Assembly: GCA_963699755.1 (NCBI GenBank)
Contig: CAVOVB010000002.1
Span: 224,001 to 288,000 of the forward strand
Direction: 5' to 3'
DNA length: 64,000 nt
Origin: an uncultured delta proteobacterium
GTDB taxonomy: Bacteria; Myxococcota_A; Polyangia; Polyangiales; Houyiibacteriaceae
The notes under the pieces: generated by a model
What the model was told of the DNA's origin: nothing
The model's input: the letters and a program-made list of their open reading frames with translations, nothing else
Databases searched by the model: none
Position numbers and translations under genes: made by a program
Part shown: positions 1 to 64,000 of the stretch, piece after piece
Position numbering within the stretch: position 1 is the first letter of the stretch
Layout: each line of letters begins with the position of its first letter

Positions 1-1
1 T

Positions 2-520
2 CAGTCGAAGATCAATGGAACGATCAGCGATATCCTGATCGCGCCGATCGGGGCGCTCGAGATGCTTCTCGCCTACGTGGGGGCAGCGATGATTCGAGCC
101 ATCATCGTGGGCTTGCTCGTGTATCTCGTCGCCCTCTCCTTCACCTGGTTCCCCGTGCACCACGTTGCTTGGACGCTCTTCTTCACCCTCTTCGTGACGG
201 CGACGCTCGCGCTCCTCGGCATGATCGCCGCGCTCTGGGCGCAGAAGTTTGATCACCTCGCGATCTTTCCGAACTTCGTGCTCCTACCCTTGGCCTTCCT
301 CGGAGGCGTCTTCTATTCGATCGATCTCCTCCCCGAACCCTGGAACACCGTCAGCCGTCTCAACCCACTGCTGTACATGGTCAACGGCCTTCGATATGGC
401 TTCCTCGGCGTGGCGGACGTTTCGCCCGTCACGAGCGCCGGAGTCGTGCTGCTTTCGTTCCTGGTGGCCCTCTGTGCTGCAGGCGCGCTTCTGCGCAGTG
501 GCTACAACCTACGCAGTTAG
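2..520 (+). CDS. ABC-2 type transporter permease (YadH-like), 5'-truncated by window edge
   Basis: Frame is open from base 2 (QSKINGTISDILIAP...). Multiple hydrophobic helices; ABC-2 C-terminal pattern PLAFLGGVFYSIDLLP...NPLLYMVNGLRYGFLG. Confidence 0.85.
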   Translation, partial: QSKINGTISDILIAPIGALEMLLAYVGAAMIRAIIVGLLVYLVALSFTWFPVHHVAWTLFFTLFVTATLALLGMIAALWAQKFDHLAIFPNFVLLPLAFLGGVFYSIDLLPEPWNTVSRLNPLLYMVNGLRYGFLGVADVSPVTSAGVVLLSFLVALCAAGALLRSGYNLRS

Positions 521-539
521 TCATCATGGGCAGGCAGGC

Positions 540-2138
540 ATGAGCAGGAGCACCTATTTCGCCAATCCCGAAGCGCGCGCCTTTCTTCAACGGCGCGTCG
601 CGATGTTCGGCCTCATCGGTGCCATCCTCGGCGCCACGGCCTTGGCCTTTCGTCTGCTCTTGGGCGTCCTGTTCGGAGTGTTGGAGGAACAGGTCACGAA
701 CCCCGGGTTCCTGATCCACGCCGCTGGTATCCTACCCCTCTTGGTGGTTTGGCTGATCTGCCGTCGCGGCAACCTCTCGGTCAGCATGATTCACGGCGTC
801 GAGAACACCGGCATCTTCCTCACCAGCGTTTGCTACATCGGCATGGGCATGGACATTCGACCCGAGGTCGGGGCCGACACGATCACCGCCTTCATTCTGG
901 CGCTCGTGATGTTTGCTCGCAGCGTATTCGTACCGAGCTCCGCCCGGCGAACCACGATCCTCGGCATCCTCATCGGAATTCCGCTCGTAGCGGCGATGTA
1001 CTACCACTACCTGAGCATCAACCTCGACATTTGGCGGGTGTTTGGGTACCCGGCACAGTCCGCCCAGCGCGTCGCGTCCGCGCAATCGGTGATCACGGTC
1101 ATGTGGTGGACACTCACCATCGGCCTCGCAGCCCTTGCTTCCCGCGTGATTCACCGATTGCGTAAAGAGGTGAGCGACATCCAAAGCCTCGGTCAATACA
1201 ATCTCCGCCGCAAGCTCGGAGAGGGCGCGATGGGCGTCGTCTATGAAGCGCAGCACGGTATGCTGAAACGGCCGACCGCCATCAAGCTGCTGCGGCCCGA
1301 GCTTGCCGACCCAGACGCCCTCGACCGCTTTCGTCGGGAGGTGCAGCTGACCGCAAAGCTCACCCACCCGAACACGGTCACCATCTACGACTACGGCCGG
1401 ACCCCCGATGGGCTCTTCTACTACGCAATGGAGCTGCTAGATGGGGCCACTCTCACGCAGGTGGTCAAAGCCGGAGGCCCGCAGCCAGTCGAGCGGGTCG
1501 TGCGCATTCTTCGCCACGCCGCACTCGCGCTCAACGAGGCGCACCAAGTTGGATTGATTCATCGTGATATCAAACCGAGCAACATCATGCTCGCGCATCA
1601 GGGCGGCGAGCCGGACGTGACCAAAGTACTCGATTTCGGCCTCGTGAAAAATCTCGGCAATGTCGATGACCTCGAGAAGACCAACACCATGTCGATCAAG
1701 GGGACCCCGCACTACCTGAGCCCCGAGGCGATCCAGGACCCACAGGGGATCGACGCTCGTACCGATCTCTATGCCCTGGGCGCGGTCGGCTACTACCTGC
1801 TCACTGGCCGCCACGTCTTCGAGGGCAAGACGATCATGGAAGTCTGCCTGCACCACATGCACACGAAGCCCACGCCGCTATCGGAAGCCTCACCGCTCGA
1901 GATCCCCACGGGGCTCGAGACCCTGATCATGGCTTGTCTCGAAAAAGACCAGGCGAACCGACCGGCCTCCGGCAAAGACCTGGCCGACGCCCTCGATCGC
2001 CTCGAAGTCCCACGCTGGACCCGCGCGCACGCCGAAGCCTGGTGGGATGCATTCGGCGAACGAATCGAACACCGCACCGAGCCGCTCACCGCAAGCCCCA
2101 CCGAGCAAACCGTCGCCGTAGACCTAGACGAACGCTGA
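540..2138 (+). CDS. Membrane-anchored Hanks-type Ser/Thr protein kinase (N-terminal multi-TM domain)
   Basis: Kinase motifs LGEGAMGVVY, AIK, HRDIKPSN, DFG, GTPHYLSPE, DLYALG. Start moved to ATG 540 just after the permease stop. Confidence 0.9.
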   Translation: MSRSTYFANPEARAFLQRRVAMFGLIGAILGATALAFRLLLGVLFGVLEEQVTNPGFLIHAAGILPLLVVWLICRRGNLSVSMIHGVENTGIFLTSVCYIGMGMDIRPEVGADTITAFILALVMFARSVFVPSSARRTTILGILIGIPLVAAMYYHYLSINLDIWRVFGYPAQSAQRVASAQSVITVMWWTLTIGLAALASRVIHRLRKEVSDIQSLGQYNLRRKLGEGAMGVVYEAQHGMLKRPTAIKLLRPELADPDALDRFRREVQLTAKLTHPNTVTIYDYGRTPDGLFYYAMELLDGATLTQVVKAGGPQPVERVVRILRHAALALNEAHQVGLIHRDIKPSNIMLAHQGGEPDVTKVLDFGLVKNLGNVDDLEKTNTMSIKGTPHYLSPEAIQDPQGIDARTDLYALGAVGYYLLTGRHVFEGKTIMEVCLHHMHTKPTPLSEASPLEIPTGLETLIMACLEKDQANRPASGKDLADALDRLEVPRWTRAHAEAWWDAFGERIEHRTEPLTASPTEQTVAVDLDER

Positions 2139-2313
2139 AAGGCACTCTCTCCAGCCCCTCGACCACCTGAAAGGCACAGGCTTCCGCGGCAAGGATCGCA
2201 GCGACGGTCACCCTCGTTGGGCGAAGATCCAGAGAACAGAATCGGAGCCACTGCGATCCCTCTCTGAGAAGGTGCGTGATTCCGTCGGGTTGTAGGACTA
2301 GAGACTGTCCCTC

Positions 2314-2342
2314 TTGACCGTGAGAGGGGTTGGCAGCACAAT
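2314..2342 (+). promoter_or_regulatory. Putative sigma70-type promoter of the ilv-leu operon
   Basis: TTGACC (2314-2319), 17-bp spacer, CACAAT (2337-2342), directly upstream of the leader ORF. Confidence 0.6.
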
Positions 2343-2351
2343 GGCGGAACG

Positions 2352-2471
2352 ATGGTTCGGTACCCGATGCATGCGACTGACTCCACCGGCCCGCTTCGCG
2401 CGGACTTGCTTGGCGGCGTCGTCGTTGTAGTCGGCCTCATTATCAGCCTCCTGCTAGTTACGCAGGCATAG
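2352..2471 (+). CDS. Branched-chain amino acid attenuator leader peptide (IlvL-like; alternative start ATG 2367)
   Basis: MVRYPMHATDSTGPLRADLLGGVVVVVGLIISLLLVTQA*: run of 5 Val plus Leu/Ile codons, followed by antiterminator and terminator. Too short for the ORF track. Confidence 0.85.
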   Translation: MVRYPMHATDSTGPLRADLLGGVVVVVGLIISLLLVTQA

Positions 2472-2523
2472 GCGGGGACCAGAACCAACCCACAGACCAA
2501 CCCACTCCGTTTCTGGCCCTCGC
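2472..2523 (+). promoter_or_regulatory. Antiterminator helix of the attenuator
   Basis: GCGGGGACCAGAA (2472-2484) pairs with TTCTGGCCCTCGC (2511-2523), 12/13 pairs including one G-U. It sequesters the left arm of the terminator. Confidence 0.8.
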
Positions 2524-2546
2524 ATCGAGCATGCGGGGGCTTTTTT
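2516..2546 (+). terminator. Attenuator intrinsic terminator
   Basis: GCCCTCGCAT-CGAGC-ATGCGGGGGC 10-bp stem (one G-U) followed by TTTTTT. Confidence 0.9.
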
Positions 2547-2635
2547 GTTGCCCTAGACCCATGAACACACACTCACAGCGTAAAACTACACAAAACCGCC
2601 AGGCGGCAGGCGCGCGGCGATTCGCCTCGCAGGCA

Positions 2636-2669
2636 GGCGCCCGGTCGGCGAGCGACCCGGCGCCTTTTT
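2636..2669 (+). terminator. Second terminator-like hairpin in the ilvB leader
   Basis: GGCGCC-C-GGTCG, loop GCGAG, CGACC-C-GGCGCC, then TTTTT. Confidence 0.5.
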
Positions 2670-2742
2670 CGTGGATTGCCCACCGCTTGAAGGACGCCTC
2701 AAATCAACTAGTTGGAGCCAGCCAGCAATGAAGGAGACCCTC

Positions 2743-4514
2743 GTGACACCCGCCAATCCCAAGCTGAAGAATCGCATCGGCGAAACGCTTTCCGGATCCC
2801 AAATCATCTGGGAAGCGCTCGTGCGCGAGGGGGTCGAGGTCTGCTTCGGGTATCCGGGCGGCGCGATCATGCCGGCGTATGACGCGATGGTCGAGTACCC
2901 GATCCATCACGTGCTCACTCGCCACGAGCAAGGGGCTTCGCATATGGCCGACGGCTACGCCCGTGCTTCGGGCAAAGTCGGCTGTTGCATCGCGACTTCC
3001 GGCCCAGGCGCGACCAACCTGGTGACCGGCATCGCGACAGCCATGCTCGACTCGATTCCGATGGTCTGCATCACCGGTCAGGTTCCGTCGCATCTCATCG
3101 GCAGCGACGCATTCCAAGAAACGGACATCACCGGCTGCACCATCCCGATCACAAAGCACAACTACCTGGTGACGAGGCCGGAGCAGATCGCTCCGACGAT
3201 TCGCGAAGCGTTCTACATCGCCCGCTCCGGCCGACCCGGGCCGGTCCTCGTCGACATTACCAAGGATGCCCAGCAGCAAAGCTGTGTATTCGAGTGGAGC
3301 GATGGAGAGATCGTGCTCCCCGGTTATCGCCCCGACTATGCGCCACTCGCGGATCAGATCGAGGATGCGGTCGAGCTCATCAGGACCGCCAAGCGGCCAA
3401 TCATCTTCGCCGGACACGGCGTCATGAAGGCAGAGGCTACCGAGGCGCTGGAGAATTTCGTCGAAAAGACCAACATTCCGGTGGCATGCACCCTGCTTGG
3501 CCTCGGCGGATTCCCTGCCACCCATCCCCGGAACCTCGGCATGATGGGGATGCACGGAGAGACCTGGGTCAACAAGGCGATTCAGGACGCGGACTTAATC
3601 ATCGCCGTCGGCATGCGCTTTGACGACCGCGTGACGGGCAATCTCAAGACCTACGCTCCGACCGCCAAGAAGATCCACATCGAGCTCGATCCGGCGGAGA
3701 TTAGCAAGAACGTCCACGCCGATGTCCCGATTGTCGGCGACGCTCGGGAGGTCCTCGAAGAGCTGATGCCGCACGTCGGCGACTGCGACCGCGCCGATTG
3801 GTTGGCCTACATCGACGAGATCAAAGGCGACTCTGCGGTCAGGGACATCAAGAACCTGCCCGATTTGGGCAAGCTCTATGCTGCCCACGTCATCCACGAC
3901 CTCTACCGCTTCACGGAGGGCAAGGCGCTCGTCGTCACCGACGTCGGCCAGCACCAAATGTGGGAAGCCCAGTACTACAAACACGATTACCCACGAAAGC
4001 TGCTCACCTCGGGAGGGCTTGGCACGATGGGCTTTGCGCTCCCTGCCGCCATCGGTGCGAAATTCGCCGAGCCCGGTGAGTCCGTCTGGGTCATCTGCGG
4101 CGACGGCGGCTTCCAGATGACACAGGCCGAGCTCTCGACCTGTGCCCAGGAGGGTATCAAGGTCAACGTCGCCATCATCAACAACGGCTTCCTCGGCATG
4201 GTGCGCCAGTGGCAGGAGTTCTTCTACGGCGGACGTTATGTGGCAACGCCGATGCTCAGCCCCGACTTCGTCAAGATCGCCGAGGCCCATGGCTTGACCG
4301 GCATCCGCGTCGAAAAGCGGTCCGAAGTGGAAGCGGCGGTTCGGAAGGCCGAAGCGACCAAGGGCACGGTGGTCATCGATTTCCGTGTCGAGCAGGAGGA
4401 CTCTGTATATCCGATGGTACCGGCTGGTGCGACTCTCGGCGACATGATCCAGCGGCCGAGCAAGCCCGGCACCCATGAACACAACCCGATCTTCGAGACA
4501 GGAGAGGACGAATA

Positions 4515-4515
<1 letters not shown>
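2743..4515 (+). CDS. ilvB: Acetolactate synthase large subunit (biosynthetic AHAS)
   Basis: FGYPGGAI, RHEQGA, TSGPGATN, GMRFDDRVTG, GDGGFQM...NN TPP motif. GTG 2743 follows AAGGAG; ATG 2728 is an alternative start. Confidence 0.95.
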
Positions 4516-6096
<1,581 letters not shown>

Positions 6097-6134
6097 TTTG
6101 GGCGTCGCTCGTAGCGACGTAGGGAGAATGAATC

Positions 6135-7772
6135 ATGCAACCCGATCATGTAAGGATCTTCGACACAACGCTCCGAGACGGGGAGCAATCACCCGGCGCG
6201 ACGATGACTTCGTCGGAAAAGCTTGAGGTGGCGAAGACCCTATCGCGACTCGGCGTCGATGTGATTGAAGCGGGTTTCGCCGCCGCTTCTCCCGACGATT
6301 TGCGTGCGGTCAAGAACATCGCCGAGGCGGTGGGCGTGACGGGCGTCGAAGGTCGCCCTGCCCAGGAGCCACCGACGATCTGCAGCCTGGCGCGGGCCCA
6401 CAAACCCGACATCGACAAGGCGGCCGAAGCAGTGTCGCCGGCCAAGCACGGCCGGATCCACACCTTCCTCGCGACATCGCCGATCCATCGCGAGCACAAG
6501 CTTCGGATGAGCCGGGACCAGGTGCTTGCGAAGATCAGCGAGATGGTCGCGTACGCGCGTAGCTTCTGTGAGGACGTGGAGTTCAGCCCGGAAGATGCCG
6601 GACGGACGGAAATGGACTTTCTCTACGAAGCTTTGCAGGCAGCCATCGAGGCCGGCGCAAGCACCCTGAACATCCCGGACACGGTTGGTTACACGATCCC
6701 AGAGGAGTTTGGCGGGCGCATAGCAATGCTTCGGGAGAACGTACCGGGGATCGAGAACGCCGTGATCAGCGTCCATTGCCACAACGACCTTGGCTTGGCC
6801 GTGGCCAACAGCTTGTCCGCGGTGCAGCACGGCGCCCGGCAGGTCGAGGTTGCCATCAACGGAATCGGCGAACGGGCGGGCAATGCGTCGCTCGAAGAAG
6901 TGGTCATGGCGCTTCGCGTTCGGCGTGATCTCTACGGTATTGAAACCCAGGTCGACACCACGCAGCTCACTCGAGCAAGCCGCCTGGTCAGCAAGGTAAC
7001 CGGCATGTTGGTGCAGCCAAACAAGGCCATCGTGGGTGCAAATGCCTTTGCCCACGAGGCTGGCATTCATCAGGACGGCATGCTCAAGCACCAAGAAACG
7101 TACGAGATCATGCGTCCCGAGACCGTGGGTGCGGGAAAGACGCAGCTCGTCCTCGGCAAGCATTCAGGTCGGCATGCCTTTGCGAATCGCTTGGTCGAGC
7201 TCGGCTATCCGGTGTCTGCCGATGGGCTCGACAAGGCGTTCGCCCGCTTCAAGAAGCTCGCAGACAAGAAGAAGCTCATCACCGACGCCGATTTGCTGGC
7301 GCTCGTGAGCGATGAGCTCTACCAGCCGAAGGAGTTCTGGCGGCTCGAGAAGATCCAGGTGAGCTGCGGCACTGGAATGCCCACCGCGACGGTTCGGCTC
7401 ACGGGACCCGACGGACAGACCACGACCGCGGCGGAGGTCGGAACCGGCCCCGTCGATGCGGTGTACAAGGCTATCCAGTCGCTGGTGCACGTGCCTGCGA
7501 CCTTGCTCGAATATAACGTTCAATCCGTCACCGAGGGCATCGACGCGCTCGGCGAGGTGAGCGTACGCGTGACGCCGCATGAGGACGACGCACCAAACGA
7601 GAAGATCAACCCGCAATACGAACACAGCCGGACGCGGGTCTTCCACGGCCACGGCGCCCACACCGACGTCATCGTCGCAAGCGCGAAGGCGTATCTGGCG
7701 GCGATCAACCGCATCCTCGCGGTCCGAGAAGCGAAGCAAACCGATAGCAAGGCGGCCGGGAGCGCTGCGTAA
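6135..7772 (+). CDS. leuA: 2-isopropylmalate synthase
   Basis: [41 protein letters not shown]-terminal regulatory domain with GTGPVDA. Confidence 0.95.
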
Positions 7773-7780
7773 CGAGCATC

Positions 7781-9208
7781 ATGGAACCAAGAACACTATT
7801 TCAGAAGGTTTGGGACGAGCACGTCGTCGTTCAAGAGCCGAACAGGCCGGCGGTCCTCTACATCGACCTGCAGTTGATTCACGAGGTGACATCACCGCAG
7901 GCATTCACTGGTCTGCGCGAGCGCGGCCTCAAGGTGAGGCGTCCGGACAAGACCATTGCGACGATGGACCACTCGACGCCGACACTGCCCAAAGCGCTCT
8001 GGGTGATCGATGACCAGGCGAAGGCACAGCTCGGGCAGCTGGAGACCAACTGCAGAGAATTCGGGATCGAGCTCTACGCCCTGGGCGACAGCCGGAACGG
8101 GATTGTGCACGTCATTGGACCGGAGCGGGGCTTTACCCAGCCTGGCAAGACGATCGTCTGTGGCGACAGCCATACCTCGACACACGGAGCGTTCGGCGCA
8201 CTGGCGTTCGGCATCGGCACCAGCGAGGTCGAGCATGTTCTTGCGACACAGTGCCTCTTGCAGCGCAAGCCCAAGACCCTCGAAGTTCGGGTGGATGGCC
8301 AGCTGATGCCGGGCGTCACAGCGAAAGACATCATCCTAGCGCTCTGCGCGAAGATCGGGACGGACGGCGGCACCGGATACGTGATCGAGTTCACCGGCTC
8401 GGCCATCCGCGCGCTCGACATGGAAGGCCGAATGACGGTCTGTAACATGAGCATCGAGGCAGGCGCCCGCGCTGGCATGATCGCCCCCGACGAAACGACC
8501 TTCGACTATCTCAAGGGGCGGGACCGGGTGCCTCAGGGAGCCGACTGGGAGGCAGCTGTAGAGCGCTGGAGTCAGCTTCGCACCGATGACGGTGCTATCT
8601 TCGATAAGACGGTCGTCCTCGACGCGAACAAGCTCGAGCCGATGATCACCTACGGCACGAACCCGGGCATGGGCATGCAAATCAACGAGCCCGTGCCGAC
8701 CGCGGACGCGTTCGACGATGCCTCGCAGCGGGCGGCGTTTGAGAAGGCCCTGGGTTACATGGACCTCCCGCCAGGAGAGCCGCTGCTCGGCAAGAAGATC
8801 GACGTGGTGTTCATCGGTTCGTGCACGAACTCGCGAATCGGCGACCTGCGCATGGCCGCTGGCGTGTTCAGCGGTCGCAAGGTCGCGAACGGTGTGCGAA
8901 CGCTCGTCGTTCCCGGCTCGCACGACATCAAAAAGCAAGCCGAAGCTGAGGGTCTCGACCAGATCTTCAAGGAAGCGGGCGCCGAATGGCGCGAGCCAGG
9001 CTGCTCGATGTGCATTGCGATGAACGGTGACAATTTGGAACCGGGACAGTACGCGGTCAGCACTTCGAACCGCAACTTCGAAGGCCGACAAGGCAAGGGC
9101 GGTCGAACCTTCCTCGCGTCTCCTCTGACCGCAGCCGCGGCCGCCGTCACCGGTGAGGTCACAGACCCACGGAGCTTGCTCCTTTCTGGAAAGGCTGAGT
9201 CATGGTGA
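7781..9208 (+). CDS. leuC: 3-isopropylmalate dehydratase large subunit
   Basis: [51 protein letters not shown]. Confidence 0.97.
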
Positions 9209-9789
9209 AATTCACCACATTGACCTCGCACGCGGTTCCTCTCCCCGAAGAGAACGTCGACACCGACCAGATCATCCCCGCTCGCTTTCTGAAGGTCACC
9301 GACAAGAACGGTCTAGGGGCCAGCCTCTTTTGCGACTGGCGCTACTTGAAGGACGGCTCGGACAACCCGGACTTTGTGCTCAACGAGCCGGCTTCGCAGG
9401 GCGCGCAAATTTTGATCGCCGGTAACAACTTCGGCAGTGGCTCTTCGCGCGAGCATGCGCCCTGGGCACTGGTCGGCTGGGGCTTCCGCGCGATCATATC
9501 CACGCGGTTTGCGGACATCTTCAAGAGCAACTCGCTAAAGAATGGTCTGCTCCCGGTCGAAGTGAGCCCCGAGGTTCACAAGGCGCTCATGGCGGCGGTT
9601 CAGCGCGACCGTTCGACGAAAATCACGATCGACCTTCCGACGCAGTCGGTAACCGGGCCCGACGGCCTAGAATCCACGTTCCCAATCGACGAGTTCTCCA
9701 AGCATTGCCTCCTCGAGGGCATCGATCAGCTTGGATATCTTCTTTCGTTCGACGACCAGATCACGAGCTATGAGCAACGACGGACGTAG
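9202..9789 (+). CDS. leuD: 3-isopropylmalate dehydratase small subunit
   Basis: [28 protein letters not shown]. Confidence 0.97.
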
Positions 9790-11398
9790 GAGCGCAGGCC
9801 CAGTCGTGGAGGTCTACGATACCACTCTGCGGGATGGCACGCAGATGGAGGGCATGAGCCTGTCCTGCGACGACAAGGTGCGGATCGCGGAGCACTTGGA
9901 TTCACTCGGGGTTGCCTTCATCGAAGGCGGCTGGCCGGGCTCGAATCCAAAAGACGTCGAGTTCTTCGAGCGAGCCAAAGATGTCGCCTGGAAGCACGTG
10001 ACGATTGCTGCGTTTGGATCGACATGTCGGGCGCAGCTGCGGGCAGAGGACGACCCACAACTTCAGACCCTGATCGCCGCGCAGACGCCGGTCTGCACGA
10101 TCTTTGGGAAGACATGGAAGATGCACGTCACCGATGTGCTGCGGACCAGCCTCGAAGAGAACCTTCGCATGATCGAGGAGAGCGTGGCCTTTCTCGCGCA
10201 GAACGGGCGTCGAGTCGTCTACGACGCAGAACACTTCTTCGACGGCCACAAAGCCGACCCCGGATACGCGATCGAAACACTCCACGCGGCTGCACGCGGC
10301 GGCGCCGAAACACTGGTCCTCTGCGACACCAACGGCGGCTCGATGCCTTGGGAAGTCGAAGGAATGATCAAGGCCGTGCAGGAGGCTCTGCCTGAAGCTC
10401 GGCTCGGCATTCACGCGCACAACGATGGCGAGTGCGGCGTCGCCAATTCCGTTGCGGCCATTCGTGCAGGCGCCCGTCAGGTTCAGGGGACCATCAACGG
10501 CTATGGCGAGCGCTGCGGCAACGCCAACCTATGCTCGATCGTCCCAAATCTAGAGCTCAAGCTAGGCCTTCGGTGTCTGCCCGATGGCGGCCTCCAACAG
10601 CTTTACGACCTCTCACACTTCGTCGCGGAGATCGCCAACCTGAGTCCGAACGATCACGCAGCGTACGTTGGTCGGAGCGCCTTCGCTCACAAGGGCGGGG
10701 TCCACGTCTCGGCCATCAGACGTCATCCGGAATCCTACGAGCACGTCAATCCAACTCTCGTAGGCAACGAGTCGAGGGTCGTCGTGAGCGAGCTCTCTGG
10801 TCGCAGCAACGTCCTCAGCAAAGCCGAAGAGCTAGGGCTCGAAGTCAGCTCGGCCAGCGGCGGACGTGTGCTCGAGAAGATCAAGGAGCTCGAATCCAAG
10901 GGCTTTGCGTATGAGGCTGCTGAAGCCTCGGTCGCATTGCTGATGGCACGCCATCAAGAGGACTACGAAGCGCCCTTCGAGGTGCTCGATTTCCAAGCCG
11001 GTGTCGGGCGGCGTCGCGGCGGCGGCATGTTCGCGGAAGCGACGGTGAAGGTTCAGATCGGCGATGAGATCGTTCACACCGCGGGCGAAGGCAATGGCCC
11101 CGTGAGCGCTCTCGACTCCGCTCTCCGCAAGGCCTTGCGACCGTTCTTCCCCGAGGTCGCGGACATGCACCTCACTGACTACAAGGTCCGCATCCTCGAC
11201 GGTCGAAGCGGCACTGGCGCGACCACTAGAGTCCTCATCGACAGCCAGTCGTCCTATGACAGCTGGAGCACCGTCGGTGCCTCGAGCAACATCATCGAGG
11301 CATCGCTCCAGGCATTGGTCGACAGCATCGAGTACGGGCTGTCATTGGAACGCAAGAGGATCCAAAGGCAACCGGAAGCAACCGCTGCAAGGACTTAG
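9770..11398 (+). CDS. cimA: Citramalate synthase
   Basis: YDTTLRDGTQMEG, EGGWPGSNPKD, YDAEHFFDG, LCDTNGG, FAHKGGVH, DYKVRIL: bacterial CimA pattern. Start uncertain. Confidence 0.9.
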   Translation: MSNDGRRSAGPVVEVYDTTLRDGTQMEGMSLSCDDKVRIAEHLDSLGVAFIEGGWPGSNPKDVEFFERAKDVAWKHVTIAAFGSTCRAQLRAEDDPQLQTLIAAQTPVCTIFGKTWKMHVTDVLRTSLEENLRMIEESVAFLAQNGRRVVYDAEHFFDGHKADPGYAIETLHAAARGGAETLVLCDTNGGSMPWEVEGMIKAVQEALPEARLGIHAHNDGECGVANSVAAIRAGARQVQGTINGYGERCGNANLCSIVPNLELKLGLRCLPDGGLQQLYDLSHFVAEIANLSPNDHAAYVGRSAFAHKGGVHVSAIRRHPESYEHVNPTLVGNESRVVVSELSGRSNVLSKAEELGLEVSSASGGRVLEKIKELESKGFAYEAAEASVALLMARHQEDYEAPFEVLDFQAGVGRRRGGGMFAEATVKVQIGDEIVHTAGEGNGPVSALDSALRKALRPFFPEVADMHLTDYKVRILDGRSGTGATTRVLIDSQSSYDSWSTVGASSNIIEASLQALVDSIEYGLSLERKRIQRQPEATAART

Positions 11399-11454
11399 CC
11401 ATTGCCCTAGGGACGCGCGCCGGGCATCATGGCCGGCCGCACAGGTAACAGGAC

Positions 11455-12531
11455 ATGAAAGCCAAGATCACACTGCTCCCCGGCGACGGCATCGGCCCCG
11501 AAATCGTGGACGCGACCCGACAAGTGCTCGAAGCCGTCGCGAGCAAATGGGGCCACACGTTCACGTATTCGACGCACTTGATCGGCGGCATCGCCATCGA
11601 CGAAACCGGAGTGCCGCTGCCGGACGACACCATCGTGGGCTGCCGAAGCGCGGACGCCGTATTGCTCGGAGCCGTCGGAGGTCCGAAGTGGGACGATCCC
11701 ACCGCCATAGTTCGACCCGAGCAAGGCCTTCTAGGAATGCGAAAAGCGCTGAAGCTGTTCGCGAACGTCCGCCCTGTGAAGCTCTTCCGCGGCCTCGAAG
11801 CGGCCTCCCCTCTCAAGGCAGAGCGGCTACGTGGTGTCGACCTTGTGTTTATTCGGGAGCTGACCGGCGGCATCTACTTCGGTCAGCCAAAGGGCAAGGA
11901 GACCAGGAACGGTCTCCGTACCGGCTTCGACACCATGGTCTACGACGAAAGCGAGATCCGCCGCATCGTGGAGCTAGCCTTCGAAGTTGCCCGGAAGCGT
12001 CGCGGCCACGTGACCTCCATCGACAAGGCGAACGTGCTCGCCACCATGCAGGTTTGGCGCGAAGTTGCGACCGAAGTGGGCAAAGAGAACCCCGACATCC
12101 GCCTCGACCACCAACTCGTCGACTCGGCGGCGATGCGACTGGTCACGGACCCTTCTTCGTTCGACGTCATCGTGAGCGGCAACATGTTCGGTGACATTCT
12201 CTCTGATGAGGGAGCCGTGTTGACCGGCTCGCTCGGGCTGCTGCCGAGCGCATCGCTCGGTGAGGGAACACTGGGGGTGTATGAACCAATCCACGGCTCC
12301 GCGCCGGACATCGCGGGCAAGGGGATCGCGAACCCGTTGGGTACGATCTTGAGCGCTGCGATGCTGCTTCGCCATAGCCTCAACCTCGATGAAGAGGCGA
12401 GAGCAATTGAAGACGCCGTCCAGAAGGTCCTCGACAGCGGCCTGAGAACCGCGGATTTGAGCGGCGGACAACGTTCGCTCGGGACGACCGCGATGGCGGG
12501 CGCCGTTGTAGCCGCCATCGAAGGCGCCTAA
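11455..12531 (+). CDS. leuB: 3-isopropylmalate dehydrogenase
   Basis: LPGDGIGPEI, GAVGGPKW, RELTGGIYFG, NMFGDILSD, EPIHGSAPDIAGK. Confidence 0.97.
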   Translation: MKAKITLLPGDGIGPEIVDATRQVLEAVASKWGHTFTYSTHLIGGIAIDETGVPLPDDTIVGCRSADAVLLGAVGGPKWDDPTAIVRPEQGLLGMRKALKLFANVRPVKLFRGLEAASPLKAERLRGVDLVFIRELTGGIYFGQPKGKETRNGLRTGFDTMVYDESEIRRIVELAFEVARKRRGHVTSIDKANVLATMQVWREVATEVGKENPDIRLDHQLVDSAAMRLVTDPSSFDVIVSGNMFGDILSDEGAVLTGSLGLLPSASLGEGTLGVYEPIHGSAPDIAGKGIANPLGTILSAAMLLRHSLNLDEEARAIEDAVQKVLDSGLRTADLSGGQRSLGTTAMAGAVVAAIEGA

Positions 12532-12544
12532 CGAAAGGAACGCC

Positions 12545-14278
12545 ATGCCCCGAAAACGCGTGAGTCGCCTGTTCGACCTCAAGGAAGATGAGCACGGTCG
12601 TCAGTACATGGAAGTGTACCTCGATGGTATCGCGCTCCTGCGCTTGGTATTGAGCAACAAGGGTACTGCCTTCAGCTACGAAGAGCGCGTGGCGCTTCGA
12701 CTCGATGGCCTTCTTCCCCCCCAGTACAACACGCTCGCGCAGCAAATCGAGCGAGTCTACGAGGGCTTCGTCCAGGCCGCGACCGATATCGACAAATACC
12801 AGTACCTGCGTGCGGTCCAGGAGCGGCAGGAGATTCTCTTTTACGCGCTGCTCGAGAAGCATCTCGATGAAATGCTGCCCATCGTTTACACACCAACGGT
12901 TGGGGCCGCAGTGCAGCAGTTCAGCGCGCTTTACCAGAACCCGCGGGGTCTTTCCTATTCACCGCTCAACATCGATCGCGCCGAGCAAACGCTCGACTGT
13001 TACCCGATGGAAGACGTTCGCATGATCGTCGCAACGGACTCGTCCGCGATCCTCGGGATCGGCGACCAAGGCTATGGCGGTCTCGCGATTCCCATTGGAA
13101 AGATGGCGCTCTATACCGTCGGCGGTGGCGTGAGCCCATTCCACACGATGCCTGTGGCGCTCGACGTGGGCACCGATCGCATGGACCTGATCAACGACCC
13201 CGATTACCTGGGTGTCCGTCAGAAGCGTCTCCGTGGGGAGGACTACTACAAATTCCTCGACAAGTTCGTGGACGCGGTCTGGTCGCGTTGGCCCGACGCG
13301 GTGATCCAGTGGGAGGATCTTTCCAAGAGCTCCGCTTTCACGGTGCTCGAGCGATACCGGGACCGCGGACCTTCATTCAACGATGACATTCAGGGGACGG
13401 GAGCGGTCGCGCTCGCCGGCATCCTCGCGGCATGCCACCTCCGCAACGAAAGCCTGAAGGACGAAGTCTTCGTCATTCACGGCGCGGGTGCGGGTGGGGT
13501 CGGCGTGGCCTGGGCCATCCGGGAAGGCTTGGTTCGAGCCGGGCTGAGCCGTGCGGAAGCCAAATCGCGGGTCTTCGTGCTCGACTCCCAGGGACTTCTG
13601 CTCACCGACCGCGACATCGACGAGTACAAACGCGGATTCGCCCACGATCGAACGATCATCCGAGATTGGAAGTTCGAAGGTGACACGCCCGACCTGGTCG
13701 AGACGATTCGCAACGCGGGGGCGACGGTGCTCTTGGGCCTCTCCGGGAGACCGGACGCTTTCAACGAGGAAATCGTCCACGCCATGGCGGACAACCACAA
13801 GTGGCCGATCATCTTCCCGCTCTCGAACCCCACGAGCTCAGCAGAAGCCAAACCGATCGACATCTACCGCTGGACCAAGGGTCAGGCGATCGTGGCCACG
13901 GGCAGCCCCTTCGATCCGGTCATGATGGGCGGCGTCACTCACCCGATCGGCCAGGGCAACAACGCCTTCATCTTTCCGGGCCTAGGCTTCGGGGCGATCT
14001 TGGTCAACGCGAAGGCGATCACGGACGGCATGGTCTTGGAAGCTTCCCAAGCCCTTGCGAACTACACGATCGAGAAATACGTCGAAGGCGGTCTCATCTA
14101 CCCACCTGTCAGTGACCTCCAAGAAACCTCGGTTCGAGTCGCCGCCGCCGTGGTCAAACAGGCCATTGCCGACGGCGTAGCTTGCCGAAAGAACATTCCA
14201 GAAGACATCGAAGCATTCGTCCGAGAACGCTTCTGGCACCCAAGCTATCTGCCCTTCGTCCGGGGTCACTTAGACTAG
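12545..14278 (+). CDS. maeA: NAD-dependent malic enzyme
   Basis: NKGTAF, PIVYTPTVG, ILGIGDQG, FNDDIQGTG, GAGAGGVG, PLSNPT, GQGNNAFIFPG. Confidence 0.9.
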   Translation: MPRKRVSRLFDLKEDEHGRQYMEVYLDGIALLRLVLSNKGTAFSYEERVALRLDGLLPPQYNTLAQQIERVYEGFVQAATDIDKYQYLRAVQERQEILFYALLEKHLDEMLPIVYTPTVGAAVQQFSALYQNPRGLSYSPLNIDRAEQTLDCYPMEDVRMIVATDSSAILGIGDQGYGGLAIPIGKMALYTVGGGVSPFHTMPVALDVGTDRMDLINDPDYLGVRQKRLRGEDYYKFLDKFVDAVWSRWPDAVIQWEDLSKSSAFTVLERYRDRGPSFNDDIQGTGAVALAGILAACHLRNESLKDEVFVIHGAGAGGVGVAWAIREGLVRAGLSRAEAKSRVFVLDSQGLLLTDRDIDEYKRGFAHDRTIIRDWKFEGDTPDLVETIRNAGATVLLGLSGRPDAFNEEIVHAMADNHKWPIIFPLSNPTSSAEAKPIDIYRWTKGQAIVATGSPFDPVMMGGVTHPIGQGNNAFIFPGLGFGAILVNAKAITDGMVLEASQALANYTIEKYVEGGLIYPPVSDLQETSVRVAAAVVKQAIADGVACRKNIPEDIEAFVRERFWHPSYLPFVRGHLD

Positions 14279-14295
14279 GGACACGAGGAGATTTC

Positions 14296-14928
14296 ATGGA
14301 GATCGCCGTTGCGCTCTTTGAGCAGGTGACCGCATTGGATGCGATTGGACCCTACGAGGTTCTGCAACGACTTCCGGGTGCGCGGGTTCGTTTCGTTGGG
14401 CATCGCAAGGGCGAGATCCGAACGGACAACGGTTTTTTGGGGCTAATGGTCGACTTCCCTTTCCACGAGGTCGGCCAACCGGACATCGTCGTCATTCCAG
14501 GTGGGGTTGGGACTCGAGGCCTTGTGCACGATGATGTGATCCTCGACTGGATCCGTGGCGCTCACCAGACAAGTCTTTTCACGACGTCTGTCTGCACGGG
14601 CTCGCTGCTCCTAGCGGCGGCAGGTCTGCTGACAGGACATAAGGCGACGACTCACTTCTCTGCGCGACCGCTGCTTCTCAAGTACGGCGTGATTCCTTCC
14701 GACGAACGCGTGGTTCAGGAAGGAAAGATCATCACTGCGGCCGGAGTATCGAGCGGGATCGACATGGCACTGCGCCTCGCCGAGCAAGTCACGGACGCCA
14801 CGACCGCAAAAGCCCTGCAGCTCATGATCGAGTACGACCCGCGGCCGCCACACGATGCGGGCGCGCTGGAAAAGGTAGACGCCGAAGTTCTCGCCCGGGT
14901 CCAAGAGCTAGCGAATCTCGAGAGCTGA
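14296..14928 (+). CDS. DJ-1/PfpI family protein (isonitrile hydratase-like)
   Basis: LDAIGPYEVL, VVIPGG, TSVCTG, TAAGVSSGID; RBS GAGGAG before ATG 14296. Confidence 0.9.
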   Translation: MEIAVALFEQVTALDAIGPYEVLQRLPGARVRFVGHRKGEIRTDNGFLGLMVDFPFHEVGQPDIVVIPGGVGTRGLVHDDVILDWIRGAHQTSLFTTSVCTGSLLLAAAGLLTGHKATTHFSARPLLLKYGVIPSDERVVQEGKIITAAGVSSGIDMALRLAEQVTDATTAKALQLMIEYDPRPPHDAGALEKVDAEVLARVQELANLES

Positions 14929-14939
14929 ACCTGTCATCG

Positions 14940-14975
14940 AAAAAGGCAGAGCGCGGCGCGGTCCGCCCCACCGCC
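14940..14975 (-). terminator. Putative intrinsic terminator ending the minus-strand hsa operon
   Basis: On the minus strand an imperfect GC-rich stem (GGCGG...CTGCC) is followed by TTTTT, between convergent genes. Confidence 0.4.
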
Positions 14976-14993
14976 GTCCACACGAACGCCTAC

Positions 14994-15746
14994 CTAAGAG
15001 AGCGCGCCGCCGTCGGCTCGGATTTCGGTGCCGTTGATGTAGCGGGCATCGTCGGACGCCAGGAAGGCGATGACAGATGCTGCGTGTTTGGGTTTGGCGA
15101 AGCCGACGAAGGGCATGGCACCTTTGAGGAGCTCCATGTCGGCGCCTTCAGGTGCCTTGAAGTCGCCGTGCAGGGACGTCGCGATGCCGCCAGGGATGAC
15201 GCAGTTTGCACGAAGGCCCTGCTTCACATACTCCTGGTAGAGGGCGCGAGTCATCGAGAGGATGCCGCCCTTGGAAGCTGCGTAGGCGCTCATCCAGGGG
15301 TGACTCCCTAGCGCGGAAGTCGAGGAGCAGTTCACCAACGCACTGAAACGATTCTTGAGCAGGTGTGGTAGTGCCGCCTGATTCACGTAGAATGTGCCGT
15401 TCAGATTGATGTCGATGATCTCGTGCCACTGCTCGAAGGTCATCTCATGCGTGTGGTACGTGCGCAGGATGCCGGCGCAGTGACAGAGGGTGTCGAAGCC
15501 GCCCATGTCTTCGGCCGCTTGGTCGATCACCGCTTTGACGCGTGCGCCATCGGCGACATTGCACTCGTAGACCCAGGGCTTGACCCCTTGGGACTCGACC
15601 ATTTGCTTGGTGACGGCGAGCCCTTGTGCATCGATGTCGATGAGAGCGACGTTGCCGCCCTCCTCAGCGATGCGTAGAGCCGTTGCCTGTCCGATGCCTG
15701 CAGCCGCGCCGGTGATGACGACGTTCTTTCCTTCAAACCTTTTCAT
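14994..15746 (-). CDS. Short-chain dehydrogenase/reductase
   Basis: TGAAAGIG Rossmann motif; YAASK catalytic motif. Confidence 0.9.
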   Translation of the reverse strand: MKRFEGKNVVITGAAAGIGQATALRIAEEGGNVALIDIDAQGLAVTKQMVESQGVKPWVYECNVADGARVKAVIDQAAEDMGGFDTLCHCAGILRTYHTHEMTFEQWHEIIDINLNGTFYVNQAALPHLLKNRFSALVNCSSTSALGSHPWMSAYAASKGGILSMTRALYQEYVKQGLRANCVIPGGIATSLHGDFKAPEGADMELLKGAMPFVGFAKPKHAASVIAFLASDDARYINGTEIRADGGALS

Positions 15747-15774
15747 GGTACTTCTCGCTCTTCCTGGTTGGTCG

Positions 15775-16920
15775 CTAGTAACCGTGAAGCTCCGCCCAGC
15801 GCTGCCGATGCTGGGAAGGCTTTCCGAAAGTCATATAGGTTGCTTGTGCGCGCTTCATGTAGAAACCGATGTCATGGTCGTCGGTGACGCCGATACCACC
15901 ATGCATCTGAATGGCTTCCTTTGCGGCGTGCATGAAGGTTTCCGACGCTATGGACTTTGCCAGGGCCGCTAGGCGCGGTATCTCGTTCGGCGCCTCGTCG
16001 ATCGCGCGTGCGGCCGCCAGAACCACAGAACGGGTCAGCGTGATTTCCGTGTACACCGACACGGCGCGGTGCTGAAGCGCCTGGAACGAGCCGATCGGCA
16101 CCCCGAACTGCTCGCGCTCCTTGATGTACTCGATCGTGTCAGCGAAGGCCTGCTCCGATGCACCCAGCATCTGGGCTGCCAAGCCAACCGAAGCGCGATC
16201 GAGAATGGACTGCAGTAGCGCCCCGCCCGCGTCGATCTCGCCGACCACAGCCTCATTCGTCACCGAGATCGCATCGAGGCGGACGATAGCTGCGTTCAGC
16301 CCGTCGATTCGCGTCTGCCGCGTGATCGCGATCCCAGACTGCGCTGGGTCGACCAAGAACAGCGTCAACCCCTCTTGTGAAGTCGCAGCCGACACGATGA
16401 TCCGATCGGCGAGGTGGCCATCGAGAACCTGTAGCTTTTCACCACTGAGCTCGAAGCCTTCAGTAGTCTTCTTCGCCAGCGTCGCAACGTTCGTAGCGTC
16501 TCCGCGATTGCCAGCCTCCTCGTAGCCGAGTGCCAGCACCGTTTCTCCGGCGGCGACTCCGGGCAGCAAGGCCCTCTTCTGCGCATCAGAGCCGCCGAGA
16601 AGGAGCGCCTGGGTGCCGAGCAACAAGGTCGAGACGAAGGGTTCGGGCATGAGCTCCCTCCCGCTTTGCTCGAGCACCACGGCGAGGTCGAAGAAGCCGA
16701 GCCCCAAGCCGTCGTACTCCTCGGGGATCTGCAGACCGAGCCAGCCAAGCTCCGCCATGTCGCTCCAGAGGTCGCGAGAGAAGCCGACCTCGTCTTTCGA
16801 ATCGCGAAAGGTTCGAATGCGAGCCGCCGGCGCCCGCTCACGGATGAGCTCGTAGGCGGTCTTCGATAGCATCTTCTGCTCGTCGCTCAGGAGAAGGGAA
16901 GGCGCCCTATCCTCGGTCAT
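15775..16920 (-). CDS. Acyl-CoA dehydrogenase, partner subunit of a probable alpha2beta2 pair
   Basis: REQFGVPIGSFQALQH, IQMHGGIG; 4-bp overlap with the upstream ACAD. Confidence 0.88.
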   Translation of the reverse strand: MTEDRAPSLLLSDEQKMLSKTAYELIRERAPAARIRTFRDSKDEVGFSRDLWSDMAELGWLGLQIPEEYDGLGLGFFDLAVVLEQSGRELMPEPFVSTLLLGTQALLLGGSDAQKRALLPGVAAGETVLALGYEEAGNRGDATNVATLAKKTTEGFELSGEKLQVLDGHLADRIIVSAATSQEGLTLFLVDPAQSGIAITRQTRIDGLNAAIVRLDAISVTNEAVVGEIDAGGALLQSILDRASVGLAAQMLGASEQAFADTIEYIKEREQFGVPIGSFQALQHRAVSVYTEITLTRSVVLAAARAIDEAPNEIPRLAALAKSIASETFMHAAKEAIQMHGGIGVTDDHDIGFYMKRAQATYMTFGKPSQHRQRWAELHGY

Positions 16921-18122
16921 TTCTTCCCCTCCGGCAGGCCGAGCACCCGCTTCGAGACGATATTCTTCTGAATCTCGGATGAGCCGCCTTCGATGGTGCT
17001 CGCGCGTGACCGCAACCAGTCGCGGGTGTACTGGAGATCATCCTCTTCGAAGCCCGGCCCTTCCCAGCCGAGGCCCTGTATGCCGGCAACCTGCATGCCA
17101 AGCTCGAATCGCTTTTGCTTCAGCTCCGTGCCGACGATCTTGGTGATCGAGCCCTCGGGCCCGGGCGTCCCAGATTCTGCACTCTGCTGAATGCGAGCGA
17201 GCGTGAGGTGGAACGCCTCTTCGCGCATCCCCAGGGACGCCAGCTCGTCTCTCAGGAGCGGATCGGGGATCGCGCCTTCGGGTACCGCCAGGTGTTTTCG
17301 CGCCCGGGAAACGATCTCACGCTGCGCCGAACCTGGCTGACGGGCGATGGAGCGACCGATGGAGGAGCGCTCATGTCCGAGGATGGCTTTCGCAATCGTC
17401 CAGCCTTCGTTCTCAATGCCCACGAGATTGCCGACGGGCACCCGGACGTCATCGAAAAACGTTTCGCAGAATGGCGAGTAGCCACTGATGAGATCGATGC
17501 GGCGAATCGTGATCCCGGGCGTATTCAAATCCACCAGAATCACCGAAATGCCCATTTGCTTCTTCGGTGCATTCGGATCGGTTCGCGCGAGGCAGTAAAT
17601 CCAGTCGCTCAAGTCCGCGTGCGAGGTCCAGATCTTCTGGCCGTTGAGAACGAACTCGTCCCCATCGCGCGCAGCCTTGAGCTGAAGGTTCGCGAGGTCG
17701 GACCCTGCGTTGGGCTCAGAGTAGCCCTGACACCAGCGGACCTCGCCGCGTGCAATACCTGGCAGGTGCTGCGCCCGTTGCGCGTCGTTGCCGTACTCGA
17801 GCAACACGGGACCAAACATCGCCAGGCCCTGCCCCGCGACGGGACGAGGTACGCCAATCGCCTTCATCTCGGCATGGATGATCTGCTCCTGCTCGCAATT
17901 GAGGCCTCCACCGCCGTACTCCCTGGGCCACGCTGGCGCGGTCCAGCCTTTTTCGACGCCGAGATCGCGCCAGCGCAAGACGTCCGGATCCGTTTCCTCG
18001 CATTTCGAGCCGCCCCAGTACCCTTCGAATGGGCCGCTCCCGCTAGTCCTCCAAAGCGACTTCGGCGCGTTCTCACGAACCCAGGCGCGTGCCTCCGCGC
18101 GAAATGCCTCCGAGTCAGTCAC
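16917..18122 (-). CDS. Acyl-CoA dehydrogenase, catalytic subunit of a probable alpha2beta2 pair
   Basis: WCQGYSEPNAGSDLA, NGQKIWTS, TIEGGSSEIQKNIV...LGLP. Confidence 0.9.
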   Translation of the reverse strand: MTDSEAFRAEARAWVRENAPKSLWRTSGSGPFEGYWGGSKCEETDPDVLRWRDLGVEKGWTAPAWPREYGGGGLNCEQEQIIHAEMKAIGVPRPVAGQGLAMFGPVLLEYGNDAQRAQHLPGIARGEVRWCQGYSEPNAGSDLANLQLKAARDGDEFVLNGQKIWTSHADLSDWIYCLARTDPNAPKKQMGISVILVDLNTPGITIRRIDLISGYSPFCETFFDDVRVPVGNLVGIENEGWTIAKAILGHERSSIGRSIARQPGSAQREIVSRARKHLAVPEGAIPDPLLRDELASLGMREEAFHLTLARIQQSAESGTPGPEGSITKIVGTELKQKRFELGMQVAGIQGLGWEGPGFEEDDLQYTRDWLRSRASTIEGGSSEIQKNIVSKRVLGLPEGKK

Positions 18123-18126
18123 GCGA

Positions 18127-19155
18127 TTACTCCGCAGCTCCGGCCTTCTTCATGTCGAGAGCAACGTCCTCGATCATGTCTTCTTGGCCACCAACCGTCT
18201 TCATTCGGCCGAGCTCGACCAGGATGTCGGTCGACTTGAGTCCGTACTTCTCGGCTGCGCGCTTCGCGTGAAGCAAGAAGGACGAGTACACGCCTGCATA
18301 GCCAAGTGTCAGTGAATCGCGATCTGCGCGGACCTTGTGTGTCATCAGCGGGTAGACGATCTCTTCGGCCACATCCATGAGCTTCCACATGTCGACGCCA
18401 GTTTCGACTCCCATGCGGTGAAGTACGGCCACGAACACTTCGAGCGGCGTGTTGCCTGCACCAGCGCCCATGCCGGCGACGGAGCCGTCGATGCGCGCCG
18501 CGCCGGCCTCGATGGCCGCGAGCGAGTTGGCAATCCCCATGTGCATGTTGTGATGGCCATGGAATCCGACCTCGACGTCCGGGTCGAGCTTCTCACGAAG
18601 ATGGCCTACTCGCGTGGTCACATCGTCCGGCAGCATGTATCCAGCCGAGTCGGTGACGTAGATGCAATTGGCGCCGTAGCCCTGCATGAGCTCAGCTTGC
18701 TCGAGAAGCTCCTCGGGCCCGATCATGTGCGCCATCATCAGGAAGCCCACGGTGTCCATCTCCATCTCGGCCCCGAGGCCGATGTGCTGCTCCGAAACGT
18801 CAGCCTCGGTGCAATGCGTGGCCACTCGAATCGTTTGAACCCCGCAAGCATGGGCCATTCGCAGCTGATCGACGGTCCCGATGCCCGGGATCAACAAGGC
18901 CGAGATCTTCGCGTTCTTCATCTTGGGCACGACCGCCCGGAGGTACTCCTCGTCGGTCGCAGCGGGAAAGCCGTAGTTCACCGAGGCGCCGCCGAGACCG
19001 TCGCCGTGCGTGACTTCGATGAGCGGCACGCCGGCCGCATCGAGCGCAGTCGCGACCTCGACCATTTGCTCGGGCGTGAGCTGGTGGCGCTGGGGATGCA
19101 TCCCGTCGCGCAGGCTCATGTCGTGGAGCGTGACCTTCTTACCTTCGAGATTCAT
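18127..19155 (-). CDS. hsaF: 4-hydroxy-2-oxovalerate/2-oxohexanoate aldolase (HsaF/DmpG/TesG)
   Basis: [44 protein letters not shown]. Confidence 0.93.
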
Positions 19156-20048
19156 GCTGCCTCCGCACGCTGGATTTCTTCGGCGATGAGCTCGGCCGTT
19201 CGCAGCCCCGCTGCCGTCATGATGTCGAGATTGCCGGCGTACTTCGGGAGGAAGTCACCGAGCCCTTCGACCTCCATGTAGAACGAAACGCGGTGGCCAT
19301 CGAAGACCGGTCCGTTCTTGAGTGTGTAGCCCGGAACGTACTTCTGTACTTCGGCGATCATTCGCTCTGCCGACTCGATGATCTTTTTTTGCTTCGGAGC
19401 GTCCTTGGTCAAGCAGTGAATCGTGTCTCGCATGATGAGCGGTGGCTCGGCGGGATTGATGATGATGATGGCCTTGCCGCGCTCGGCGCCACCAACGACC
19501 TCCACTCCCTTGGCCGTCGTGCGGGTAAACTCGTCGATGTTCTTGCGTGTACCGGGGCCTGCCGACTTCGACGAGACCGTGGCGATGATCTCGGCGTACT
19601 CGACAGGCTGCACGCGGCTCACTGCGGCTACCATCGGGATGGTGGCCTGACCGCCGCAAGTCACCATGTTCACGTTCTGCTCTCCCCGCCCGACCATCTC
19701 CATCAGATTGACGGGCGGCACGCAGAAGGGGCCGATGGCAGCGGGCGTGAGGTCGACCATCTTGACGCCGTACTTCTTGACCAGCTCATTGTTCGACTCA
19801 TGCACATACGCGCTGGTCGCGTCCCAGGCGATCTGCACCTTGTCCTCGACGATGTGCGGCTCCATGCCCTTGACGCCGTCGGCAGTGGTCTTGAGGCCGA
19901 GCTTCTGCGCCCGTTTGAGCCCTTCTGATTCGGCGTCGATGCCAACCATCCAAATCGGTTCGATGATGTCGCTTCGAAGCGCCTTGTAGAGCAGATCGGT
20001 GCCGATGTTCCCGGACCCGATGATCGCTGCCTTCACTTTCGTCGTCAT
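19152..20048 (-). CDS. hsaG: Acylating aldehyde dehydrogenase (HsaG/DmpF/TesF)
   Basis: [36 protein letters not shown]. Confidence 0.93.
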
Positions 20049-20062
20049 CTCTCGCTATTCTC

Positions 20063-20863
20063 CTATGTGAACCGCACCGAGGCCGTACCGATCCCATCGA
20101 CCTCGAGGCGCATTTCGTCTCCCGCCACCACCGGTTCGAGGGGCACCAGCGAGCCAGAGAGCACAACATCACCTGCGTTCAAGCTGATGCCGAATTCCGA
20201 CAGGGTGTTTGCGAGCCAGCTCACGCAATTGAGCGGCGAGTCAAGTGCCGCGGAGCCCAATCCCTCGCTGAGAAGCTTGCCGTTCTTGTAGACGCGCATC
20301 TTCAGGCGCGGAAAATCGAGCCCCTTCGGGTCGGCGTGCTCGTCGCCGAGGACGAAGAGGCCACAGCTCGCGTTGTCCGCTACGGTGTCCTGAATCTTGA
20401 CCTTCCAGTCATGGAGGCGGCTGTCGACGACCTCGAAACAGGCCATCACGTACTCGGTCGCGTCCAGGACATCCTCGTTGGTCACGCCAGGCCCCTTCAG
20501 GCCCTTTTTGAGCTTGAATGCGATCTCGCCTTCCGCGCGCGGTTGAATCAACTGCTCGCTGATCGGCATCGGTCCGCCGTTCGGATACATCATTTTGTCC
20601 GTGAGATAACCGAAGTCTGGCTGAAAAACACCGAGCATTTCCTGCACGGCTCGACTGGTGACCCCGATCTTCTTGCCGATGATTTTCTCGCCGTCTTCCT
20701 CGATGCGGCGGTTCACCATGCGCAGGGAAACGTGATACGCATCCTCGATTCGGATTTCCGGCCAGCGTTCGGTGAGTGGACTCAGCGTCCGACGTGCGCG
20801 CAAGGCTGCATAGAGTTCGTCTCCGAGCTCTTCAATCTTTTGCCGTCGCGCCGCATCCTCCAT
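20063..20863 (-). CDS. hsaE: 2-hydroxy-2,4-dienoate hydratase (HsaE/DmpE/TesE)
   Basis: GKKIGVTS, QPDFGYL, PRAEGEIAF, DTVADNASCG; adjacent to the aldolase and dehydrogenase. Confidence 0.9.
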   Translation of the reverse strand: MEDAARRQKIEELGDELYAALRARRTLSPLTERWPEIRIEDAYHVSLRMVNRRIEEDGEKIIGKKIGVTSRAVQEMLGVFQPDFGYLTDKMMYPNGGPMPISEQLIQPRAEGEIAFKLKKGLKGPGVTNEDVLDATEYVMACFEVVDSRLHDWKVKIQDTVADNASCGLFVLGDEHADPKGLDFPRLKMRVYKNGKLLSEGLGSAALDSPLNCVSWLANTLSEFGISLNAGDVVLSGSLVPLEPVVAGDEMRLEVDGIGTASVRFT

Positions 20864-20868
20864 ACCTG

Positions 20869-22059
20869 CTAGATGAAGAAATCCGAGTTGCTCTGGCCGA
20901 AGAGAACGCCACCCATGTTGGCAGCGGGCCCCTCGGGCCCGTTGGCGTGATGCAAACGGATTGCATGAATATCTTGGAAGTGACGGTTGACCGGATGGTC
21001 TTCGAAGGCAGCGCGGGCACCGCAGGCCACGAAGAGCTGTTCGACAACCTCCGTCGATACTCGCACCGCGCGCGCGGAGTCGTTTCGGAAGTGAACGCGT
21101 CGCTCGAGTGGGATCTTCTCGCCCTTCTCGAGATATCCAAACATCTCCTGAAAGTTTCGTCGCAAGGTCAAGACCTCACGGTCCAGGGCCGCCGCGGCTT
21201 CAGCCGCGATCATGCTGTTGGTGTACGAATCCTTGGCCTTGCCACCAGTTGCCTGAGAGACTTTCGTCTTCATGAAATCGATGTAGGAGTCCAATGCACC
21301 GAAGGCAGCGCCGACCGAAGGCGTGGACACCGATCGTACGTGAATCTGACCAAACGGGTACTTGTAGACCGGGGAGGGATTGATCTCGTTACCCGGGCTC
21401 TGCTGCCTGAACCCATCCGAGAATTTGTGCATGCGATGATCGGGAATGAACGCACCATCGACGACGACGTCCTTGCTGCCCGAGCCGCGCAAGCCTGACA
21501 CGTACCAGTTGTCGATGATCTCGTAGTCAGAACGCGGCACCAGGAAGGTTCGCATGTCGGGCGGCTTGCCCTCTTCCGTCGGCACAAAGCCGCCTAGGAA
21601 CGCCCACTCGCAAAAATCGCATCCGCTAGAAAAGGACCAGCGACCACTCAGTTTCACGCCGCCGTCGACCCACTCCGTCTTGGCAACCGGCATGTAGGAT
21701 GATGAGATCAACGTCTTGGGGTTCTCACGCCACACCTCGTCCTGAGCTTCCTCCGAAAACAGCGCGAGCTGCCAGGAGTGTACGTTGAGAACTCCATAGA
21801 CCCATGCGCTCGACGCACAGCCTCGCCCCAGCTCGAGCTGCAGGTCGAAGATGATCGATGGGTCCATCTCGTACCCGCCATAGCGCTTGGGTTGGACGGC
21901 TTTGAAGAACCCGAGCCGATGGAAGTCTTCGATCGTCTCATCCGGAAGGCGCCGCAGCTCGGCGGCTTTCTTGGACCGCTCCTGCAGCGTCGGAGCTAGA
22001 TCTCGGGCGCGCTGAATCAGCTCGTCGCGCGTGGGGATAGGGTTATGATCTCCGTCCAT
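20869..22059 (-). CDS. hsaA: Flavin-dependent monooxygenase oxygenase subunit (3-HSA 4-hydroxylase, HsaA-like)
   Basis: ACAD-fold monooxygenase: QPKRYGG, CASSAWVYG, ISSSYMP, GRWSFSSGCD, WYVSGLRGSGS. GGAG RBS before ATG 22059. Confidence 0.8.
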   Translation of the reverse strand: MDGDHNPIPTRDELIQRARDLAPTLQERSKKAAELRRLPDETIEDFHRLGFFKAVQPKRYGGYEMDPSIIFDLQLELGRGCASSAWVYGVLNVHSWQLALFSEEAQDEVWRENPKTLISSSYMPVAKTEWVDGGVKLSGRWSFSSGCDFCEWAFLGGFVPTEEGKPPDMRTFLVPRSDYEIIDNWYVSGLRGSGSKDVVVDGAFIPDHRMHKFSDGFRQQSPGNEINPSPVYKYPFGQIHVRSVSTPSVGAAFGALDSYIDFMKTKVSQATGGKAKDSYTNSMIAAEAAAALDREVLTLRRNFQEMFGYLEKGEKIPLERRVHFRNDSARAVRVSTEVVEQLFVACGARAAFEDHPVNRHFQDIHAIRLHHANGPEGPAANMGGVLFGQSNSDFFI

Positions 22060-22152
22060 GATGCTTTCTCCAGGGGCCATCGGCTCGTGCCGCGGGCGTT
22101 TGATCGTGCTCACATTCAACGCTTTACAGATGGTCCGCCTCAGTCCATAAAC

Positions 22153-22166
22153 TAGAACGTGTTCTA
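22153..22166. promoter_or_regulatory. KstR-type operator 1 (hsaA / amidohydrolase divergon)
   Basis: TAGAACGTGTTCTA fits TnnAACnnGTTnnA and overlaps the -10 of a minus-strand TGGACA-17-TAGAAC promoter. Confidence 0.85.
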
Positions 22167-22244
22167 GCCTACGGGCCAGGACATGTCCAGCGGGCCACTC
22201 TTGATCATAGGGCCCCGCTGAGGACCTCGAAAGGAAGCGATTTC

Positions 22245-23117
22245 ATGCCGATGCCAACGGGCCTCAGAGCCATCGACCTGATGATGAACATCCCCGACGG
22301 CGATCCTACAGCCTGGTACGAGTTCATCAAGCCGCTGCTGCTCGATGAGGAGAGCCAAGAGGTCTTCAAGATGCCGGCCCAGTACATGTTCAAGGACATC
22401 CCGGAGATCGGCGATCAGAAGGACTATGTCCACTACGCGATCGGCGAGATGGACAAATGGGGCATTCAGCGCGCGATGCTCGGGATTTCGGGACCCAACT
22501 CGACCAACCTCGAAGCCTGCCAAAACTACCCCGACCGCTTCTTTCCCTCCTATGGCGCCAACCCCAACAACGGCATGGCCGAGGTTCGGAAGATTCGGCA
22601 GCTCCACAGAGACCACGGTCTCAAGGCGGTGACCGGCTTCCCCTCGGGCCTCTGCCCGCAGGTTCCGCTGAACGACAAGAAGTACTATCCGATCTATGCG
22701 ACCTGCGTTGACCTGGACATCCCGATTTGCCTCTGCGTGGGGGTCCCAGGCCCGCGCATCCCGATGGCGCCGCAGAAGGTCGAGCACATCGATGAGGTGT
22801 GCTGGTTTTTTCCGGAGCTCAAGCTCGTCATGCGCCACGGAGGTGAGCCCTGGGTCGACCTCGCGGTCAAGCTGATGCTCAAGTACCCAAACCTCTACTA
22901 CAGCACGAGCGCCTTCGCACCGAAGCACTACCCGAAGTCGATCATCCACTACGCGAACACGCGCGGCGCCGACAAGATCATGTACGCCGGCTACTTCCCG
23001 ATGGGCCTCTCGCTCGAGCGTATCTTCACCGAGATGCGAGACGTCCCCTTCAAAGACAGGGTTTGGCCGAAGTTTCTCCGGGAGAACGCGATTCGCGTGT
23101 TCAAGCTCGAGGACTAG
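22245..23117 (+). CDS. Amidohydrolase-2 family metallo-hydrolase
   Basis: YYPIYATCVDLDIPIC, FPELKLVMRHGGEPW, YYSTSAFAPKHYP, DKIMYAG. Similar proteins occur in actinobacterial sterol clusters. Confidence 0.8.
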   Translation: MPMPTGLRAIDLMMNIPDGDPTAWYEFIKPLLLDEESQEVFKMPAQYMFKDIPEIGDQKDYVHYAIGEMDKWGIQRAMLGISGPNSTNLEACQNYPDRFFPSYGANPNNGMAEVRKIRQLHRDHGLKAVTGFPSGLCPQVPLNDKKYYPIYATCVDLDIPICLCVGVPGPRIPMAPQKVEHIDEVCWFFPELKLVMRHGGEPWVDLAVKLMLKYPNLYYSTSAFAPKHYPKSIIHYANTRGADKIMYAGYFPMGLSLERIFTEMRDVPFKDRVWPKFLRENAIRVFKLED

Positions 23118-23122
23118 CTACC

Positions 23123-23710
23123 TCAAATGACGAAGGTGATGCCAAGCGGGAACACGAACTGAACGCCGTAGCGACCTTGGCCCGAGGTCTCGCTGTAGAA
23201 TCGAACCGTCGGAATGCCGAAATCGACCCAGAGCTTCTTGCTCATCTTATAGTTGAACGTGAGCGCGTCGAGCTGCACACCGATCAGGAACCTGTAGGCG
23301 TAGCCGCCTCCCACCCCGATGCCGACACGCCATAGCCAGCTCCAGTCCTTTCGGTGGCGGATGGGCACGAGGGTCCCGTAGGACGCGAAGAACGTCGCTG
23401 TTCCGCGGAGGCGCCAATCGATCCGGTTTGTCGTCGGCGCTGCCTCGAAGCCGAGCAGGTGCCGATGATCATCCCCGAGCAGAAGCCCACCCCGTACTGC
23501 AAAGAGCAGACTCGTCTCGTAGTAGGCCCTGCGCCCCGAGTCGGACTCTCCGTTCACGCCAAAGCCAGCGCCTAGCAGCCCGCCCACGAACCCCAGAGGC
23601 TTGCTTGGCGACGCGGCTTCGTCCGACTGCGCCCACGCCTTGCCTGCGCAACAGAACAAGCTGAGAGCAAGCAACACAGCATGAGCCATCTTCATCCTCC
23701 ACCTGGCCAT
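23123..23710 (-). CDS. Hypothetical exported protein, possible small outer-membrane beta-barrel
   Basis: Signal-peptide-like ...LLALSLFCCAGKAWA/Q; Gly/aromatic amphipathic strands; C-terminal VQFVFPLGITFVI. Confidence 0.55.
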   Translation of the reverse strand: MARWRMKMAHAVLLALSLFCCAGKAWAQSDEAASPSKPLGFVGGLLGAGFGVNGESDSGRRAYYETSLLFAVRGGLLLGDDHRHLLGFEAAPTTNRIDWRLRGTATFFASYGTLVPIRHRKDWSWLWRVGIGVGGGYAYRFLIGVQLDALTFNYKMSKKLWVDFGIPTVRFYSETSGQGRYGVQFVFPLGITFVI

Positions 23711-23744
23711 GCCGGAAAGCATAGTGGAAAAAGGCTGTGCCTTC

Positions 23745-25844
23745 TTACTTCCTCAGGAGGAAGGCTTGGAACGGATAGCGGGTGAAGTCTTCGGGGACGA
23801 GCTGCTTCGTGGCGTCTTCGACCCGGAAGCGCTGGTAGATGGATTCATCGAGCTCGAAGCCTCGGGCGTGAGTCGTGAAGAGCAGCTCTCCCTTCTTGTC
23901 CATGGAGGTCATCGCATTGTCGATTAGGCCCCGATGGTCTTTGTGAATGTTGAAGTCGCCCTTGCTCATCTTGGAGCGTGAGAACGTGGGCGGGTTGATG
24001 AAGATCCAGTCGTAGCTGTTCCGGTCCCTCGCGATCCAACGGGTGGCGTCGTCGCGGATGAATCGATGTTTCGCGGGGTCCAGGCCGTTGGCTTCGAAGT
24101 TCTTCTTGCCCCAGTCCAGATAGGTGTTCGACAGATCGACGCTACTGGTCTGCTTGGCTCCGCCGACTGCTGCCGCCACGCTTACCGAGCAGGTGTACGC
24201 GAAGAGGTTGAGCATCCGCTTACCCTTGCAGTGCTCTTGCGCGTATGCCCGGACCGCCCGATGATCCAAAAATAGGCCGGTGTCGATTCGGTCTTCCACG
24301 TTGACCACGAAGCGAAGGTTGCCTTCGCTCACGATCATGTCGCTTTCCTGCTGGGAGATGCGGGCGTACTGATCGCCCTCCTCGTGCTTGCGACGGACCT
24401 TCACCACCAGGTCGCCGGGATCGATTCCAAGAGCCTCGGGAAGTGTCAGCAAGACGTCCTGAATCCGCTGCTTCGCACGGTCGTCGTCGGCGTCCCGTTC
24501 TTTTTGGAAGATGTGAACCACTGCTTTCGGTCCATAGCGATCGACTGCGACGTGATACTCGGGGATGTCGGCGTCGTAGATCCTATAGCATTCGATGCCG
24601 TTGCGCTTCGCCCATCGCCCCCATTTCTTCTTGTTCTTCTTGATCCGATTGACGAACATCGAGGCCTTCTCGCTCGGTTTTCGCCAGGCCGGAGCCCGGT
24701 CGGGATCGGCGCCGGTCACCCCGCGTATTGGAATCTCGACCAGACGGCATTCGATCGCGCCGTTATACAGAACGTGCCGACGAACTGGTCGAAGGCCGAG
24801 GTGCTTCAGATTGCCTCCGTGGGCGGCAAACACGAAGGCCGTCCAACCGTCGAAGGATCGCTTCAGCGTGTCGCCCAGCGACTGATAGAAGAGAAACAAT
24901 GTGCCCTCGTCCCCTAGTCGATGGCCGTACGGAGGATTGGATACGAGGATGCCGACGTCGGCCGGCTTTTCGATCGTGGAAAGCTCCTGGACTGCGAGCG
25001 ACACATGCTGCTCGACACCAGCGGCTTGCAGGTTCTCTCGAACCAGCGACAGGGCCTTCTCCGATGCGTCGCAGCCGTAGATCCTCGCCGGGCATTCAGC
25101 CCTCCGGGCCGCCAACGCCTCCTCCCGCTCAGCGGCAAAGGCAGCCGCATCGTGCCTGAGCCAGCTCTCGAAGCCGAAGCGCTCGCGTAAGAGACCCGGC
25201 GCACAATTCGTCGCCATCAGTGCGCCCTCGACCAAGAACGTGCCGGAACCACAAGTCGGATCCATCAGGGCCAAACCCCGTCGCGCGGCCTGGGGCCAGT
25301 TCGCAAGATATAGAATCGCGGCCGCCAGGTTTTCCTTGAGTGGTGCCCTGCCACCCGATTGCCGATAGCCGCGACGGTGCAAACCCTCTCCCGAAAAATC
25401 GAGCGACAGCTCGTGCTGAGCTTCCCCGATGTGCAGGTGTAGACGGATCGCAGGATCTCTCTTGTCGATGCTGGGGCGCGTGCCGGCGTGGTCACGAAAG
25501 CCGTCGACGATGGCATCCTTCGCGCGCTGCACCCAGTAGTGGGCGGGGCGCGAGCTCTTGAAGGCCTGAGAGCTTCCGATGGCAAATGTCTTCGAGCCAT
25601 CGAAGTGCTCCCACCAGGCGAGTCCACGGAGCGAGTCGTATAGCGCCGTGTCGTCCTCTGCATCCACCTGGACCAAGGGCAGCAGAACGCGCGAAGCGAC
25701 ACGAGACCAGAGGCAGAGCCGATAGCCTTCCCGAAGGGTGCCCCAGGCGTGCACCGCAGTCGGACGCAAATCGGCAACCTCCACATCCAGGTCGCGCACT
25801 TCCTGGGCCAGGACCTCCTCGCAACCCTTCGGGCAAGGAAGCAC
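23745..25844 (-). CDS. rlmKL: Bifunctional 23S rRNA m2G2445/m7G2069 methyltransferase
   Basis: LHRRGYR, APLKENLAAA, DPTCGSGT, SNPPYG, YRIYDADIPEY, DTGLFLDHR, LNLFAYT, PPTFSRSK. Start uncertain (GTG 25844, or non-canonical ATC 25871). Confidence 0.9.
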   Translation of the reverse strand: MLPCPKGCEEVLAQEVRDLDVEVADLRPTAVHAWGTLREGYRLCLWSRVASRVLLPLVQVDAEDDTALYDSLRGLAWWEHFDGSKTFAIGSSQAFKSSRPAHYWVQRAKDAIVDGFRDHAGTRPSIDKRDPAIRLHLHIGEAQHELSLDFSGEGLHRRGYRQSGGRAPLKENLAAAILYLANWPQAARRGLALMDPTCGSGTFLVEGALMATNCAPGLLRERFGFESWLRHDAAAFAAEREEALAARRAECPARIYGCDASEKALSLVRENLQAAGVEQHVSLAVQELSTIEKPADVGILVSNPPYGHRLGDEGTLFLFYQSLGDTLKRSFDGWTAFVFAAHGGNLKHLGLRPVRRHVLYNGAIECRLVEIPIRGVTGADPDRAPAWRKPSEKASMFVNRIKKNKKKWGRWAKRNGIECYRIYDADIPEYHVAVDRYGPKAVVHIFQKERDADDDRAKQRIQDVLLTLPEALGIDPGDLVVKVRRKHEEGDQYARISQQESDMIVSEGNLRFVVNVEDRIDTGLFLDHRAVRAYAQEHCKGKRMLNLFAYTCSVSVAAAVGGAKQTSSVDLSNTYLDWGKKNFEANGLDPAKHRFIRDDATRWIARDRNSYDWIFINPPTFSRSKMSKGDFNIHKDHRGLIDNAMTSMDKKGELLFTTHARGFELDESIYQRFRVEDATKQLVPEDFTRYPFQAFLLRK

Positions 25845-25881
25845 CCACCGATACCGCTGCGAAGTCTCGATAGGCCCTCGC

Positions 25882-26460
25882 CTACTCCGCCAAGAGGAGC
25901 TCGGCCGTCCTGTCGATGTCCTCGAGGAGCTGGGGCGCTTCGTGCAGGCCACCGGCCCAGCCCACGAAGGATGCAAACCAAACGTTCTGCAGAATTGACG
26001 CGATGGTACGCTCGCGGGCGTCGACGTCTCCACCCCATTCTCCTTGTTGAGACGCAGCCTGGCCGCGAATGGCGGCCATGACCATTGCAGTAATGAGGGC
26101 GTGGAAGCTGGCGACGCGCTCGGTGATGTTCGGATCACCGGAGGCCAGGGAGCGAACGAGGGCCTTCGCCAGATTTGGGCGGCGAAGAAGCCCCCTGGTG
26201 AGCGCCGAGAAAACGAAATGCACTCGCTCTCTAGGGCCGTCGCCCGGGACCGGCTGCTTGCCGATCTTGGCCACCAGCTTTTCGCTCTCTTGCTCGAGCG
26301 CGGCGATTAGGATTTCTTCTTTGCTGGAAAAGCGCTTGTACACCGTGCCGAGGGCAACTTGCGCGCTAGCCGCGACGTCGCGCAGCCGAACCGCCTGGTA
26401 GCCATCGCGCTCTGCAAGTGCGACTGCGGTTTCGACGATGCGCTTGGCTCGATCGTCCAT
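25882..26460 (-). CDS. kstR: TetR-family regulator, KstR-like
   Basis: HTH GYQAVRLRDVAASAQVALGTVYKRFSSK closely parallels mycobacterial KstR as recalled (GYEAVQMRAVADRADVAVGTLYRYFPSK); C-terminal IASILQNVW also resembles KstR. KstR boxes lie nearby. Confidence 0.8.
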   Translation of the reverse strand: MDDRAKRIVETAVALAERDGYQAVRLRDVAASAQVALGTVYKRFSSKEEILIAALEQESEKLVAKIGKQPVPGDGPRERVHFVFSALTRGLLRRPNLAKALVRSLASGDPNITERVASFHALITAMVMAAIRGQAASQQGEWGGDVDARERTIASILQNVWFASFVGWAGGLHEAPQLLEDIDRTAELLLAE

Positions 26461-26462
26461 CG

Positions 26463-27434
26463 CTAGTACCCGACCTCTGCCTGCGGCATGTAGAATTTCT
26501 GATACCAGCGCCGCAGGGCTCCCACGTCGCCATCACCATCGCAGAGAATCGGCCGCGTTCGGTACTTCTTATTCTCCCAGATCGCGATATCTTCCTTGAA
26601 CCCGACGATGATGTTCTCGCGGTAGCCTTCCTGAAACTGCTCCTTGCCCTCTTTGACGTTCGAGATGTCGATCATCGCGCCAATTCGCACGTGAACGCGG
26701 TTCTTGTCGACCGGAGTGTGGCACAAGAGCATGATGTTCGGCAGAACGCTCTGCATCTTGGTGAGCATGTAGCCAGGGCCGTAGTACGTGGACTGGAGCT
26801 CGAAGTGGTCTTCACCTCCGCCCCGCGGATAGGCCACGCCCTTCACTTTTTGAATGCCGATGTGCTCCTTGAACTCGTTGCCGAACTCGTTGGCCCAGGT
26901 GCCGTGCACTGGGCCGAAGTGCCCTTTGTCCGCGAGGTTCTCGACGATCTCTTTAGGGTGCGTCTTGATGTCGATCAGGGCCGAGCCCCAGTCGGTCCAA
27001 CCTTCGTTGCCGTACTCCGGAATGTCCGGGATCTCCCAGGTGGGCTCTTCGCCTTCGATGTGAGCGTTCCATGTGAAAATCAGACCGTTGTGCTCCTGCA
27101 CGGGGCGGTTCGTCACGCAGGCGCGCGGCGGTATCCGCTTGGCATAGGGCACGTCCACGCACTTGCCGGTTTCATCAAAGCGCCAGGCATGGAAAGGACA
27201 CTGGATCGACTCGCCGATGACCTTGCCGCCATGGCCGAGGTGTGCCCCGAGGTGCGGACAAAACGCGTCGTGCACGATCGCTCTGCCGCTTTGGCCCCGG
27301 TAAAGGACCATCTCCCGACCGAAGTACTTGATCGGGCGGACCTCGCCAAGCGCAAGCTCAGCAGATACACCTACGACGAACCAGCCACGCGGATAGCCAG
27401 GAAAGAGCTCCTCTTCTTCTTGCGCTGCTGACAT
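26463..27434 (-). CDS. kshA: Rieske non-heme iron oxygenase, 3-ketosteroid 9alpha-hydroxylase (KshA)-like
   Basis: Rieske CPHLGAH...CPFHAW; mononuclear Fe ENLADKGHFGPVH; C-terminal DIAIWENK...LCDGDG...LRRWYQKFY. Confidence 0.72.
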   Translation of the reverse strand: MSAAQEEEELFPGYPRGWFVVGVSAELALGEVRPIKYFGREMVLYRGQSGRAIVHDAFCPHLGAHLGHGGKVIGESIQCPFHAWRFDETGKCVDVPYAKRIPPRACVTNRPVQEHNGLIFTWNAHIEGEEPTWEIPDIPEYGNEGWTDWGSALIDIKTHPKEIVENLADKGHFGPVHGTWANEFGNEFKEHIGIQKVKGVAYPRGGGEDHFELQSTYYGPGYMLTKMQSVLPNIMLLCHTPVDKNRVHVRIGAMIDISNVKEGKEQFQEGYRENIIVGFKEDIAIWENKKYRTRPILCDGDGDVGALRRWYQKFYMPQAEVGY

Positions 27435-27471
27435 GTGATGCCTCTTGGGTTCAATGCTGGTTGATGCGAGC

Positions 27472-29076
27472 CTAGGCGCTCGCCTGCGCACGGGCGATCT
27501 CCTCGGCCCAGCTGTAGTCGGGCTTTCCGCTCGGCATGCGGGAAACCGTCTCGGTGATCGTGATCTGCCGCGGGACCTTGTAGCCGGCGATGTGCTTGCG
27601 GCAATGCTCCTGCACCTGCTCGAGAGAGAGCTGCTGATTCCCCCGCGTGTTGAACACCGCAGCGACCTTGGACCCGAAACGAGGATCTGGAACCGCCACG
27701 ACCAGGGCATCGATGACGTCCGGGTGTGCCTTGAGCGCTTCTTCCACTTCTTCGGGGAACACCTTCTCGCCACCGGTGTTGATGCACTTGCTGCCCCGGC
27801 CGAGGAAGGTAATCCTGCCGTCTTCTTCAATCGTCGCGAAGTCCCCAGGCACGACCCAGCGCTTACCTTTGAATTCCTTGAAGCGCTCGGCGGTCTTCTC
27901 GGCATCTTTGTAGTAGCCGAGGGGAAGGCGGCCTGAGCGGGCTACCATTCCGACCTGGCCGGAGCCTGGCTCGATCTGATCGCCGTTCTCGTCCAAGACG
28001 GTGACCTCGTCTCCCATGTAGAACGAGGGACGGTTCTCGTGGCTCTCCTCGTCGCCCGCGGCACGCCCGAGGTCGCCCGATTCACTCGTCCCAAAGCTGT
28101 TGATGATCATGACGTCGGGGAGCAGGGATTCGAGCTCCTCCTGAATGCTCGCAGAGAGAATCGCGCCAGCGGATGCGATCACCGCTAGATTCGACATGTC
28201 GTAGTCGCCGCTCTTGAGCTCCTCGATCAGCGGAATTGCCATCGCGTCGCCCACGAGCGAGAGCGTCGATACTTCCTCTTCGGCCACGAGTGACAAGATT
28301 CGCTTGGCGTCGAAGCTCGGGCCATTTTGAAGCACGAGCTTCCCACCTGTCATGTGGCAGATCCATTGGGTCCACTGCGCCGCCCCGTGAATGAAAGGAG
28401 CACAGGGAAGCATGGTCACCGTGTACCAGCCCTCTCTTGCCTGCTCGACCAGCTGCTCCGGTGATTCCACCGGATCGCCGCCTGGCGACCCGCCTTGAAG
28501 ACCTGTGAAGAACAAGTCCTCATGTCGCCACATCACGCCCTTGGGCATCCCGGTCGTCCCGCCGGTGTAGATGATGTAGAGGTCTTTGCCGGACCTCGGT
28601 CCGAAATCACGCTCCTCGGATCCTTGCGCAAGCGCCGCTTCGTACTCGATCGACTCCTGGTTCGCGAAACCCTTGGCGCCGTCTTCGATGACGAGGAGCG
28701 CCCTGAGTGGCTCGAGGCCTTCCATGGCCTCGTTGATGACAGGCAAGAAGCGCCGCTGCGTGATCACCCCCACCAGGTCCGCGTTTTCGATCATGTAGCG
28801 AACTTCGGGACCCACGAACCTGTAGTTCATGTTGATGCCAACGGCGCGAATCTTGAAAAGGGCGAGAATCGCTTCGACGAACTCGTGACCGTTGAAGAGG
28901 TGCAGCCCGACGTGGTCGCCGGGGCCGATGCCGCGGGATAGTAGGTAGTGCGCAAGGCGGTTGGCCCGCTTGTCGAGGTCTTTGTACGTGTGGTGGATGT
29001 CGCCCGAGGCCAGAGCGACATTGTCGGGAACGGCGTCCGCAATAGCCTCGTACAGATCTGCAAGATTGTATTCCAT
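27472..29076 (-). CDS. fadD19: Steroid side-chain acyl-CoA synthetase, FadD19-like
   Basis: YNLADLYEAIADAVPD, YTGGTTGMPKGVMWRHED, GRGSKCINTGGEKVFPEEVE, PSGKPDY. Confidence 0.78.
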   Translation of the reverse strand: MEYNLADLYEAIADAVPDNVALASGDIHHTYKDLDKRANRLAHYLLSRGIGPGDHVGLHLFNGHEFVEAILALFKIRAVGINMNYRFVGPEVRYMIENADLVGVITQRRFLPVINEAMEGLEPLRALLVIEDGAKGFANQESIEYEAALAQGSEERDFGPRSGKDLYIIYTGGTTGMPKGVMWRHEDLFFTGLQGGSPGGDPVESPEQLVEQAREGWYTVTMLPCAPFIHGAAQWTQWICHMTGGKLVLQNGPSFDAKRILSLVAEEEVSTLSLVGDAMAIPLIEELKSGDYDMSNLAVIASAGAILSASIQEELESLLPDVMIINSFGTSESGDLGRAAGDEESHENRPSFYMGDEVTVLDENGDQIEPGSGQVGMVARSGRLPLGYYKDAEKTAERFKEFKGKRWVVPGDFATIEEDGRITFLGRGSKCINTGGEKVFPEEVEEALKAHPDVIDALVVAVPDPRFGSKVAAVFNTRGNQQLSLEQVQEHCRKHIAGYKVPRQITITETVSRMPSGKPDYSWAEEIARAQASA

Positions 29077-29088
29077 CGTTTGTCCGGC

Positions 29089-30237
29089 TCAGCGTTCCGA
29101 GCTCACGATCCACATCGCGAAGAACTGCGAGCCGCCTCCGTAGGCGTGACCGAGGGCGACCTTCGCGCCGTCGACCTGATGTTTGTCGGCTGTCCCCCGC
29201 ACCTGGCGCGCGGCTTCGGCGAATCGGAGCATACCACTGGCACCAATCGGATTGGTGCACATGACGCCGCCAGACATGTTCCAAGGCATCTCGCCGTCGA
29301 TTCTCGTCTTGCCTTCCATGGTCATCCTCCAGCCTTCGCCTTCTTCGGCGAATCCGAGGTTTTCGAGCCACATCGGCTCGAACCAAGAGAAAGGAACGTA
29401 GACTTCGGCACAGTCGATCTCTTTGACTGGGTTGCGGATCCCGGCCTCATCGTAGACGTCTCTTGCGCAGAGCTTTCCGGCGGCCGGGTTCACCTGGTCA
29501 CGTCCCGCAAAGAACGTGCGCTCGGTTCGAACCGAGGTCCCCTTCACCCAGGCGGGGTTCTTCACTCGTCCGGCGTGCTTGTCGTTGACGAGGACCATCG
29601 CCACGGCGCCGTCCGAAGAAGGACAGGTCTCCGAGTAGCGAATCGGATCCCAGAGCATCGGCGATGCCTTGACCTGTTCGAGCGTCTGGTCGAGGTGCAG
29701 ATGCGCGTCAGGGTTGAGTAAGCCGTTCTGCCGATCCTTGACGGCGACCATGCAGCCCGTGTCTGGGTGCGCGTCGGAGCGACGGATATACGAACGAATG
29801 AGGGGGGCGAAGTAGCCGCCAGCGCCGGCAACTAGCTGCGGCTGAAAGGGAATCGCCGGTGAGAGCGCCCACATGGCGTTGGACTCGCTCTGCTTCTCAA
29901 ACGCAAGCGTGAGGACCTTTTCGTGTACGCCAGCCTGTACGAGGTGAGACGCCACGACGGCGGTCGACCCTCCCACCGAACCGGCGGTGTGCACGCGGAG
30001 CATCGGTTTCCCGGCAGCGCCCAACGCATCCGACAACCAAAGCTCCGGCATCATGACGCCTTCGAACATATCGGGCGCCGTACCGATGACGATGGAATCG
30101 ATGTCCTTCCAGGTCATGTCCGCGTCTGAGAGCGCGCGAAGGGCTGCGTCTCGCACCAGGCCTGGAATCGAAAGGTCGCGACGACTTTCGCGATGCTTGG
30201 TCTGGCCGATCCCGATGACCGCACATTGATCAGCCAT
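29089..30237 (-). CDS. ltp3: SCP-x-type thiolase-like aldolase Ltp3
   Basis: FEGVMMPEL, RVHTAGSVGGST, EKQSESNAMWALS, ETCPSSDGA, GHAYGGGSQFF. Confidence 0.87.
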   Translation of the reverse strand: MADQCAVIGIGQTKHRESRRDLSIPGLVRDAALRALSDADMTWKDIDSIVIGTAPDMFEGVMMPELWLSDALGAAGKPMLRVHTAGSVGGSTAVVASHLVQAGVHEKVLTLAFEKQSESNAMWALSPAIPFQPQLVAGAGGYFAPLIRSYIRRSDAHPDTGCMVAVKDRQNGLLNPDAHLHLDQTLEQVKASPMLWDPIRYSETCPSSDGAVAMVLVNDKHAGRVKNPAWVKGTSVRTERTFFAGRDQVNPAAGKLCARDVYDEAGIRNPVKEIDCAEVYVPFSWFEPMWLENLGFAEEGEGWRMTMEGKTRIDGEMPWNMSGGVMCTNPIGASGMLRFAEAARQVRGTADKHQVDGAKVALGHAYGGGSQFFAMWIVSSER

Positions 30238-31292
30238 TATTCCCCCTCCAAGACGGCAACGAGGTTGTGTTGGAGGCAGACACCGTTGGTGGTGTGTGCC
30301 AGTGCGCGGTCTGCATCTCCGGAGAGGATCCGGGCCGCCGCCTCACCGAAGCGAATCAGCCCCGCGGTCATCAGCGCGTTTGCGGCCAAGGCGCCACCGG
30401 AAGGATTGACGTTCACCTCGTCACCGATACCCATCGCCTCGCGCAAGATGATCTCCTGGTGGGCGAAAGGCGCATGGAGCTCTGCGAGGTCGACTTGGCC
30501 CTTCCCGAGACCCGCCTTTTCGGCTGCGAGCGTCGAAGACGGCGACCTCGTGAGGTCACGTTGGCCGAGGGCATGCGGCTCGGTCCGATGGTCGATCCCC
30601 CGAATCCAAGCCGGTCGCTTCACCAGCCTCTTTGCCGCATCCCCAGCGGCCAACACGATGGCTGCGGCCGAGTCGGAGAGCGGCGAGCAGAAACTCTTGC
30701 GCAAAGGGGAGCTGATGTACGGCTCTTCGAGCATTTCATCGACGCTGAAGTCGCCCTTGATCTGCGCGTTTGGGTTGTCCACCGCGCTCCTTCGATTGCG
30801 CGCGACGACCTCCGCAAAGTCTCGCTCCGTTGCCTTGCCTGCGTCGATCAGTGCCTGGGCCTGGAGCGCGGCAGCGCTGATCGAGTCGAGGCCGAGAGGC
30901 TGCACGTAGTAGGGATCATTCTGCAGATTCAGGATGTCGGGAACCGGGCCGAGCGAGCTCTTTCCAAAGGAGAACACGAGCGCGGTGTCGATGTCGCCGT
31001 GCAAGAGCCGGACCCAGGCTTCGTAGAGCGCGAAGGCGCCGTCCATTTCGACGTGTGACTCGCGAATCGGAGGGAAGGCCTTGAGGCCATCCACCGCTGC
31101 GACAAAGGAGAAGGGACGCCCCGGCAGATAGTCGGTGCTCCCCGAGCAAGTGAAGCCGATGTCGTCTTGCGTGAGACCAACCTGCCTCATCGCATCCGAG
31201 GTGACCGGTTGGACCAGCTCCGGCTCGTCCGCGGCGTCGATAACTTTCACCGACGGAAGCTGTGAGAAGGAAACGATCGCGACGTCGCGCAT
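30237..31292 (-). CDS. ltp4: Thiolase-like protein Ltp4
   Basis: CSGSTDYLPGRPFSF, PPIRESHVEMDGAFALYEAW, FGKSS; adjacent to ltp3. Confidence 0.87.
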   Translation of the reverse strand: MRDVAIVSFSQLPSVKVIDAADEPELVQPVTSDAMRQVGLTQDDIGFTCSGSTDYLPGRPFSFVAAVDGLKAFPPIRESHVEMDGAFALYEAWVRLLHGDIDTALVFSFGKSSLGPVPDILNLQNDPYYVQPLGLDSISAAALQAQALIDAGKATERDFAEVVARNRRSAVDNPNAQIKGDFSVDEMLEEPYISSPLRKSFCSPLSDSAAAIVLAAGDAAKRLVKRPAWIRGIDHRTEPHALGQRDLTRSPSSTLAAEKAGLGKGQVDLAELHAPFAHQEIILREAMGIGDEVNVNPSGGALAANALMTAGLIRFGEAAARILSGDADRALAHTTNGVCLQHNLVAVLEGE

Positions 31293-32200
31293 CAGAGATG
31301 CTCCTTGTAGCTATCGAAAGGCGCATCGGGCTCGCCGGTGGGTTCGAAGTAGAGGATGTTCTCGAGCGAAGTCTCCCATTCGTCTTGGGGCTTCCACTTC
31401 GCTTTCACGCGCATACCCATTCGGATATCGTCGTGCGGAACACCGCTGATCAGGTGGTAGATGGGGCTGTGGGCGCCATCGAGCACGATCGCGCCGAAGC
31501 AGTACGGCGGCGTGAGCTTCTGGCCCTCGAACGGAATGCGAATGATGGTGAAGGTCGTGAGCACCCCTCGATCGGGGACCTCGACGTACTCGTTGGTCGG
31601 GTTTCCGGTCATGGGATCGGCCCCGCGCGGTGGCACATACACCTTCCCTGCCTCGGGATCGCGCCCGCCGATGAGCTTGCCCTCCTGCAGGCCCCGCAAA
31701 TAGGCCGTGTAGTGTTTACCGGGATTCACGTCGTACTCGAGATGAACCGGGCTTGGCAGGTACGGGCTGATCGGCTCGAAGCAATCGATATCGCGAATCG
31801 TCCCATTCTTCTTGTCGGCCCAACGCAGACGCACCCGCATCCCAGTCTTCATTCGCTTGGCCTTCCCGGCGTCGACCACGTGCACCATGGCGTTGTCCGC
31901 GCCATCGATTCGAATGAGCGCCCAAGCGAATGGACGATCGAAGGGGTGCCCTTTGCGGGGTTCTGGCACCCAGGACCAAGACTTCACCGTGCCGGACGGT
32001 CGCAACTGGACGAATTCACCCGTCGTCGGCTGGCCCCCCTCGTCGTACTCGAGGGGCGGGCAAAGCACGCGACCATCGGCCGTCTTGACGCCTTCGAGCA
32101 CTTCGTACCGAAGACTTTCCAAGAAGCGACCGACTACGGGCCCGGTGCTTCGGGTGTACGTGTATTCGAGCGCGTATGGAGCCGACAGAATCTCGCTCAT
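31292..32200 (-). CDS. Tandem DUF35/OB-fold protein (Rv3521-like)
   Basis: Two repeats of the DUF35 module (YTRSTGPVVGRFL...PPLEYD; GKVYVPPRGADP...IRMGMRVKAKW); coupled to ltp4. Confidence 0.85.
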   Translation of the reverse strand: MSEILSAPYALEYTYTRSTGPVVGRFLESLRYEVLEGVKTADGRVLCPPLEYDEGGQPTTGEFVQLRPSGTVKSWSWVPEPRKGHPFDRPFAWALIRIDGADNAMVHVVDAGKAKRMKTGMRVRLRWADKKNGTIRDIDCFEPISPYLPSPVHLEYDVNPGKHYTAYLRGLQEGKLIGGRDPEAGKVYVPPRGADPMTGNPTNEYVEVPDRGVLTTFTIIRIPFEGQKLTPPYCFGAIVLDGAHSPIYHLISGVPHDDIRMGMRVKAKWKPQDEWETSLENILYFEPTGEPDAPFDSYKEHL

Positions 32201-32227
32201 GGGTGTATACCGCCTGGATCTGGGCTC

Positions 32228-32563
32228 TCAGCCCTGGGGAAAGAATTTCTGCATCTTCTGAGCGAGAGCGATATTGCCCTTCACCTTGAGCTTGCGCGTG
32301 AGGAACGCCTTGCGCCCGTCGAGGTCGCCATTGGCCATCTCGACGAACTTCGCAGCGTCCATCATCACGTTGAGAGTCGGCTTCTCGACACCACCGGTCT
32401 TGACGCCCTTGAACTCCCCGTCGGTGATTGTGATGGTCCACTCGCCGCCGCCGTCACCTGAAAGCGTATATTGAATCTGGGCGTTGACACCTTTGGCCTG
32501 CTCCGGCTCGAATCGATCGGCAAGGGTGTCGAAATACTCTGCTGTGTTGGCTACTTTGGCCAT
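32228..32563 (-). CDS. SCP2 sterol-binding domain protein
   Basis: IQYTLSGDGGGEWTI...AFLTRKLKVKGNIALAQK SCP2 signature; RBS GGAGG. Confidence 0.88.
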   Translation of the reverse strand: MAKVANTAEYFDTLADRFEPEQAKGVNAQIQYTLSGDGGGEWTITITDGEFKGVKTGGVEKPTLNVMMDAAKFVEMANGDLDGRKAFLTRKLKVKGNIALAQKMQKFFPQG

Positions 32564-32605
32564 GTTCACCTCCCGGTTCCGGGTCGAAAAAGGGTCCACT
32601 AGAAG

Positions 32606-32619
32606 TGAAACGTGTTCTA
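32606..32619. promoter_or_regulatory. KstR-type operator 2 (SCP2-DUF35-ltp4-ltp3-fadD19-kshA-kstR operon)
   Basis: TGAAACGTGTTCTA; overlaps the -10 of minus-strand TTGACG (32642-32637)-17-TAGAAC (32619-32614). Confidence 0.85.
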
Positions 32620-32693
32620 TTTTGCCGAAGGCGCCACGTCAAGCCGCCTCGTTCCCCGGGCCGAAGAAAAGCCTCGAAATGCTGCCGCGCCGG

Positions 32694-33062
32694 CTACTGC
32701 TGATTCGCAGGAGGCACGATCGAGCCGACGACGTGGAGGCCGGCGACGCACTCCTCGCCCACGCGGCGAGCCCAGATGACGCGTGCCCGCTTGAAGAGCA
32801 CCCGCCCAGTGTGCGTCGTGATGCGCAAGTCACAGAGCGCGCCGGTCGAGAGCCAGCGGTCGAGGGCGACTTGGATCCCCATCGCGCTCACATCCAAAGC
32901 CGTCGCCTGGGTTTGGATCGGCGAAAGGATCTGGATCTTCGCGTCGGAGGCCCAGCGGGTATCATGGCGCCGTTCCTCAGGCGGCGCCGCGCGGCGAACC
33001 TCGGAGTGGCTCCGGCCCGGAGGCGGTGGATTCGAACCTTGTCTCGGAACCTTTGAGCTCAT
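32694..33062 (-). CDS. Stand-alone PilZ domain protein
   Basis: RxxxR (ERRHDTR) and DxSxxG (DVSAMG) c-di-GMP motifs; C-terminal ARVIW strand. Confidence 0.75.
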   Translation of the reverse strand: MSSKVPRQGSNPPPPGRSHSEVRRAAPPEERRHDTRWASDAKIQILSPIQTQATALDVSAMGIQVALDRWLSTGALCDLRITTHTGRVLFKRARVIWARRVGEECVAGLHVVGSIVPPANQQ

Positions 33063-33209
33063 GAACGGCCTGGACTCTGCGCTTAGATCATGCCGAGCAG
33101 CCCGGACAATGTCGACTAAGTCACCAAGTCGTGTGCGGCATGTCACAGACCGCTCCCGCGCTGAGCCTCGAGGCGCGGTCTATATCCCTGATCGAGGACT
33201 CGGCTGGGA

Positions 33210-34364
33210 TCAGCCCAGCCGCTCGATGATGGTGACGTTGGCCTGACCGCCACCCTCGCACATCGTCTGGAGACCATAGCGGCCGCCGCTGCGCTCGAGC
33301 TCGTGCAGAAGCGTCGTCATGAGCTTCGCGCCCGTTGCGCCGAGCGGATGGCCGAGGGCGATCGCGCCGCCGTTTACGTTCACCTTGGCGAGGTCGACGT
33401 CGAGCTCCTTGGCCCATGCGCAGACGACTGGTGCAAAGGCTTCGTTGATCTCGACAAGGTCGATGTCATCGAGGCTCATGCCGGACTTCTCCATGGCGTA
33501 GCGAGTCGCTGGGATGGGAGCGGAGAGCATGCGAATCGGATCCTCGCCGCGAACGCTCAAATGATGAATGCGCGCGCGGGGGGTGAGGTTGTGCTCCTTG
33601 AGCGCTTTCTCCGAGACGATGAGAAGCGCGGCGGAACCATCGGAAATCTGGCTGGCCACCGCCGCCGTGAGCCGTCCACCCTCCATGAGGATGGGAAGCG
33701 CGGCCATTTTCTCGAGGGTGGTGTCGGGACGCGGGCCTTCATCGGCGGTCACGTCGCCAAAGGGGATAATCTCACGATCGAATCGGCCCTCCTTCTGTGC
33801 TTGGATCGCGCGTCGATGGCTTTCGAGCGCGAACCTCTCGAGCTCTTCGCGAGAGAGATCCCAGTCCTTGGCGATCATTTCAGCGCCGTAGAACTGATTG
33901 ACGGGCCTGTCGCCATAACGTTCCTTCCAGCCCACCGAAGTGGAGAACGGGTCGGGAATGCCGAGCTCTTTGCCCGCGATCATCGAAGCGCCGATGGGGA
34001 TCATGCTCATGTTCTGAACGCCACCTGCAACGACGACATCTTGTGTGCCGCTCATGACCCCCTGCGCGGCGAAGTGAACCGCCTGCTGCGAGGAACCGCA
34101 CTGGCGGTCGACCGTAACACCTGGAACGTGCTCTGGATAGCCGGCTGCCAGCCAGCAGGTGCGGGCGATGTCCCCGGCCTGGGTGGCTACCGAGTCCACG
34201 CAGCCGAAGACTACGTCATCGACGGCGCCCGGGTCGATCCCCGTGCGTTCGATCACCCCCTTGATCGCGTGGGCGCCGAGGTCGGCGGAGTGGACTTTGC
34301 TCAGGCCGCCCTTCTTTCTTCCGACGGGCGAACGAACTGCTTCGACGATGTATGCATCCGGCAT
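33210..34364 (-). CDS. fadA6: Acetyl-CoA acyltransferase, steroid C/D-ring thiolase FadA6-like
   Basis: AGYPEHVPGVTVDRQCGSSQQA, AGGVQNMSMIPI, NEAFA, GHPLGATG, CEGGG. Confidence 0.82.
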   Translation of the reverse strand: MPDAYIVEAVRSPVGRKKGGLSKVHSADLGAHAIKGVIERTGIDPGAVDDVVFGCVDSVATQAGDIARTCWLAAGYPEHVPGVTVDRQCGSSQQAVHFAAQGVMSGTQDVVVAGGVQNMSMIPIGASMIAGKELGIPDPFSTSVGWKERYGDRPVNQFYGAEMIAKDWDLSREELERFALESHRRAIQAQKEGRFDREIIPFGDVTADEGPRPDTTLEKMAALPILMEGGRLTAAVASQISDGSAALLIVSEKALKEHNLTPRARIHHLSVRGEDPIRMLSAPIPATRYAMEKSGMSLDDIDLVEINEAFAPVVCAWAKELDVDLAKVNVNGGAIALGHPLGATGAKLMTTLLHELERSGGRYGLQTMCEGGGQANVTIIERLG

Positions 34365-34431
34365 CTGAACCTCGCTATGAACTTCTCTTTAGGGGGAGTG
34401 GATGTCGCACGCAAGGCGCTACCCAGTGAGC

Positions 34432-35445
34432 TCAAAGAATGTGACGGCCTATTCGCTCTCGATGATGGGCTGCGTCCCCGTGTGCCGCGGCGAGGGCCCA
34501 AGCCCGTTTCATCCACATGTGGAGGTCGCATTCGATGGTGTAGCCAATCGCGCCATGAACCTGCAGCGCCTCCTTGGCAACGAATTTTGCAGCTTGGCCT
34601 GCATAGATCTTTGCAAGGGAGACATCGACCTCCGCGTCGCGTGAAACAGTGGCCACCGCCCAGGCGGCGCGATAAACCATCGGTCGGGCGAACTCCTGCT
34701 GAATCAGCGCGTTGGCGAGCCGGTGCTTGATCGCCTGCTGTGCACCGATGGGCTTGCCGAACTGCTCTCGGTCTTTGGCGTATTGCACGGCCATGTCCAG
34801 CATGCGTCCCGACAGCCCGAGCAGCTGGGCCGCCGTGGCTAGTGCGGCTCGCTCCCGGCCGAGTGCAAAGAGCGCCTGCGTGTCTACGTCTTCGCGCATG
34901 CGGTACTGCGCGCTGTGCTCAAACGAGACGCGGCCGAGCTCGCGTGTGCGGTCGACCGATTGCTCTGGCTGGGTTGAGACCTCGCTGATGGGCACGCAGT
35001 ACCCGGCCCCGCCTCGCTCGGCGATCAACACGTCCGCCGACGCGGCGTAGGGTACGATCGTTTGGTCTTCGAACGAGACTACGATGCGCGCCTCGCCTGC
35101 CGCGGCGGGGCTGAGCCAGCGCTCCTTCTGCGCATCGGTGCCGGCGGCCTCGATCAGCGGAATTCCAACCGCGACGGTATCAACGATCGGCCCCGGCAAT
35201 GCTGCATAGCCGGCTTCTTCGAGGGGAAGCACGAGGTCAAGCTCGCTCATCCCCATGCCGCCAACGTCCTCGGAAGCCGTCATGCCGATCACGCCGGTCT
35301 CGGCGAGCGTGTCCCAAACCGCGCGGACGCCCTCGGGGCGCCCTTCCCAAGCGGCGCGCACGACCTCGGGCGGACACTCGCGCTGCAAGACTTCGCGAAC
35401 GGTGTCGCGGAGCATCTTCTGGTCGTCAGCGAAAGCGAAATGCAT
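34432..35445 (-). CDS. fadE32: Acyl-CoA dehydrogenase partner subunit, FadE32-like
   Basis: Short ACAD with REQFGKPIG and LQVHGAIGYT; directly follows the fadE31-like gene. Confidence 0.7.
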   Translation of the reverse strand: MHFAFADDQKMLRDTVREVLQRECPPEVVRAAWEGRPEGVRAVWDTLAETGVIGMTASEDVGGMGMSELDLVLPLEEAGYAALPGPIVDTVAVGIPLIEAAGTDAQKERWLSPAAAGEARIVVSFEDQTIVPYAASADVLIAERGGAGYCVPISEVSTQPEQSVDRTRELGRVSFEHSAQYRMREDVDTQALFALGRERAALATAAQLLGLSGRMLDMAVQYAKDREQFGKPIGAQQAIKHRLANALIQQEFARPMVYRAAWAVATVSRDAEVDVSLAKIYAGQAAKFVAKEALQVHGAIGYTIECDLHMWMKRAWALAAAHGDAAHHRERIGRHIL

Positions 35446-35449
35446 GACG

Positions 35450-36610
35450 CTATTTCCGCGGAAGCCCGAGGACGCGCTCGGCGATGATGTTGCGCTGGAT
35501 TTCGTTCGTGCCGGCGTAGATGGGGCCCGCCAGCGCGAACTGAAAACCCTTCATCCAGCTCCCTGCGTCGACCGCGCTGTCCGAGCCCTCATCGAGCTCG
35601 AGCGCGTCGCCGATGATCGAGAGCGCGGTTTCGTGCGTGCGCACGTCCATCTCGGACCAGAAGACCTTGTTCATACTGGAATCGGGGCCGATCGATTCAC
35701 CCTGCATCATACGCGTGACCGTCTGAAAGGTGAACCAGCGGTAGGCCTGCGCGTCCATCCAGGCCTGAATCACCTGGTCGCGGAGGATCGGATCGGAGCG
35801 GTCGCGGTATCGGTGGTAGAGCTCGATCAGACGCGACGCGGTCGCCATGAACCGACCAGGGCTCCTCAGGCTGAGGCCGCGTTCCGAGCTCGTGGTCGCC
35901 ATCGCGACCTTCCAGCCCTGATTGACCTCTCCGATGATGTCTTTGTCAGGGACAAACACATCTTCGAGGAAGATCTCGGCGAAGCCTTCGTCGCCATCGA
36001 GGCGATCGACGCCGCGCACCGTGGCACCCTCCGCGTGCAGCGGGAACATGAAATAGGTGAGCCCTCGATGACGCGCCTGCTCGGTGTCGGTGCGAAACAG
36101 GCCATAGGCCATATCGCAGAAGGCAGCGCGGGTGGACCAGGTTTTTTGTCCGCTCAGACGCCAGCCGCCATCGACGCGGCGCGCGGTGCTCTTGAGCGAA
36201 GCGAGGTCGCTGCCCGCGTTGGGCTCGGACCATGCCTGGCCCCAGGAGACATCTCCTCGCGCCATCGGGCGAAGAATGCGCTCCTTCTGCTCGTCAGTCC
36301 CGAACTCGAACAAGGTCGGCGCCAATAAGAAGATGCCGTTCTGGGTCACACGGCTTGGAGCATTGGCGCGGTAGTATTCCTCTTCGAAGATGAGCCATTC
36401 GAAGAGCGTGGCCTCACGCCCGCCATACTGCCTGGGCCAGGAGACCGCAGCCCAGCCGGCGTCGAAGAGCTTGTGTTCCCACTCTAGGTGCAGGGCGTAC
36501 CCGTCCCTGGTGTCGCCTGAGGGCAAGGATTCGAGCGGCACGTTGGCTTCGAGCCAGGAGCGGCACTCCTCGCGAAAGGCGTTCTCGGAGTCGGTGAAGT
36601 CGAGGTCCAT
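35450..36610 (-). CDS. fadE31: Acyl-CoA dehydrogenase, FadE31-like
   Basis: WLIFEEEYYR, QAWSEPNAGSDLASL, RHRGLTYFMF, ERGLSLRSPGRF, GPIYAGTNEIQRN. Confidence 0.82.
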   Translation of the reverse strand: MDLDFTDSENAFREECRSWLEANVPLESLPSGDTRDGYALHLEWEHKLFDAGWAAVSWPRQYGGREATLFEWLIFEEEYYRANAPSRVTQNGIFLLAPTLFEFGTDEQKERILRPMARGDVSWGQAWSEPNAGSDLASLKSTARRVDGGWRLSGQKTWSTRAAFCDMAYGLFRTDTEQARHRGLTYFMFPLHAEGATVRGVDRLDGDEGFAEIFLEDVFVPDKDIIGEVNQGWKVAMATTSSERGLSLRSPGRFMATASRLIELYHRYRDRSDPILRDQVIQAWMDAQAYRWFTFQTVTRMMQGESIGPDSSMNKVFWSEMDVRTHETALSIIGDALELDEGSDSAVDAGSWMKGFQFALAGPIYAGTNEIQRNIIAERVLGLPRK

Positions 36611-36619
36611 CGCTTTGGC

Positions 36620-37978
36620 TCAGGCGCCCAACCTTTCGAGCGTTGCCTCCGCCTCGGCCATGATACGTTGGAGAAGCTCGGCAACCGTCGGGATTTCGTC
36701 GATGACGCCAGCGACTTGGCCCGTCGGCAAGATACCGGCTTCGACTTTGCCATCGACCATCGACGCCTTGGTCAACATCGGCGCATTGGCCGCCATCGCG
36801 AGCTGTGCCCAGGTGAGCTCCTGATTCTGCTTCATCGCGATGCCTTCTTCGAGAAGCTCCGGCAGGGAGGTACCGGTGACCTTCATCAATGACAAGGCAT
36901 TGAGTGCAGCTCGGGGAAAACGAGTCAGCGGGCTCGCCTTCTCGAGCTGGTCGATGAGAAGCGTTCGGATGACGCGTTGCGGATAGCCGTCGACGGCCTT
37001 GGTGACGACAGTCCCGTTTGCCTTCGTCTCGACGTAGATTCGCTTGACGTGGTCGGGCACCTGGCTGTCTTTGGTGAGCAGGAAGCGCGTGCCCATGGCG
37101 ATGCCTTCGGCTCCAAATGCAAGCGCCGCCACCAGACCGCGTCCGTCGCGGAAACCCCCGGCGCCGACAACGGGAATGTCGACTGCAGCGGCGACGTCCG
37201 GAATCAGAATCGAGGTGGGAATCTGCCCTGTGTGGCCGCCGCCTTCGTGCCCCTGCGCGATCACCGCATCGACGCCCCAGGCCTGCACCTTTTCGGCGTG
37301 TCGGCGCGCCCCAATCGTCGGCATCGTGAGGACGCCGGCGTCCTTGAGCGTCTTGATGACGCGCTCGCCGGGCGCCTGCGCAAAGCTTGCGACCTTGATC
37401 TTCTCGCGGATGAGAAGCTCCACGCGCTTCATCACGTCGGATTGATCGGCCCGCATGTTCACACCGAACGGCTTGTCGGTCCGGCTCTTGACCTTGGCGA
37501 TCGCCTCCTCGAGCTCGCGGAAGGTCATCGTCGCCGCTGCGAGAATCCCGAGGCCTCCTGCCTGGCTGGTCGCCGAGGTGAGCTTTGCACCGGACACCCA
37601 GCCCATGCCGGTCTGAATGATCGGGTACTCGATGCCGAACATCTCACAGATCCGGGTGTGGAGTGCCGGCTTGGCTTTCGCTGCCTTCTCGGAGGCCGTC
37701 GCTTGGACAGCCGTGACGCGAACGGGCGGCTTACTCTTGCGGGCCTGGGTCTTTGGCTTGGGCGTGACGGACGCCCGCTTCTTCGCAGGCGCCTTGCTGG
37801 CTCGCTTGGCTTTGGGTGGCGCGGACTTCTTCGGGGCGTTTGTCGTGGCCTTCGCTTTCGGCGCAGCGGACGCTCGCTTCTTAGCAGGCGCCTGCGCCAT
37901 GCGCTTGGTCGTTGCCTTGGGCGCCCCAGACGTTCGATTCTGCCTGGGCGCTTTAGTCGTCCTCTTCTCAGCGCTCAT
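36620..37978 (-). CDS. ipdC: IpdC-like enoyl-CoA reductase (nitronate monooxygenase fold) with ~100-aa Lys/Ala/Pro-rich N-terminal extension
   Basis: Core IIQTGMGWV, QGHEGGGHTG, MAANAPMLTKASMVDG. ATGA overlap with the ipdB stop supports the long start. Confidence 0.82.
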   Translation of the reverse strand: MSAEKRTTKAPRQNRTSGAPKATTKRMAQAPAKKRASAAPKAKATTNAPKKSAPPKAKRASKAPAKKRASVTPKPKTQARKSKPPVRVTAVQATASEKAAKAKPALHTRICEMFGIEYPIIQTGMGWVSGAKLTSATSQAGGLGILAAATMTFRELEEAIAKVKSRTDKPFGVNMRADQSDVMKRVELLIREKIKVASFAQAPGERVIKTLKDAGVLTMPTIGARRHAEKVQAWGVDAVIAQGHEGGGHTGQIPTSILIPDVAAAVDIPVVGAGGFRDGRGLVAALAFGAEGIAMGTRFLLTKDSQVPDHVKRIYVETKANGTVVTKAVDGYPQRVIRTLLIDQLEKASPLTRFPRAALNALSLMKVTGTSLPELLEEGIAMKQNQELTWAQLAMAANAPMLTKASMVDGKVEAGILPTGQVAGVIDEIPTVAELLQRIMAEAEATLERLGA

Positions 37979-38739
37979 CCTACGACTTCTTTCTGCGCGT
38001 ACCCTTGCGGATCGAGCTCACGCAACACACCAACGAGCTCTGGGGTCGGGACCGGGGTCGTGTCCAGCCCATCTGGGACCACGAGCTCGAAACCCGTGTT
38101 GTCGATCACCTCTTCGAGCACCACGCCTCGATGAAGCGAGACCAAACGCATGCGGTGATCGGGCGTGTTGAAATCGAAGACGCCGAGATTGGTGACCACT
38201 CGCCGAATCTCGTGAAAGCGGCTGCCTGCGGGCCCGAGAGCAGCGGCGCGATCGTACCCCACCCCACTCACCATATCGACCTTTGCCACGAAGACTCGGG
38301 CGTTGTGATTCGGAACCCAGTAGCTGGTCACATGGTTGATTGTGTTGCCGGGCGCTCCGCGAACGCCGAGCAGCTGCGCCTTCGGCCTCTCCCAGGGGCC
38401 GATGCACGCGATGTTCTGATTGCCGAACTGATCGATCTGTGAGGCGCCCATCATCACGTGACGGCGTCCCCACCAGAGGGTGTCGAAGACTGCGCCGAAC
38501 GGCATCCAACCCTCGACGTCGCGATCGCTCGGCTCGACCCCGAGCGGAAGCGCACGACGGAGCAACAAGTTGAACCCATCGGTCATCAGCAAGTCCGGCT
38601 CGAAGGTCGACTTCGCCAAGCGTGCGCCCAGGCTCGGGCTCGTTCCCATCGCGCTGACCATGATCTCGCCGTCGTTTCGAAAGCACTCGGCAATGGCGAG
38701 CGCGCAGACATCGGCGCGGGTGGCTTCGGTGCTGCTCAT
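37975..38739 (-). CDS. ipdB: Steroid ring-cleaving hydrolase subunit IpdB (CoA-transferase beta fold)
   Basis: GRRHVMMGASQIDQFGNQNI, GVRGAPGNTINH, VVTNLGVFDF; ATGA-coupled to ipdA. Confidence 0.87.
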   Translation of the reverse strand: MSSTEATRADVCALAIAECFRNDGEIMVSAMGTSPSLGARLAKSTFEPDLLMTDGFNLLLRRALPLGVEPSDRDVEGWMPFGAVFDTLWWGRRHVMMGASQIDQFGNQNIACIGPWERPKAQLLGVRGAPGNTINHVTSYWVPNHNARVFVAKVDMVSGVGYDRAAALGPAGSRFHEIRRVVTNLGVFDFNTPDHRMRLVSLHRGVVLEEVIDNTGFELVVPDGLDTTPVPTPELVGVLRELDPQGYAQKEVVG

Positions 38740-39581
38740 GATGCCACCGCCTTTTGGTAGTCGGCCTCGCTCGCGTCGAGGTATTTCGCACGGAACGCCT
38801 TCCAAGCTTCTTCGTCGTTTGAGGTCGCGGCATATTCGCGCTGAAATTTCTCGTCACGCGCATAGTCGGGCGAACACTCCGTGAAGTGCGCGCCGCCGGG
38901 CGCCTCGACCACTCCGCTCACCATCATGCGGTTGATCAGCAAGCTCTGGAGCGGCCCGCCGCTGACGAGCTCGTCGGTCGACACGATCTTCTCCGAGCTC
39001 ATGAAGGACTTCTTCGCGGCCATGCAGAAGAGGTTGTCGAAGTAGGGGTCGCGGCCGAGGGCTTGGCCGTTCCCCAGGGCATCCGCGCGATTCATGTGAA
39101 TGAAGGCGACGTCGAGGTTCAGTGCGGGCACGGCGACCAACTCCTCGCCATCGTCGTAGGGCGATATCACGGTCTTGAGGTGCGGATTGATCTTCAGGAC
39201 GTCGGAGCCTAGGCCTGCTCGAGTCGGCAAGAAGGGCAGCCTTTGTGCAGCCGCTCGGAGCCCGAGGAGAAACATCCCCTCATCTAGCTCAACCGCCTGG
39301 AGCGCCCCGTTTTGCCGAGCCTTCCGGAACTGTGGCTCGAGGGGAATCGAATCGAGTGACACGAAGCCGTAGACGGCCTTCTTGAGCTGTCCCGTTGCGC
39401 AGAGGATTCCGATGTCAGGACCGCCGTATGAGACGACCGTCAAGTTCCTCACACCCTTGCGGACCAGCGCTCGTACGAACGCCATCGGCTTACGCCGCGA
39501 GCCCCACCCTCCGATGCCGATTGTCATTCCGTCGGTGACCTCGGCGACGGCTTCATCCACCGTCATGCGTTTGTCTGTCAC
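38736..39581 (-). CDS. ipdA: Steroid ring-cleaving hydrolase subunit IpdA (CoA-transferase alpha fold)
   Basis: DGMTIGIGGWGSRRKPMA, YGFVSLDS, ELDEGM, RLPFLPTRAGLGSDV. Confidence 0.9.
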   Translation of the reverse strand: MTDKRMTVDEAVAEVTDGMTIGIGGWGSRRKPMAFVRALVRKGVRNLTVVSYGGPDIGILCATGQLKKAVYGFVSLDSIPLEPQFRKARQNGALQAVELDEGMFLLGLRAAAQRLPFLPTRAGLGSDVLKINPHLKTVISPYDDGEELVAVPALNLDVAFIHMNRADALGNGQALGRDPYFDNLFCMAAKKSFMSSEKIVSTDELVSGGPLQSLLINRMMVSGVVEAPGGAHFTECSPDYARDEKFQREYAATSNDEEAWKAFRAKYLDASEADYQKAVAS

Positions 39582-39590
39582 GAAGCTACC

Positions 39591-40352
39591 TCACTTCTTG
39601 TCGGTGTTGGGGTCGCGCTTCTCGACGAACGCGTCCCGCGCCTCGTCGGCCACGCCTGCCAAGTTCAGCTCGAAGGTAAAGCCCTGCTCGAATCGGTACG
39701 AACGATTCACGTCCACCGGATCGATGTTGTTGAGGCATTCCTTCGCTACGCGCACGACCCGCGGGATCTTTTTCGTGAAGGTGCGAGCAATTTCCCTCGC
39801 CTTGTCGGCGAGCTGAGCTTCTTCGACGACGGCGTAAACCGAGCCCCAGTTGTGCAGCTCCTCCGCCGTCGCGGCCTCGCAAGTCAGGACCATCGCGCGC
39901 ATCTTGAGCGCCGGAACCAAACGAGCGAGGTGGGTGGCCGCACCGAGCGCGCCCCGATCCACTTCAGGCAATGCAAACCTGGTGCCCTTGGCAGCGATGA
40001 GGATGTCCGAGTTGCCGGCGAGGCCGATGCCGCCACCGACGCAGTAGCCGTGCACGGCGGTGATCACGGGGACCTTGCACTCGTAGACGGCCTTGAACGA
40101 TTCCCAGCAGCCGCGATTGGCCCCAAGAAGGGCATCGAAGCCGTCGTTGCTCTGCATCTCTTTGATGTCGACACCGGCGTTGAAGCCTCGCCCCTCGGCC
40201 CGCAGAATGACCACCCTGGTTTCCGGGTCGTTCCCGGCAGCGCTGATCAAGTCTGCAAGCTCGAACCAGCCGTCTACGGGAATCGCGTTGACCGGGGGAA
40301 AGTCGACGACGATTTCGGCGATTCCATCGATAATTTCATGCGAAATACCCAC
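39591..40352 (-). CDS. echA20: Enoyl-CoA hydratase EchA20-like
   Basis: PPVNA, AEGRGFNAGVDIKE, CVGGGIGLAGNSD, LPEVDRGALGAATHL, SYRFEQGFTFELN. Confidence 0.88.
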   Translation of the reverse strand: MGISHEIIDGIAEIVVDFPPVNAIPVDGWFELADLISAAGNDPETRVVILRAEGRGFNAGVDIKEMQSNDGFDALLGANRGCWESFKAVYECKVPVITAVHGYCVGGGIGLAGNSDILIAAKGTRFALPEVDRGALGAATHLARLVPALKMRAMVLTCEAATAEELHNWGSVYAVVEEAQLADKAREIARTFTKKIPRVVRVAKECLNNIDPVDVNRSYRFEQGFTFELNLAGVADEARDAFVEKRDPNTDKK

Positions 40353-40380
40353 GGCGCATCCCTTCCAAGCAGGGCCGAAG

Positions 40381-40394
40381 TGAAACGCGTTTCA
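40381..40394. promoter_or_regulatory. KstR-type operator 3 (echA20-ipdABC-fadE31-fadE32-fadA6 operon)
   Basis: Perfect palindrome TGAAACGCGTTTCA, 28 bp upstream of echA20 and just downstream of a minus-strand TTGACC (40407-40402). Confidence 0.85.
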
Positions 40395-40423
40395 GTCCGC
40401 GGGTCAAGCCGACGAGAGGGTGC

Positions 40424-40903
40424 TCAGGCCACGAGGGTGTCGAGGAACCCCTCGGTCGCCGTCCCGATGGGCCGCGCTATTGGCGCCAGCTCGGCACGGA
40501 CGGCGTCCGCAGCGCTCGGGACGTCGGGGGTCGTGCCGGTGCGAATCAGCGGCGTTCGAAAGCGGTACACGACCTGGAGCACAGCCCGATCGATCGCTTC
40601 GGGCACTACGACCACCACGGAGAAATCGTCTCGTTTCAGCTTGTCACGGCGAGCGTCCAGCCAGCGGGCGAAGGTCTTGGGATGGCGCGCTGCAATCACG
40701 CCGGTGCCACGTTCGTGTCGAACCAGCCCGACGAACGGCAGCGCGTGATCGAGTTGGAAATCGGCGATGCTCAGCATCAGCTCGATTTCGTGGTCCTCGA
40801 TGAGTCGAGGCCGTTTCATGTCGCAAAGTAGGTGAGGCATCCTCACGAAAGCGAGAAATCCCTCGAAGCGCGGGAACGATGAATACATTACTTCGCTCGT
40901 CAA
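40424..40903 (-). CDS. Hypothetical protein, SpoIIAA/SEC14-like fold suspected
   Basis: Pattern similarity to the 43344-43757 protein (FARWLDARRDKLK vs IIDWIDRDRPALK; PSAADAVRAEL vs PSAEAWLREQL). Start uncertain. Confidence 0.5.
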   Translation of the reverse strand: MTSEVMYSSFPRFEGFLAFVRMPHLLCDMKRPRLIEDHEIELMLSIADFQLDHALPFVGLVRHERGTGVIAARHPKTFARWLDARRDKLKRDDFSVVVVVPEAIDRAVLQVVYRFRTPLIRTGTTPDVPSAADAVRAELAPIARPIGTATEGFLDTLVA

Positions 40904-40983
40904 TCCGAGTATGGTGATGAAACGAACAGTGACCGAGCGGTGCTGTCTTGCCCATCTCTTGGCTTGGCGATATCACGGTCGCC

Positions 40984-42549
40984 GTGTTCGAGACGATTCC
41001 TCAGATGGTCGCCAAACAGGCCGAAAGCCTTGGCGATCGGGCCGCCATCGTCGACGGCGAGAAGACGCTCAGCTTCACCGAGCTCGCCGAGCATGTGGAT
41101 GAGGCCGCCCGGGCTCTGATCGCTCTGAGGATTCAGAAGGGCGACCGGGTTGCTATCTGGGCGCCGAACATCTGGGAGTGGATCGTCTGTGCGCTGGCGA
41201 TCCACAGCGCCGGTGCCGTGATGGTCCCGATCAACACCCGATACAAGGGAATCGAGGCCTCCTACCTGCTCGAGAAGAGCGGCGCGAAGGCGCTGTTCAC
41301 GGTGACCGGATTTCTGGATGTCGACTACGTGGCCCTTCTTCGCAACAGCGCGGCAGACCTCCCCGAGCTCGAGCAGATCATCGTGCTCCGCGGAGAAGCG
41401 CCGCAAGGAACGCTCGGCTACCAGGACTTCCTCGGGCTTGCAGCGGGCGTTTCCCCAAGCGCCGCTCGAGAGCGCGCGGCCGCCGTCGGCCCCGATGACC
41501 TCGCCGACATCCTCTTCACCTCGGGCACCACCGGCAAGCCCAAGGGCGCGATGTGCACGCATATGCAGAACCTACGCGCCTTCGATCAATGGAGCTCCAT
41601 CGTCGGGCTTCGCGAAGGCGATCGGTATCTGGTCGTACTGCCGTTCTTCCACAGCTTCGGCTACAAGGCGGGCTGGTTTTCCGCGCTCATGCGGGGGGCA
41701 ACGGTGTTCCCGGAGCCAGTCTTCGACGTGAACGTCGTCCTTCGGCGCATCGAGGAAGACGCGATCACCATGCTTCCAGGGCCGCCCGCCCTGTATCAAT
41801 CGATTCTGCTCGATCCGAACCGCGCGCGGTTCGACATTTCGAGCTTGCGCCTCGCGGTTACCGGCGCGGCAGCAATCCCGGTCGAGTTGATTCACCGAAT
41901 GAAGGATGAGCTCGGGTTTGAAACGGTGATTACTGCCTATGGGCTCACCGAAAGCTGCGGCGTCGTCACCATGTGTCGGCTCGACGACGACGCCGAAACC
42001 ATCGCCACGACGAGCGGCCGAGCGATCGCTGACGTCGAGGTTCGAATCATCGACAGCGAAGGCAATCCACTCCCCGCAAACCAGCCCGGTGAAATCGTCG
42101 TCCGCGGATACAACGTCATGAAGGGTTACCTCGACGCAGAGGAAGAGACGAAGATGGCCATCGACGAAGATGGTTGGCTCCACACGGGCGACATCGGAAC
42201 CATGGACGAGCGCGGCTACATCAAGATTACGGACCGCCTCAAAGACATGTTCATCGTAGGCGGCTTCAACGCTTATCCTGCGGAAATCGAGAACACACTC
42301 TTGCAGATGCCCGGCGTCGGCGAAGTCGCGGTGATCGGCGTCCCTGATGAGCGGCTCGGAGAGGTCGGGATGGCCTTTGTCGTTCCTGCGCCTGGACAGT
42401 CCCTCACGCCCGAGAGGGTGATTTCGTGGAGCCGGGCAAACATGGCGAATTTCAAAGTGCCTAGACGCGTCGAGATCCTCGAGGCTCTACCTCGCAATGC
42501 GACCGGCAAGGTCGTGAAGTTCGAGCTTCGGGAGCGAGCCAGTGGCTGA
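40984..42549 (+). CDS. fadD3: HIP-CoA ligase FadD3-like acyl-CoA synthetase
   Basis: ILFTSGTTGKPKG, DRYLVVLPFFHSFGYKAG, SLRLAVTGAA, TAYGLTE, DMFIVGGFNAYPAEIE. Confidence 0.82.
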   Translation: MFETIPQMVAKQAESLGDRAAIVDGEKTLSFTELAEHVDEAARALIALRIQKGDRVAIWAPNIWEWIVCALAIHSAGAVMVPINTRYKGIEASYLLEKSGAKALFTVTGFLDVDYVALLRNSAADLPELEQIIVLRGEAPQGTLGYQDFLGLAAGVSPSAARERAAAVGPDDLADILFTSGTTGKPKGAMCTHMQNLRAFDQWSSIVGLREGDRYLVVLPFFHSFGYKAGWFSALMRGATVFPEPVFDVNVVLRRIEEDAITMLPGPPALYQSILLDPNRARFDISSLRLAVTGAAAIPVELIHRMKDELGFETVITAYGLTESCGVVTMCRLDDDAETIATTSGRAIADVEVRIIDSEGNPLPANQPGEIVVRGYNVMKGYLDAEEETKMAIDEDGWLHTGDIGTMDERGYIKITDRLKDMFIVGGFNAYPAEIENTLLQMPGVGEVAVIGVPDERLGEVGMAFVVPAPGQSLTPERVISWSRANMANFKVPRRVEILEALPRNATGKVVKFELRERASG

Positions 42550-43306
42550 TTTTTCGCGAGGCGTGGCGCTGGTCGTTGGGGGGAGCGGAGGTATCGGAGG
42601 CGCGATCGCGCGTGGCTTTGCGGCTGCCGGGGTCACCCTCGCGATCACCTACCGCCGCAACAAGGGCGCGGCCGACGCGGTGGCCGAAGAGATCCGCTCC
42701 GGGGGCGGGGCATGCACGCTGCACCCCGTCGAGCTCGCTGAGCTCGACTCCGTCAAAGCCTGCCTCGAGCAGCTCGTCGAAGAACACGGTCAGATTCACA
42801 CCATCGCGCACGCTGCGGGCTCACACATCGACCAGCCCTACATCAGCCAGCTCACCCCGGAACAGTGGCGGAACACCATGGACTGGGACGTGAACGGTTT
42901 CTTTCATGTGGCGCACGCGGCTCTTCCGCATCTTCGTAGGAGCCGCGGGTCGATCGTCTTCGTCAGCTCGGCAGGCTTGAAACGATATCCGCCGGGCGAC
43001 GTGCTGTCGGTCGCGCCCAAGGCTGCGATCGAAGCTCTCATGCGTGGCATCGCGCGCGAAGAGGGGCGAAACGGCGTTCGCGCCAACAACGTTGCGGTTG
43101 GCGTGGTCGACGCGGGGATGTTCCCCAAGCTCGTCGAGCGGGGTGAGCTCAGCCGGAAATGGATCGACGCGGCCATGCGCAACACAGCGCTTCGCCGCTT
43201 CGGGACTCCCGACGAGGTCGCCGACGCAGTGGTATTCCTGGCCTCCTCCCGCGCTCGCTACATCACCGGTCAGACACTCTTCGTCGACGGGGGCTACACG
43301 TTGTAG
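42542..43306 (+). CDS. SDR family oxidoreductase (atypical, SxxxK instead of YxxxK)
   Basis: VGGSGGIG Rossmann motif; LSVAPKAAIE; YITGQTLFVDGG. Confidence 0.85.
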   Translation: MADFSRGVALVVGGSGGIGGAIARGFAAAGVTLAITYRRNKGAADAVAEEIRSGGGACTLHPVELAELDSVKACLEQLVEEHGQIHTIAHAAGSHIDQPYISQLTPEQWRNTMDWDVNGFFHVAHAALPHLRRSRGSIVFVSSAGLKRYPPGDVLSVAPKAAIEALMRGIAREEGRNGVRANNVAVGVVDAGMFPKLVERGELSRKWIDAAMRNTALRRFGTPDEVADAVVFLASSRARYITGQTLFVDGGYTL

Positions 43307-43343
43307 CGGCTGAGCCGGCCAATTAGACTGAGCATCGGGGACC

Positions 43344-43757
43344 ATGGGCCAAGTCATCTTCGACGAGAAAGACAAGCCGCTGATGCGAATGACCTACCGG
43401 GGTTTGTGCGGTGATGCCGAGTGGCGACGGCACCTCGAGGTCATGAGCGAGTGGGCGCGGCGGGGCGAGGTCTACGCGGTTGTGATCGACGCGCGCGAGG
43501 TGGGTCGGGTGCCGGCGACGCAGCGAAAGGGCATCATCGACTGGATCGACCGCGACCGGCCGGCCCTCAAAGAGAACTGCGCAGGTGGTGCCATGATTTT
43601 CAACGACGCGGTTCAGCAGGGACTCTGGACGGCGATCTCCTGGGTTGCTCCAAGCCCGATCCCCGTGAAGATGTTTGTTGACACGCCCTCGGCGGAAGCT
43701 TGGCTTAGAGAGCAGCTGCGGGAAAAATTGGCGCCCCGAGGCGAAGGTCCCCTGTGA
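43344..43757 (+). CDS. STAS/SEC14 (SpoIIAA-like) domain protein
   Basis: AVVIDAR...QRKGIIDW...PVKMF...AEAWL pattern typical of SpoIIAA-like proteins; GTGA overlap with the next gene. Confidence 0.6.
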   Translation: MGQVIFDEKDKPLMRMTYRGLCGDAEWRRHLEVMSEWARRGEVYAVVIDAREVGRVPATQRKGIIDWIDRDRPALKENCAGGAMIFNDAVQQGLWTAISWVAPSPIPVKMFVDTPSAEAWLREQLREKLAPRGEGPL

Positions 43758-45451
43758 ACGATTCGACGACATCTTCGACCAGTCGCCTCAGAGCGGTCGA
43801 AGCGCAGCTCCTCGCTCCAGGAGCGCCCTTCGAGCTTGCCCACGAAGAGGTGCTCGGCGAGCGCGTTCCGGTGTTTGCCAATCGTGCGCGCTCGCTGCGT
43901 GACGTTTTGTTGCGTGGGAGAGAGTTTGCTCAGGCAGAGTACATGGTGTTCCGCGACGGCGAACGAGAGCGACGGTATACGTTTGAACAGCACGAGAAGC
44001 TGGTAGCAAGCGCCGCGGCAGCGTTTGCGGATCGTTTCGGCGTCGGCCCCGGCGACAGGGTTGCGATCCTGGCTGCCAATTGCCCGGAGTGGATCATTTC
44101 GTTTTGGGCCGCGGTCAGCTTGGGGGCCATTTGCGTCGGCTTGAACGGATGGTGGACCGAGGACGAGATCCGGTACGCGCTGGGTAATAGCAAGCCGAAG
44201 CTGCTGATCGCGGATGGAAGGCGGGTGGCGAGAATGGCGGCCGACCCAGCTGTGCCGATGCTGGTGGCCGAAGATGGCTTCGACGAGCTGCTCGCCGAGT
44301 ATCCCAACGCCGGGCTGCCAACACAGCCAATCGCCGAAAGTGACCGGGCGATCATACTGTACACGAGCGGCACGACAGGCCGCGCCAAGGGAGTCGTTCA
44401 CACCCACGGCAACGTGACGAATATGCTCATGGTGAGCTTTTTTCACGGTGCGCGTTTGATGATGGCCAACCCAAAAGCGTCGGAGCTGCCGAAGCTCGCG
44501 AACAGCATCCTGGTGACGAGTCCGCTCTTTCACGTCTCGGGATTACACTGCGCAGCGGTGACCGGGCTGGCCGGGGGTGCCAAGACCGTCTGGCCGATGG
44601 GTCGCTTCGACCCCGAAGCCGTCCTGGGTCTCATCGAGCGCGAGAGGATCACGGGCTGGGGGTACACCGCCACAGTGCTCCACCGGCTGCTCAACCATCC
44701 GAAGGTCGGCGAGTACGATCTGAGCTCGTTCCGCTCAGTCGGCGGCGGTGGCTCACCCATCCCCGCTCCGTTGATCGAGAAGGCTCATTCCCTTTTTCCG
44801 CAGTGCAGCCACACGATGGGCGTCGGCTACGGGCTGACGGAGGGAACAGCGTTCGCAACCTTGAACGCTGGGGAAGAGCTGACGAGCGATCCGTTTTCCG
44901 TTGGTCGCCCCGTCCCAGTGGTCGCGATTGAGATTCGCGATGAGCATGGACGCGCGCTCCCCGACGGCGACGAAGGCGAGATCCATCTGAGGGGCCCCTT
45001 GGTCATGCGCGAGTACTGGGAAGACCCCGAAGCAACCCGTGCCGCCATCCGCCCAGGGCGTTGGCTCAACACGGGCGACGTCGGGCGCTTGCAGAACGGC
45101 AAGCTCTACATCGCTTCGCGCAAGCGCGACTTGATCCTGCGCGGTGGCGAGAACGTCTACCCGTTCGAGATCGAGCAGCGGCTAGAAGCGCACCCGGCCA
45201 TTGCAGAAGCAGCGGTGATCGGCATCGACCACGAGGAGCTTGGCCAAGAAGTGAAGGCCGTCGTCGTCTTCGAGCCGGGCCAAGAGCTCGATAGCGAACA
45301 AATGCGGCGATGGGTCGGCGACACGCTGGCCTACTACAAGATCCCGAGCCAATGGGAACCACGCAAAAAGCCCCTTCCCCGCAACGCGACGGGAAAGGTG
45401 CTAAAGAACTCGCTGCGCGATGCGCAGGATTCGATGTTCATCGAGGAGTGA
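43754..45451 (+). CDS. Long-chain acyl-CoA synthetase (class I adenylate-forming)
   Basis: YTSGTTGRAKG, PLFHVSG, GYGLTE, TGDVG, RGGENVY, PRNATGK. Confidence 0.9.
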   Translation: MNDSTTSSTSRLRAVEAQLLAPGAPFELAHEEVLGERVPVFANRARSLRDVLLRGREFAQAEYMVFRDGERERRYTFEQHEKLVASAAAAFADRFGVGPGDRVAILAANCPEWIISFWAAVSLGAICVGLNGWWTEDEIRYALGNSKPKLLIADGRRVARMAADPAVPMLVAEDGFDELLAEYPNAGLPTQPIAESDRAIILYTSGTTGRAKGVVHTHGNVTNMLMVSFFHGARLMMANPKASELPKLANSILVTSPLFHVSGLHCAAVTGLAGGAKTVWPMGRFDPEAVLGLIERERITGWGYTATVLHRLLNHPKVGEYDLSSFRSVGGGGSPIPAPLIEKAHSLFPQCSHTMGVGYGLTEGTAFATLNAGEELTSDPFSVGRPVPVVAIEIRDEHGRALPDGDEGEIHLRGPLVMREYWEDPEATRAAIRPGRWLNTGDVGRLQNGKLYIASRKRDLILRGGENVYPFEIEQRLEAHPAIAEAAVIGIDHEELGQEVKAVVVFEPGQELDSEQMRRWVGDTLAYYKIPSQWEPRKKPLPRNATGKVLKNSLRDAQDSMFIEE

Positions 45452-45454
45452 GTC

Positions 45455-46675
45455 ATGCCCGAAGCCGTGATCGTTTCAACCGCGCGGACCCCGATCGGCC
45501 GCGCCTTCAAGGGGTCGCTGATTGAAATGCGCCCCGACGACCTCGCCGCGATCGCGGTGAAGGCAGCTTTGGCAAAGGTTCCGAACCTCGACCCGGCCAC
45601 CGTCGAGGACTTGATGATCGGCTGCGCTCAACCCGCGGGCGAACATGGCTACAACATGGGTCGAGTCGTGAGCCTGCTAGCGGGCCTCGATTCGCCTGGC
45701 ACGACGGTCAATCGTTATTGCTCTTCGTCCTTGCAGACGATCCGCATGGCGGCTCATGCGATCAAGGCCGGTGAAGGCGATGTGTTCGTGGCCGCAGGCG
45801 TCGAGTGTGTCAGCCGCTTCGGTCTCGGCAAATCCGACGGCATGGAGAACACCAAGAACCCGAAGTTCAACGAGGCCGAGGAGCGCATGGCGAAGCTCAT
45901 GACGCCCGAGGGCGGCAACTGGGAGCCGACCGACGGTCTCGGCGATGTGTACGTCACGATGCTCCAAACCGCGGAGAACGTCGCGCAGTACATGGCCGTG
46001 TCCCGGCAAGAGCAAGACGAGTTCGCTGCCCTTTCACAACAGCGCGCCGAAGCCGCGCAGAAGTCTGGCCACTTCGCCAAAGAGATCACGCCGGTCGCGA
46101 CGCCCAGCGGTGTGGTAGTCGACACCGATGACTGCCCGCGCCACGGAACGACTGCGGAGAAGCTCGCTGGGCTCAAGCCGGTGCTCCTAGGGCAGATGGG
46201 CGAAAGGGCCACGGTGACGGCGGGCAACGCCTGTCCGCTCAACGACGGCGCCGCCGCGGTCGTCGTAATGAGCGAGACCCGCGCCAAAGCGCTCGGCATC
46301 ACGCCTCTGGCGCGCGTCGTCTCGACCGGCGTCTCCGCGCTCAACCCCGAGATCATGGGCCTAGGCCCCGTCGAAGCGACCAAGCAGGCGCTTGGGCGCG
46401 CCGGGCTGACGATGAAAGACATCGATCTAGTGGAAATCAACGAGGCCTTCGCCGCGCAGGTCATTCCCTCCGCCCGCGAGCTCGGCATTCCCATCGACAA
46501 GCTCAACGTGAACGGTGGCGCGATCGCCCTCGGCCACCCCTTCGGGCAGACCGGCGCTCGCATCATGACGACCCTGATCAACAACCTCCAGTCACGCGAC
46601 GGGCGCTACGGGGTCGAAACGATGTGCGTCGGCGGCGGTCAGGGCATGGCTGCCGTGATCGAACGGCTGGGCTGA
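45455..46675 (+). CDS. Acetyl-CoA C-acetyltransferase (thiolase)
   Basis: TVNRYCSSSLQ, TAGNACPLNDGA, NEAFA, GHPFGQTG, MCVGGGQG. Confidence 0.92.
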   Translation: MPEAVIVSTARTPIGRAFKGSLIEMRPDDLAAIAVKAALAKVPNLDPATVEDLMIGCAQPAGEHGYNMGRVVSLLAGLDSPGTTVNRYCSSSLQTIRMAAHAIKAGEGDVFVAAGVECVSRFGLGKSDGMENTKNPKFNEAEERMAKLMTPEGGNWEPTDGLGDVYVTMLQTAENVAQYMAVSRQEQDEFAALSQQRAEAAQKSGHFAKEITPVATPSGVVVDTDDCPRHGTTAEKLAGLKPVLLGQMGERATVTAGNACPLNDGAAAVVVMSETRAKALGITPLARVVSTGVSALNPEIMGLGPVEATKQALGRAGLTMKDIDLVEINEAFAAQVIPSARELGIPIDKLNVNGGAIALGHPFGQTGARIMTTLINNLQSRDGRYGVETMCVGGGQGMAAVIERLG

Positions 46676-46899
46676 GAAAAGCGAGCAAGAAGGGGACGCC
46701 AACTTCGAGCGGCTCGACAGCCAGCGCGGGTTTTGATCCCGCCCTGCAAAGCCCAGGTCGTGAGGGTTCCCTGCATCATCGTCCGTCCGGCGCGAAGTGA
46801 GCGCGTCTTCTTGCAGCTCAGCGAGATTGCGGTCTATGAGAACGGTGAGATCGTCGAAGGCCGGTCGGTCTTCAGACAAGGTGCCCGAAGGCGGGACGC

Positions 46900-47802
46900 T
46901 TGAGCAACACGCGGATCGAGATCGAAACCCCGGCTTTGTGGCGCTTGGCAGCGGCCTCCGTCGCGCTGCTCGTCCCCTTGAACTGGAGCTGGCATCTCTG
47001 GGGTCGGCAGATCCCGGGCTCGCTTGCGGTCTACGTACTGGCCGGCGGCGCCCTCTATTTCGGACTGCTTCGCTGGCTCACTGGCATCCGCTTCAAAGAG
47101 ATTTCCTACGAGGCGCGATTCGCGGTCGTCAGCTCGATGGCTCTGCTGATCCTGTTTTTGGCGTTGGGCCGCTCGAATACCTACCAACGGCTCTTCGAGC
47201 AACTCGTGCCAAAGGATGTGCGAACGCCGCTCTTCGGCTTCATGTACTTCGCGACCTGCAGCGTGCTCTTGCGCCTCGTGATTCCGTACCTCCTCGTCCG
47301 ATTCAAGCTTCGGCAGCCACCGCGGGAATATGGCTACGTCGTGCGAGGCGGAACGCGCATGCGCTGGGTCTACTTCGGGCTGTTCGTCGTGATGGTTCCA
47401 CTCGTCATCTGGGCATCGACCCTTCCCGACTTCCAGGCCAGCTACCCGCAGACCCGCGGCGTGATGAGCGGCAACGAAGTATCGATTCGGCTCTTCATCC
47501 TCTACCACGCAGCCTATTTCATGGTGTTCGTTTCGGGCGAGAGCTTGTGGCGCGGCTACATGACCTTCGGCCTCGGCCGAGACCTCGACGTCGGCGCGCT
47601 CCCGTGGATGGTCATGATGTACAGCATCGGCCACTACGGAAAACCAATCCTCGAAGTGAACGCCGCCATTGTGGCCGGCTTCGTCCTCGGCTACCTCGCC
47701 CTCCGGCACCGCTCCTTCTTCCTGGGCGCCCTCCTTCACTGGTCGATCGCCCTGAGCATGGACTTGGCAGTCCTGTGGCAACGCGGCTTGACCTGGCACT
47801 GA
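46900..47802 (+). CDS. CPBP/Abi (CAAX type II) intramembrane glutamic endopeptidase
   Basis: Multi-TM protein with GESLWRG, YSIGHYGKP, GALLHW motifs. Confidence 0.75.
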   Translation: MSNTRIEIETPALWRLAAASVALLVPLNWSWHLWGRQIPGSLAVYVLAGGALYFGLLRWLTGIRFKEISYEARFAVVSSMALLILFLALGRSNTYQRLFEQLVPKDVRTPLFGFMYFATCSVLLRLVIPYLLVRFKLRQPPREYGYVVRGGTRMRWVYFGLFVVMVPLVIWASTLPDFQASYPQTRGVMSGNEVSIRLFILYHAAYFMVFVSGESLWRGYMTFGLGRDLDVGALPWMVMMYSIGHYGKPILEVNAAIVAGFVLGYLALRHRSFFLGALLHWSIALSMDLAVLWQRGLTWH

Positions 47803-47863
47803 GGACGGGGGCGACGTGAGTACCGGAGAAGTCTACCGATCTAGGGGGTCAGCTTGCAGAAAG

Positions 47864-47877
47864 TGAAACATGTTTCA
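47864..47877. promoter_or_regulatory. KstR-type operator 4 (oxidoreductase-SDR-SDR-ACAD-fadE30-ipdF operon)
   Basis: Perfect palindrome TGAAACATGTTTCA, 12 bp upstream of GTG 47890. Flanks AAG...GTC are identical to operator 3. Confidence 0.85.
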
Positions 47878-47889
47878 GTCTAGTGGACC

Positions 47890-48912
47890 GTGGCGGAGGT
47901 CAATCGACAGATCTTGTTGAGAAGGCGGCCCGTTGGGGCGCCAACTGCGGGGGATTTCGAAGCTAGCGAGGGCCCTCTCGGACGGCCAGGGACGGGGGAG
48001 GTTCTCCTCCGGAATCTATATCTATCTATCGACCCGGCGATTCGCGGATGGATGAGTGATGCGAAGTCATATCTGCCACCGATTGGGATCGGCGAGCCGA
48101 TTCGAAGCGGGACGCTCTCCCAGATCATCGAATCCAAGGCCGAAGCTTGGCCGGTCGGACAGATCGTCCAGGCCCTGGCTGCTTGGGAGTCGTACAGCGT
48201 GGTTTCCTCTCGAATGCTTCACGGCAGGGTGAAGAGGATGGAGGGGATTCCGCTATCCGCGATGTTGAGCGTCCTCGGGGGCACAGGCCTGACCGCGTAT
48301 TTTGGCTTGCTCGAAGTCGGGAAACCCAAGGAAGGGGAGACCGTTCTGGTGTCCGCCGCGGCGGGCGGCGTGGGATCGATCGTCGGACAGATCGCAAAGG
48401 TCCAAGGCTGTCGGGCCGTAGGACTGACAGGCAGCGACGAGAAGTGCGTTTGGCTGACCGACGAGCTCGGCTACGACGCGGCGATCAACTACAAGACGAC
48501 GGACTTGCGACTTGCCCTGAAGGAAACCTGCCCCGAGGGGGTCGACGTGTTTTTCGACAGCGTGGGCGGCGAGATCCTCAACACGGTTCTGACTCGCCTC
48601 AACTACCACGGTCGTGTGGTCGTCTGCGGCGCGATCTCGCAGATCAACGAGGCAGAGCTCCCGTCCGGGCCCCGCAACTATTTGCAGCTCCTCGCCAAGA
48701 GCGCCCGGATGGAAGGATTCACGACCTTGGATTTCACCACGCGCTATGATGAGGCACGCGCGAACCTCGCGCGTTGGATTCGCGAGGGTCAGATTCAGTA
48801 TCGCGACGAGGTCGCCAAAGGGCTAGATGAGGCTCCGTTGCACTTGCTTCGACTGTTCAGCGGCGAGCATCGAGGAAAACTGATGGTCAAGTTGGCGGAC
48901 GCAGAGGGTTGA
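47890..48912 (+). CDS. NADP-dependent double-bond reductase (prostaglandin reductase/CurA-like MDR)
   Basis: YLSIDPAIRGWM, GLTAYFGLL, VSAAAGGVGSIVGQIAK, CGAISQ. Confidence 0.9.
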   Translation: MAEVNRQILLRRRPVGAPTAGDFEASEGPLGRPGTGEVLLRNLYLSIDPAIRGWMSDAKSYLPPIGIGEPIRSGTLSQIIESKAEAWPVGQIVQALAAWESYSVVSSRMLHGRVKRMEGIPLSAMLSVLGGTGLTAYFGLLEVGKPKEGETVLVSAAAGGVGSIVGQIAKVQGCRAVGLTGSDEKCVWLTDELGYDAAINYKTTDLRLALKETCPEGVDVFFDSVGGEILNTVLTRLNYHGRVVVCGAISQINEAELPSGPRNYLQLLAKSARMEGFTTLDFTTRYDEARANLARWIREGQIQYRDEVAKGLDEAPLHLLRLFSGEHRGKLMVKLADAEG

Positions 48913-48914
48913 GA

Positions 48915-49820
48915 ATGACTGGCATTTGTGATGGACGGGTGGTGATTGTGACCGGCGCAGGACGCGGCATTGGCCGTGAGCATGCGCTCGAGCTCGCGCG
49001 GCAGGGTGCGAAAGTCGTCGTCAACGACCTCGGTGTGAGCAACAGCGGCGAAGGCGGAGGTCAAGGACCGGCGGACGAAGTCGTGAAAGCGATTCGTGAT
49101 ATGGGCGGCGAGGCGGTGTCCAACGGTGCCGACGTTGCGGACTGGACACAGAGCGAGGCACTGGTGCGACAAGCGATCGACGAGTTCGGGCGCCTCGACG
49201 CGGTCGTGAACAACGCCGGCTTCGTCCGAGACCGCATGTTCGTGAGCTGCAGTGAAGAGGAATGGGATGCGATCATTCGCGTTCACCTCAAGGGGCACTT
49301 CTGCGTCGCCCGACACGCGGCGGCCTATTGGCGAGAGCAGGTCAAGGCCGGTGAGCCGGTCAACGCACGGATCATCAACACGAGCTCGGGCGCGGGAGTG
49401 CTCGGCAGCGTCGGCCAGTCGAGCTACTCCGCCGCGAAGGCGGGCATCGCGACGCTGACCCTGGTGCAGGCGGCCGAGCTCGGCCGCTACGGGATCACCG
49501 CCAACGCGATTTGCCCGATCGCGCGCACGCGAATGACCGAAGGCGCGTTCGGCGACGCGATGAAGGCGCCCGACGAAGGCTTCGACGAGAACGACCCAGC
49601 CAACGTCTCGCCGTTCATCGCCTGGCTCGCCAGCCAGGAGTCGCGCGACGTGACGGGTCGAGTCTGGGAGGTCTTCGGCGGAACAGTCACGCTCTTCGAT
49701 GGCTACCGCCGGGAGCAAACGATGAACATCGGCAAGCGATGGAACCCAGCGGAGCTCGGCCCGGCCGTGAAAGAATTGCTCTCGAAGGCGCAGCCACCTG
49801 TCAGGGTGTACGGCGCATGA
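48915..49820 (+). CDS. SDR, Rv3548c-like
   Basis: GRVVIVTGAGRGIGREHAL, VVVNDLG, NNAGFVRDRM, ARIINTSSGAG, YSAAK. Confidence 0.85.
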   Translation: MTGICDGRVVIVTGAGRGIGREHALELARQGAKVVVNDLGVSNSGEGGGQGPADEVVKAIRDMGGEAVSNGADVADWTQSEALVRQAIDEFGRLDAVVNNAGFVRDRMFVSCSEEEWDAIIRVHLKGHFCVARHAAAYWREQVKAGEPVNARIINTSSGAGVLGSVGQSSYSAAKAGIATLTLVQAAELGRYGITANAICPIARTRMTEGAFGDAMKAPDEGFDENDPANVSPFIAWLASQESRDVTGRVWEVFGGTVTLFDGYRREQTMNIGKRWNPAELGPAVKELLSKAQPPVRVYGA

Positions 49821-50599
49821 GCGAGCCCCTCGACTTCAGCGGCCGGGCTGTACTGATCACCGGCGGAAGCCGTGGGATCGGCCGAGGTATCGCCGAAGCA
49901 TTCCTCGCGGCTGGAGCCGATGTCGCCGTATGCGGCCGCAAAGAGCCCGACGAGCTGCCGAACGCAGGCGGCAAGCGCGCGATCTTCGTCAGCGCCGACG
50001 TTCGGGATGCGGAGCAGGTCGAGAAGATGGTGAACCAAGTGGTCGGGCTCTTGGGGCGACTCGACGTGCTGGTGAACAATGCCGGTGGCGCCCCCTTTGC
50101 GGAGGCAGCGACTGCCTCTCCACGCTTTTCGGAGAAGATCATTCAGCTGAACCTGACAGCGGCGCTTCATTGTGCGCAGCAGGCAAACCGCGTGATGCAG
50201 GGCCAGGACTCCGGCGGCTCGATCATCAATATCGCCAGCGTGTCCGGGGTGCGCCCTTCCCCCGGCACCGCGGCCTACGGCGCCGCAAAGGCGGGGCTCA
50301 TCAACCTGACTGCCACCCTCGCCATCGAGTGGGCTCCCAAAGTGCGCGTCAATTCCATCGCAGCGGGCTTGATTCGTACCGAGCAAGCCCATCTACATTA
50401 CGGCGACGAAGAAGGCATTGCCCGCGTGGCGGCGACGGTCCCGCTACAGCGCCTCGGCACGCCCGCCGACATCGCGGGAGCGTGCATGTTCTTCGCGTCT
50501 CGACTCTCGTCCTACGTGAGCGGCGCCAACCTAGTTCTGCACGGCGGCGGACAAACCCCTGCGTTCCTCTCTGCCGCTAGTGTCAACCAAGGAGACTGA
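49817..50599 (+). CDS. SDR, Rv3549c-like
   Basis: TGGSRGIG, NNAGGAP, RPSPGTAAYGAAKAG, LAIEWAPKVRVN; ATGA-coupled. Confidence 0.85.
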   Translation: MSEPLDFSGRAVLITGGSRGIGRGIAEAFLAAGADVAVCGRKEPDELPNAGGKRAIFVSADVRDAEQVEKMVNQVVGLLGRLDVLVNNAGGAPFAEAATASPRFSEKIIQLNLTAALHCAQQANRVMQGQDSGGSIINIASVSGVRPSPGTAAYGAAKAGLINLTATLAIEWAPKVRVNSIAAGLIRTEQAHLHYGDEEGIARVAATVPLQRLGTPADIAGACMFFASRLSSYVSGANLVLHGGGQTPAFLSAASVNQGD

Positions 50600-50603
50600 G
50601 CGA

Positions 50604-51743
50604 ATGGAGTTTTCGTTCTCGGAAGATCAGCATGAGCTTAGAAGAGCCGCACGCCGGTTCCTGGAAGTCCAGTCATCTGAGGAGCGCGTTCGGAGTGCCA
50701 TGGAAACCGAACGAGGCTACGACCCGGCGACCTGGGAGCAGCTATCCGAAGAGCTCGCATGGACGGCGCTGACCATCCCGGAAGCGTACGGGGGCCTCGG
50801 CATGAGCTACCTCGAGCTGCATCCCCTGATGGAGGAGATGGGTCGCGCGCTGCTCTGCTCGCCGTTCTTCTCGACGATTTGTTTGGGCGCCAACGCCCTT
50901 CTTCTCGCTGGTAGCGAAGGCCAGAAGCAGCGCTACCTCCCCGAGATCGCAGCCGGCACTACGAAGCCAACGCTGGCGTACGCCGAGAAGAACAATCGGA
51001 TGGATGCGCTCGGCGTAGAAGCGACCTACTCGCGGAGCGGATCTGGCTACGCCTTGCGTGGCGAGAAGCGCTACGTCCTCGATGGACACACGGCCGAGCT
51101 CTTGGTCGTCGCGGCACGCTCCGAAGGCAGCACCGGCGCCGAGGGGGTCAGCTTGTTCCTCGTCTCGGGCGACGCGCAGGGCCTCGAGCGCCGCTGGCTC
51201 CCAACGATGGACCAGACTCGACGCCTGGCATCTGTGGTGCTCGCTGACGTGGCCATTTCGGACGACGCCCTGCTCGGCGAAGAAGGCAGGGGTTGGGAGC
51301 TCTGTGAAAGGACACTGGATCTGGCGCGGATCGCTCTCGCGGCAGAGCAAGTGGGCGCTGCAGAAATGTGCCTCGAAATGTCGGTCGAATACGCGAAGGT
51401 GCGTAAGCAGTTCGGCCGGCCGATCGGTTCGTTTCAGTCGATCAAGCACAAGTGCGCCGACATGCTGATGATGGTCGAGTCGGCACGCTCCGCGGCCTTC
51501 TACGCCAGCGCGCTGGCGGCGCAGGGTGACGACGGGCTTAGCGAAGCAGCCTCGAGCGCCAAAGCATATTGCTCGGACACCTTCTTCCACTGTGCTGCCG
51601 AGAACATCCAGATTCACGGAGGCATCGGGTTCACCTGGGAGCATGCGGCCCATCTGTACTTCAAGCGCGCCAAGTCGAGCGAGACGCTTCTTGGCGACCC
51701 GTCCTTTCACCGCGAGCGAGTCGCACGATGCATGGGTTTGTGA
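50604..51743 (+). CDS. Acyl-CoA dehydrogenase partner subunit (IpdE2/FadE33-like by context)
   Basis: RKQFGRPIGSFQSIKH, IQIHGGIGFTWEH; TGATG-coupled to the fadE30-like gene. Confidence 0.82.
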   Translation: MEFSFSEDQHELRRAARRFLEVQSSEERVRSAMETERGYDPATWEQLSEELAWTALTIPEAYGGLGMSYLELHPLMEEMGRALLCSPFFSTICLGANALLLAGSEGQKQRYLPEIAAGTTKPTLAYAEKNNRMDALGVEATYSRSGSGYALRGEKRYVLDGHTAELLVVAARSEGSTGAEGVSLFLVSGDAQGLERRWLPTMDQTRRLASVVLADVAISDDALLGEEGRGWELCERTLDLARIALAAEQVGAAEMCLEMSVEYAKVRKQFGRPIGSFQSIKHKCADMLMMVESARSAAFYASALAAQGDDGLSEAASSAKAYCSDTFFHCAAENIQIHGGIGFTWEHAAHLYFKRAKSSETLLGDPSFHRERVARCMGL

Positions 51744-52918
51744 TGGAGCTACAGCTAAACGAACGAGAGAAGGCGTTTCGCAAAGAGGCTCGCACCTGGT
51801 TGCAGGAGCAGCTCACAGGCCCGTTCAAGAGCCTCCAAGGCCGTGGCGCCTCGGGCGACCAGGACACCTACGTTGAAGAGCGAATTGCTTGGGGCAAGGT
51901 CATGGGCGCCGCTGGTTGGAACTGCATTGGCTGGCCCAAGGAGTTCGGTGGGCGCGGCTGCTCGATCAAGGAGGAAGCGGTTTTCAACGAGGAGTACGTC
52001 CGCGCGAACGGTCCCGGCAACATAGGTCACATAGGCGAGACCCTGCTCGGACCGACCTTGATCCACTTCGGCTCGCCGGAACAGCAGAAGCGCTTCTTGC
52101 CACCGATCGTCTCCTGCGACGAGATCTGGTGTCAGGGGTACTCGGAACCCGGCGCGGGGTCGGATCTCGCCAATGTGCAGACGAAAGCAAGCCTGGTCGG
52201 AGACGAGTGGATCATCGAGGGGCAAAAGATCTGGACCTCGGGTGCGCAGTACTCGGACTGGTGCTTCGTGCTCTGCCGGACGGACGCCGAGGCCCCGAAG
52301 CACCGAGGCATCAGCTATATCTTGGTTCCGATGAAACAGGACGGCGTCGAGGTCCGACCAATCAAGCAAATGGGCGGCAGCTCAGAGTTTGCGGAGGTCT
52401 TCTTCGACGGCGCCAAGGCCGAGAAGGACCACGTCGTTGGCGGCGTGAACAACGGATGGAAAGTTGCCATGGGCACGCTCGCCTTCGAGCGTGGTGCGTC
52501 GACGCTCGGGCAGCAGTACCTCTTTCAGAAGGAATTCGAGCAAGTGGTAGCCGTTGCCAAGCGGACAGGCGCCGCGGAAGATCCGATCTTCCGCCAGCGA
52601 ATCGCAGACGCCTGGATTGGGCTCAAGATCATGCGGGTCAACGCACTCCGAATGCTCGAGCACGAAGGCGCCGACCTAAACCGAGAAGCGCTCATCAGCA
52701 AGCTCTACTGGTCGAACTGGCACCGCGACCTCGGCAAGCTCGCCATGGACCTGCTCGGTCCCGAAGCCGAGCTCCTCGATGGCGCACCCTACCAGCTGAC
52801 TGCGATGCAGAAGTGGTATCTCTTTTCGCGAGCGGACACGATCTACGCGGGCTCGAATCAAATTCAACGAAACATCATTGGCGAGCGAGGACTTGGGCTA
52901 CCAAAGGAGCCGCGATGA
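51743..52918 (+). CDS. fadE30: Acyl-CoA dehydrogenase IpdE1/FadE30-like
   Basis: HIGETLLGPTL, WCQGYSEPGAGSDLANV, AMGTLAFERG, YLFSRADTIYAGSNQIQRN. Confidence 0.82.
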   Translation: MELQLNEREKAFRKEARTWLQEQLTGPFKSLQGRGASGDQDTYVEERIAWGKVMGAAGWNCIGWPKEFGGRGCSIKEEAVFNEEYVRANGPGNIGHIGETLLGPTLIHFGSPEQQKRFLPPIVSCDEIWCQGYSEPGAGSDLANVQTKASLVGDEWIIEGQKIWTSGAQYSDWCFVLCRTDAEAPKHRGISYILVPMKQDGVEVRPIKQMGGSSEFAEVFFDGAKAEKDHVVGGVNNGWKVAMGTLAFERGASTLGQQYLFQKEFEQVVAVAKRTGAAEDPIFRQRIADAWIGLKIMRVNALRMLEHEGADLNREALISKLYWSNWHRDLGKLAMDLLGPEAELLDGAPYQLTAMQKWYLFSRADTIYAGSNQIQRNIIGERGLGLPKEPR

Positions 52919-53697
52919 GCAACAAACCCACATACGTCGGCGGGCACGGCCTGCTCGAAGGTAAGACCGTCCTCGTCACAGCGGCCGCGGGCACAGGCAT
53001 CGGATTCGCCACTGCGATTCGCTGCGCGGAAGAGGGGGCTTCGGGTCTGATGATTAGCGACATCCACGAGCGACGACTCGGTGAAGCCGCCGACAAGATC
53101 GAAGCCGAAACCAGCGTCCGCCCGGAGACCGTCATCTGCAACGTCACCAATGAGGACGAAGTCCGGGCGATGTTCGAACTGGCCACTGAAAAGATGGGGC
53201 ACGTCGACGTGTTGATGAACAACGCCGGGCTCGGAGGCTACGCCAAGATCGTCGACATGACCGATGAGCAGTGGCACCTGGTGCTCGACGTCACCCTCAA
53301 TGGCTGCTTCCGTTGCACCCGCGCGGCGCTCAAGCACATGATGCCGCGCGGGAGGGGCGCGATCGTGAACAATGCCTCGGTCCTCGGCTGGCGCGCCCAA
53401 GAAGGGCAGTCACACTACGCGGCCGCGAAGGCGGGCGTCATGGCGCTCACCCGATGCGCGGCCATCGAAGCCGCTGACGCCAACGTGCGCGTCAATTGCG
53501 TCTCGCCATCGCTCGCGATGCACCCGTTCCTCGAGAAGGTCACCCCACCCGGCCTGCTCGAAGAGCTCCAAAAGCGGGAGGCATTCGGCCGCGGTGCCGA
53601 GCCCTGGGAGATTTCGAACGTCATGGTCTTCTTGGCGAGCGACTACAGCTCCTACATGACGGGCGAGGTGGTCTCGGTGTCGAGCCAGCGCGCCTGA
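52915..53697 (+). CDS. ipdF: SDR IpdF (Rv3559c-like)
   Basis: GHGLLEGKTVLVTAAAGTGIG, NNASVLGWRAQ, HYAAAKAG, MTGEVVSVSSQRA. Confidence 0.85.
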   Translation: MSNKPTYVGGHGLLEGKTVLVTAAAGTGIGFATAIRCAEEGASGLMISDIHERRLGEAADKIEAETSVRPETVICNVTNEDEVRAMFELATEKMGHVDVLMNNAGLGGYAKIVDMTDEQWHLVLDVTLNGCFRCTRAALKHMMPRGRGAIVNNASVLGWRAQEGQSHYAAAKAGVMALTRCAAIEAADANVRVNCVSPSLAMHPFLEKVTPPGLLEELQKREAFGRGAEPWEISNVMVFLASDYSSYMTGEVVSVSSQRA

Positions 53698-53699
53698 GA

Positions 53700-54677
53700 C
53701 TAGACGCGGCTCTTCCGGACCTGCCAGGCGTCGGAATACCTCAACATGTACCAGCGGATGAGCGGCGCAAACATCCGCACCAGGGGCCGCGTGAAGCGTG
53801 ATGCTTTCCGCATCTGGCCAATGAACTCCTCGAAGCTGGTTCGCTGGTAGGCCAAGAGCGATTGACTCTCCTTGGTGTCGAGCCAATCGCAGTAGTAGAT
53901 GCCGCTGCCATAGGCTTCGACCGGAAAACGCCCTACGCCCGTCGCGTCGAACATCGCACCATAGAGCTCACGAAACGTCAGTCGGCAGCTCTCGCCGCCG
54001 CCGATCATCAAGGTCTTGCCGACCGCCTCCGGGTTTTCGATGGCGCGCACCTGAGCAAGCGCAACGTCCTCGGGATGCACCCATTCGAGACGCGTCTCCG
54101 GGTTGATGCTGAAGAGCAAGCGAAAGACGTCCGGCGAGAGGTCGCCCGCCGCTGCTTTGACCCCTACCGACACGCCGATTCGAAAGATCACGTACGGCAG
54201 GCCCGATTCCCGAAGGAGCCGCTCGCACTCGGCCTTGTTCGAGGTATAGAAGTCGGTCCCGATCGCGGGGTCCTTGCCGGTCAGCGGTGGTCCGCCCGGC
54301 GCACGGGGCCCGCAGACCGACAGGGACGACGCGAAGACGATGACCGGGGGACGTTCCCTACGTTTCATCGCTTCCAGGAGGTTCTGGGTACCCCCCACGT
54401 TGACCGCGTACGCCAGGTCCGGATGGCTCTCCGAGACCGGCGCCAGCACGCCCGCGTTGTGGATGATCGCATCGGCCTCCAGGACTGCCGGCCCGATGTC
54501 CCCGGCCGATCGGATGTCGCCCCAGACGACTCGAATCCTCTCCGCGAACCGCCTTGCTGCCTTCTCGTTTCGGCGATTCGGCACGTCAAAGGCGGTCACC
54601 GAATATCCCTCTTTCAAGAGACGCTCGATGGCCTCTTGTCCAAGCCGACCAAACGCCCCCGTCACCAGCACGCGCAT
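53700..54677 (-). CDS. NAD-dependent epimerase/dehydratase (extended SDR; 3beta-HSD-like by context)
   Basis: VLVTGAFGRLG, VNVGGTQNL, FASSLSV, YTSNK. Confidence 0.8.
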   Translation of the reverse strand: MRVLVTGAFGRLGQEAIERLLKEGYSVTAFDVPNRRNEKAARRFAERIRVVWGDIRSAGDIGPAVLEADAIIHNAGVLAPVSESHPDLAYAVNVGGTQNLLEAMKRRERPPVIVFASSLSVCGPRAPGGPPLTGKDPAIGTDFYTSNKAECERLLRESGLPYVIFRIGVSVGVKAAAGDLSPDVFRLLFSINPETRLEWVHPEDVALAQVRAIENPEAVGKTLMIGGGESCRLTFRELYGAMFDATGVGRFPVEAYGSGIYYCDWLDTKESQSLLAYQRTSFEEFIGQMRKASRFTRPLVRMFAPLIRWYMLRYSDAWQVRKSRV

Positions 54678-54713
54678 CCGCGCAGGCTGACCTGCAGCCG
54701 TGCGCGCTTCAAA

Positions 54714-54742
54714 TTGAAACACGTTCTTCTTCCTGATAGGGT
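54714..54742 (+). promoter_or_regulatory. Putative promoter of the F420 operon overlapped by KstR-type operator 5
   Basis: TTGAAA (54714-54719)-17-TAGGGT (54737-54742). TGAAACACGTTCTT (54715-54728) matches the KstR box except for the final base. Confidence 0.68.
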
Positions 54743-54781
54743 CGCGCTCCCCGAAAGAGCGCGGTACCAAAGGAATTCTAG

Positions 54782-55825
54782 ATGAGGCTCGGCCTAACAC
54801 TTGGATACGCAGGTCCCCAGTTGAACACGACCGTTCAGGACCTGGTGAACATGGAAAAGATCGGCGAGGTCGAGCGCCTGGGCTACGACTCGATTTGGAC
54901 GGCGGAGTCCTGGGGCAACGACGCGGTCACGCCGCTCGCCTGGGTGGGCCCGCAGACTTCGACCATCAAGTTGGGCACGGCGATCATGCAACTGCCTGGT
55001 CGCTCGCCAGCGAACGCGGCGATGACGGCCATGACCATGGACATGCTTTCGAACGGACGCTTCATCATGGGGCTCGGCACTTCGGGTCCACAGGTCGTCG
55101 AAGGCTGGCACGGCGTCCCCTTCAACAAGTCCCTCACCTGGCTGCGCGAATACGTCACCATCGTGAAGAAGATTTTCGCGCGCGAGGCTCCGCTCGAGTT
55201 CGACGGTGTGCACTATCAAATTCCTTATCGTGGCGAAGGTTCTTCGGGCCAGGGCAAACCGCTCAGGAGCATGATCCGAAGTCGAGCTGATATTCCGGTC
55301 TTCACCGGCTCGATGGCGCCCAAGTCTCAGGCGATGTCTGCCGAGATCGCCGATGGCTGCTTGCTCACTTGCATGCACCCCGAGCGTTCGGAAGTCCTGA
55401 TGAAGAACTTCAACGAGGGCTTCGCGAAGGCTGGCAATGGCAAAGGTGTCCAGAGCTTCGACATCGCTCCAACTGTGGTGGTCATCATCGGCGACACGCA
55501 GGATGCAATGACGCCTTGCAAGATGCAGCTCGCGCTCTACATCGGTGGCATGGGCTCGAAGAAAAAGAACTTCTACAAGGACTATCTGAGCCTGGTCGGA
55601 TTCGAAGAAGCCTGCGAGAAGGTCCAAACGCTCTTCCTCGATGGCAAGCGCAATGAAGCGATTGCTGCCGTGCCCGACGAAATGGTCGATGCCCTCTATC
55701 TAATCGGCTCCAAGGACCGCATTCGCGACCGATTTCAGCGTTGGAAGGAGTCGCCGGTCGGAACGATGATGATCGGCTCGCAGGACATGGACACGCTCCG
55801 CTTCATGGCCGAGCTCAACTCGTGA
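54782..55825 (+). CDS. LLM-class F420-dependent oxidoreductase, Rv3520c-like
   Basis: WTAESWGNDAVTPLAW, LGLGTSGPQVVEGWHG, ALYIGGMG...NF. Confidence 0.85.
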   Translation: MRLGLTLGYAGPQLNTTVQDLVNMEKIGEVERLGYDSIWTAESWGNDAVTPLAWVGPQTSTIKLGTAIMQLPGRSPANAAMTAMTMDMLSNGRFIMGLGTSGPQVVEGWHGVPFNKSLTWLREYVTIVKKIFAREAPLEFDGVHYQIPYRGEGSSGQGKPLRSMIRSRADIPVFTGSMAPKSQAMSAEIADGCLLTCMHPERSEVLMKNFNEGFAKAGNGKGVQSFDIAPTVVVIIGDTQDAMTPCKMQLALYIGGMGSKKKNFYKDYLSLVGFEEACEKVQTLFLDGKRNEAIAAVPDEMVDALYLIGSKDRIRDRFQRWKESPVGTMMIGSQDMDTLRFMAELNS

Positions 55826-55832
55826 GGCAGCG

Positions 55833-56489
55833 ATGAAGATCGGAATCGTAGGGGGCACTGGGCGCGAGGGTCGTGGCTTGGCGGTTCGCTGGGCGAAGGC
55901 TGGGCATGACGTGTTCATTGGTTCTCGCCAGGCCGAGAAGGGAGCGGCAAAGGCGGCCGAGCTCTCGGCGGAGTTTGGCGTCAGCATTGAGGGCGCCGAC
56001 AATATCACGGCGTGTGAGCATGCTGAGCTGATCATCGTGACGGTTCCGTACGGCGCCCACGAGGCTACCTTCGATTCGATCAAGGACTCGGTCGGCGACA
56101 AAGTGATCGTCGACATCACGGTACCCCTTCAGCCGCCCAAGGTTCGCTCCGTGAACCTGCCCAAGGGGCAATCGGCAGCCCTAGAAGCACGCGCGTTGCT
56201 CAACGAGGGTGCGCGCCTGGTGGCTGCGCTCCACCACATCAGCTCGGAGCACCTCAGCGACCCAGCTCACAGCTTCGATTGTGACGTCCTGGTCTGTGGC
56301 GACGACAAGGACGCGCGCGCTGCCGTCATTTCGCTCGTCGCCGATTTAGGCCTTCGCGGCATCGATGCCGGCGTCTTGAAGAATGCGATTGCGCTCGAGT
56401 CGCTCACGCCGGTTCTCTTGTACATCAATCGCCGCTACAGGAGCGTCGGCTCCGGCATTCGCATCACGGGCATTCCGGAGACGGAATGA
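55833..56489 (+). CDS. npdG: NADPH-dependent F420 reductase (F420:NADP oxidoreductase)
   Basis: MKIGIVGGTGREGRGLA, IGSRQ, DVLVCGDD, ESLTPVLLYINRRY...GIRITG. Confidence 0.9.
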   Translation: MKIGIVGGTGREGRGLAVRWAKAGHDVFIGSRQAEKGAAKAAELSAEFGVSIEGADNITACEHAELIIVTVPYGAHEATFDSIKDSVGDKVIVDITVPLQPPKVRSVNLPKGQSAALEARALLNEGARLVAALHHISSEHLSDPAHSFDCDVLVCGDDKDARAAVISLVADLGLRGIDAGVLKNAIALESLTPVLLYINRRYRSVGSGIRITGIPETE

Positions 56490-57301
56490 GCCATGACGGG
56501 CCAACTTCGGACGACCTTCGCGTCGGCTCGGAGCTTCTGGTTCGCTCGATCGCCGGCATCCCGACGGTCGAGGCCGGCGACGACCTCTACGAGCTGATCG
56601 TGTCCTGCCTAGGCCGGGCTCAGCTGGATCTGGTCGACGGAGACGTGCTCGTGGTCGCGAGCAAGATCGTCTCGCGCGCAGAGGGCTGCTTCGTCGATTT
56701 GGGAAGCATCGTCCCGAGCGACACAGCCAATCAGCTCGCGGTAGAGCTCGAGAAGGACGCACGCCTGGTAGAGCTGATTCTGCGCGAGAGCGTGGGGATT
56801 TCACGCAAGACGAGCGGCGCACTGATCGTCCGGCACCGTCTTGGCTTCATTTCCGCCAACGCCGGAATCGACGCGAGCAATGCGGCTCCGTCCAACGTAC
56901 CCCAAGACAGCGGTCCCTGGGTGCTCACTTTGCCTCATGATCCAGATGCAAGCGCAGCCTCGCTTCGCACCAAGCTCTGCGCACGCTACTCGGCGGAGGT
57001 CGCGGTGCTCGTCACCGATTCCTGGGGACGCCCGTTTCGCCGTGGCACCGTAGGCTTTGCCGTTGGTGTCGCCGGTCTGCCGGCGATCTGGGATCGCCGC
57101 GGTGCCATCGATCGGCACGGACGGGTGCTCGAGGCGACCGAGTCTGCAGTTGCCGATTCAGTCGCCGCAGCAGCGGACCTCGTCGCCGGACAAGCCAACG
57201 AGGGCCGACCGGTTACCCTGGTGCGTGGGCTTCGTTTCAAAGCGTCACGCGATTCGGCAGCGGTCTTGCTTCGCGATCCAGAGAACGATCTCTACGCATG
57301 A
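56486..57301 (+). CDS. cofE: Coenzyme F420-0:L-glutamate ligase (single domain)
   Basis: [50 protein letters not shown]. Confidence 0.92.
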
Positions 57302-58233
57302 CTCCGGGGTCAGAGAACGGCTTCTCGGTCGTTGCACTCGCAGGAGGCGTGGGTGGCGCGAGGCTCATCGACGGACTCAGCTCCGTGCTCCCTCGGGGCT
57401 CGCTCACTGCCGTGGTGAATACCGGTGATGACTTCCGGCATTGGGGGCTCCAGATCAGCCCCGACATCGATACGGTGATGTACACCCTCGCGGGCCTGTC
57501 ACCGGAGGACCGCGGCTGGGGCATCGAGGGCGATAGCTTCGAGGTTCTAGAAGAGGCCAAGCGCCGTGGCCTCGACAATTGGTTCCAGCTGGGTGACCGC
57601 GATCTGCTCACCCACCTGACCAGAACCAGTGCGCTGTCCCGCGGCGATTCCCTGACGCAGGCCACCGCCGAGCTCTGCAAGTCGCTTGGCGTCGAGAGGC
57701 CCATCCTGCCGATGAGCGACGATCCCTGTCCAACGAGCATCTTGACCAGAAGCGGCGAAGAGCTCGCATTCCAACAGTGGCTGGTCAAGGCTCGAGCAGC
57801 GCCCGCGGTACGCGAGATTCGGCACGGTGGCAGCGGCCGAGCCACACGGTCGGTCCTCAATGCGCTCAGCGCTGCGGATCTAGTCGTGATTTGTCCATCG
57901 AATCCGTACGTTTCAATCGACCCCATCCTCGGTTTGGCTGGCGTTTTCGAAGTGATTCAGCGCGCGACGACTGTCGCTGTGAGCCCGATTTTGGGGGCCA
58001 AAGCAGTGAAGGGTCCGCTCGCCTCCATGATTTGGGAGATCGACGGACGCGTCGCATCGGCCGAAGCGGTCGCCATCCACTATGAGGGTCTGCTGGATGG
58101 ATATGCACTGCACCACGGGGACGCCTTCAGCGCCAAGTATCCAATCCTCGAAACGAACATCCTGATTCAAATGAAGGAAGATCGGATACGCTTCGCCAGC
58201 GAGCTGCTCGAGTTCGCTCGGAGCCTGCCATGA
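57298..58233 (+). CDS. cofD: 2-phospho-L-lactate/PEP transferase (CofD/FbiA)
   Basis: LAGGVGGA, VNTGDD, ISPDIDTVMYTLAG, WFQLGDRD, PSNPYVSIDPIL, KGP. Confidence 0.93.
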   Translation: MTPGSENGFSVVALAGGVGGARLIDGLSSVLPRGSLTAVVNTGDDFRHWGLQISPDIDTVMYTLAGLSPEDRGWGIEGDSFEVLEEAKRRGLDNWFQLGDRDLLTHLTRTSALSRGDSLTQATAELCKSLGVERPILPMSDDPCPTSILTRSGEELAFQQWLVKARAAPAVREIRHGGSGRATRSVLNALSAADLVVICPSNPYVSIDPILGLAGVFEVIQRATTVAVSPILGAKAVKGPLASMIWEIDGRVASAEAVAIHYEGLLDGYALHHGDAFSAKYPILETNILIQMKEDRIRFASELLEFARSLP

Positions 58234-58826
58234 GCCGCTGGGCGTTGATTCCAATCAAGGGTTTCGATCGCGGGAAGTCGAGGCTCTCCGAAGTTTTGGC
58301 GCCAAGCGAGCGCGCGCAATTGGCGCGCTCGATGTTCGAACACGTCGTCCAGGTGCTTCGTGAGTCGCCGCACATCGACGCGATTGCAGCCGTGAGCGAT
58401 TCGCCCGAGGCCCGTGAGCACGCCGACGAGATGGGCGTGCTGGCACTCGCGGACGCCGATGGCAGCCGAGGCCTCGCCGACGTCGTCGATCGCGCGCTAC
58501 TGGAGCTCGCGCTGCACGGCGCAACTAGCGTGCTGATCTGCATGAGCGACCTGCCAGACTTGACCGTGCAGGACATCGCAAGCGTGGCACGCGAGCTCGA
58601 GGAGAGCGAGGTTGTGCTCGTGCCCGATCTCGCACAGCGGGGCACCAACGTCATCGCGGTGAGGCCAGCGACCGCGCTTCCGAGCTGCCTCGGACATGAT
58701 GACAGCCTCCAACGTCATCACGTTCGCGCCCGCGGTCTCGGCCTCAGCGTAAGCATCCAGCTCAGCAGCGGCATCGGTTTTGACGTCGACCGCCCGGTCG
58801 ACCTCGATCGATTGCTGGAGCGTTAG
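58230..58826 (+). CDS. cofC: Phospho-substrate guanylyltransferase (CofC/FbiD)
   Basis: ALIPIKG...KSRLS, SDLP, GTN, FDVDRPVDL. Confidence 0.9.
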   Translation: MSRWALIPIKGFDRGKSRLSEVLAPSERAQLARSMFEHVVQVLRESPHIDAIAAVSDSPEAREHADEMGVLALADADGSRGLADVVDRALLELALHGATSVLICMSDLPDLTVQDIASVARELEESEVVLVPDLAQRGTNVIAVRPATALPSCLGHDDSLQRHHVRARGLGLSVSIQLSSGIGFDVDRPVDLDRLLER

Positions 58827-59632
58827 TGCCCCGCCGAAAGGCGGTCCATGAGCAGGCCGAGGAAGCGGGTGGCGAGTGGACGCGGCAAAAGCCTAATCGT
58901 GAGAACCATCAGCTTGTTGAGGAGGCCGGGAACGACCGTCACCCGCCCTCCAAGGGCCCGCAAGCTCGTCGAGACCACCGAAGCGGGGCTTGCGAAGATC
59001 AAGCGTGCGAGCGGGCCGAATCTGCGAGGGTCGAGACCCGCAACTCGCTGGAACTCGCTGTTCGTCCCCCCCGGACAGAGCGCCTGCACGTCGACACCGT
59101 GGGGCTTGAGCTCGGCGGCGAGACCCTCCGCGAAGAGAAGATCGTAGGACTTGGTAGCGTTGTAGTTGGCCATCCCGCGTGCTCCGGAGAATCCGTTGAC
59201 CGAAGAGACGAAGATCACTGCACCTTTGCCCCGTTCGCGCATACCTTGCGCGATCTCGTGCGTGAGAAGCATCGGCGCGCGGCAATTCAAGTTGAGCATC
59301 GCCTCTTGAACACTGGGGTCCATGTCGAGGAAGGGTCCGCTCGAGCCGAAGCCCGCGCAGTTGACCAACAAACCGATCTCGATCCCGTCAAGCGCCGGCC
59401 GCAATACCTCGACGATGTCACGCGAGGCGAGGTCCGCAGGAGCTACGCGAGCTTCGACCTGGCACATGTCTTCGATGTTCGACGCGAGCGCTTCGAGACG
59501 GTTGCGACGCCGCGCCACCAGGACGACGTTGACCCCACGCTCGGCAATGCGTCTCGCAAACTCTGCACCAATTCCCGCGGAAGCGCCGGTGATGACCGCC
59601 CAGGGTCCGTAGCGCTCGGTAAACTGGCTCAT
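58823..59632 (-). CDS. SDR family oxidoreductase
   Basis: YGPWAVITGASAGIG, LVARR, YNATK, LCPGGT. Confidence 0.9.
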   Translation of the reverse strand: MSQFTERYGPWAVITGASAGIGAEFARRIAERGVNVVLVARRRNRLEALASNIEDMCQVEARVAPADLASRDIVEVLRPALDGIEIGLLVNCAGFGSSGPFLDMDPSVQEAMLNLNCRAPMLLTHEIAQGMRERGKGAVIFVSSVNGFSGARGMANYNATKSYDLLFAEGLAAELKPHGVDVQALCPGGTNSEFQRVAGLDPRRFGPLARLIFASPASVVSTSLRALGGRVTVVPGLLNKLMVLTIRLLPRPLATRFLGLLMDRLSAGH

Positions 59633-59672
59633 GGCCCATGAGCCTACCACGCGGCTCGCTAGCACACAGCCA

Positions 59673-60950
59673 TCAGCTCACGACGCGCAAGCTGCGAGGC
59701 TCGTAGCGGAACCGCGAGTCTTGGGTCAGCTCTTCATAGGAGCCGAAAACCTCATCGGGATTCTGAATCGCGTCGAGCGGCTCCGTGGGGTCCTGATCGG
59801 ATGTGCCCCCGAACTCGCGAAGCACCCCGTAGCCGGTGTCGCGCTGCACGGGCACCCTCCCCGAATCTCGGATGACCCGGCGCAAGGTCGCGGGCGTCAT
59901 TAGCTGTCCGTGACGAGCACCCGCCGCGGTCGAGATGCTCTCGTTCATGAGCGTCCCACCGAGGTCATTGACGCCGCAGCTGAGCAACAACTGGGAGGTG
60001 CGAAGACCTTCCTTGACCCAAGATGCCTGGAGGTTCGGGATGTCCCAGCCGAGCATGAGGCGGGCCGTCGCGTAAAGGCGGAAGACCTCATCACCGGTCG
60101 GCCCTGGCCGAACGCCCGGTACCTCGCTGGCCGCGAAGAGCGGCGCGTCCTCGTGGACGAAAGACAGTGGGACGAACTCGGTGAACCCACCGGTCTCCCG
60201 TTGGACTCTACGTAGAAGATCCATGTGCCGCATCCGATCCTCGACCGATTCGACGTGCCCAAACATCATGGTGCAAGTCGTTCGAATGCCGAGCCGGTGG
60301 GCGGAGGTGACGACGTCCAGCCATTCCCCGGTCGTGATCCGGGTGGGTGAAATGGTTTTGCGCAGACGGTCGTCGAGAATTTCGGCCGAGGTGCCAGGAA
60401 GCGTGCCGAGACCCGCCTCCTTGAGCTCGGCCAGGTAGTCGCTGTAGGAGACCCGCTTGAGCGAAGCGCCAAACTTCACCTCTTCCGGCGAGAAAGCGTG
60501 GATGTGGATCTCAGGCGCCGCTTCCTTCACGACGCGACACAGCTCGCCATAGCTGTTGCCGGTCAAATTCGGCGAGAGACCAGCTTGTAGGCAGACTTCG
60601 GTGGCACCCATCTCCCAGGCCTGGCGGACTCGCCGCGCGACCTCTTCGTGGGGAAGGAAGTAGCCATGCTCCGAACGCACCGTGCGGGCAAATGCACAGA
60701 ACTTGCAGTTCTTGATGCAGACGTTGGTGAAGTTGATGTTTCGATTGACGACGTAGCTGACCCGCTCACCCACCTGCCGTCGGCGGAGCTCGTCGGCAAC
60801 CATGCACAGGGCCTGGAGGTCGCGCCCTCGCGCCTCGTTCAAGACCATTCCGTCTTCGACGCTGAGCTCATCACCGCCGAGGCTCTGCTCGAGGATCGTG
60901 CGAATAGGGGACGAAACCTCCTGGAGACAGGTTTCGAGAGCGGTCGTCAT
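59673..60950 (-). CDS. cofH: FO synthase subunit CofH (radical SAM)
   Basis: VVNRNINFTNVCIKNCKFC, HIHAFSPEE, LPGTSAEIL, GGFTEFVPL, NDLGGTLMNESI. Confidence 0.92.
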   Translation of the reverse strand: MTTALETCLQEVSSPIRTILEQSLGGDELSVEDGMVLNEARGRDLQALCMVADELRRRQVGERVSYVVNRNINFTNVCIKNCKFCAFARTVRSEHGYFLPHEEVARRVRQAWEMGATEVCLQAGLSPNLTGNSYGELCRVVKEAAPEIHIHAFSPEEVKFGASLKRVSYSDYLAELKEAGLGTLPGTSAEILDDRLRKTISPTRITTGEWLDVVTSAHRLGIRTTCTMMFGHVESVEDRMRHMDLLRRVQRETGGFTEFVPLSFVHEDAPLFAASEVPGVRPGPTGDEVFRLYATARLMLGWDIPNLQASWVKEGLRTSQLLLSCGVNDLGGTLMNESISTAAGARHGQLMTPATLRRVIRDSGRVPVQRDTGYGVLREFGGTSDQDPTEPLDAIQNPDEVFGSYEELTQDSRFRYEPRSLRVVS

Positions 60951-62089
60951 GGCGTGGCTAGCTCCATTTGAACCTTGCGGATATGAGGGCGCAAAGATGC
61001 GTCCACGAAACCCCGCGCATCGAGGTGACCGGGATATGCTGGCAGTCTCCGTTCGAGTCGAAATCCCTCGGCTTCGCAGGCTTCGCCAAGGCGTTCGAGA
61101 TACGGCCAGGGATGTTGAGGGTTGATGTAGTCTGGGGTCACAGGCGAAATGCCACCGAAGTCGTTGATGCCTGCATGGATCAAGGCGGCCGTCGAAGCTG
61201 GATTGAGATTAGGTGGCGCCTGAACGCTGATGTCGTCGTCGAGGATCAGCCGGGTCAGGGCGATCGTGGCGGCGAGCTCGTCGGAGCTCGGCTCGCGCGA
61301 CAAACCCATCGGAGTATCGGGATGCGCGCGAAAGTTCTGGACGATCACTTCGCCGATATGACCGTGCTCGCGATGCAAGCGTCGAATCGCAACAATCGTG
61401 TCGATTCGCTCCTCGATCGTCTCACCGATTCCGATGAGAAGGCCCGAGGTGAACGGAATTTGGAGCTCGCCCGCTTCGCGAGTCATTTGAAGGCGCTTGG
61501 CCGGTCGCTTGTCGGGCGCGCGATGGTGCGGCATGCCCCTTTCGCATAGTCGCTCACTCACGTTCTCGAGCATCAAGCCGAGGCTCACGTTCACTGGCCT
61601 GAGCGCGACCATATCCTCGCGAGAAAGAATGCCGGCATTGGTGTGCGGTAGCAGCCCCGCTCGTAGCGCTTCTTCGGCCGCCCAGCGAAGATAGTCGACC
61701 GTTCGTTCGTGCCCCCAAGAACGCAGTAGGGCCCGGTATTCCCGAAAGCCGGTTTCAGGCGTGTCACCCAAGCAAAACAGCGCCTCGATGCAGCCCTGCT
61801 GTCGTGCTCGATGGAGCCAATCGTGAATCTCGCCGGGGCTCATCGTCCATTCGCCGGGATCGCCCGGCGAACGACGAAACGAGCAGTAGTCGCAGTGATT
61901 CCGGCAGAGATTGGTGATCGGAAGAAACACCTTGGGAGAGTACGTGAGCCTCTTCCCCCAGGCACGATCGCGACGAGCACCAGCAGCCTCGCAAAGGGAG
62001 GCGCCGTCGAGCTCGCTCAGTCGGTAGGCGTCTTGCTCGCTGACCGGACCGAAGCTTGCGCTGTGCAAAGTTCTCGACATCGGGGTCAT
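60947..62089 (-). CDS. cofG: FO synthase subunit CofG (radical SAM)
   Basis: TYSPKVFLPITNLCRNHCDYC, LLPHTNAG, PFTSGLLIGIGE, QAPPNL, GGISPVTPDYINP. Confidence 0.92.
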   Translation of the reverse strand: MTPMSRTLHSASFGPVSEQDAYRLSELDGASLCEAAGARRDRAWGKRLTYSPKVFLPITNLCRNHCDYCSFRRSPGDPGEWTMSPGEIHDWLHRARQQGCIEALFCLGDTPETGFREYRALLRSWGHERTVDYLRWAAEEALRAGLLPHTNAGILSREDMVALRPVNVSLGLMLENVSERLCERGMPHHRAPDKRPAKRLQMTREAGELQIPFTSGLLIGIGETIEERIDTIVAIRRLHREHGHIGEVIVQNFRAHPDTPMGLSREPSSDELAATIALTRLILDDDISVQAPPNLNPASTAALIHAGINDFGGISPVTPDYINPQHPWPYLERLGEACEAEGFRLERRLPAYPGHLDARGFVDASLRPHIRKVQMELATP

Positions 62090-62961
62090 TGCATCTTGGC
62101 GATGACGGTGTCCGCAAACCGGTTCAGGCCGTCGAGGCGTCCCTGCAAATCGCCGCCTAGCATGGGAGTCCCATACATGAGCCAGGGCACGGTGATGATA
62201 TCGGTCACGCCTGCGTCTTCGAGACGCTTGTACCCGTCGGCATCCCAGACGTCAGTAACGACCGCCTGGTATTCCATCGGCAGATGGTCACGACCGTACT
62301 CCTTGCGAAAGGTTTCGATCTGGCCGATGAGGGCGAGCAGCTTCTTCGAAGTAAGCATCGCCGAAGACCAGCCGTCTCCGTATTTGGCTGCGCGTCGAAG
62401 CCCCGGCTTGCTGTGGCCACCTATGTAAATGGGAATGGGCTTGCTCGGGGCCGGGCTCATCTGGATCTTACCGAAGTCGTAGTGCTCGCCGTGGTATTCG
62501 ACCATGCCGCCTCCCCAAATGAGGCGGAGTATTTCGAGACACTCGTCCATGCGCTTGCCGCGCGTGTCGAAGTCCGTGCCACACCACTTGAACTCCTCGG
62601 GCAGCCAGCCGAGCCCACAGCCGAAGCCAAAGCGATTATTGGAAAGCGCCGCCAGGGAAGCGACCTGTTTGGCGACCAAGACTGGATGGCGCACGGGCAG
62701 CTTCACGACGCTCGTGTAGAGGAACAGCGATTGCGTCGCAGCAGCCATGGCGGCTGCGCCCACAATCGGCTCAATCCACGGAGTCTCGCCGTCCCACATG
62801 CGACTGCCGTCTTGGGTGTACGGGTACGGCTTACTGACTTCCTCTGAGAAGAAGATCGAGTCGGGCAAGACGATGGCATGATAGCCGCGTTTCTCCGCCT
62901 CCTTCGCCACCGGGATGTAGTGCTCAGGCGGCGCCATGGCGATTGAGACGCTGAATTTCAT
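62086..62961 (-). CDS. LLM-class F420-dependent oxidoreductase (Rv2161c-family-like)
   Basis: YPYTQDG, RHPVLVAKQVASL, GLGWLPEEF, PIYIGGHS...RRAAKYGDGW; ATGA-coupled to cofG. Confidence 0.85.
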   Translation of the reverse strand: MKFSVSIAMAPPEHYIPVAKEAEKRGYHAIVLPDSIFFSEEVSKPYPYTQDGSRMWDGETPWIEPIVGAAAMAAATQSLFLYTSVVKLPVRHPVLVAKQVASLAALSNNRFGFGCGLGWLPEEFKWCGTDFDTRGKRMDECLEILRLIWGGGMVEYHGEHYDFGKIQMSPAPSKPIPIYIGGHSKPGLRRAAKYGDGWSSAMLTSKKLLALIGQIETFRKEYGRDHLPMEYQAVVTDVWDADGYKRLEDAGVTDIITVPWLMYGTPMLGGDLQGRLDGLNRFADTVIAKMQ

Positions 62962-63020
62962 CGGGCGGACCTTAGCATAGGGGAGCCCCAAGCAAAGCCT
63001 CTATCAGGGACGAAGGCCGC

Positions 63021-63998
63021 CTATCCGCGGTCTCGCGGGATTCGCGTGCCGATGACACGCGTTACGTTGAGCCAGGCCCACATCCGAGCAGAAAGGAGCG
63101 GCTTGCCGGTGTTCATGAACGCGACACTGATGTCCCGATCGGGATCGGCCCATCCGAGGACATTGGTAAAACCGAGGTGACCATAGGCGTTGGCCGTACG
63201 AGGTCCGTAGAACCCAAAGCTTCGCAAACCAAGCATGAACCCCATCGAGAGTGGAATCGGCATCATCAAGACGCGATCGACCTGCCCCGTTACCTGAGGC
63301 TCGACGGCGCGGGCGATCGTGCGCTGCTCGAAGACGCGACTATCTTGATAGGTGCCACCGCAAAGTAGCGTCTCGAAGAAGCGCGAAATCTCCTCGGGCG
63401 TGGCAATGATGTTGGCAGCGGGTGCGACACCCGTTCGGAAACGAGGGTCGTTACCCAGGTCGACGAGCTCCCGCATGGAGGCGCCAAAGGCCACTTGGAC
63501 CAGATTTCGATAGGGCCAGGTCGGGGTAGGCCCGGTGAAGGCGTCGACGGCAACCTGGTCTAGAAGCTCTGGTTCGACGCCATAGTTGAAGTGCTTCATC
63601 CCTAGGGGCTCGCGTACCTTCTGCGTGAGGAACTCTCGTATCTCCTGGCCTGTCACTCGCCGAATGATCTCGCCCAAGATGAACCCGCTGGTGACGGCCT
63701 GATACGCCTGCACGCTTCCAGGCCTGTGCGTCGGCTCGAGCTCGCAAAATGCTCGAACGATTGCCTCGGGCTTCGAAAGCAGGTCGAGGTTGATTGCTTC
63801 TTCCGGGGTAGCCGGAATCCCGGCACGATGCGTCAGGACGTCACGAATGGTGATGTTGTGTTTCCGACGTTTCGCAAACTCCGGAATGAACGTGGCTACC
63901 GGCTCGTCGACATGGAGCTGTTCCTCCTCCTGCAAGAGGTGAATCAGCATGGCGGTGACAGACTTTGAGCCCGAGAAAAAATTGAAGAGCGTATCAGG
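63021..63998 (-). CDS. Serine hydrolase, beta-lactamase/esterase (LipE-like) family, 5'-truncated by window edge
   Basis: The upstream in-frame extension reads PDTLFNFFSGSKSVTAM (SxxK); also LTHRAG and YGHLGFT. Confidence 0.85.
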   Translation of the reverse strand, partial: PDTLFNFFSGSKSVTAMLIHLLQEEEQLHVDEPVATFIPEFAKRRKHNITIRDVLTHRAGIPATPEEAINLDLLSKPEAIVRAFCELEPTHRPGSVQAYQAVTSGFILGEIIRRVTGQEIREFLTQKVREPLGMKHFNYGVEPELLDQVAVDAFTGPTPTWPYRNLVQVAFGASMRELVDLGNDPRFRTGVAPAANIIATPEEISRFFETLLCGGTYQDSRVFEQRTIARAVEPQVTGQVDRVLMMPIPLSMGFMLGLRSFGFYGPRTANAYGHLGFTNVLGWADPDRDISVAFMNTGKPLLSARMWAWLNVTRVIGTRIPRDRG

Positions 63999-64000
63999 GG

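Follow-up and report, generated by a model that had tools for sequence, protein, structure and literature searches.

A KstR-like TetR regulator and putative operators of the mycobacterial KstR type among steroid-catabolic genes of a Polyangiales-like bacterium

The window analyzed here, a stretch of 64,000 nucleotides from a Polyangiales-like genome, contains five short palindromic sites that a preliminary description had proposed to be KstR-type operators, and all five were found with the sequences and coordinates claimed for them. Four of these sites carry the exact core TnnAACnnGTTnnA; exact matches to TNNAACNNGTTNNA number 4 in the 64 kb, as compared to 0.24 expected, and none of 100 shuffled sequences reached 4. 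Operator 1 (22153..22166, TAGAACGTGTTCTA) is located in the divergent region between a minus-strand hsaA-like operon and a plus-strand amidohydrolase gene, a position that is kept in related loci. Operator 2 (32606..32619), an exact match, heads a minus-strand operon that extends from an SCP2 gene to a TetR gene and lies ~42 nt before the conserved ATG of the former. Operator 3 (40381..40394, TGAAACGCGTTTCA), located 28 nt before an echA20-like gene, heads a C/D-ring operon and is itself preceded by a short conserved gene of the same orientation. Among the ORFs at this place, the conserved one is on the minus strand (40424-40903), and a plus-strand ORF (40420-40803) was dropped. For operator 4 (47864..47877, TGAAACATGTTTCA), the distance to the next gene downstream, which starts with GTG and encodes an NADPH-dependent enone-reductase-like protein, is 12 nt. 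Between operators 3 and 4, 18 of 20 bases agree, the same count as in the preliminary description, and each operator is identical in sequence in genomes G001, G003 and G004. Operator 5 (54715..54728, TGAAACACGTTCTT), which contains one mismatch, is located between a minus-strand gene for a 3beta-HSD/epimerase-like SDR and the plus-strand genes LLM-npdG-cofE-cofD-cofC, and thus resembles operator 1 in occupying a divergent promoter region. As a one-mismatch match alone it is not significant (11 such matches versus 8.1 expected); it is hit no. 25 of the genome-wide PWM scan (18.9 bits) and is kept at the same place in two of the three relatives examined. Correction of the SDR gene start to the ATG at 54677 (MRVLVTG) renders this site intergenic, and with it all five copies, as had been asserted.

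The hsaA-like operon (14994..22119, minus strand) includes an HsaA-like oxygenase, three HsaEFG-type enzymes (2-oxopent-4-enoate hydratase, acetaldehyde dehydrogenase and aldolase), two paired FadE proteins and an SDR. Behind operator 2, six genes on the minus strand (26463..32599) are co-transcribed with the TetR gene, beginning with SCP2 (32228-32599; likely start at an ATG near 32564) and continuing with a ChsH2-like OB-fold protein (31292-32200), a thiolase-like Ltp pair (29089-31292), an acyl-CoA synthetase (PRK07798, 27472-29076) and a KshA-like Rieske oxygenase (26463-27434). The C/D-ring-type operon behind operator 3 (33210..40352, minus strand) encodes an EchA20-like protein (PRK07938), the IpdA and IpdB CoA-transferase subunits, an NMO/FabK-like (IpdC-like) reductase, two FadE proteins (IpdE2-like) and a thiolase (PRK07801). 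On the plus strand, a fadD3 operon (40948..46675) encodes a FadD3-family ligase, an SDR, a conserved 137-aa protein, a ligase resembling the CasG-like steroid-24-oyl-CoA synthetases and a thiolase (PRK07851); the genome PWM scan found no operator in front of it. The operon of operator 4 (47890..53697, plus strand) encodes the enone reductase-like protein, SDRs (PRK07791, PRK07856), a FadE pair and a further SDR (PRK07831). Finally, operator 5 is followed on the plus strand (54782..58826) by genes for an Rv3520c-family F420-dependent LLM oxidoreductase, an NADPH-dependent F420 reductase (npdG), CofE, CofD and CofC.

The preliminary description had further placed three of the operators over promoter elements. 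This is borne out in part, as inspection by eye reveals elements spaced by 17 nt at sites 1, 2 and 5. At site 1 (TGGACA-N17-TAGAAC, with TGGACA at 22184-22189 on the minus strand), this spacing puts the TAGAAC half-site in the -10 position. At site 2 (TTGACG-N17-TAGAAC), operator 2 similarly covers the -10 position, given the conserved -35 element TTGACG (32637-32642, minus strand) 17 nt upstream, an arrangement that is kept in 32 aligned sequences. Site 3 has a conserved TTGACC at a distance of 7 nt on its upstream side (40402-40407 on the minus strand), and at site 5 (TTGAAA-N17-TAGGGT) operator 5 overlaps the -35 element, as it does in three aligned sequences. Overlap with promoter elements is a conserved feature of sites 2, 3 and 5. 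A generic sigma-70 scan of positions 22000-41000 missed every operator site in that range, as it demands a final T that is not present in TAGAAC. The arrangement was also not general across the genome: a -35-like hexamer with at least 4 of 6 matches was located 16-18 nt upstream of 5 of 23 sites, as compared to a background of 17%, which limits the reading of the operator as a -10 element to sites 1 and 2.

Genome-wide, 23 copies of the strict motif TRRAAC-N2-GTTYYA are present, all of them in 5' or intergenic DNA. Nineteen of these sites are intergenic, and the other four share 6 nt with a crude gene start only because the motif itself contains ATG. Looser matches are mostly coding (23 of 25), and all 24 PWM hits scoring 20 bits or more fall between genes, although the crude gene model counts ~88.5% of the genome as coding. 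The genome scan that had been suggested as a check thus finds the strict motif confined to intergenic DNA near steroid genes. The predicted operator sites, ~24 in total with five in the window, are spread over four contigs (C1, C2, C5 and C7). When classified by best family match, the operator-adjacent genes include several KshA-like proteins, KstD, two HsaA, HsaB, HsaC, HsaD, a cholesterol-oxidase-like protein, Ltp/ChsH2, FadE pairs, FadA-FadB-FadL and a P450; IpdAB and EchA20 likewise belong to this steroid-catabolic neighborhood.

Most of the Hsa, Kst and Ksh assignments are those of top-scoring families whose curated equivalog cut-offs are not reached, and the regulon also includes aldehyde dehydrogenases and lipases alongside FadA-FadB-FadL. 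These features would be compatible with the regulator and its sites governing general lipid and fatty-acid beta-oxidation, with the steroid names arising from over-annotation of oxygenase, thiolase and FadE families; KstR itself was first described as a regulator of lipid metabolism (PMC1995591). We regard this as very unlikely, because a full 9,10-seco set is operator-linked, comprising a KshA_C domain (6e-52), a KstD-like protein, HsaA, HsaB, HsaC, HsaD and proteins of the HsaEFG type, together with IpdAB, an EchA20-like protein, Ltp/ChsH2 and a FadD3-family ligase (761 bits against a cut-off of 657).

The TetR-family protein encoded in the operon of operator 2 (192 aa; 25882..26460, minus strand) is the proposed binder of these operators. 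Its gene is the seventh of the operon and begins 2 nt after kshA, in agreement with its reported position near the operon's end, and this structure makes autoregulation possible. The protein matches PF00440 (2e-12) and TetR_C_20 (1.2e-13), and its model contains nine helices. A sequence search of the PDB returned M. tuberculosis KstR as the best match (E 1e-22, 83.7 bits, ~30% identity), with the next unrelated TetR at 36.5 bits, and KstR was likewise the best family in an NCBIfam scan (124.4 bits; next family 42). This score is below the 280-bit cut-off of the KstR equivalog NF033703, which was reached by none of 123 full-length representative relatives scanned (highest 268.8). Using the AlphaFold model (pLDDT 95) as a Foldseek query, ranks 1-11, 13 and 15 among the matches listed were M. 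tuberculosis KstR chains (TM 0.78-0.91, rmsd 1.8-2.5 A), followed by 3BJB and then by the acyl-CoA-sensing FadR and FasR; ranks 12, 14, 16 and 17, being further chains of entries already listed, were omitted from the tabulation. Seven residues of the helix-turn-helix region (V24, R27, V29, V35, L37, T39 and L51) are common to this protein and the KstR-proximal clade and are absent from 12 other TetR proteins of the genome. In a quick FastTree phylogeny, constructed as had been recommended, the protein belongs to a clade of 74 rows (support 100) beside a clade of 34 rows, in which all 28 representatives with 140 bits or more to the KstR model are found, and is therefore placed in a sister clade of actinobacterial KstR rather than inside it. 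The protein is thus akin to KstR in both sequence and fold, and belongs to a KstR-like subfamily in the broad sense, not to the NCBI KstR equivalog.

The genome encodes no other clear KstR-like TetR. The runner-up, a TetR at C1:201754-202368, scores 57 bits to the KstR model and lies near kshA/kshB on contig C1. An alternative is that the palindromes are indeed steroid operators but are bound by this second TetR, or by a non-TetR protein, while the window TetR controls something else. The distribution of regulator and motif among relatives bears on this point. Among 52 related loci, 47 are titled as Myxococcota-type or 'delta proteobacterium' and one as Coxiellaceae; the remaining four are 'uncultured bacterium' or have no title in the text listed. 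In 780 kb of related loci, all 71 loose motif matches are strict ones, and a strict site lies ~6.15 kb upstream of the TetR gene in 34 of the 35 loci with enough flanking sequence. Genomes of five relatives contain 17-20 sites each, versus 0-3 for a reversed-pattern control. In a sample of 151 Myxococcota genomes, an excess of the motif goes with the presence of the TetR: the median number of sites is 7 in the 46 TetR-positive genomes (1 for the control) and 1 in the 105 TetR-negative genomes (2 for the control), and an excess of at least 4 sites over control is found in 33/46 versus 5/105, counts in which kin are not independent.

Some genomes depart from this pattern in the direction of another regulator. 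Four of the 46 TetR-positive genomes lack a motif excess, among them a member of the same family, G064, which has only one site, and two motif-rich genomes, G043 (27 sites) and G071 (21 sites), have no detectable KstR-family TetR. A search of these two and of G029 and G023, also motif-rich, found no KstR-family gene at E 1e-15, and none of the 19 TetR genes of G071 is on a contig with a motif site, among the 13 of 21 sites listed. The assemblies of G043 and G071 are drafts (180 and 300 contigs, respectively), and the gene may have escaped assembly. Considering that the window TetR alone has KstR as its best matches, that the published KstR operator (PMC1995591) is the same palindrome, that the gene is part of a steroid operon with an operator at its head and a constant spacing between the two, that its presence tracks the motif excess across the phylum, and that the second TetR groups with outgroup TetRs in the quick tree, we consider a different binder improbable and favor the window TetR.

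The host also requires consideration, as F420-dependent enzymes and F420 biosynthesis, both encoded in the window, are typical of actinobacteria. The contamination estimate for the genome is 9.04%, and many of the enzymes pass the NCBI cut-offs of PRK models, which we take to be built largely on mycobacterial proteins. Together, these features would fit a Myxococcota MAG into which actinobacterial DNA, including the steroid cluster and its regulator, has been mis-binned, in which case the host would not be unusual. However, the same 64 kb contains ilv/leu genes, with an IlvC that matches Polyangiales proteins at 93% identity, GC content is uniform (59-64%), the sites are distributed over four contigs, and the locus is common to independent MAGs from many studies. 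Moreover, CofG and CofH are encoded separately and CofE consists of a single domain, unlike the fused FbiC and FbiB of actinobacteria, and a FadL-type outer-membrane channel is encoded inside an operator-headed operon. Mis-binning thus appears extremely improbable. The closest named relatives of the housekeeping protein IlvC and of the TetR are 76-93% identical and come from Polyangiales, Myxococcota or Sandaracinaceae MAGs, and the host is therefore assigned to Myxococcota (Polyangiales-like), not to the actinobacteria.

Together, the non-actinobacterial host, the intergenic motif and KstR as the best match of the TetR support the original interpretation of a regulator and operators present together in a Myxococcota-like bacterium. 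In this Polyangiales-like genome, the TetR very probably binds the palindromes and represses both a core aerobic 9,10-seco steroid regulon and itself. A dimer would most likely occupy the palindrome TRRAAC-N2-GTTYYA, with the extended form A-n-TRRAACnnGTTYYA-n-T. Because the operators appear to overlap the -35, spacer or -10 of steroid-catabolic promoters, we propose that binding blocks transcription, and that the position of the TetR gene as seventh in the operon of operator 2 results in self-repression. By analogy with KstR, complexes of which with 3-oxo-4-cholesten-26-oyl-CoA and 4-BNC-CoA are named in the PDB titles of the fold matches, release may be triggered by a steroid-CoA thioester from early in the pathway. 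In contrast to mycobacteria, this operator type also heads the C/D-ring operon and the F420-biosynthesis operon.

The preliminary description knew of no earlier account of such a pair in a Myxococcota-like host. In the literature searches, neither KstR nor steroid catabolism was found described for this phylum, nor was the combination of repressor and operator for any host other than actinobacteria; the main text of two comparative surveys of steroid degraders contains no words starting with 'Myxococc' or 'Deltaproteobacteria'. It is for their control of cholesterol use that KstR regulons have been studied in mycolic-acid actinobacteria. There is perhaps an even chance that a sister lineage of KstR, having kept the exact mycobacterial operator at ~30% protein identity, governs the complete 9,10-seco pathway, much of C/D-ring degradation (assigned to KstR2 in mycobacteria) and F420 supply in a large share of Myxococcota, most of it uncultured. 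If so, Polyangiales-like bacteria would constitute an overlooked guild of steroid degraders, and the regulator, operators and pathway would have either an ancient shared origin or a history of wholesale transfer between Actinomycetota and Myxococcota. The conserved regulator-operator pair could serve as a cheap and specific genomic marker of steroid catabolism in uncultured Myxococcota, would link F420 supply to steroid degradation, and would provide a natural experiment in operator specificity that survives deep protein divergence. The predicted regulon also includes members of unknown function, such as small conserved proteins, FG-GAP proteins, a fasciclin protein and a PaaX-like regulator. 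Because sterol production is known from Myxococcota, the presence of a lineage that degrades them would prompt one to ask whether sterols are turned over inside this phylum; in this genome, a search for a squalene/oxidosqualene cyclase domain gave a 28-bit partial match and, with that query, no sign of sterol synthesis.

Several known systems invite comparison. Thermus FadR, Bacillus FadR and mycobacterial FasR, which by their titles bind CoA thioesters, are the next-best fold matches after KstR and 3BJB, but they align to the TetR model with TM 0.55-0.66 and rmsd >5 A, and their operators and regulons differ. KstR2 (Rv3557c) is the TetR repressor of C/D-ring genes, with echA20 and fadD3 in its regulon. 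Control by KstR2 is reported for ipdAB and ipdC (PMC5380842), and the window contains counterparts of ipdAB, ipdC, echA20 and fadD3. However, the echA20-ipdAB operon here carries a KstR-type operator, the PDB KstR2 matches the window TetR weakly (22 bits), and the KstR2-type motif occurs at background level in the genome (26 matches, 3 intergenic) and is absent from the cluster. The TetR is thus not of the KstR2 type.

KstR (Rv3574/MSMEG_6042), which represses cholesterol catabolism in mycobacteria and Rhodococcus, is the closest counterpart. According to PMC1995591, its operator has the core TnnAACnnGTTnnA within the palindrome TAGAAC-N2-GTTCTA, a further 16 (M. tuberculosis) and 31 (M. smegmatis) intergenic motifs are reported, and its gene is divergent from fadE34, with an operator in its own promoter and autorepression. 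The window TetR differs in being ~30% identical, below the equivalog cut-off and in a sister clade, and in being encoded seventh in a catabolic operon rather than divergently from a fadE34 gene. Its host is a diderm member of Myxococcota, the regulon includes a FadL-type channel, and the operator also heads C/D-ring and F420-biosynthesis operons. Nevertheless, KstR remains its best sequence and fold match and shares its recognition-helix signature. The same kind of pathway is regulated, and operators overlap promoter elements, with two copies in some intergenic regions. The number of motifs (~24 here) is comparable, and the operator core is the same as that of mycobacterial KstR, as the preliminary description had recognized.

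The pattern TNNAACNNGTTNNA matches the 64-kb window four times, at 22153, 32606, 40381 and 47864 (sites 1 to 4), against a mean chance expectation of 0.24; four matches were reached by none of 100 dinucleotide-preserving shuffles. Reading the window sequence confirmed all five operator sequences of the preliminary description, as well as the likeness of operators 3 and 4, which have 18 of 20 bases in common, flanks included. Site 5 (54715, TGAAACACGTTCTT) cannot rest on the count of one-mismatch matches alone, because 11 of these occur in the window versus 8.1 expected. We also scanned the host assembly (5.35 Mb, 11 contigs, 62.5% GC), in which the window spans 224001-288000 of contig C2, using a crude gene model based on codon-usage log-odds and greedy selection (~4,500 genes, ~88.5% coding, starts approximate). 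The loose pattern originally proposed has 48 matches genome-wide, and 23 of the 48 follow a sharper form, T[AG][AG]AAC..GTT[CT][CT]A (the strict pattern). Nineteen of the 23 strict sites are intergenic, and the other four overlap only a called start, by 6 nt, since the caller chose an ATG inside ...AACATGTT... Among the 25 loose matches outside the strict form, 23 lie inside genes.

A PWM trained on the 23 sites in both orientations extends the motif by an A at -2 and a T at +15, present in 38 of 46 oriented sites. It gave 24 matches of at least 20 bits, all intergenic under the crude gene model; the one beyond the 23 is TAGAACATGTACTA at C1:82551 (C1, C2 and C7 are contigs of the host assembly). 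Site 5 is the next match below these, at 18.9 bits. It was scored as coding because the adjoining SDR gene had been called too long: SDR family matches start at residue 42, where the ATG at 54677 reads MRVLVTG. With the start set there, site 5 lies 37 nt upstream of the SDR gene and 53 nt upstream of the opposite ATG (54782), and the statement that every window site is intergenic holds for it too. Tandem operators, 15 bp apart start to start, precede KshA-like paralogues at C1:1833862/1833877, opposite a gene for a fasciclin-domain protein, and at C7:168843/168858; a similar pair occurs in the comparison genome G001 (C14:158402/158417). Two motif copies within one intergenic region are described in a passage of Kendall et al. 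2007 (PMC1995591).

The same paper reports that a dimer of KstR, the mycobacterial TetR repressor of cholesterol catabolism, binds TAGAAC-N2-GTTCTA probes, partly over the -10 (PMC1995591). The preliminary description had placed three of the present sites on promoters with 17-bp spacing, and these arrangements are found at sites 1, 2 and 5, although the position of the operator relative to the -35 is not uniform. Site 1 reads TGGACA-N17-TAGAAC; at site 2 a conserved TTGACG is followed after 17 nt by the TAGAAC half, which takes the -10 position; and the operator of site 5 shares bases with the -35 of TTGAAA-N17-TAGGGT (conserved as TAGCGT in the comparison genome G003). The operator of site 3 is preceded, 7 nt upstream, by a conserved TTGACC, and at site 4 the operator, from 47864 onward, ends 12 nt before a GTG start (window 47864-47892), where the transcript may be leaderless or nearly so. 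Every one of these arrangements would obstruct RNA polymerase.

The proposed binder of these sites, encoded at 25882-26460 on the minus strand, is a protein of 192 aa with TetR_N and TetR_C_20 domains. A sequence comparison with solved structures ranks M. tuberculosis KstR entries first (E 1.2e-22, 83.7 bits), followed by a Rhodococcus RHA1 TetR at 63.9 bits; all others score at most 36.5 bits, and KstR2, the mycobacterial repressor of C/D-ring genes, scores 22 bits. Identity to KstR, counted from the printed alignment, is ~57/188 overall and ~26 of the first 58 positions. KstR is also the top NCBIfam family, at 124.4 bits versus 42 for the next; as the cut-off of the KstR equivalog model (NF033703) is 280, the window TetR is not a KstR equivalog. 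An AlphaFold model (pLDDT 95.2, 60-sequence alignment) was compared with solved structures using Foldseek. Among the matches listed, ranks 1-11, 13 and 15 were M. tuberculosis KstR chains (12, 14, 16 and 17, further chains of listed entries, were omitted from the table), with TM 0.78-0.91, rmsd 1.8-2.5 Å and identity 29-31%, the DNA-bound forms giving the best fit. 3BJB came after KstR and then, following a gap, the acyl-CoA-binding FadR and FasR (TM 0.55-0.66). By their structure titles, the nearest folds belong to KstR bound to 3-oxo-4-cholesten-26-oyl-CoA or 4-BNC-CoA, then to acyl-CoA sensors; by analogy with KstR, the ligand may be a steroid-CoA thioester.

The genome has 34 TetR_N matches, one of them clearly KstR-like. 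The next-best match to the KstR model (C1:201754-202368, L069:1468-2082; about 56.6 bits) lies near kshA/kshB. The KstR-model score of this second TetR is about equal to its ScbR match; a few kb from its gene lie kshB-like and kshA-like genes headed by operators, and the protein groups with outgroup TetRs in a quick tree.

An exhaustive search of 50%-identity representatives with the window TetR returned 4,474 at E ≤ 1e-3 and 55 at E ≤ 1e-30. NF033703 was the only family at E ≤ 1e-25 among 123 full-length representatives from the best 150; none of the 123 reached 280 bits, and the top score, 268.8, belonged to a protein in a cluster named Marmoricola. We constructed a FastTree phylogeny (support values local only) of 116 rows, comprising the query, six named Myxococcota homologues, 104 of the 123 representatives and five TetRs of the host genome; the other 19 representatives were left out by eye for partial match to the query or odd length. 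All 28 included representatives with at least 140 bits to the KstR model clustered in one 34-row clade (support 96). The query fell in a separate 74-row clade (support 100), in which the organism names, where present, are Polyangiales, Sandaracinaceae, Myxococcota, Bradymonadia and 'Deltaproteobacteria'. HTH residues common to both clades at ≥80% (L15, V24, R27, V29, V35, L37, T39, L51 and G73), which 12 other TetRs of the host genome do not share, fit a predicted common operator specificity. Some homologues are already named 'cholesterol catabolism regulator' by IMG automatic annotation.

Relatives of the TetR at 59-93% identity occupy 52 loci in species-representative genomes; the titles read Myxococcales, Polyangiales, Polyangiaceae, Sandaracinaceae, Myxococcota or delta proteobacterium in 47 cases, 'uncultured bacterium' in four and Coxiellaceae in one. 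The nearest named relatives (76-93%) of the housekeeping protein IlvC, encoded 20 kb away in the window, carry the same Myxococcota-type names, apart from one Luteitalea at 76%. GC is even across the window, a FadL-type outer-membrane channel is encoded within an operator-headed operon, and in the window CofG and CofH are separate genes and CofE is single-domain; actinobacteria fuse CofG/CofH and CofE equivalents as FbiC and FbiB. The host is therefore a Polyangiales-like member of the Myxococcota, and the earlier proposal of a non-actinobacterial host stands on its TetR and IlvC relatives. The assembly is estimated to be 100% complete with 9% contamination.

The operators are conserved along with the regulator. 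The 52 related loci (780 kb) contain 71 loose matches, all 71 strict. A strict site lies ~6.15 kb before the TetR gene, at the operon head, in 34 of 35 loci with enough upstream sequence, and 5.3 kb upstream in the 35th (a Sandaracinaceae MAG, 62% identity); a second recurrent site is found 3-6 kb downstream, on the hsaA side. In an alignment of 32 operon-head regions, conservation falls into four blocks: first CTTGACG, next a 17-nt variable spacer with CAAAA at its end, then the operator, and last GGGAGGTG with ATG. Genome-wide, each of five relatives has 17-20 strict sites, whereas the reversed pattern occurs 0-3 times. G001, G003 and a third comparison genome, G004, carry operators 3 and 4 without a single base change; operator 5 has the same mismatch in G001, is perfect in G003 and was not found in G004.

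In an even phylum sample of 151 Myxococcota genomes, the host included, scanned for the TetR (E ≤ 1e-25) and the strict pattern, 46 encode a TetR relative, including 8/8 in the window's family, 1/11 in the next family and many others. Strict sites have a median of 7 in TetR-positive genomes (reversed-pattern control, 1) and of 1 in TetR-negative genomes (control, 2), and an excess of at least four sites over control occurs in 33 of 46 versus 5 of 105; a Mann-Whitney p of 1e-15 overstates the case, since related genomes are not independent. Four genomes (G064, G013, G068 and G147) have the TetR without motif excess. The motif-rich G043 (27 sites) and G071 (21 sites) gave no KstR-family match at E 1e-15; either the KstR-like gene is missing from these draft assemblies because it was not assembled, or a different protein recognizes the motif in these genomes. 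None of the 19 TetR genes of G071 lies on a contig with motif sites, among the 13 of 21 sites listed.

To describe the genes beside the operators, we named window units from Pfam and NCBIfam matches. The hsaA-like operon (14994-22119, minus strand) encodes an HsaEFG-type hydratase, acetaldehyde dehydrogenase and aldolase and a FadE pair. The site 2 operon encodes an SCP2 protein, a ChsH2-like OB-fold protein, two Ltp-type thiolases, an acyl-CoA synthetase (PRK07798, 693 bits versus a 543 cut-off), a KshA-like Rieske oxygenase (KshA_C, 6e-52) and, near its end as first described, the TetR. The site 3 operon encodes an EchA20-like protein (PRK07938, 391 versus 260), two CoA-transferase subunits, an NMO-type reductase, two FadE proteins and a thiolase (PRK07801, 708 versus 591), and the site 4 operon encodes reductases, SDRs and a FadE pair. 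A fadD3-family operon (761 versus 657) lies on the plus strand. The site 5 operon, on the plus strand from 54782, begins with an Rv3520c-family F420-dependent oxidoreductase (368 bits versus 335). The gene for rRNA methyltransferase RlmKL (784 bits; 23745-25844, minus strand) follows the TetR gene after 37 nt on the same strand, and this housekeeping gene may be read through from the steroid operon. Two small proteins in the cluster have no family match, at 40424-40903 (minus) and 43344-43757 (plus); both are kept in three relatives, at 43-71% and 56-77% identity, respectively.

At 17 further site regions outside the window, flanking genes named by best match encode a KshB-like reductase; KshA-like oxygenases at three loci; a KshA-like protein with a second HsaA; HsaD, with an HsaC-like gene just upstream; an HsaB-like flavin reductase; a KstD-like protein with a deazaflavin-dependent nitroreductase-family protein; ChsH2-like and Ltp proteins (PRK06059, 710 versus 424); a PRK07121 FAD protein with a cholesterol-oxidase-like gene; a GMC oxidoreductase; a FadE pair; FadA-FadB/J-FadL; a P450; an NMO-type reductase; two ALDH-lipase pairs, each beside a large FG-GAP protein; and a PaaX-like regulator. 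Many of the proteins named Hsa, Kst or Ksh score below NCBI equivalog cut-offs, among them HsaA (410 versus 450), HsaD (187 versus 400), HsaC (222 versus 450) and KstD (592 versus 789); these names are assignments to families rather than to established orthologues. The FG-GAP-repeat proteins are paralogues of ~800 aa (C1:1723311-1725695 and C7:277079-279484), each encoded opposite an operator-headed ALDH-lipase pair. The operator at C2:205198 is 39 nt upstream of the PaaX-like gene (L061:13252-14049), whose Pfam match is weak; this arrangement could point to a regulatory cascade. A search of the whole genome with the squalene/oxidosqualene cyclase domain PF13243 gave a 28-bit partial match only, and thus no sign of sterol synthesis with that query.

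A full F420 gene set lies beside the steroid cluster (54782-62991), with LLM, npdG, cofE, cofD and cofC behind operator 5 on the plus strand, and SDR, cofH, cofG and a second LLM, with no operator, on the minus strand. Because operator 5 precedes this F420 operon and the KstD-like operon includes a deazaflavin-dependent gene, F420 supply appears to be co-regulated with steroid catabolism. Such a tie between F420 biosynthesis and a steroid operator seemed unusual in a Myxococcota genome.

Together, these observations confirm what was first noticed in the window and support its interpretation as a KstR-like regulon, with binding, ligand and repression predicted. A full-text literature search combining KstR, steroid or cholesterol catabolism, or KshA with Myxococcota or myxobacterial terms, with most subscription journals outside its scope, found no description of such a system, and neither Bergstrand 2016 nor Holert 2018 has a main-text word starting with 'Myxococc' or 'Deltaproteobacteria'. 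Lee et al. 2026, as excerpted, concerns a sterol reductase in uncultured Myxococcota and Mycobacteriales and does not treat catabolic regulation. A genome scan for a KstR2-type palindrome placed 3 of 26 matches in intergenic DNA, a chance level, and none in the cluster. As no operator was detectable before the fadD3 operon, the present sites account for only part of the control of the C/D-ring branch.

The evidence supports a KstR-type regulon in a Myxococcota lineage, a familiar type of system that is new to this phylum and has its own architecture. The mycobacterial kstR gene is divergent from a fadE gene, fadE34, whereas here the TetR gene is the seventh of a catabolic operon, 2 nt after kshA, so that autoregulation would run through operator 2. 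The gene echA20 belongs to the KstR2 regulon in mycobacteria, and its counterpart here, like those of ipdAB and ipdC, sits behind a KstR-type operator. Control of ipdAB and ipdC by KstR2 is stated in PMC5380842. The system further differs from the mycobacterial one in that operator 5 heads an Rv3520c-family LLM and npdG-cofE-cofD-cofC operon, and in that uptake seems to proceed through a FadL/TodX-type channel.

Follow-up and report, generated by a model that had tools for sequence, protein, structure and literature searches.

Does the complete set of coenzyme F420 genes lying next to a steroid degradation cluster in a sediment myxobacterium belong to the steroid regulon, and what would F420 do there? 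To our knowledge, no physiological role has been assigned to F420 in Myxococcota. In the window, the whole 64,000-nucleotide stretch of DNA that was analyzed, a cassette complete for core F420 biosynthesis and recharging was found bordering a steroid cluster of the KstR type. Its position, predicted operator and distribution make it reasonably probable that the cassette is a regulon member and passes reduced F420 to LLM1, a luciferase-like oxidoreductase. The bacterium is likely, judging from its genome, to raise its F420 supply when eating sterols, and such a rise would suggest that steroid breakdown includes an F420-dependent step not yet described.

Gene content of the F420 island and its surroundings

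The island spans positions 54782-62991 of the window, with LLM1, npdG, cofE, cofD and cofC on one strand and a convergent unit of LLM2, cofG, cofH and an SDR gene on the other. Scores, given here in bits, exceeded the curated NCBIfam cut-offs for all eight named families. The plus-strand genes are LLM1, an F420-dependent luciferase-like oxidoreductase of the Rv3520c subfamily (54782-55825; TIGR03559 F420_Rv3520c, 368 > 335), npdG for Fno, the NADPH-dependent F420 reductase (55833-56489; TIGR01915, 203 > 150; PF03807, 8.8e-18), cofE for F420-0:glutamate ligase (56486-57301; TIGR01916, 244 > 181), cofD for 2-phospho-L-lactate transferase (57298-58233; TIGR01819, 263 > 257; a single copy genome-wide), and cofC for guanylyltransferase (58230-58826; TIGR03552, 127 > 105). 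LLM1 matched TIGR03559 at full length over residues 2-331, and its nearest solved structures were F420-dependent Mer enzymes at only about 70 bits; no member of the subfamily with a structure or a characterized activity was found. The tight operon described in the sequence-only reading was confirmed, with a 7-nt gap (GGCAGCG) between LLM1 and npdG and ATGA overlaps at npdG/cofE, cofE/cofD and cofD/cofC.

On the minus strand, LLM2, an F420-dependent LLM of the Rv2161c family (62086-62991; TIGR03619, 204 > 167), with a likely start at the ATG at 62961, is followed by the genes for the radical SAM FO synthase subunits, cofG (60947-62089; TIGR03550, 415 > 213) and cofH (59673-60950; TIGR03551, 467 > 374), and lastly by the SDR gene (58823-59665; Pfam adh_short, 1e-41). 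The CxxxCxxC motifs read CRNHCDYC at residue 62 of CofG and CIKNCKFC at residue 78 of CofH. ATGA overlaps join LLM2/cofG and cofG/cofH, and the stops of cofC and the SDR gene share a 4-bp convergent overlap. As had been proposed, this unit completes the pathway: the five core genes cofC, cofD, cofE, cofG and cofH are all present above equivalog cut-offs, tightly packed with Fno and two F420-class LLMs. Between cofC and cofH, tblastn gave no match to the SDR in 5 of the 18 loci from close relatives that cover the place (L004, L007, L010, L022, and L023).

CofE (271 aa) is a single-domain protein without the FbiB C-terminal domain, and this dehydro-F420-0 reductase domain of the actinobacterial route was not found genome-wide, where TIGR03553 gave matches of at most 23 bits. 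The linker precursor may be 2-phospholactate, 3-phosphoglycerate, or PEP combined with some reductase.

The island forms the right edge of the steroid cluster, which comprises on its left KshA-like, HsaA-like, hsaEFG, ipdAB, echA20, ChsH2/Ltp2, and KstR-like TetR genes. On its right come a gene of the beta-lactamase fold and, beyond this, MetH, men genes and ilvD, so that the island abuts the steroid cluster, in agreement with the sequence-only reading, and is not embedded in it. The genes adjoining LLM1 encode generic acyl-CoA enzymes, namely, ACADs, SDRs, a thiolase and an enone-reductase-like ADH. Divergent from LLM1 lies an NAD-dependent epimerase/3-beta-HSD-family gene (53700-54677, minus strand; Pfam Epimerase, 2.4e-22; 3Beta_HSD, 4.1e-18), whose ATG at 54677 is followed by codons for VLVTGAFGRLG.

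Eleven predicted F420 enzymes passed curated cut-offs genome-wide, nine of them outside the island, and eight of these nine had no box within 10 kb or none anywhere on their contig. On these predictions, F420 is not reserved for steroid use. With further F420 enzymes dispersed over the genome, the KstR-type box before LLM1 probably raises the supply and does not switch it on from zero.

KstR-type boxes and the predicted promoter of the LLM1 operon

The KstR-like TetR repressor gene (25882..26460, minus strand; PF00440 at G000:C2:250299-250439) is the last gene of the operon starting at the 32606 box. Its product had NF033703 KstR as by far the best NCBIfam match (124 bits, below the cut-off of 280) and M. 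tuberculosis KstR (5cw8) as the best solved structures (E 1.2e-22, residues 3-190). The operator consensus in this cluster is the 14-nt palindrome TnnAACnnGTTnnA, of which four perfect boxes occur in the window versus 0.24 expected. Boxes were located upstream of the HsaA-like gene (TAGAACGTGTTCTA, 22153..22166, 26.5 bits), the SCP2-chsH2-ltp-fadD-kshA-kstR run (TGAAACGTGTTCTA, 32606..32619, 30.4 bits), the echA20-ipdAB-ipdC-fadE-fadA operon (TGAAACGCGTTTCA, 40381..40394, 25.1 bits), and the enone-reductase-like gene at 47890 (TGAAACATGTTTCA, 47864..47877, 29.6 bits). The genome as a whole carries about 25 predicted operators of the mycobacterial KstR type; 24 are strict sites, which adjoin KshA-, HsaA-, and KstD-like genes.

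The box of the LLM1 operon, TGAAACACGTTCTT (54715..54728, "site 5"), matches the consensus at 13 of 14 positions and deviates at position 14, a conserved outer position. The one-mismatch pattern alone is not above chance (11 matches versus 8.1 expected). With a PWM built from the 24 strict genome sites, the 54715 site being left out of training, it scored 20.8 bits and ranked 24 in 5.35 Mb, and only two non-training sites genome-wide exceeded 17 bits. The predicted promoter (54714..54742, plus strand) consists of a -35 TTGAAA (54714-54719), a 17-nt spacer and an extended -10 TGnTAGGGT (54734-54742). The box overlaps the -35 and the spacer, which bears out the earlier claim of a near-perfect KstR box on a putative -35. 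The consensus promoter scan did not call this promoter, so its assignment rests on conservation: the pattern TTGAnn, 16 to 17 nt, TGnTAnnnn was present in 23/23 sequences (the window and 22 relatives).

At the position of the 54715 box, at least 18 bits were scored in 9 of the 22 genus relatives and less than 13 bits in 12; perfect boxes were seen in L010 and L018, which rank with the most divergent members of the genus. The box at 47864 was retained in 13/13 relatives covering it, and its retention, set against the loss of the 54715 box in 12/22, indicates weak constraint on the latter within the genus. The LLM2-cofG-cofH unit of this genome is preceded by no box above 8 bits. The suggestion that F420 is made on demand therefore holds at most for the LLM1-npdG-cofEDC unit; the lack of a box before cofGH, the low scores in the 12 relatives and the nine other F420 enzymes speak against it as a strict rule.

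Linkage and co-occurrence with steroid genes in other genomes

Synteny of cof and steroid genes in related genomes had been set beforehand as a check. Linkage was found, and it recurs after rearrangement in families f10, f16, and f17 and in a second, proteobacterial-labelled order. Four families and the second order have boxes in their npdG/cofE promoters. Boxes of 21 to 29 bits separate divergent cofE and npdG genes, or directly precede npdG, in G041 and G071 (f10), G072 and G145 (f16), and G199 (another genus of f1), and in G194 (f17) such a box precedes an npdG copy adjoining LLM1. In the second order, boxes were located 27 to 28 bp upstream of LLM1-npdG-cofED in G201 and G204, and G202 has double boxes at two places, ahead of a CaiB-like gene with LLM1-npdG-cofEDC behind it and ahead of a P450-like gene with cofGH behind it. 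In G105 and G115, LLM1 comes directly after the FadA6-like thiolase gene of an ipdAB-ipdC-fadE-fadA run. LLM1 adjoins the cassette with no box in G200, G017, G073, G146, and G077, and without HsaA or boxes in three f7 genomes. Within the order, the compact cassette often has no steroid genes around it (13/20 sampled loci), and none of 16 cassette loci lacking steroid neighbours had a box of at least 17 bits.

Co-occurrence was analyzed in 201 genomes of the order, 39 HsaA-strong and 162 others, in which related genomes are not independent samples. cofD was present in 36/39 HsaA-strong genomes versus 22/162 others, and LLM1 orthologues (at least 60% identity) in 38/39 versus 3/162. Within families, the corresponding cofD counts were 27/29 versus 0/10 (f1), 1/2 versus 0/7 (f10), 2/2 versus 0/29 (f16), 3/3 versus 6/36 (f17), and 2/2 versus 10/13 (f3). 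In G071, the second HsaA-strong genome of f10, cofE lies at a contig end. In the second order, cofD occurred in 5/17 HsaA-positive genomes versus 2/134; it was not found in the other 12 of the 17, which marks F420 as an adjunct to certain steroid pathways that is not needed by all of them.

Alternative readings, known systems and a proposed mechanism

The adjacency could be functionless, a general-purpose F420 module having come by chance to lie beside the steroid cluster, with a decaying or chance box and with F420 serving scattered FDOR and LLM enzymes. The nine F420-class enzymes elsewhere, eight of them far from boxes, the position of the island only at the cluster edge beside housekeeping genes, the loss of the 54715 box in 12/22 relatives, the 13/20 sampled compact-cassette loci without steroid neighbours, and cofD in 22/162 HsaA-weak genomes would all agree with it. 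It is nevertheless unlikely, as linkage outlasts rearrangement in f10, f16, f17 and the second order, high-scoring boxes sit exactly in the cofE/npdG promoters of several lineages, cofD contrasts sharply within f16 and f1, and LLM1 tracks HsaA across genomes.

That tracking also leaves little chance that the pathway served by LLM1 and the cassette is a neighbouring one for lipids or xenobiotics, e.g., fatty or branched acyl-CoA breakdown, which shares the KstR-type regulator and has no steroid-specific step. The generic acyl-CoA enzymes around LLM1 and the first description of mycobacterial KstR as a lipid-degradation regulator (in PMC1995591) are consistent with such a role, whereas the boxes here flank KshA-, HsaA-, and KstD-like genes and LLM1 follows the steroid ring C/D genes ipdAB-ipdC-fadE-fadA in G105 and G115. 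The 54715 box lies 38 bp from the start codon of the epimerase/3-beta-HSD-like gene in a 104-bp divergent region, and mycobacterial KstR sites often lie between divergent genes (PMC1995591, Table 3), so the box might control only this gene, a plain steroid-regulon member, with a constitutive LLM1-cof operon. This is very improbable, given the overlap of the box with the -35 and spacer of a conserved rightward promoter, the boxes between cofE and npdG in G041, G071, G072, and G145, where no epimerase is present, and those 27 to 28 bp before LLM1 in G201 and G204. Of the F420-steroid interpretation put forward in the sequence-only reading, the part founded on linkage, co-occurrence and promoter boxes stands; the case for a strictly on-demand supply is weakened, and the action of both LLMs on steroid intermediates is not supported, as nothing was found tying LLM2 to steroids.

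Regulon membership of the cassette, the preferred reading, has its closest parallel in M. tuberculosis Rv3520c, an orphan of the mycobacterial cholesterol regulon. It belongs to the same LLM subfamily as LLM1, TIGR03559 being named after it, and lies in a steroid cluster with the operator consensus of LLM1's cluster. As far as is known, the F420 biosynthesis genes of mycobacteria are located away from the Rv3520c cholesterol cluster; unlike Rv3520c, LLM1 heads an operon also encoding Fno, CofE, CofD, and CofC. Like LLM1, Rv3520c has a divergent promoter with a KstR motif; in Kendall 2007 (PMC1995591, Table 3), this motif of the Rv3520c/Rv3521 intergenic region has a +ve entry for experimental evidence. 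In the entries of PMC6429209 and PMC12855090, Rv3520c is listed only as an F420-dependent oxidoreductase.

The split cofG/cofH, the single-domain cofE and the attached Fno and luciferase-like enzymes are shared with the compact F420 clusters of Proteobacteria and Chloroflexi. Those clusters have no assigned pathway, whereas here a steroid-regulon tie is given by position, operator and co-occurrence. PMC8498797 regards Fno as probably the chief reducer of F420 in bacteria with compact Fno-bearing clusters, and there the role of F420 in Proteobacteria is described as unresolved. Word look-ups in the searchable text of a 2021 review returned no steroid, cholesterol or Myxococc. In Sterolibacterium denitrificans, SEDNCHOL_10763-10765 are given as guanylyltransferase, 2-phospho-L-lactate transferase and F420:glutamate ligase in a figure legend (PMC6678751), according to which these cofC/cofD/cofE-annotated genes adjoin ACS3, a steroid isomerase, an enoyl-CoA hydratase, an SDR, and ACADs. 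F420 occurs only once in that paper, in this cluster legend, and in the literature searched just one further paper, an unrelated one, contained both words. The organism is an anaerobic, oxygenase-independent degrader of a different class.

Without steroid, the KstR-like repressor bound at 54715-54728 would obstruct RNA polymerase at the promoter of LLM1. Release of the repressor by a steroid-derived ligand would let LLM1-npdG-cofE-cofD-cofC be transcribed as a single message. CofGH, from a separate transcript, would make FO, which CofC, CofD, and CofE would convert to F420. Fno would load F420 with hydride from NADPH, and LLM1 would use F420H2 to reduce a steroid-derived intermediate, the substrate and direction being guesses. 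The position of LLM1 right behind the FadA6-like thiolase gene in G105 and G115 makes a CoA thioester from the late part of ring degradation the probable substrate.

A broader, tentative reading is that aerobic sterol catabolism of the actinobacterial KstR/HsaA type has a hitherto unassigned F420-dependent reaction carried out by an Rv3520c-family LLM. The reaction would be hidden in Actinobacteria, where F420 is always present, and exposed in Myxococcota and some Proteobacteria with this pathway, where a non-actinobacterial cassette would have been recruited to the steroid cluster and put under KstR operators, the cofactor travelling and being regulated with the pathway. If the link is true, the role of F420 outside Actinobacteria and archaea, the role of the Rv3520c family in steroid breakdown, and the way in which a spreading catabolic pathway drags its cofactor supply along become testable, and LLM1, the cassette and the KstR box together would be a genomic marker of a guild of sterol degraders in marine and estuarine sediments.

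At a second locus of this genome, a 30.7-bit box precedes a KstD-like gene, which is followed with a 4-bp overlap by an FDOR-A gene (TIGR00026). This stretch was matched in all 18 genus relatives searched, and 12 of the 18 matches were unbroken and reached well into or through the FDOR-A gene.

Gene content of the F420 island and its surroundings

The source genome, G000, is an assembly of 5.35 Mb in 11 contigs, with the window at C2:224001-288000, and its nearest relatives among public genomes are MAGs of uncultured Myxococcota titled 'Myxococcales bacterium SG8_38', 'Polyangiales bacterium' and 'Sandaracinaceae bacterium'. DNA runs sharing at least half of the words sampled from the stretch were labelled marine sediment or sediment metagenomes. 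The steroid catabolic cluster spans approximately 15 kb to 54.7 kb of the window and contains HsaA-like, hsaEFG-like, KshA-like, ChsH2/Ltp2-like, ipdAB-like, EchA20-like, and FadA/FadE/FadD genes. The F420 island lies at the edge of this cluster, since its rightward neighbors are a beta-lactamase-fold gene followed by MetH, a GGDEF gene, menaquinone genes, and ilvD.

Nine closely spaced genes were found within 54714-62961. On the plus strand, a luciferase-like gene of the Rv3520c subfamily (TIGR03559), designated LLM1 (54782-55825), heads npdG (55833-56489), cofE (56486-57301), cofD (57298-58233; the sole copy in the genome), and cofC (58230-58826). Converging on these, a minus-strand unit consists of LLM2, a luciferase-like gene of the Rv2161c family (62086-62991, likely ATG at 62961), cofG (60947-62089), cofH (59673-60950), and, at its end, an SDR gene (58823-59665). 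LLM1, npdG, cofEDC, LLM2, and cofGH all scored above the NCBIfam curated cut-offs, with Pfam in agreement. At the gene junctions, the sequence shows the gap of 7 nt and the overlapping ATGA motifs, so that the observation of an F420 island beside the steroid cluster, made in the sequence-only reading, was confirmed. The term complete pathway refers here to the five core enzymes. CofE is a single-domain protein, and no FbiB C-terminal domain was detectable anywhere in G000 (23-bit matches only); 2-phospholactate, 3-phosphoglycerate, or another compound are therefore all candidates for the linker of the cofactor. The GC content of the island (0.60 to 0.64) is the same as that of the window and thus gives no compositional sign of recent transfer. 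In an estuary metatranscriptome run (X14), short contigs included one difference-free piece of 153 nt spanning the cofD/cofC junction; contigs from RNA libraries give no evidence of transcription, its strand, or its induction.

Several other features of the window were recorded. Upstream of the steroid cluster, at 2671-12531, is an ordinary block for branched-chain amino acids (ilvBN, ilvC, two leuA/cimA-like genes, leuCD, and leuB), after which comes malic enzyme. An RlmL/THUMP-type RNA methyltransferase gene at 23745-25900, in the middle of the cluster, is probably unrelated housekeeping. Six small ORFs (22164-22949, 23123-23722, 32484-33056, 40424-40903, 40900-41562, and 41572-42183) had no Pfam or NCBIfam match.

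A putative KstR-like repressor and a candidate operator at the predicted LLM1 promoter

A genome-wide TetR_N search was the sole route to the TetR gene at 25882-26460. Its best NCBIfam family was KstR (124 bits, under the cut-off), and its nearest solved relatives were the KstR structures of M. tuberculosis, matched over the full length with E 1e-22. No box precedes the gene itself, which is the last in a minus-strand run of SCP2-like, chsH2, ltp, ltp2, fadD, kshA, and kstR; any autoregulation would run via this operon, as the run starts at the box at 32606.

The mycobacterial KstR pattern TnnAACnnGTTnnA had four perfect matches in the window versus 0.24 expected and 48 matches genome-wide, 24 of them with T[AGT][AG]AAC half-sites. 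The 14-nt box at the LLM1 promoter, site 5 (54715-54728), has one mismatch to this pattern, and one-mismatch matches in the window were at chance level (11 observed versus 8.1 expected). On a weight matrix built from 24 strict sites with site 5 left out, it reached 20.8 bits, the 24th-highest score of the genome. Of the sites outside the training set, only two exceeded 17 bits in the genome scan, with background appearing from 15 bits.

In an alignment of the 104-bp intergenic region (54678-54781), TTGAnn and TGnTAnnnn, separated by 16 to 17 nt, were invariant in all 23 sequences (the window and 22 relatives). We read these as the predicted -35 and extended -10 elements of the LLM1 promoter; a sigma-70 consensus scan of 54500-55000 called 0 promoters, so this assignment comes from conservation only. 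Site 5 overlies the -35 element and most of the spacer. Because the left half of the box is the -35 element itself, the independent evidence for the operator is limited to the right half (GTTCTT), which still scored at least 18 bits in nine of the 22 relatives, was weak in one, and fell below 13 bits in 12. Among those nine, two of the most divergent relatives (loci L010 and L018) carry perfect boxes at the LLM1 promoter. For comparison, the box at 47864 was retained in all 13 relatives covering it. The putative operator at the LLM1 promoter thus looks genuine, yet it has been unstable in evolution.

No box scoring over 8 bits was found in the 13 kb of contig that follow 54729, and LLM2-cofG-cofH is consequently not visibly under the same control in G000. 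Directly upstream of the epimerase start codon, at 54678-54700, the sequence GCAGGCTGACC is nearly invariant in DNA across relatives; a translation start, a leaderless promoter, or a binding site are its candidate roles.

High-scoring boxes were also located at the promoters of F420 genes in other genomes (G handles). In G041, G071, G072, and G145, a box lies between divergent cofE and npdG, and in G041 its last base is the first base of the npdG ATG. In G199 a box lies upstream of npdG-cofEDC, and in G201 and G204 it precedes LLM1-npdG-cofED by 27 to 28 bp. No box of at least 17 bits was found at the 16 cassette loci without steroid neighbors, nor in G200, G017, G073, G146, G077, and the genomes of family f7, despite LLM1 adjoining the cassette there. 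The predicted box wiring of F420 genes is recurrent, not universal.

Two further arrangements were seen. Genome G194 carries a second npdG copy beside LLM1 in its steroid cluster (locus L075, G194:C1:150000-169999), preceded at 64 bp by a box of 24 bits; the complete F420 cassette, including another npdG, is found on a different contig. In G202, a MAG labelled as proteobacterial (locus L028, contig G202:C349), tandem double boxes at 8410-8447 and 14705-14741 precede the two F420 units, LLM1-npdG-cofEDC headed by a CaiB/Mcr-like gene and cofG-cofH headed by a P450-like gene.

Co-occurrence and linkage of F420 and steroid genes

The 25 loci with LLM1 of at least 85% identity come from close kin; the epimerase and the steroid-side genes were present in all 21 that reach leftwards, and npdG followed LLM1 in 24 of the 25. 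Because of this close kinship, a sample of 201 genomes of the order was chosen, 58 of which have cofD. The model KshA_C (PF19298) was rejected as a steroid marker for being too broad, with continuous scores, hits in 94 of the 201 genomes, and eight paralogues in G000. The HsaA model NF045629 was used instead; its scores were bimodal (278 bits or more, or 250 bits or less), and 39 genomes were strong at a threshold set after the distribution was seen.

The cofD gene was present in 36 of the 39 HsaA-strong genomes versus 22 of the 162 others. By family, the HsaA-strong genomes and the others had it, respectively, in 27/29 and 0/10 (f1), 1/2 and 0/7 (f10), 2/2 and 0/29 (f16), 3/3 and 6/36 (f17), and 2/2 and 10/13 (f3). 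The assemblies of the three HsaA-strong genomes without cofD consist of 520, 720, and 1310 contigs. Among these three is G071, the other HsaA-strong member of f10, in which cofE lies at a contig end. LLM1 orthologues (at least 60% identity) were found in 38 of the 39 HsaA-strong genomes versus 3 of the 162 others.

All 20 diverse cassette loci have a compact npdG/cofEDC/cofGH unit. Steroid-type neighbors accompany the cassette in G199, G041, G072, and G200, and an LLM1 orthologue adjoins it in G041, G072, G200, G017, G073, and G146; the remaining 13 loci have neither. Where LLM1 is separate from the cassette, it remains among steroid genes, as in G105 and G115, where it directly follows a FadA6-like thiolase gene in an ipdAB-ipdC-fadE-fadA run.

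A second order, entered via three MAGs labelled Proteobacteria or Enterobacterales, gave a partial replicate, with cofD in 5 of 17 HsaA-positive genomes versus 2 of 134 others. The island of G202 is flanked on the same contig by KshA-like genes on one side and HsaA-like genes on the other. Since most steroid degraders of this order have no F420 genes, the F420 module is an accessory of some steroid pathways. Greedy longest-ORF calls in loci L026, L028, L030, and L032 were overlapping and spurious and were discarded; the flanks of these loci were instead examined with tblastn and by visual inspection.

Users of F420, known systems, and a possible mechanism

Eleven predicted F420 enzymes scored above curated cut-offs in G000, namely six LLMs, three FDOR-A, and two FDOR-B. 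Nine of them lie outside the island; for eight of these, the nearest box is over 10 kb away or the contig has none. At the ninth (G000:C2:505079-507327, L072:5079-7327), a top-scoring box (30.7 bits) stands ahead of a gene for a KstD-like FAD enzyme and an FDOR-A gene (TIGR00026; G000:C2:506854-507327). The best NCBIfam matches of the KstD-like gene were 3-ketosteroid-delta-1-dehydrogenase models, below their cut-offs, and its stop overlaps the FDOR-A start by 4 bp. This stretch was matched in all 18 genus relatives searched; for 12, a single match extended far into the FDOR-A gene or right through it. The scatter of these enzymes and the boxed KstD-FDOR-A locus suggest that F420 is a general cofactor here with at least two users inside the predicted steroid regulon.

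The sequence-only reading had proposed that the island is wired into the steroid regulon and that F420 is made on demand for a steroid redox step; this was borne out in part. The comparison supports well a physical, regulatory, and phyletic link between the F420 cassette, the Rv3520c-type LLM, and KstR-type steroid catabolism; neither the on-demand part nor a role for LLM2 or the SDR was supported.

For Rv3520c, the namesake of the LLM1 subfamily, a KstR motif within the divergent promoter is marked positive for experimental evidence in the portion of Kendall 2007 consulted (PMC1995591); the excerpts consulted from other papers describe Rv3520c no further than as an F420-dependent oxidoreductase of the cholesterol region. 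Proteobacteria and Chloroflexi are known to carry compact F420 clusters that include Fno and LLMs (PMC8498797). For Sterolibacterium denitrificans, genes annotated cofC, cofD, and cofE appear beside steroid genes in a figure legend, the sole mention of F420 in that paper (PMC6678751). Full-text searches, mostly of listings, with few subscription journals and no supplements, returned no literature tying F420 biosynthesis to a steroid regulon. The cassette differs from the actinobacterial build in its split cofG/cofH and single-domain cofE and thus did not simply come along with an actinobacterial pathway. F420 clusters and KstR regulons are both of known kinds.

In the proposed mechanism, the KstR-like protein would repress at the -35 element until released by a steroid-derived ligand, and LLM1 to cofC would form one transcript. 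Fno would run in the F420-reducing direction, which a 2021 review calls dominant in bacteria (PMC8498797, consulted in part). LLM1 might reduce a steroid-derived intermediate, direction and substrate being guesses; the two genomes with LLM1 directly after fadA offer a hint of a CoA ester from late ring degradation. Two questions become testable with this system, the job of F420 outside Actinobacteria and archaea and that of the Rv3520c family.

The KshA_C-type Rieske oxygenase paralogues, eight in G000, number 5 to 9 per genus relative, and several adjoin paired KstR-type boxes (C1:1833862/1833877 and C7:168843/168858).
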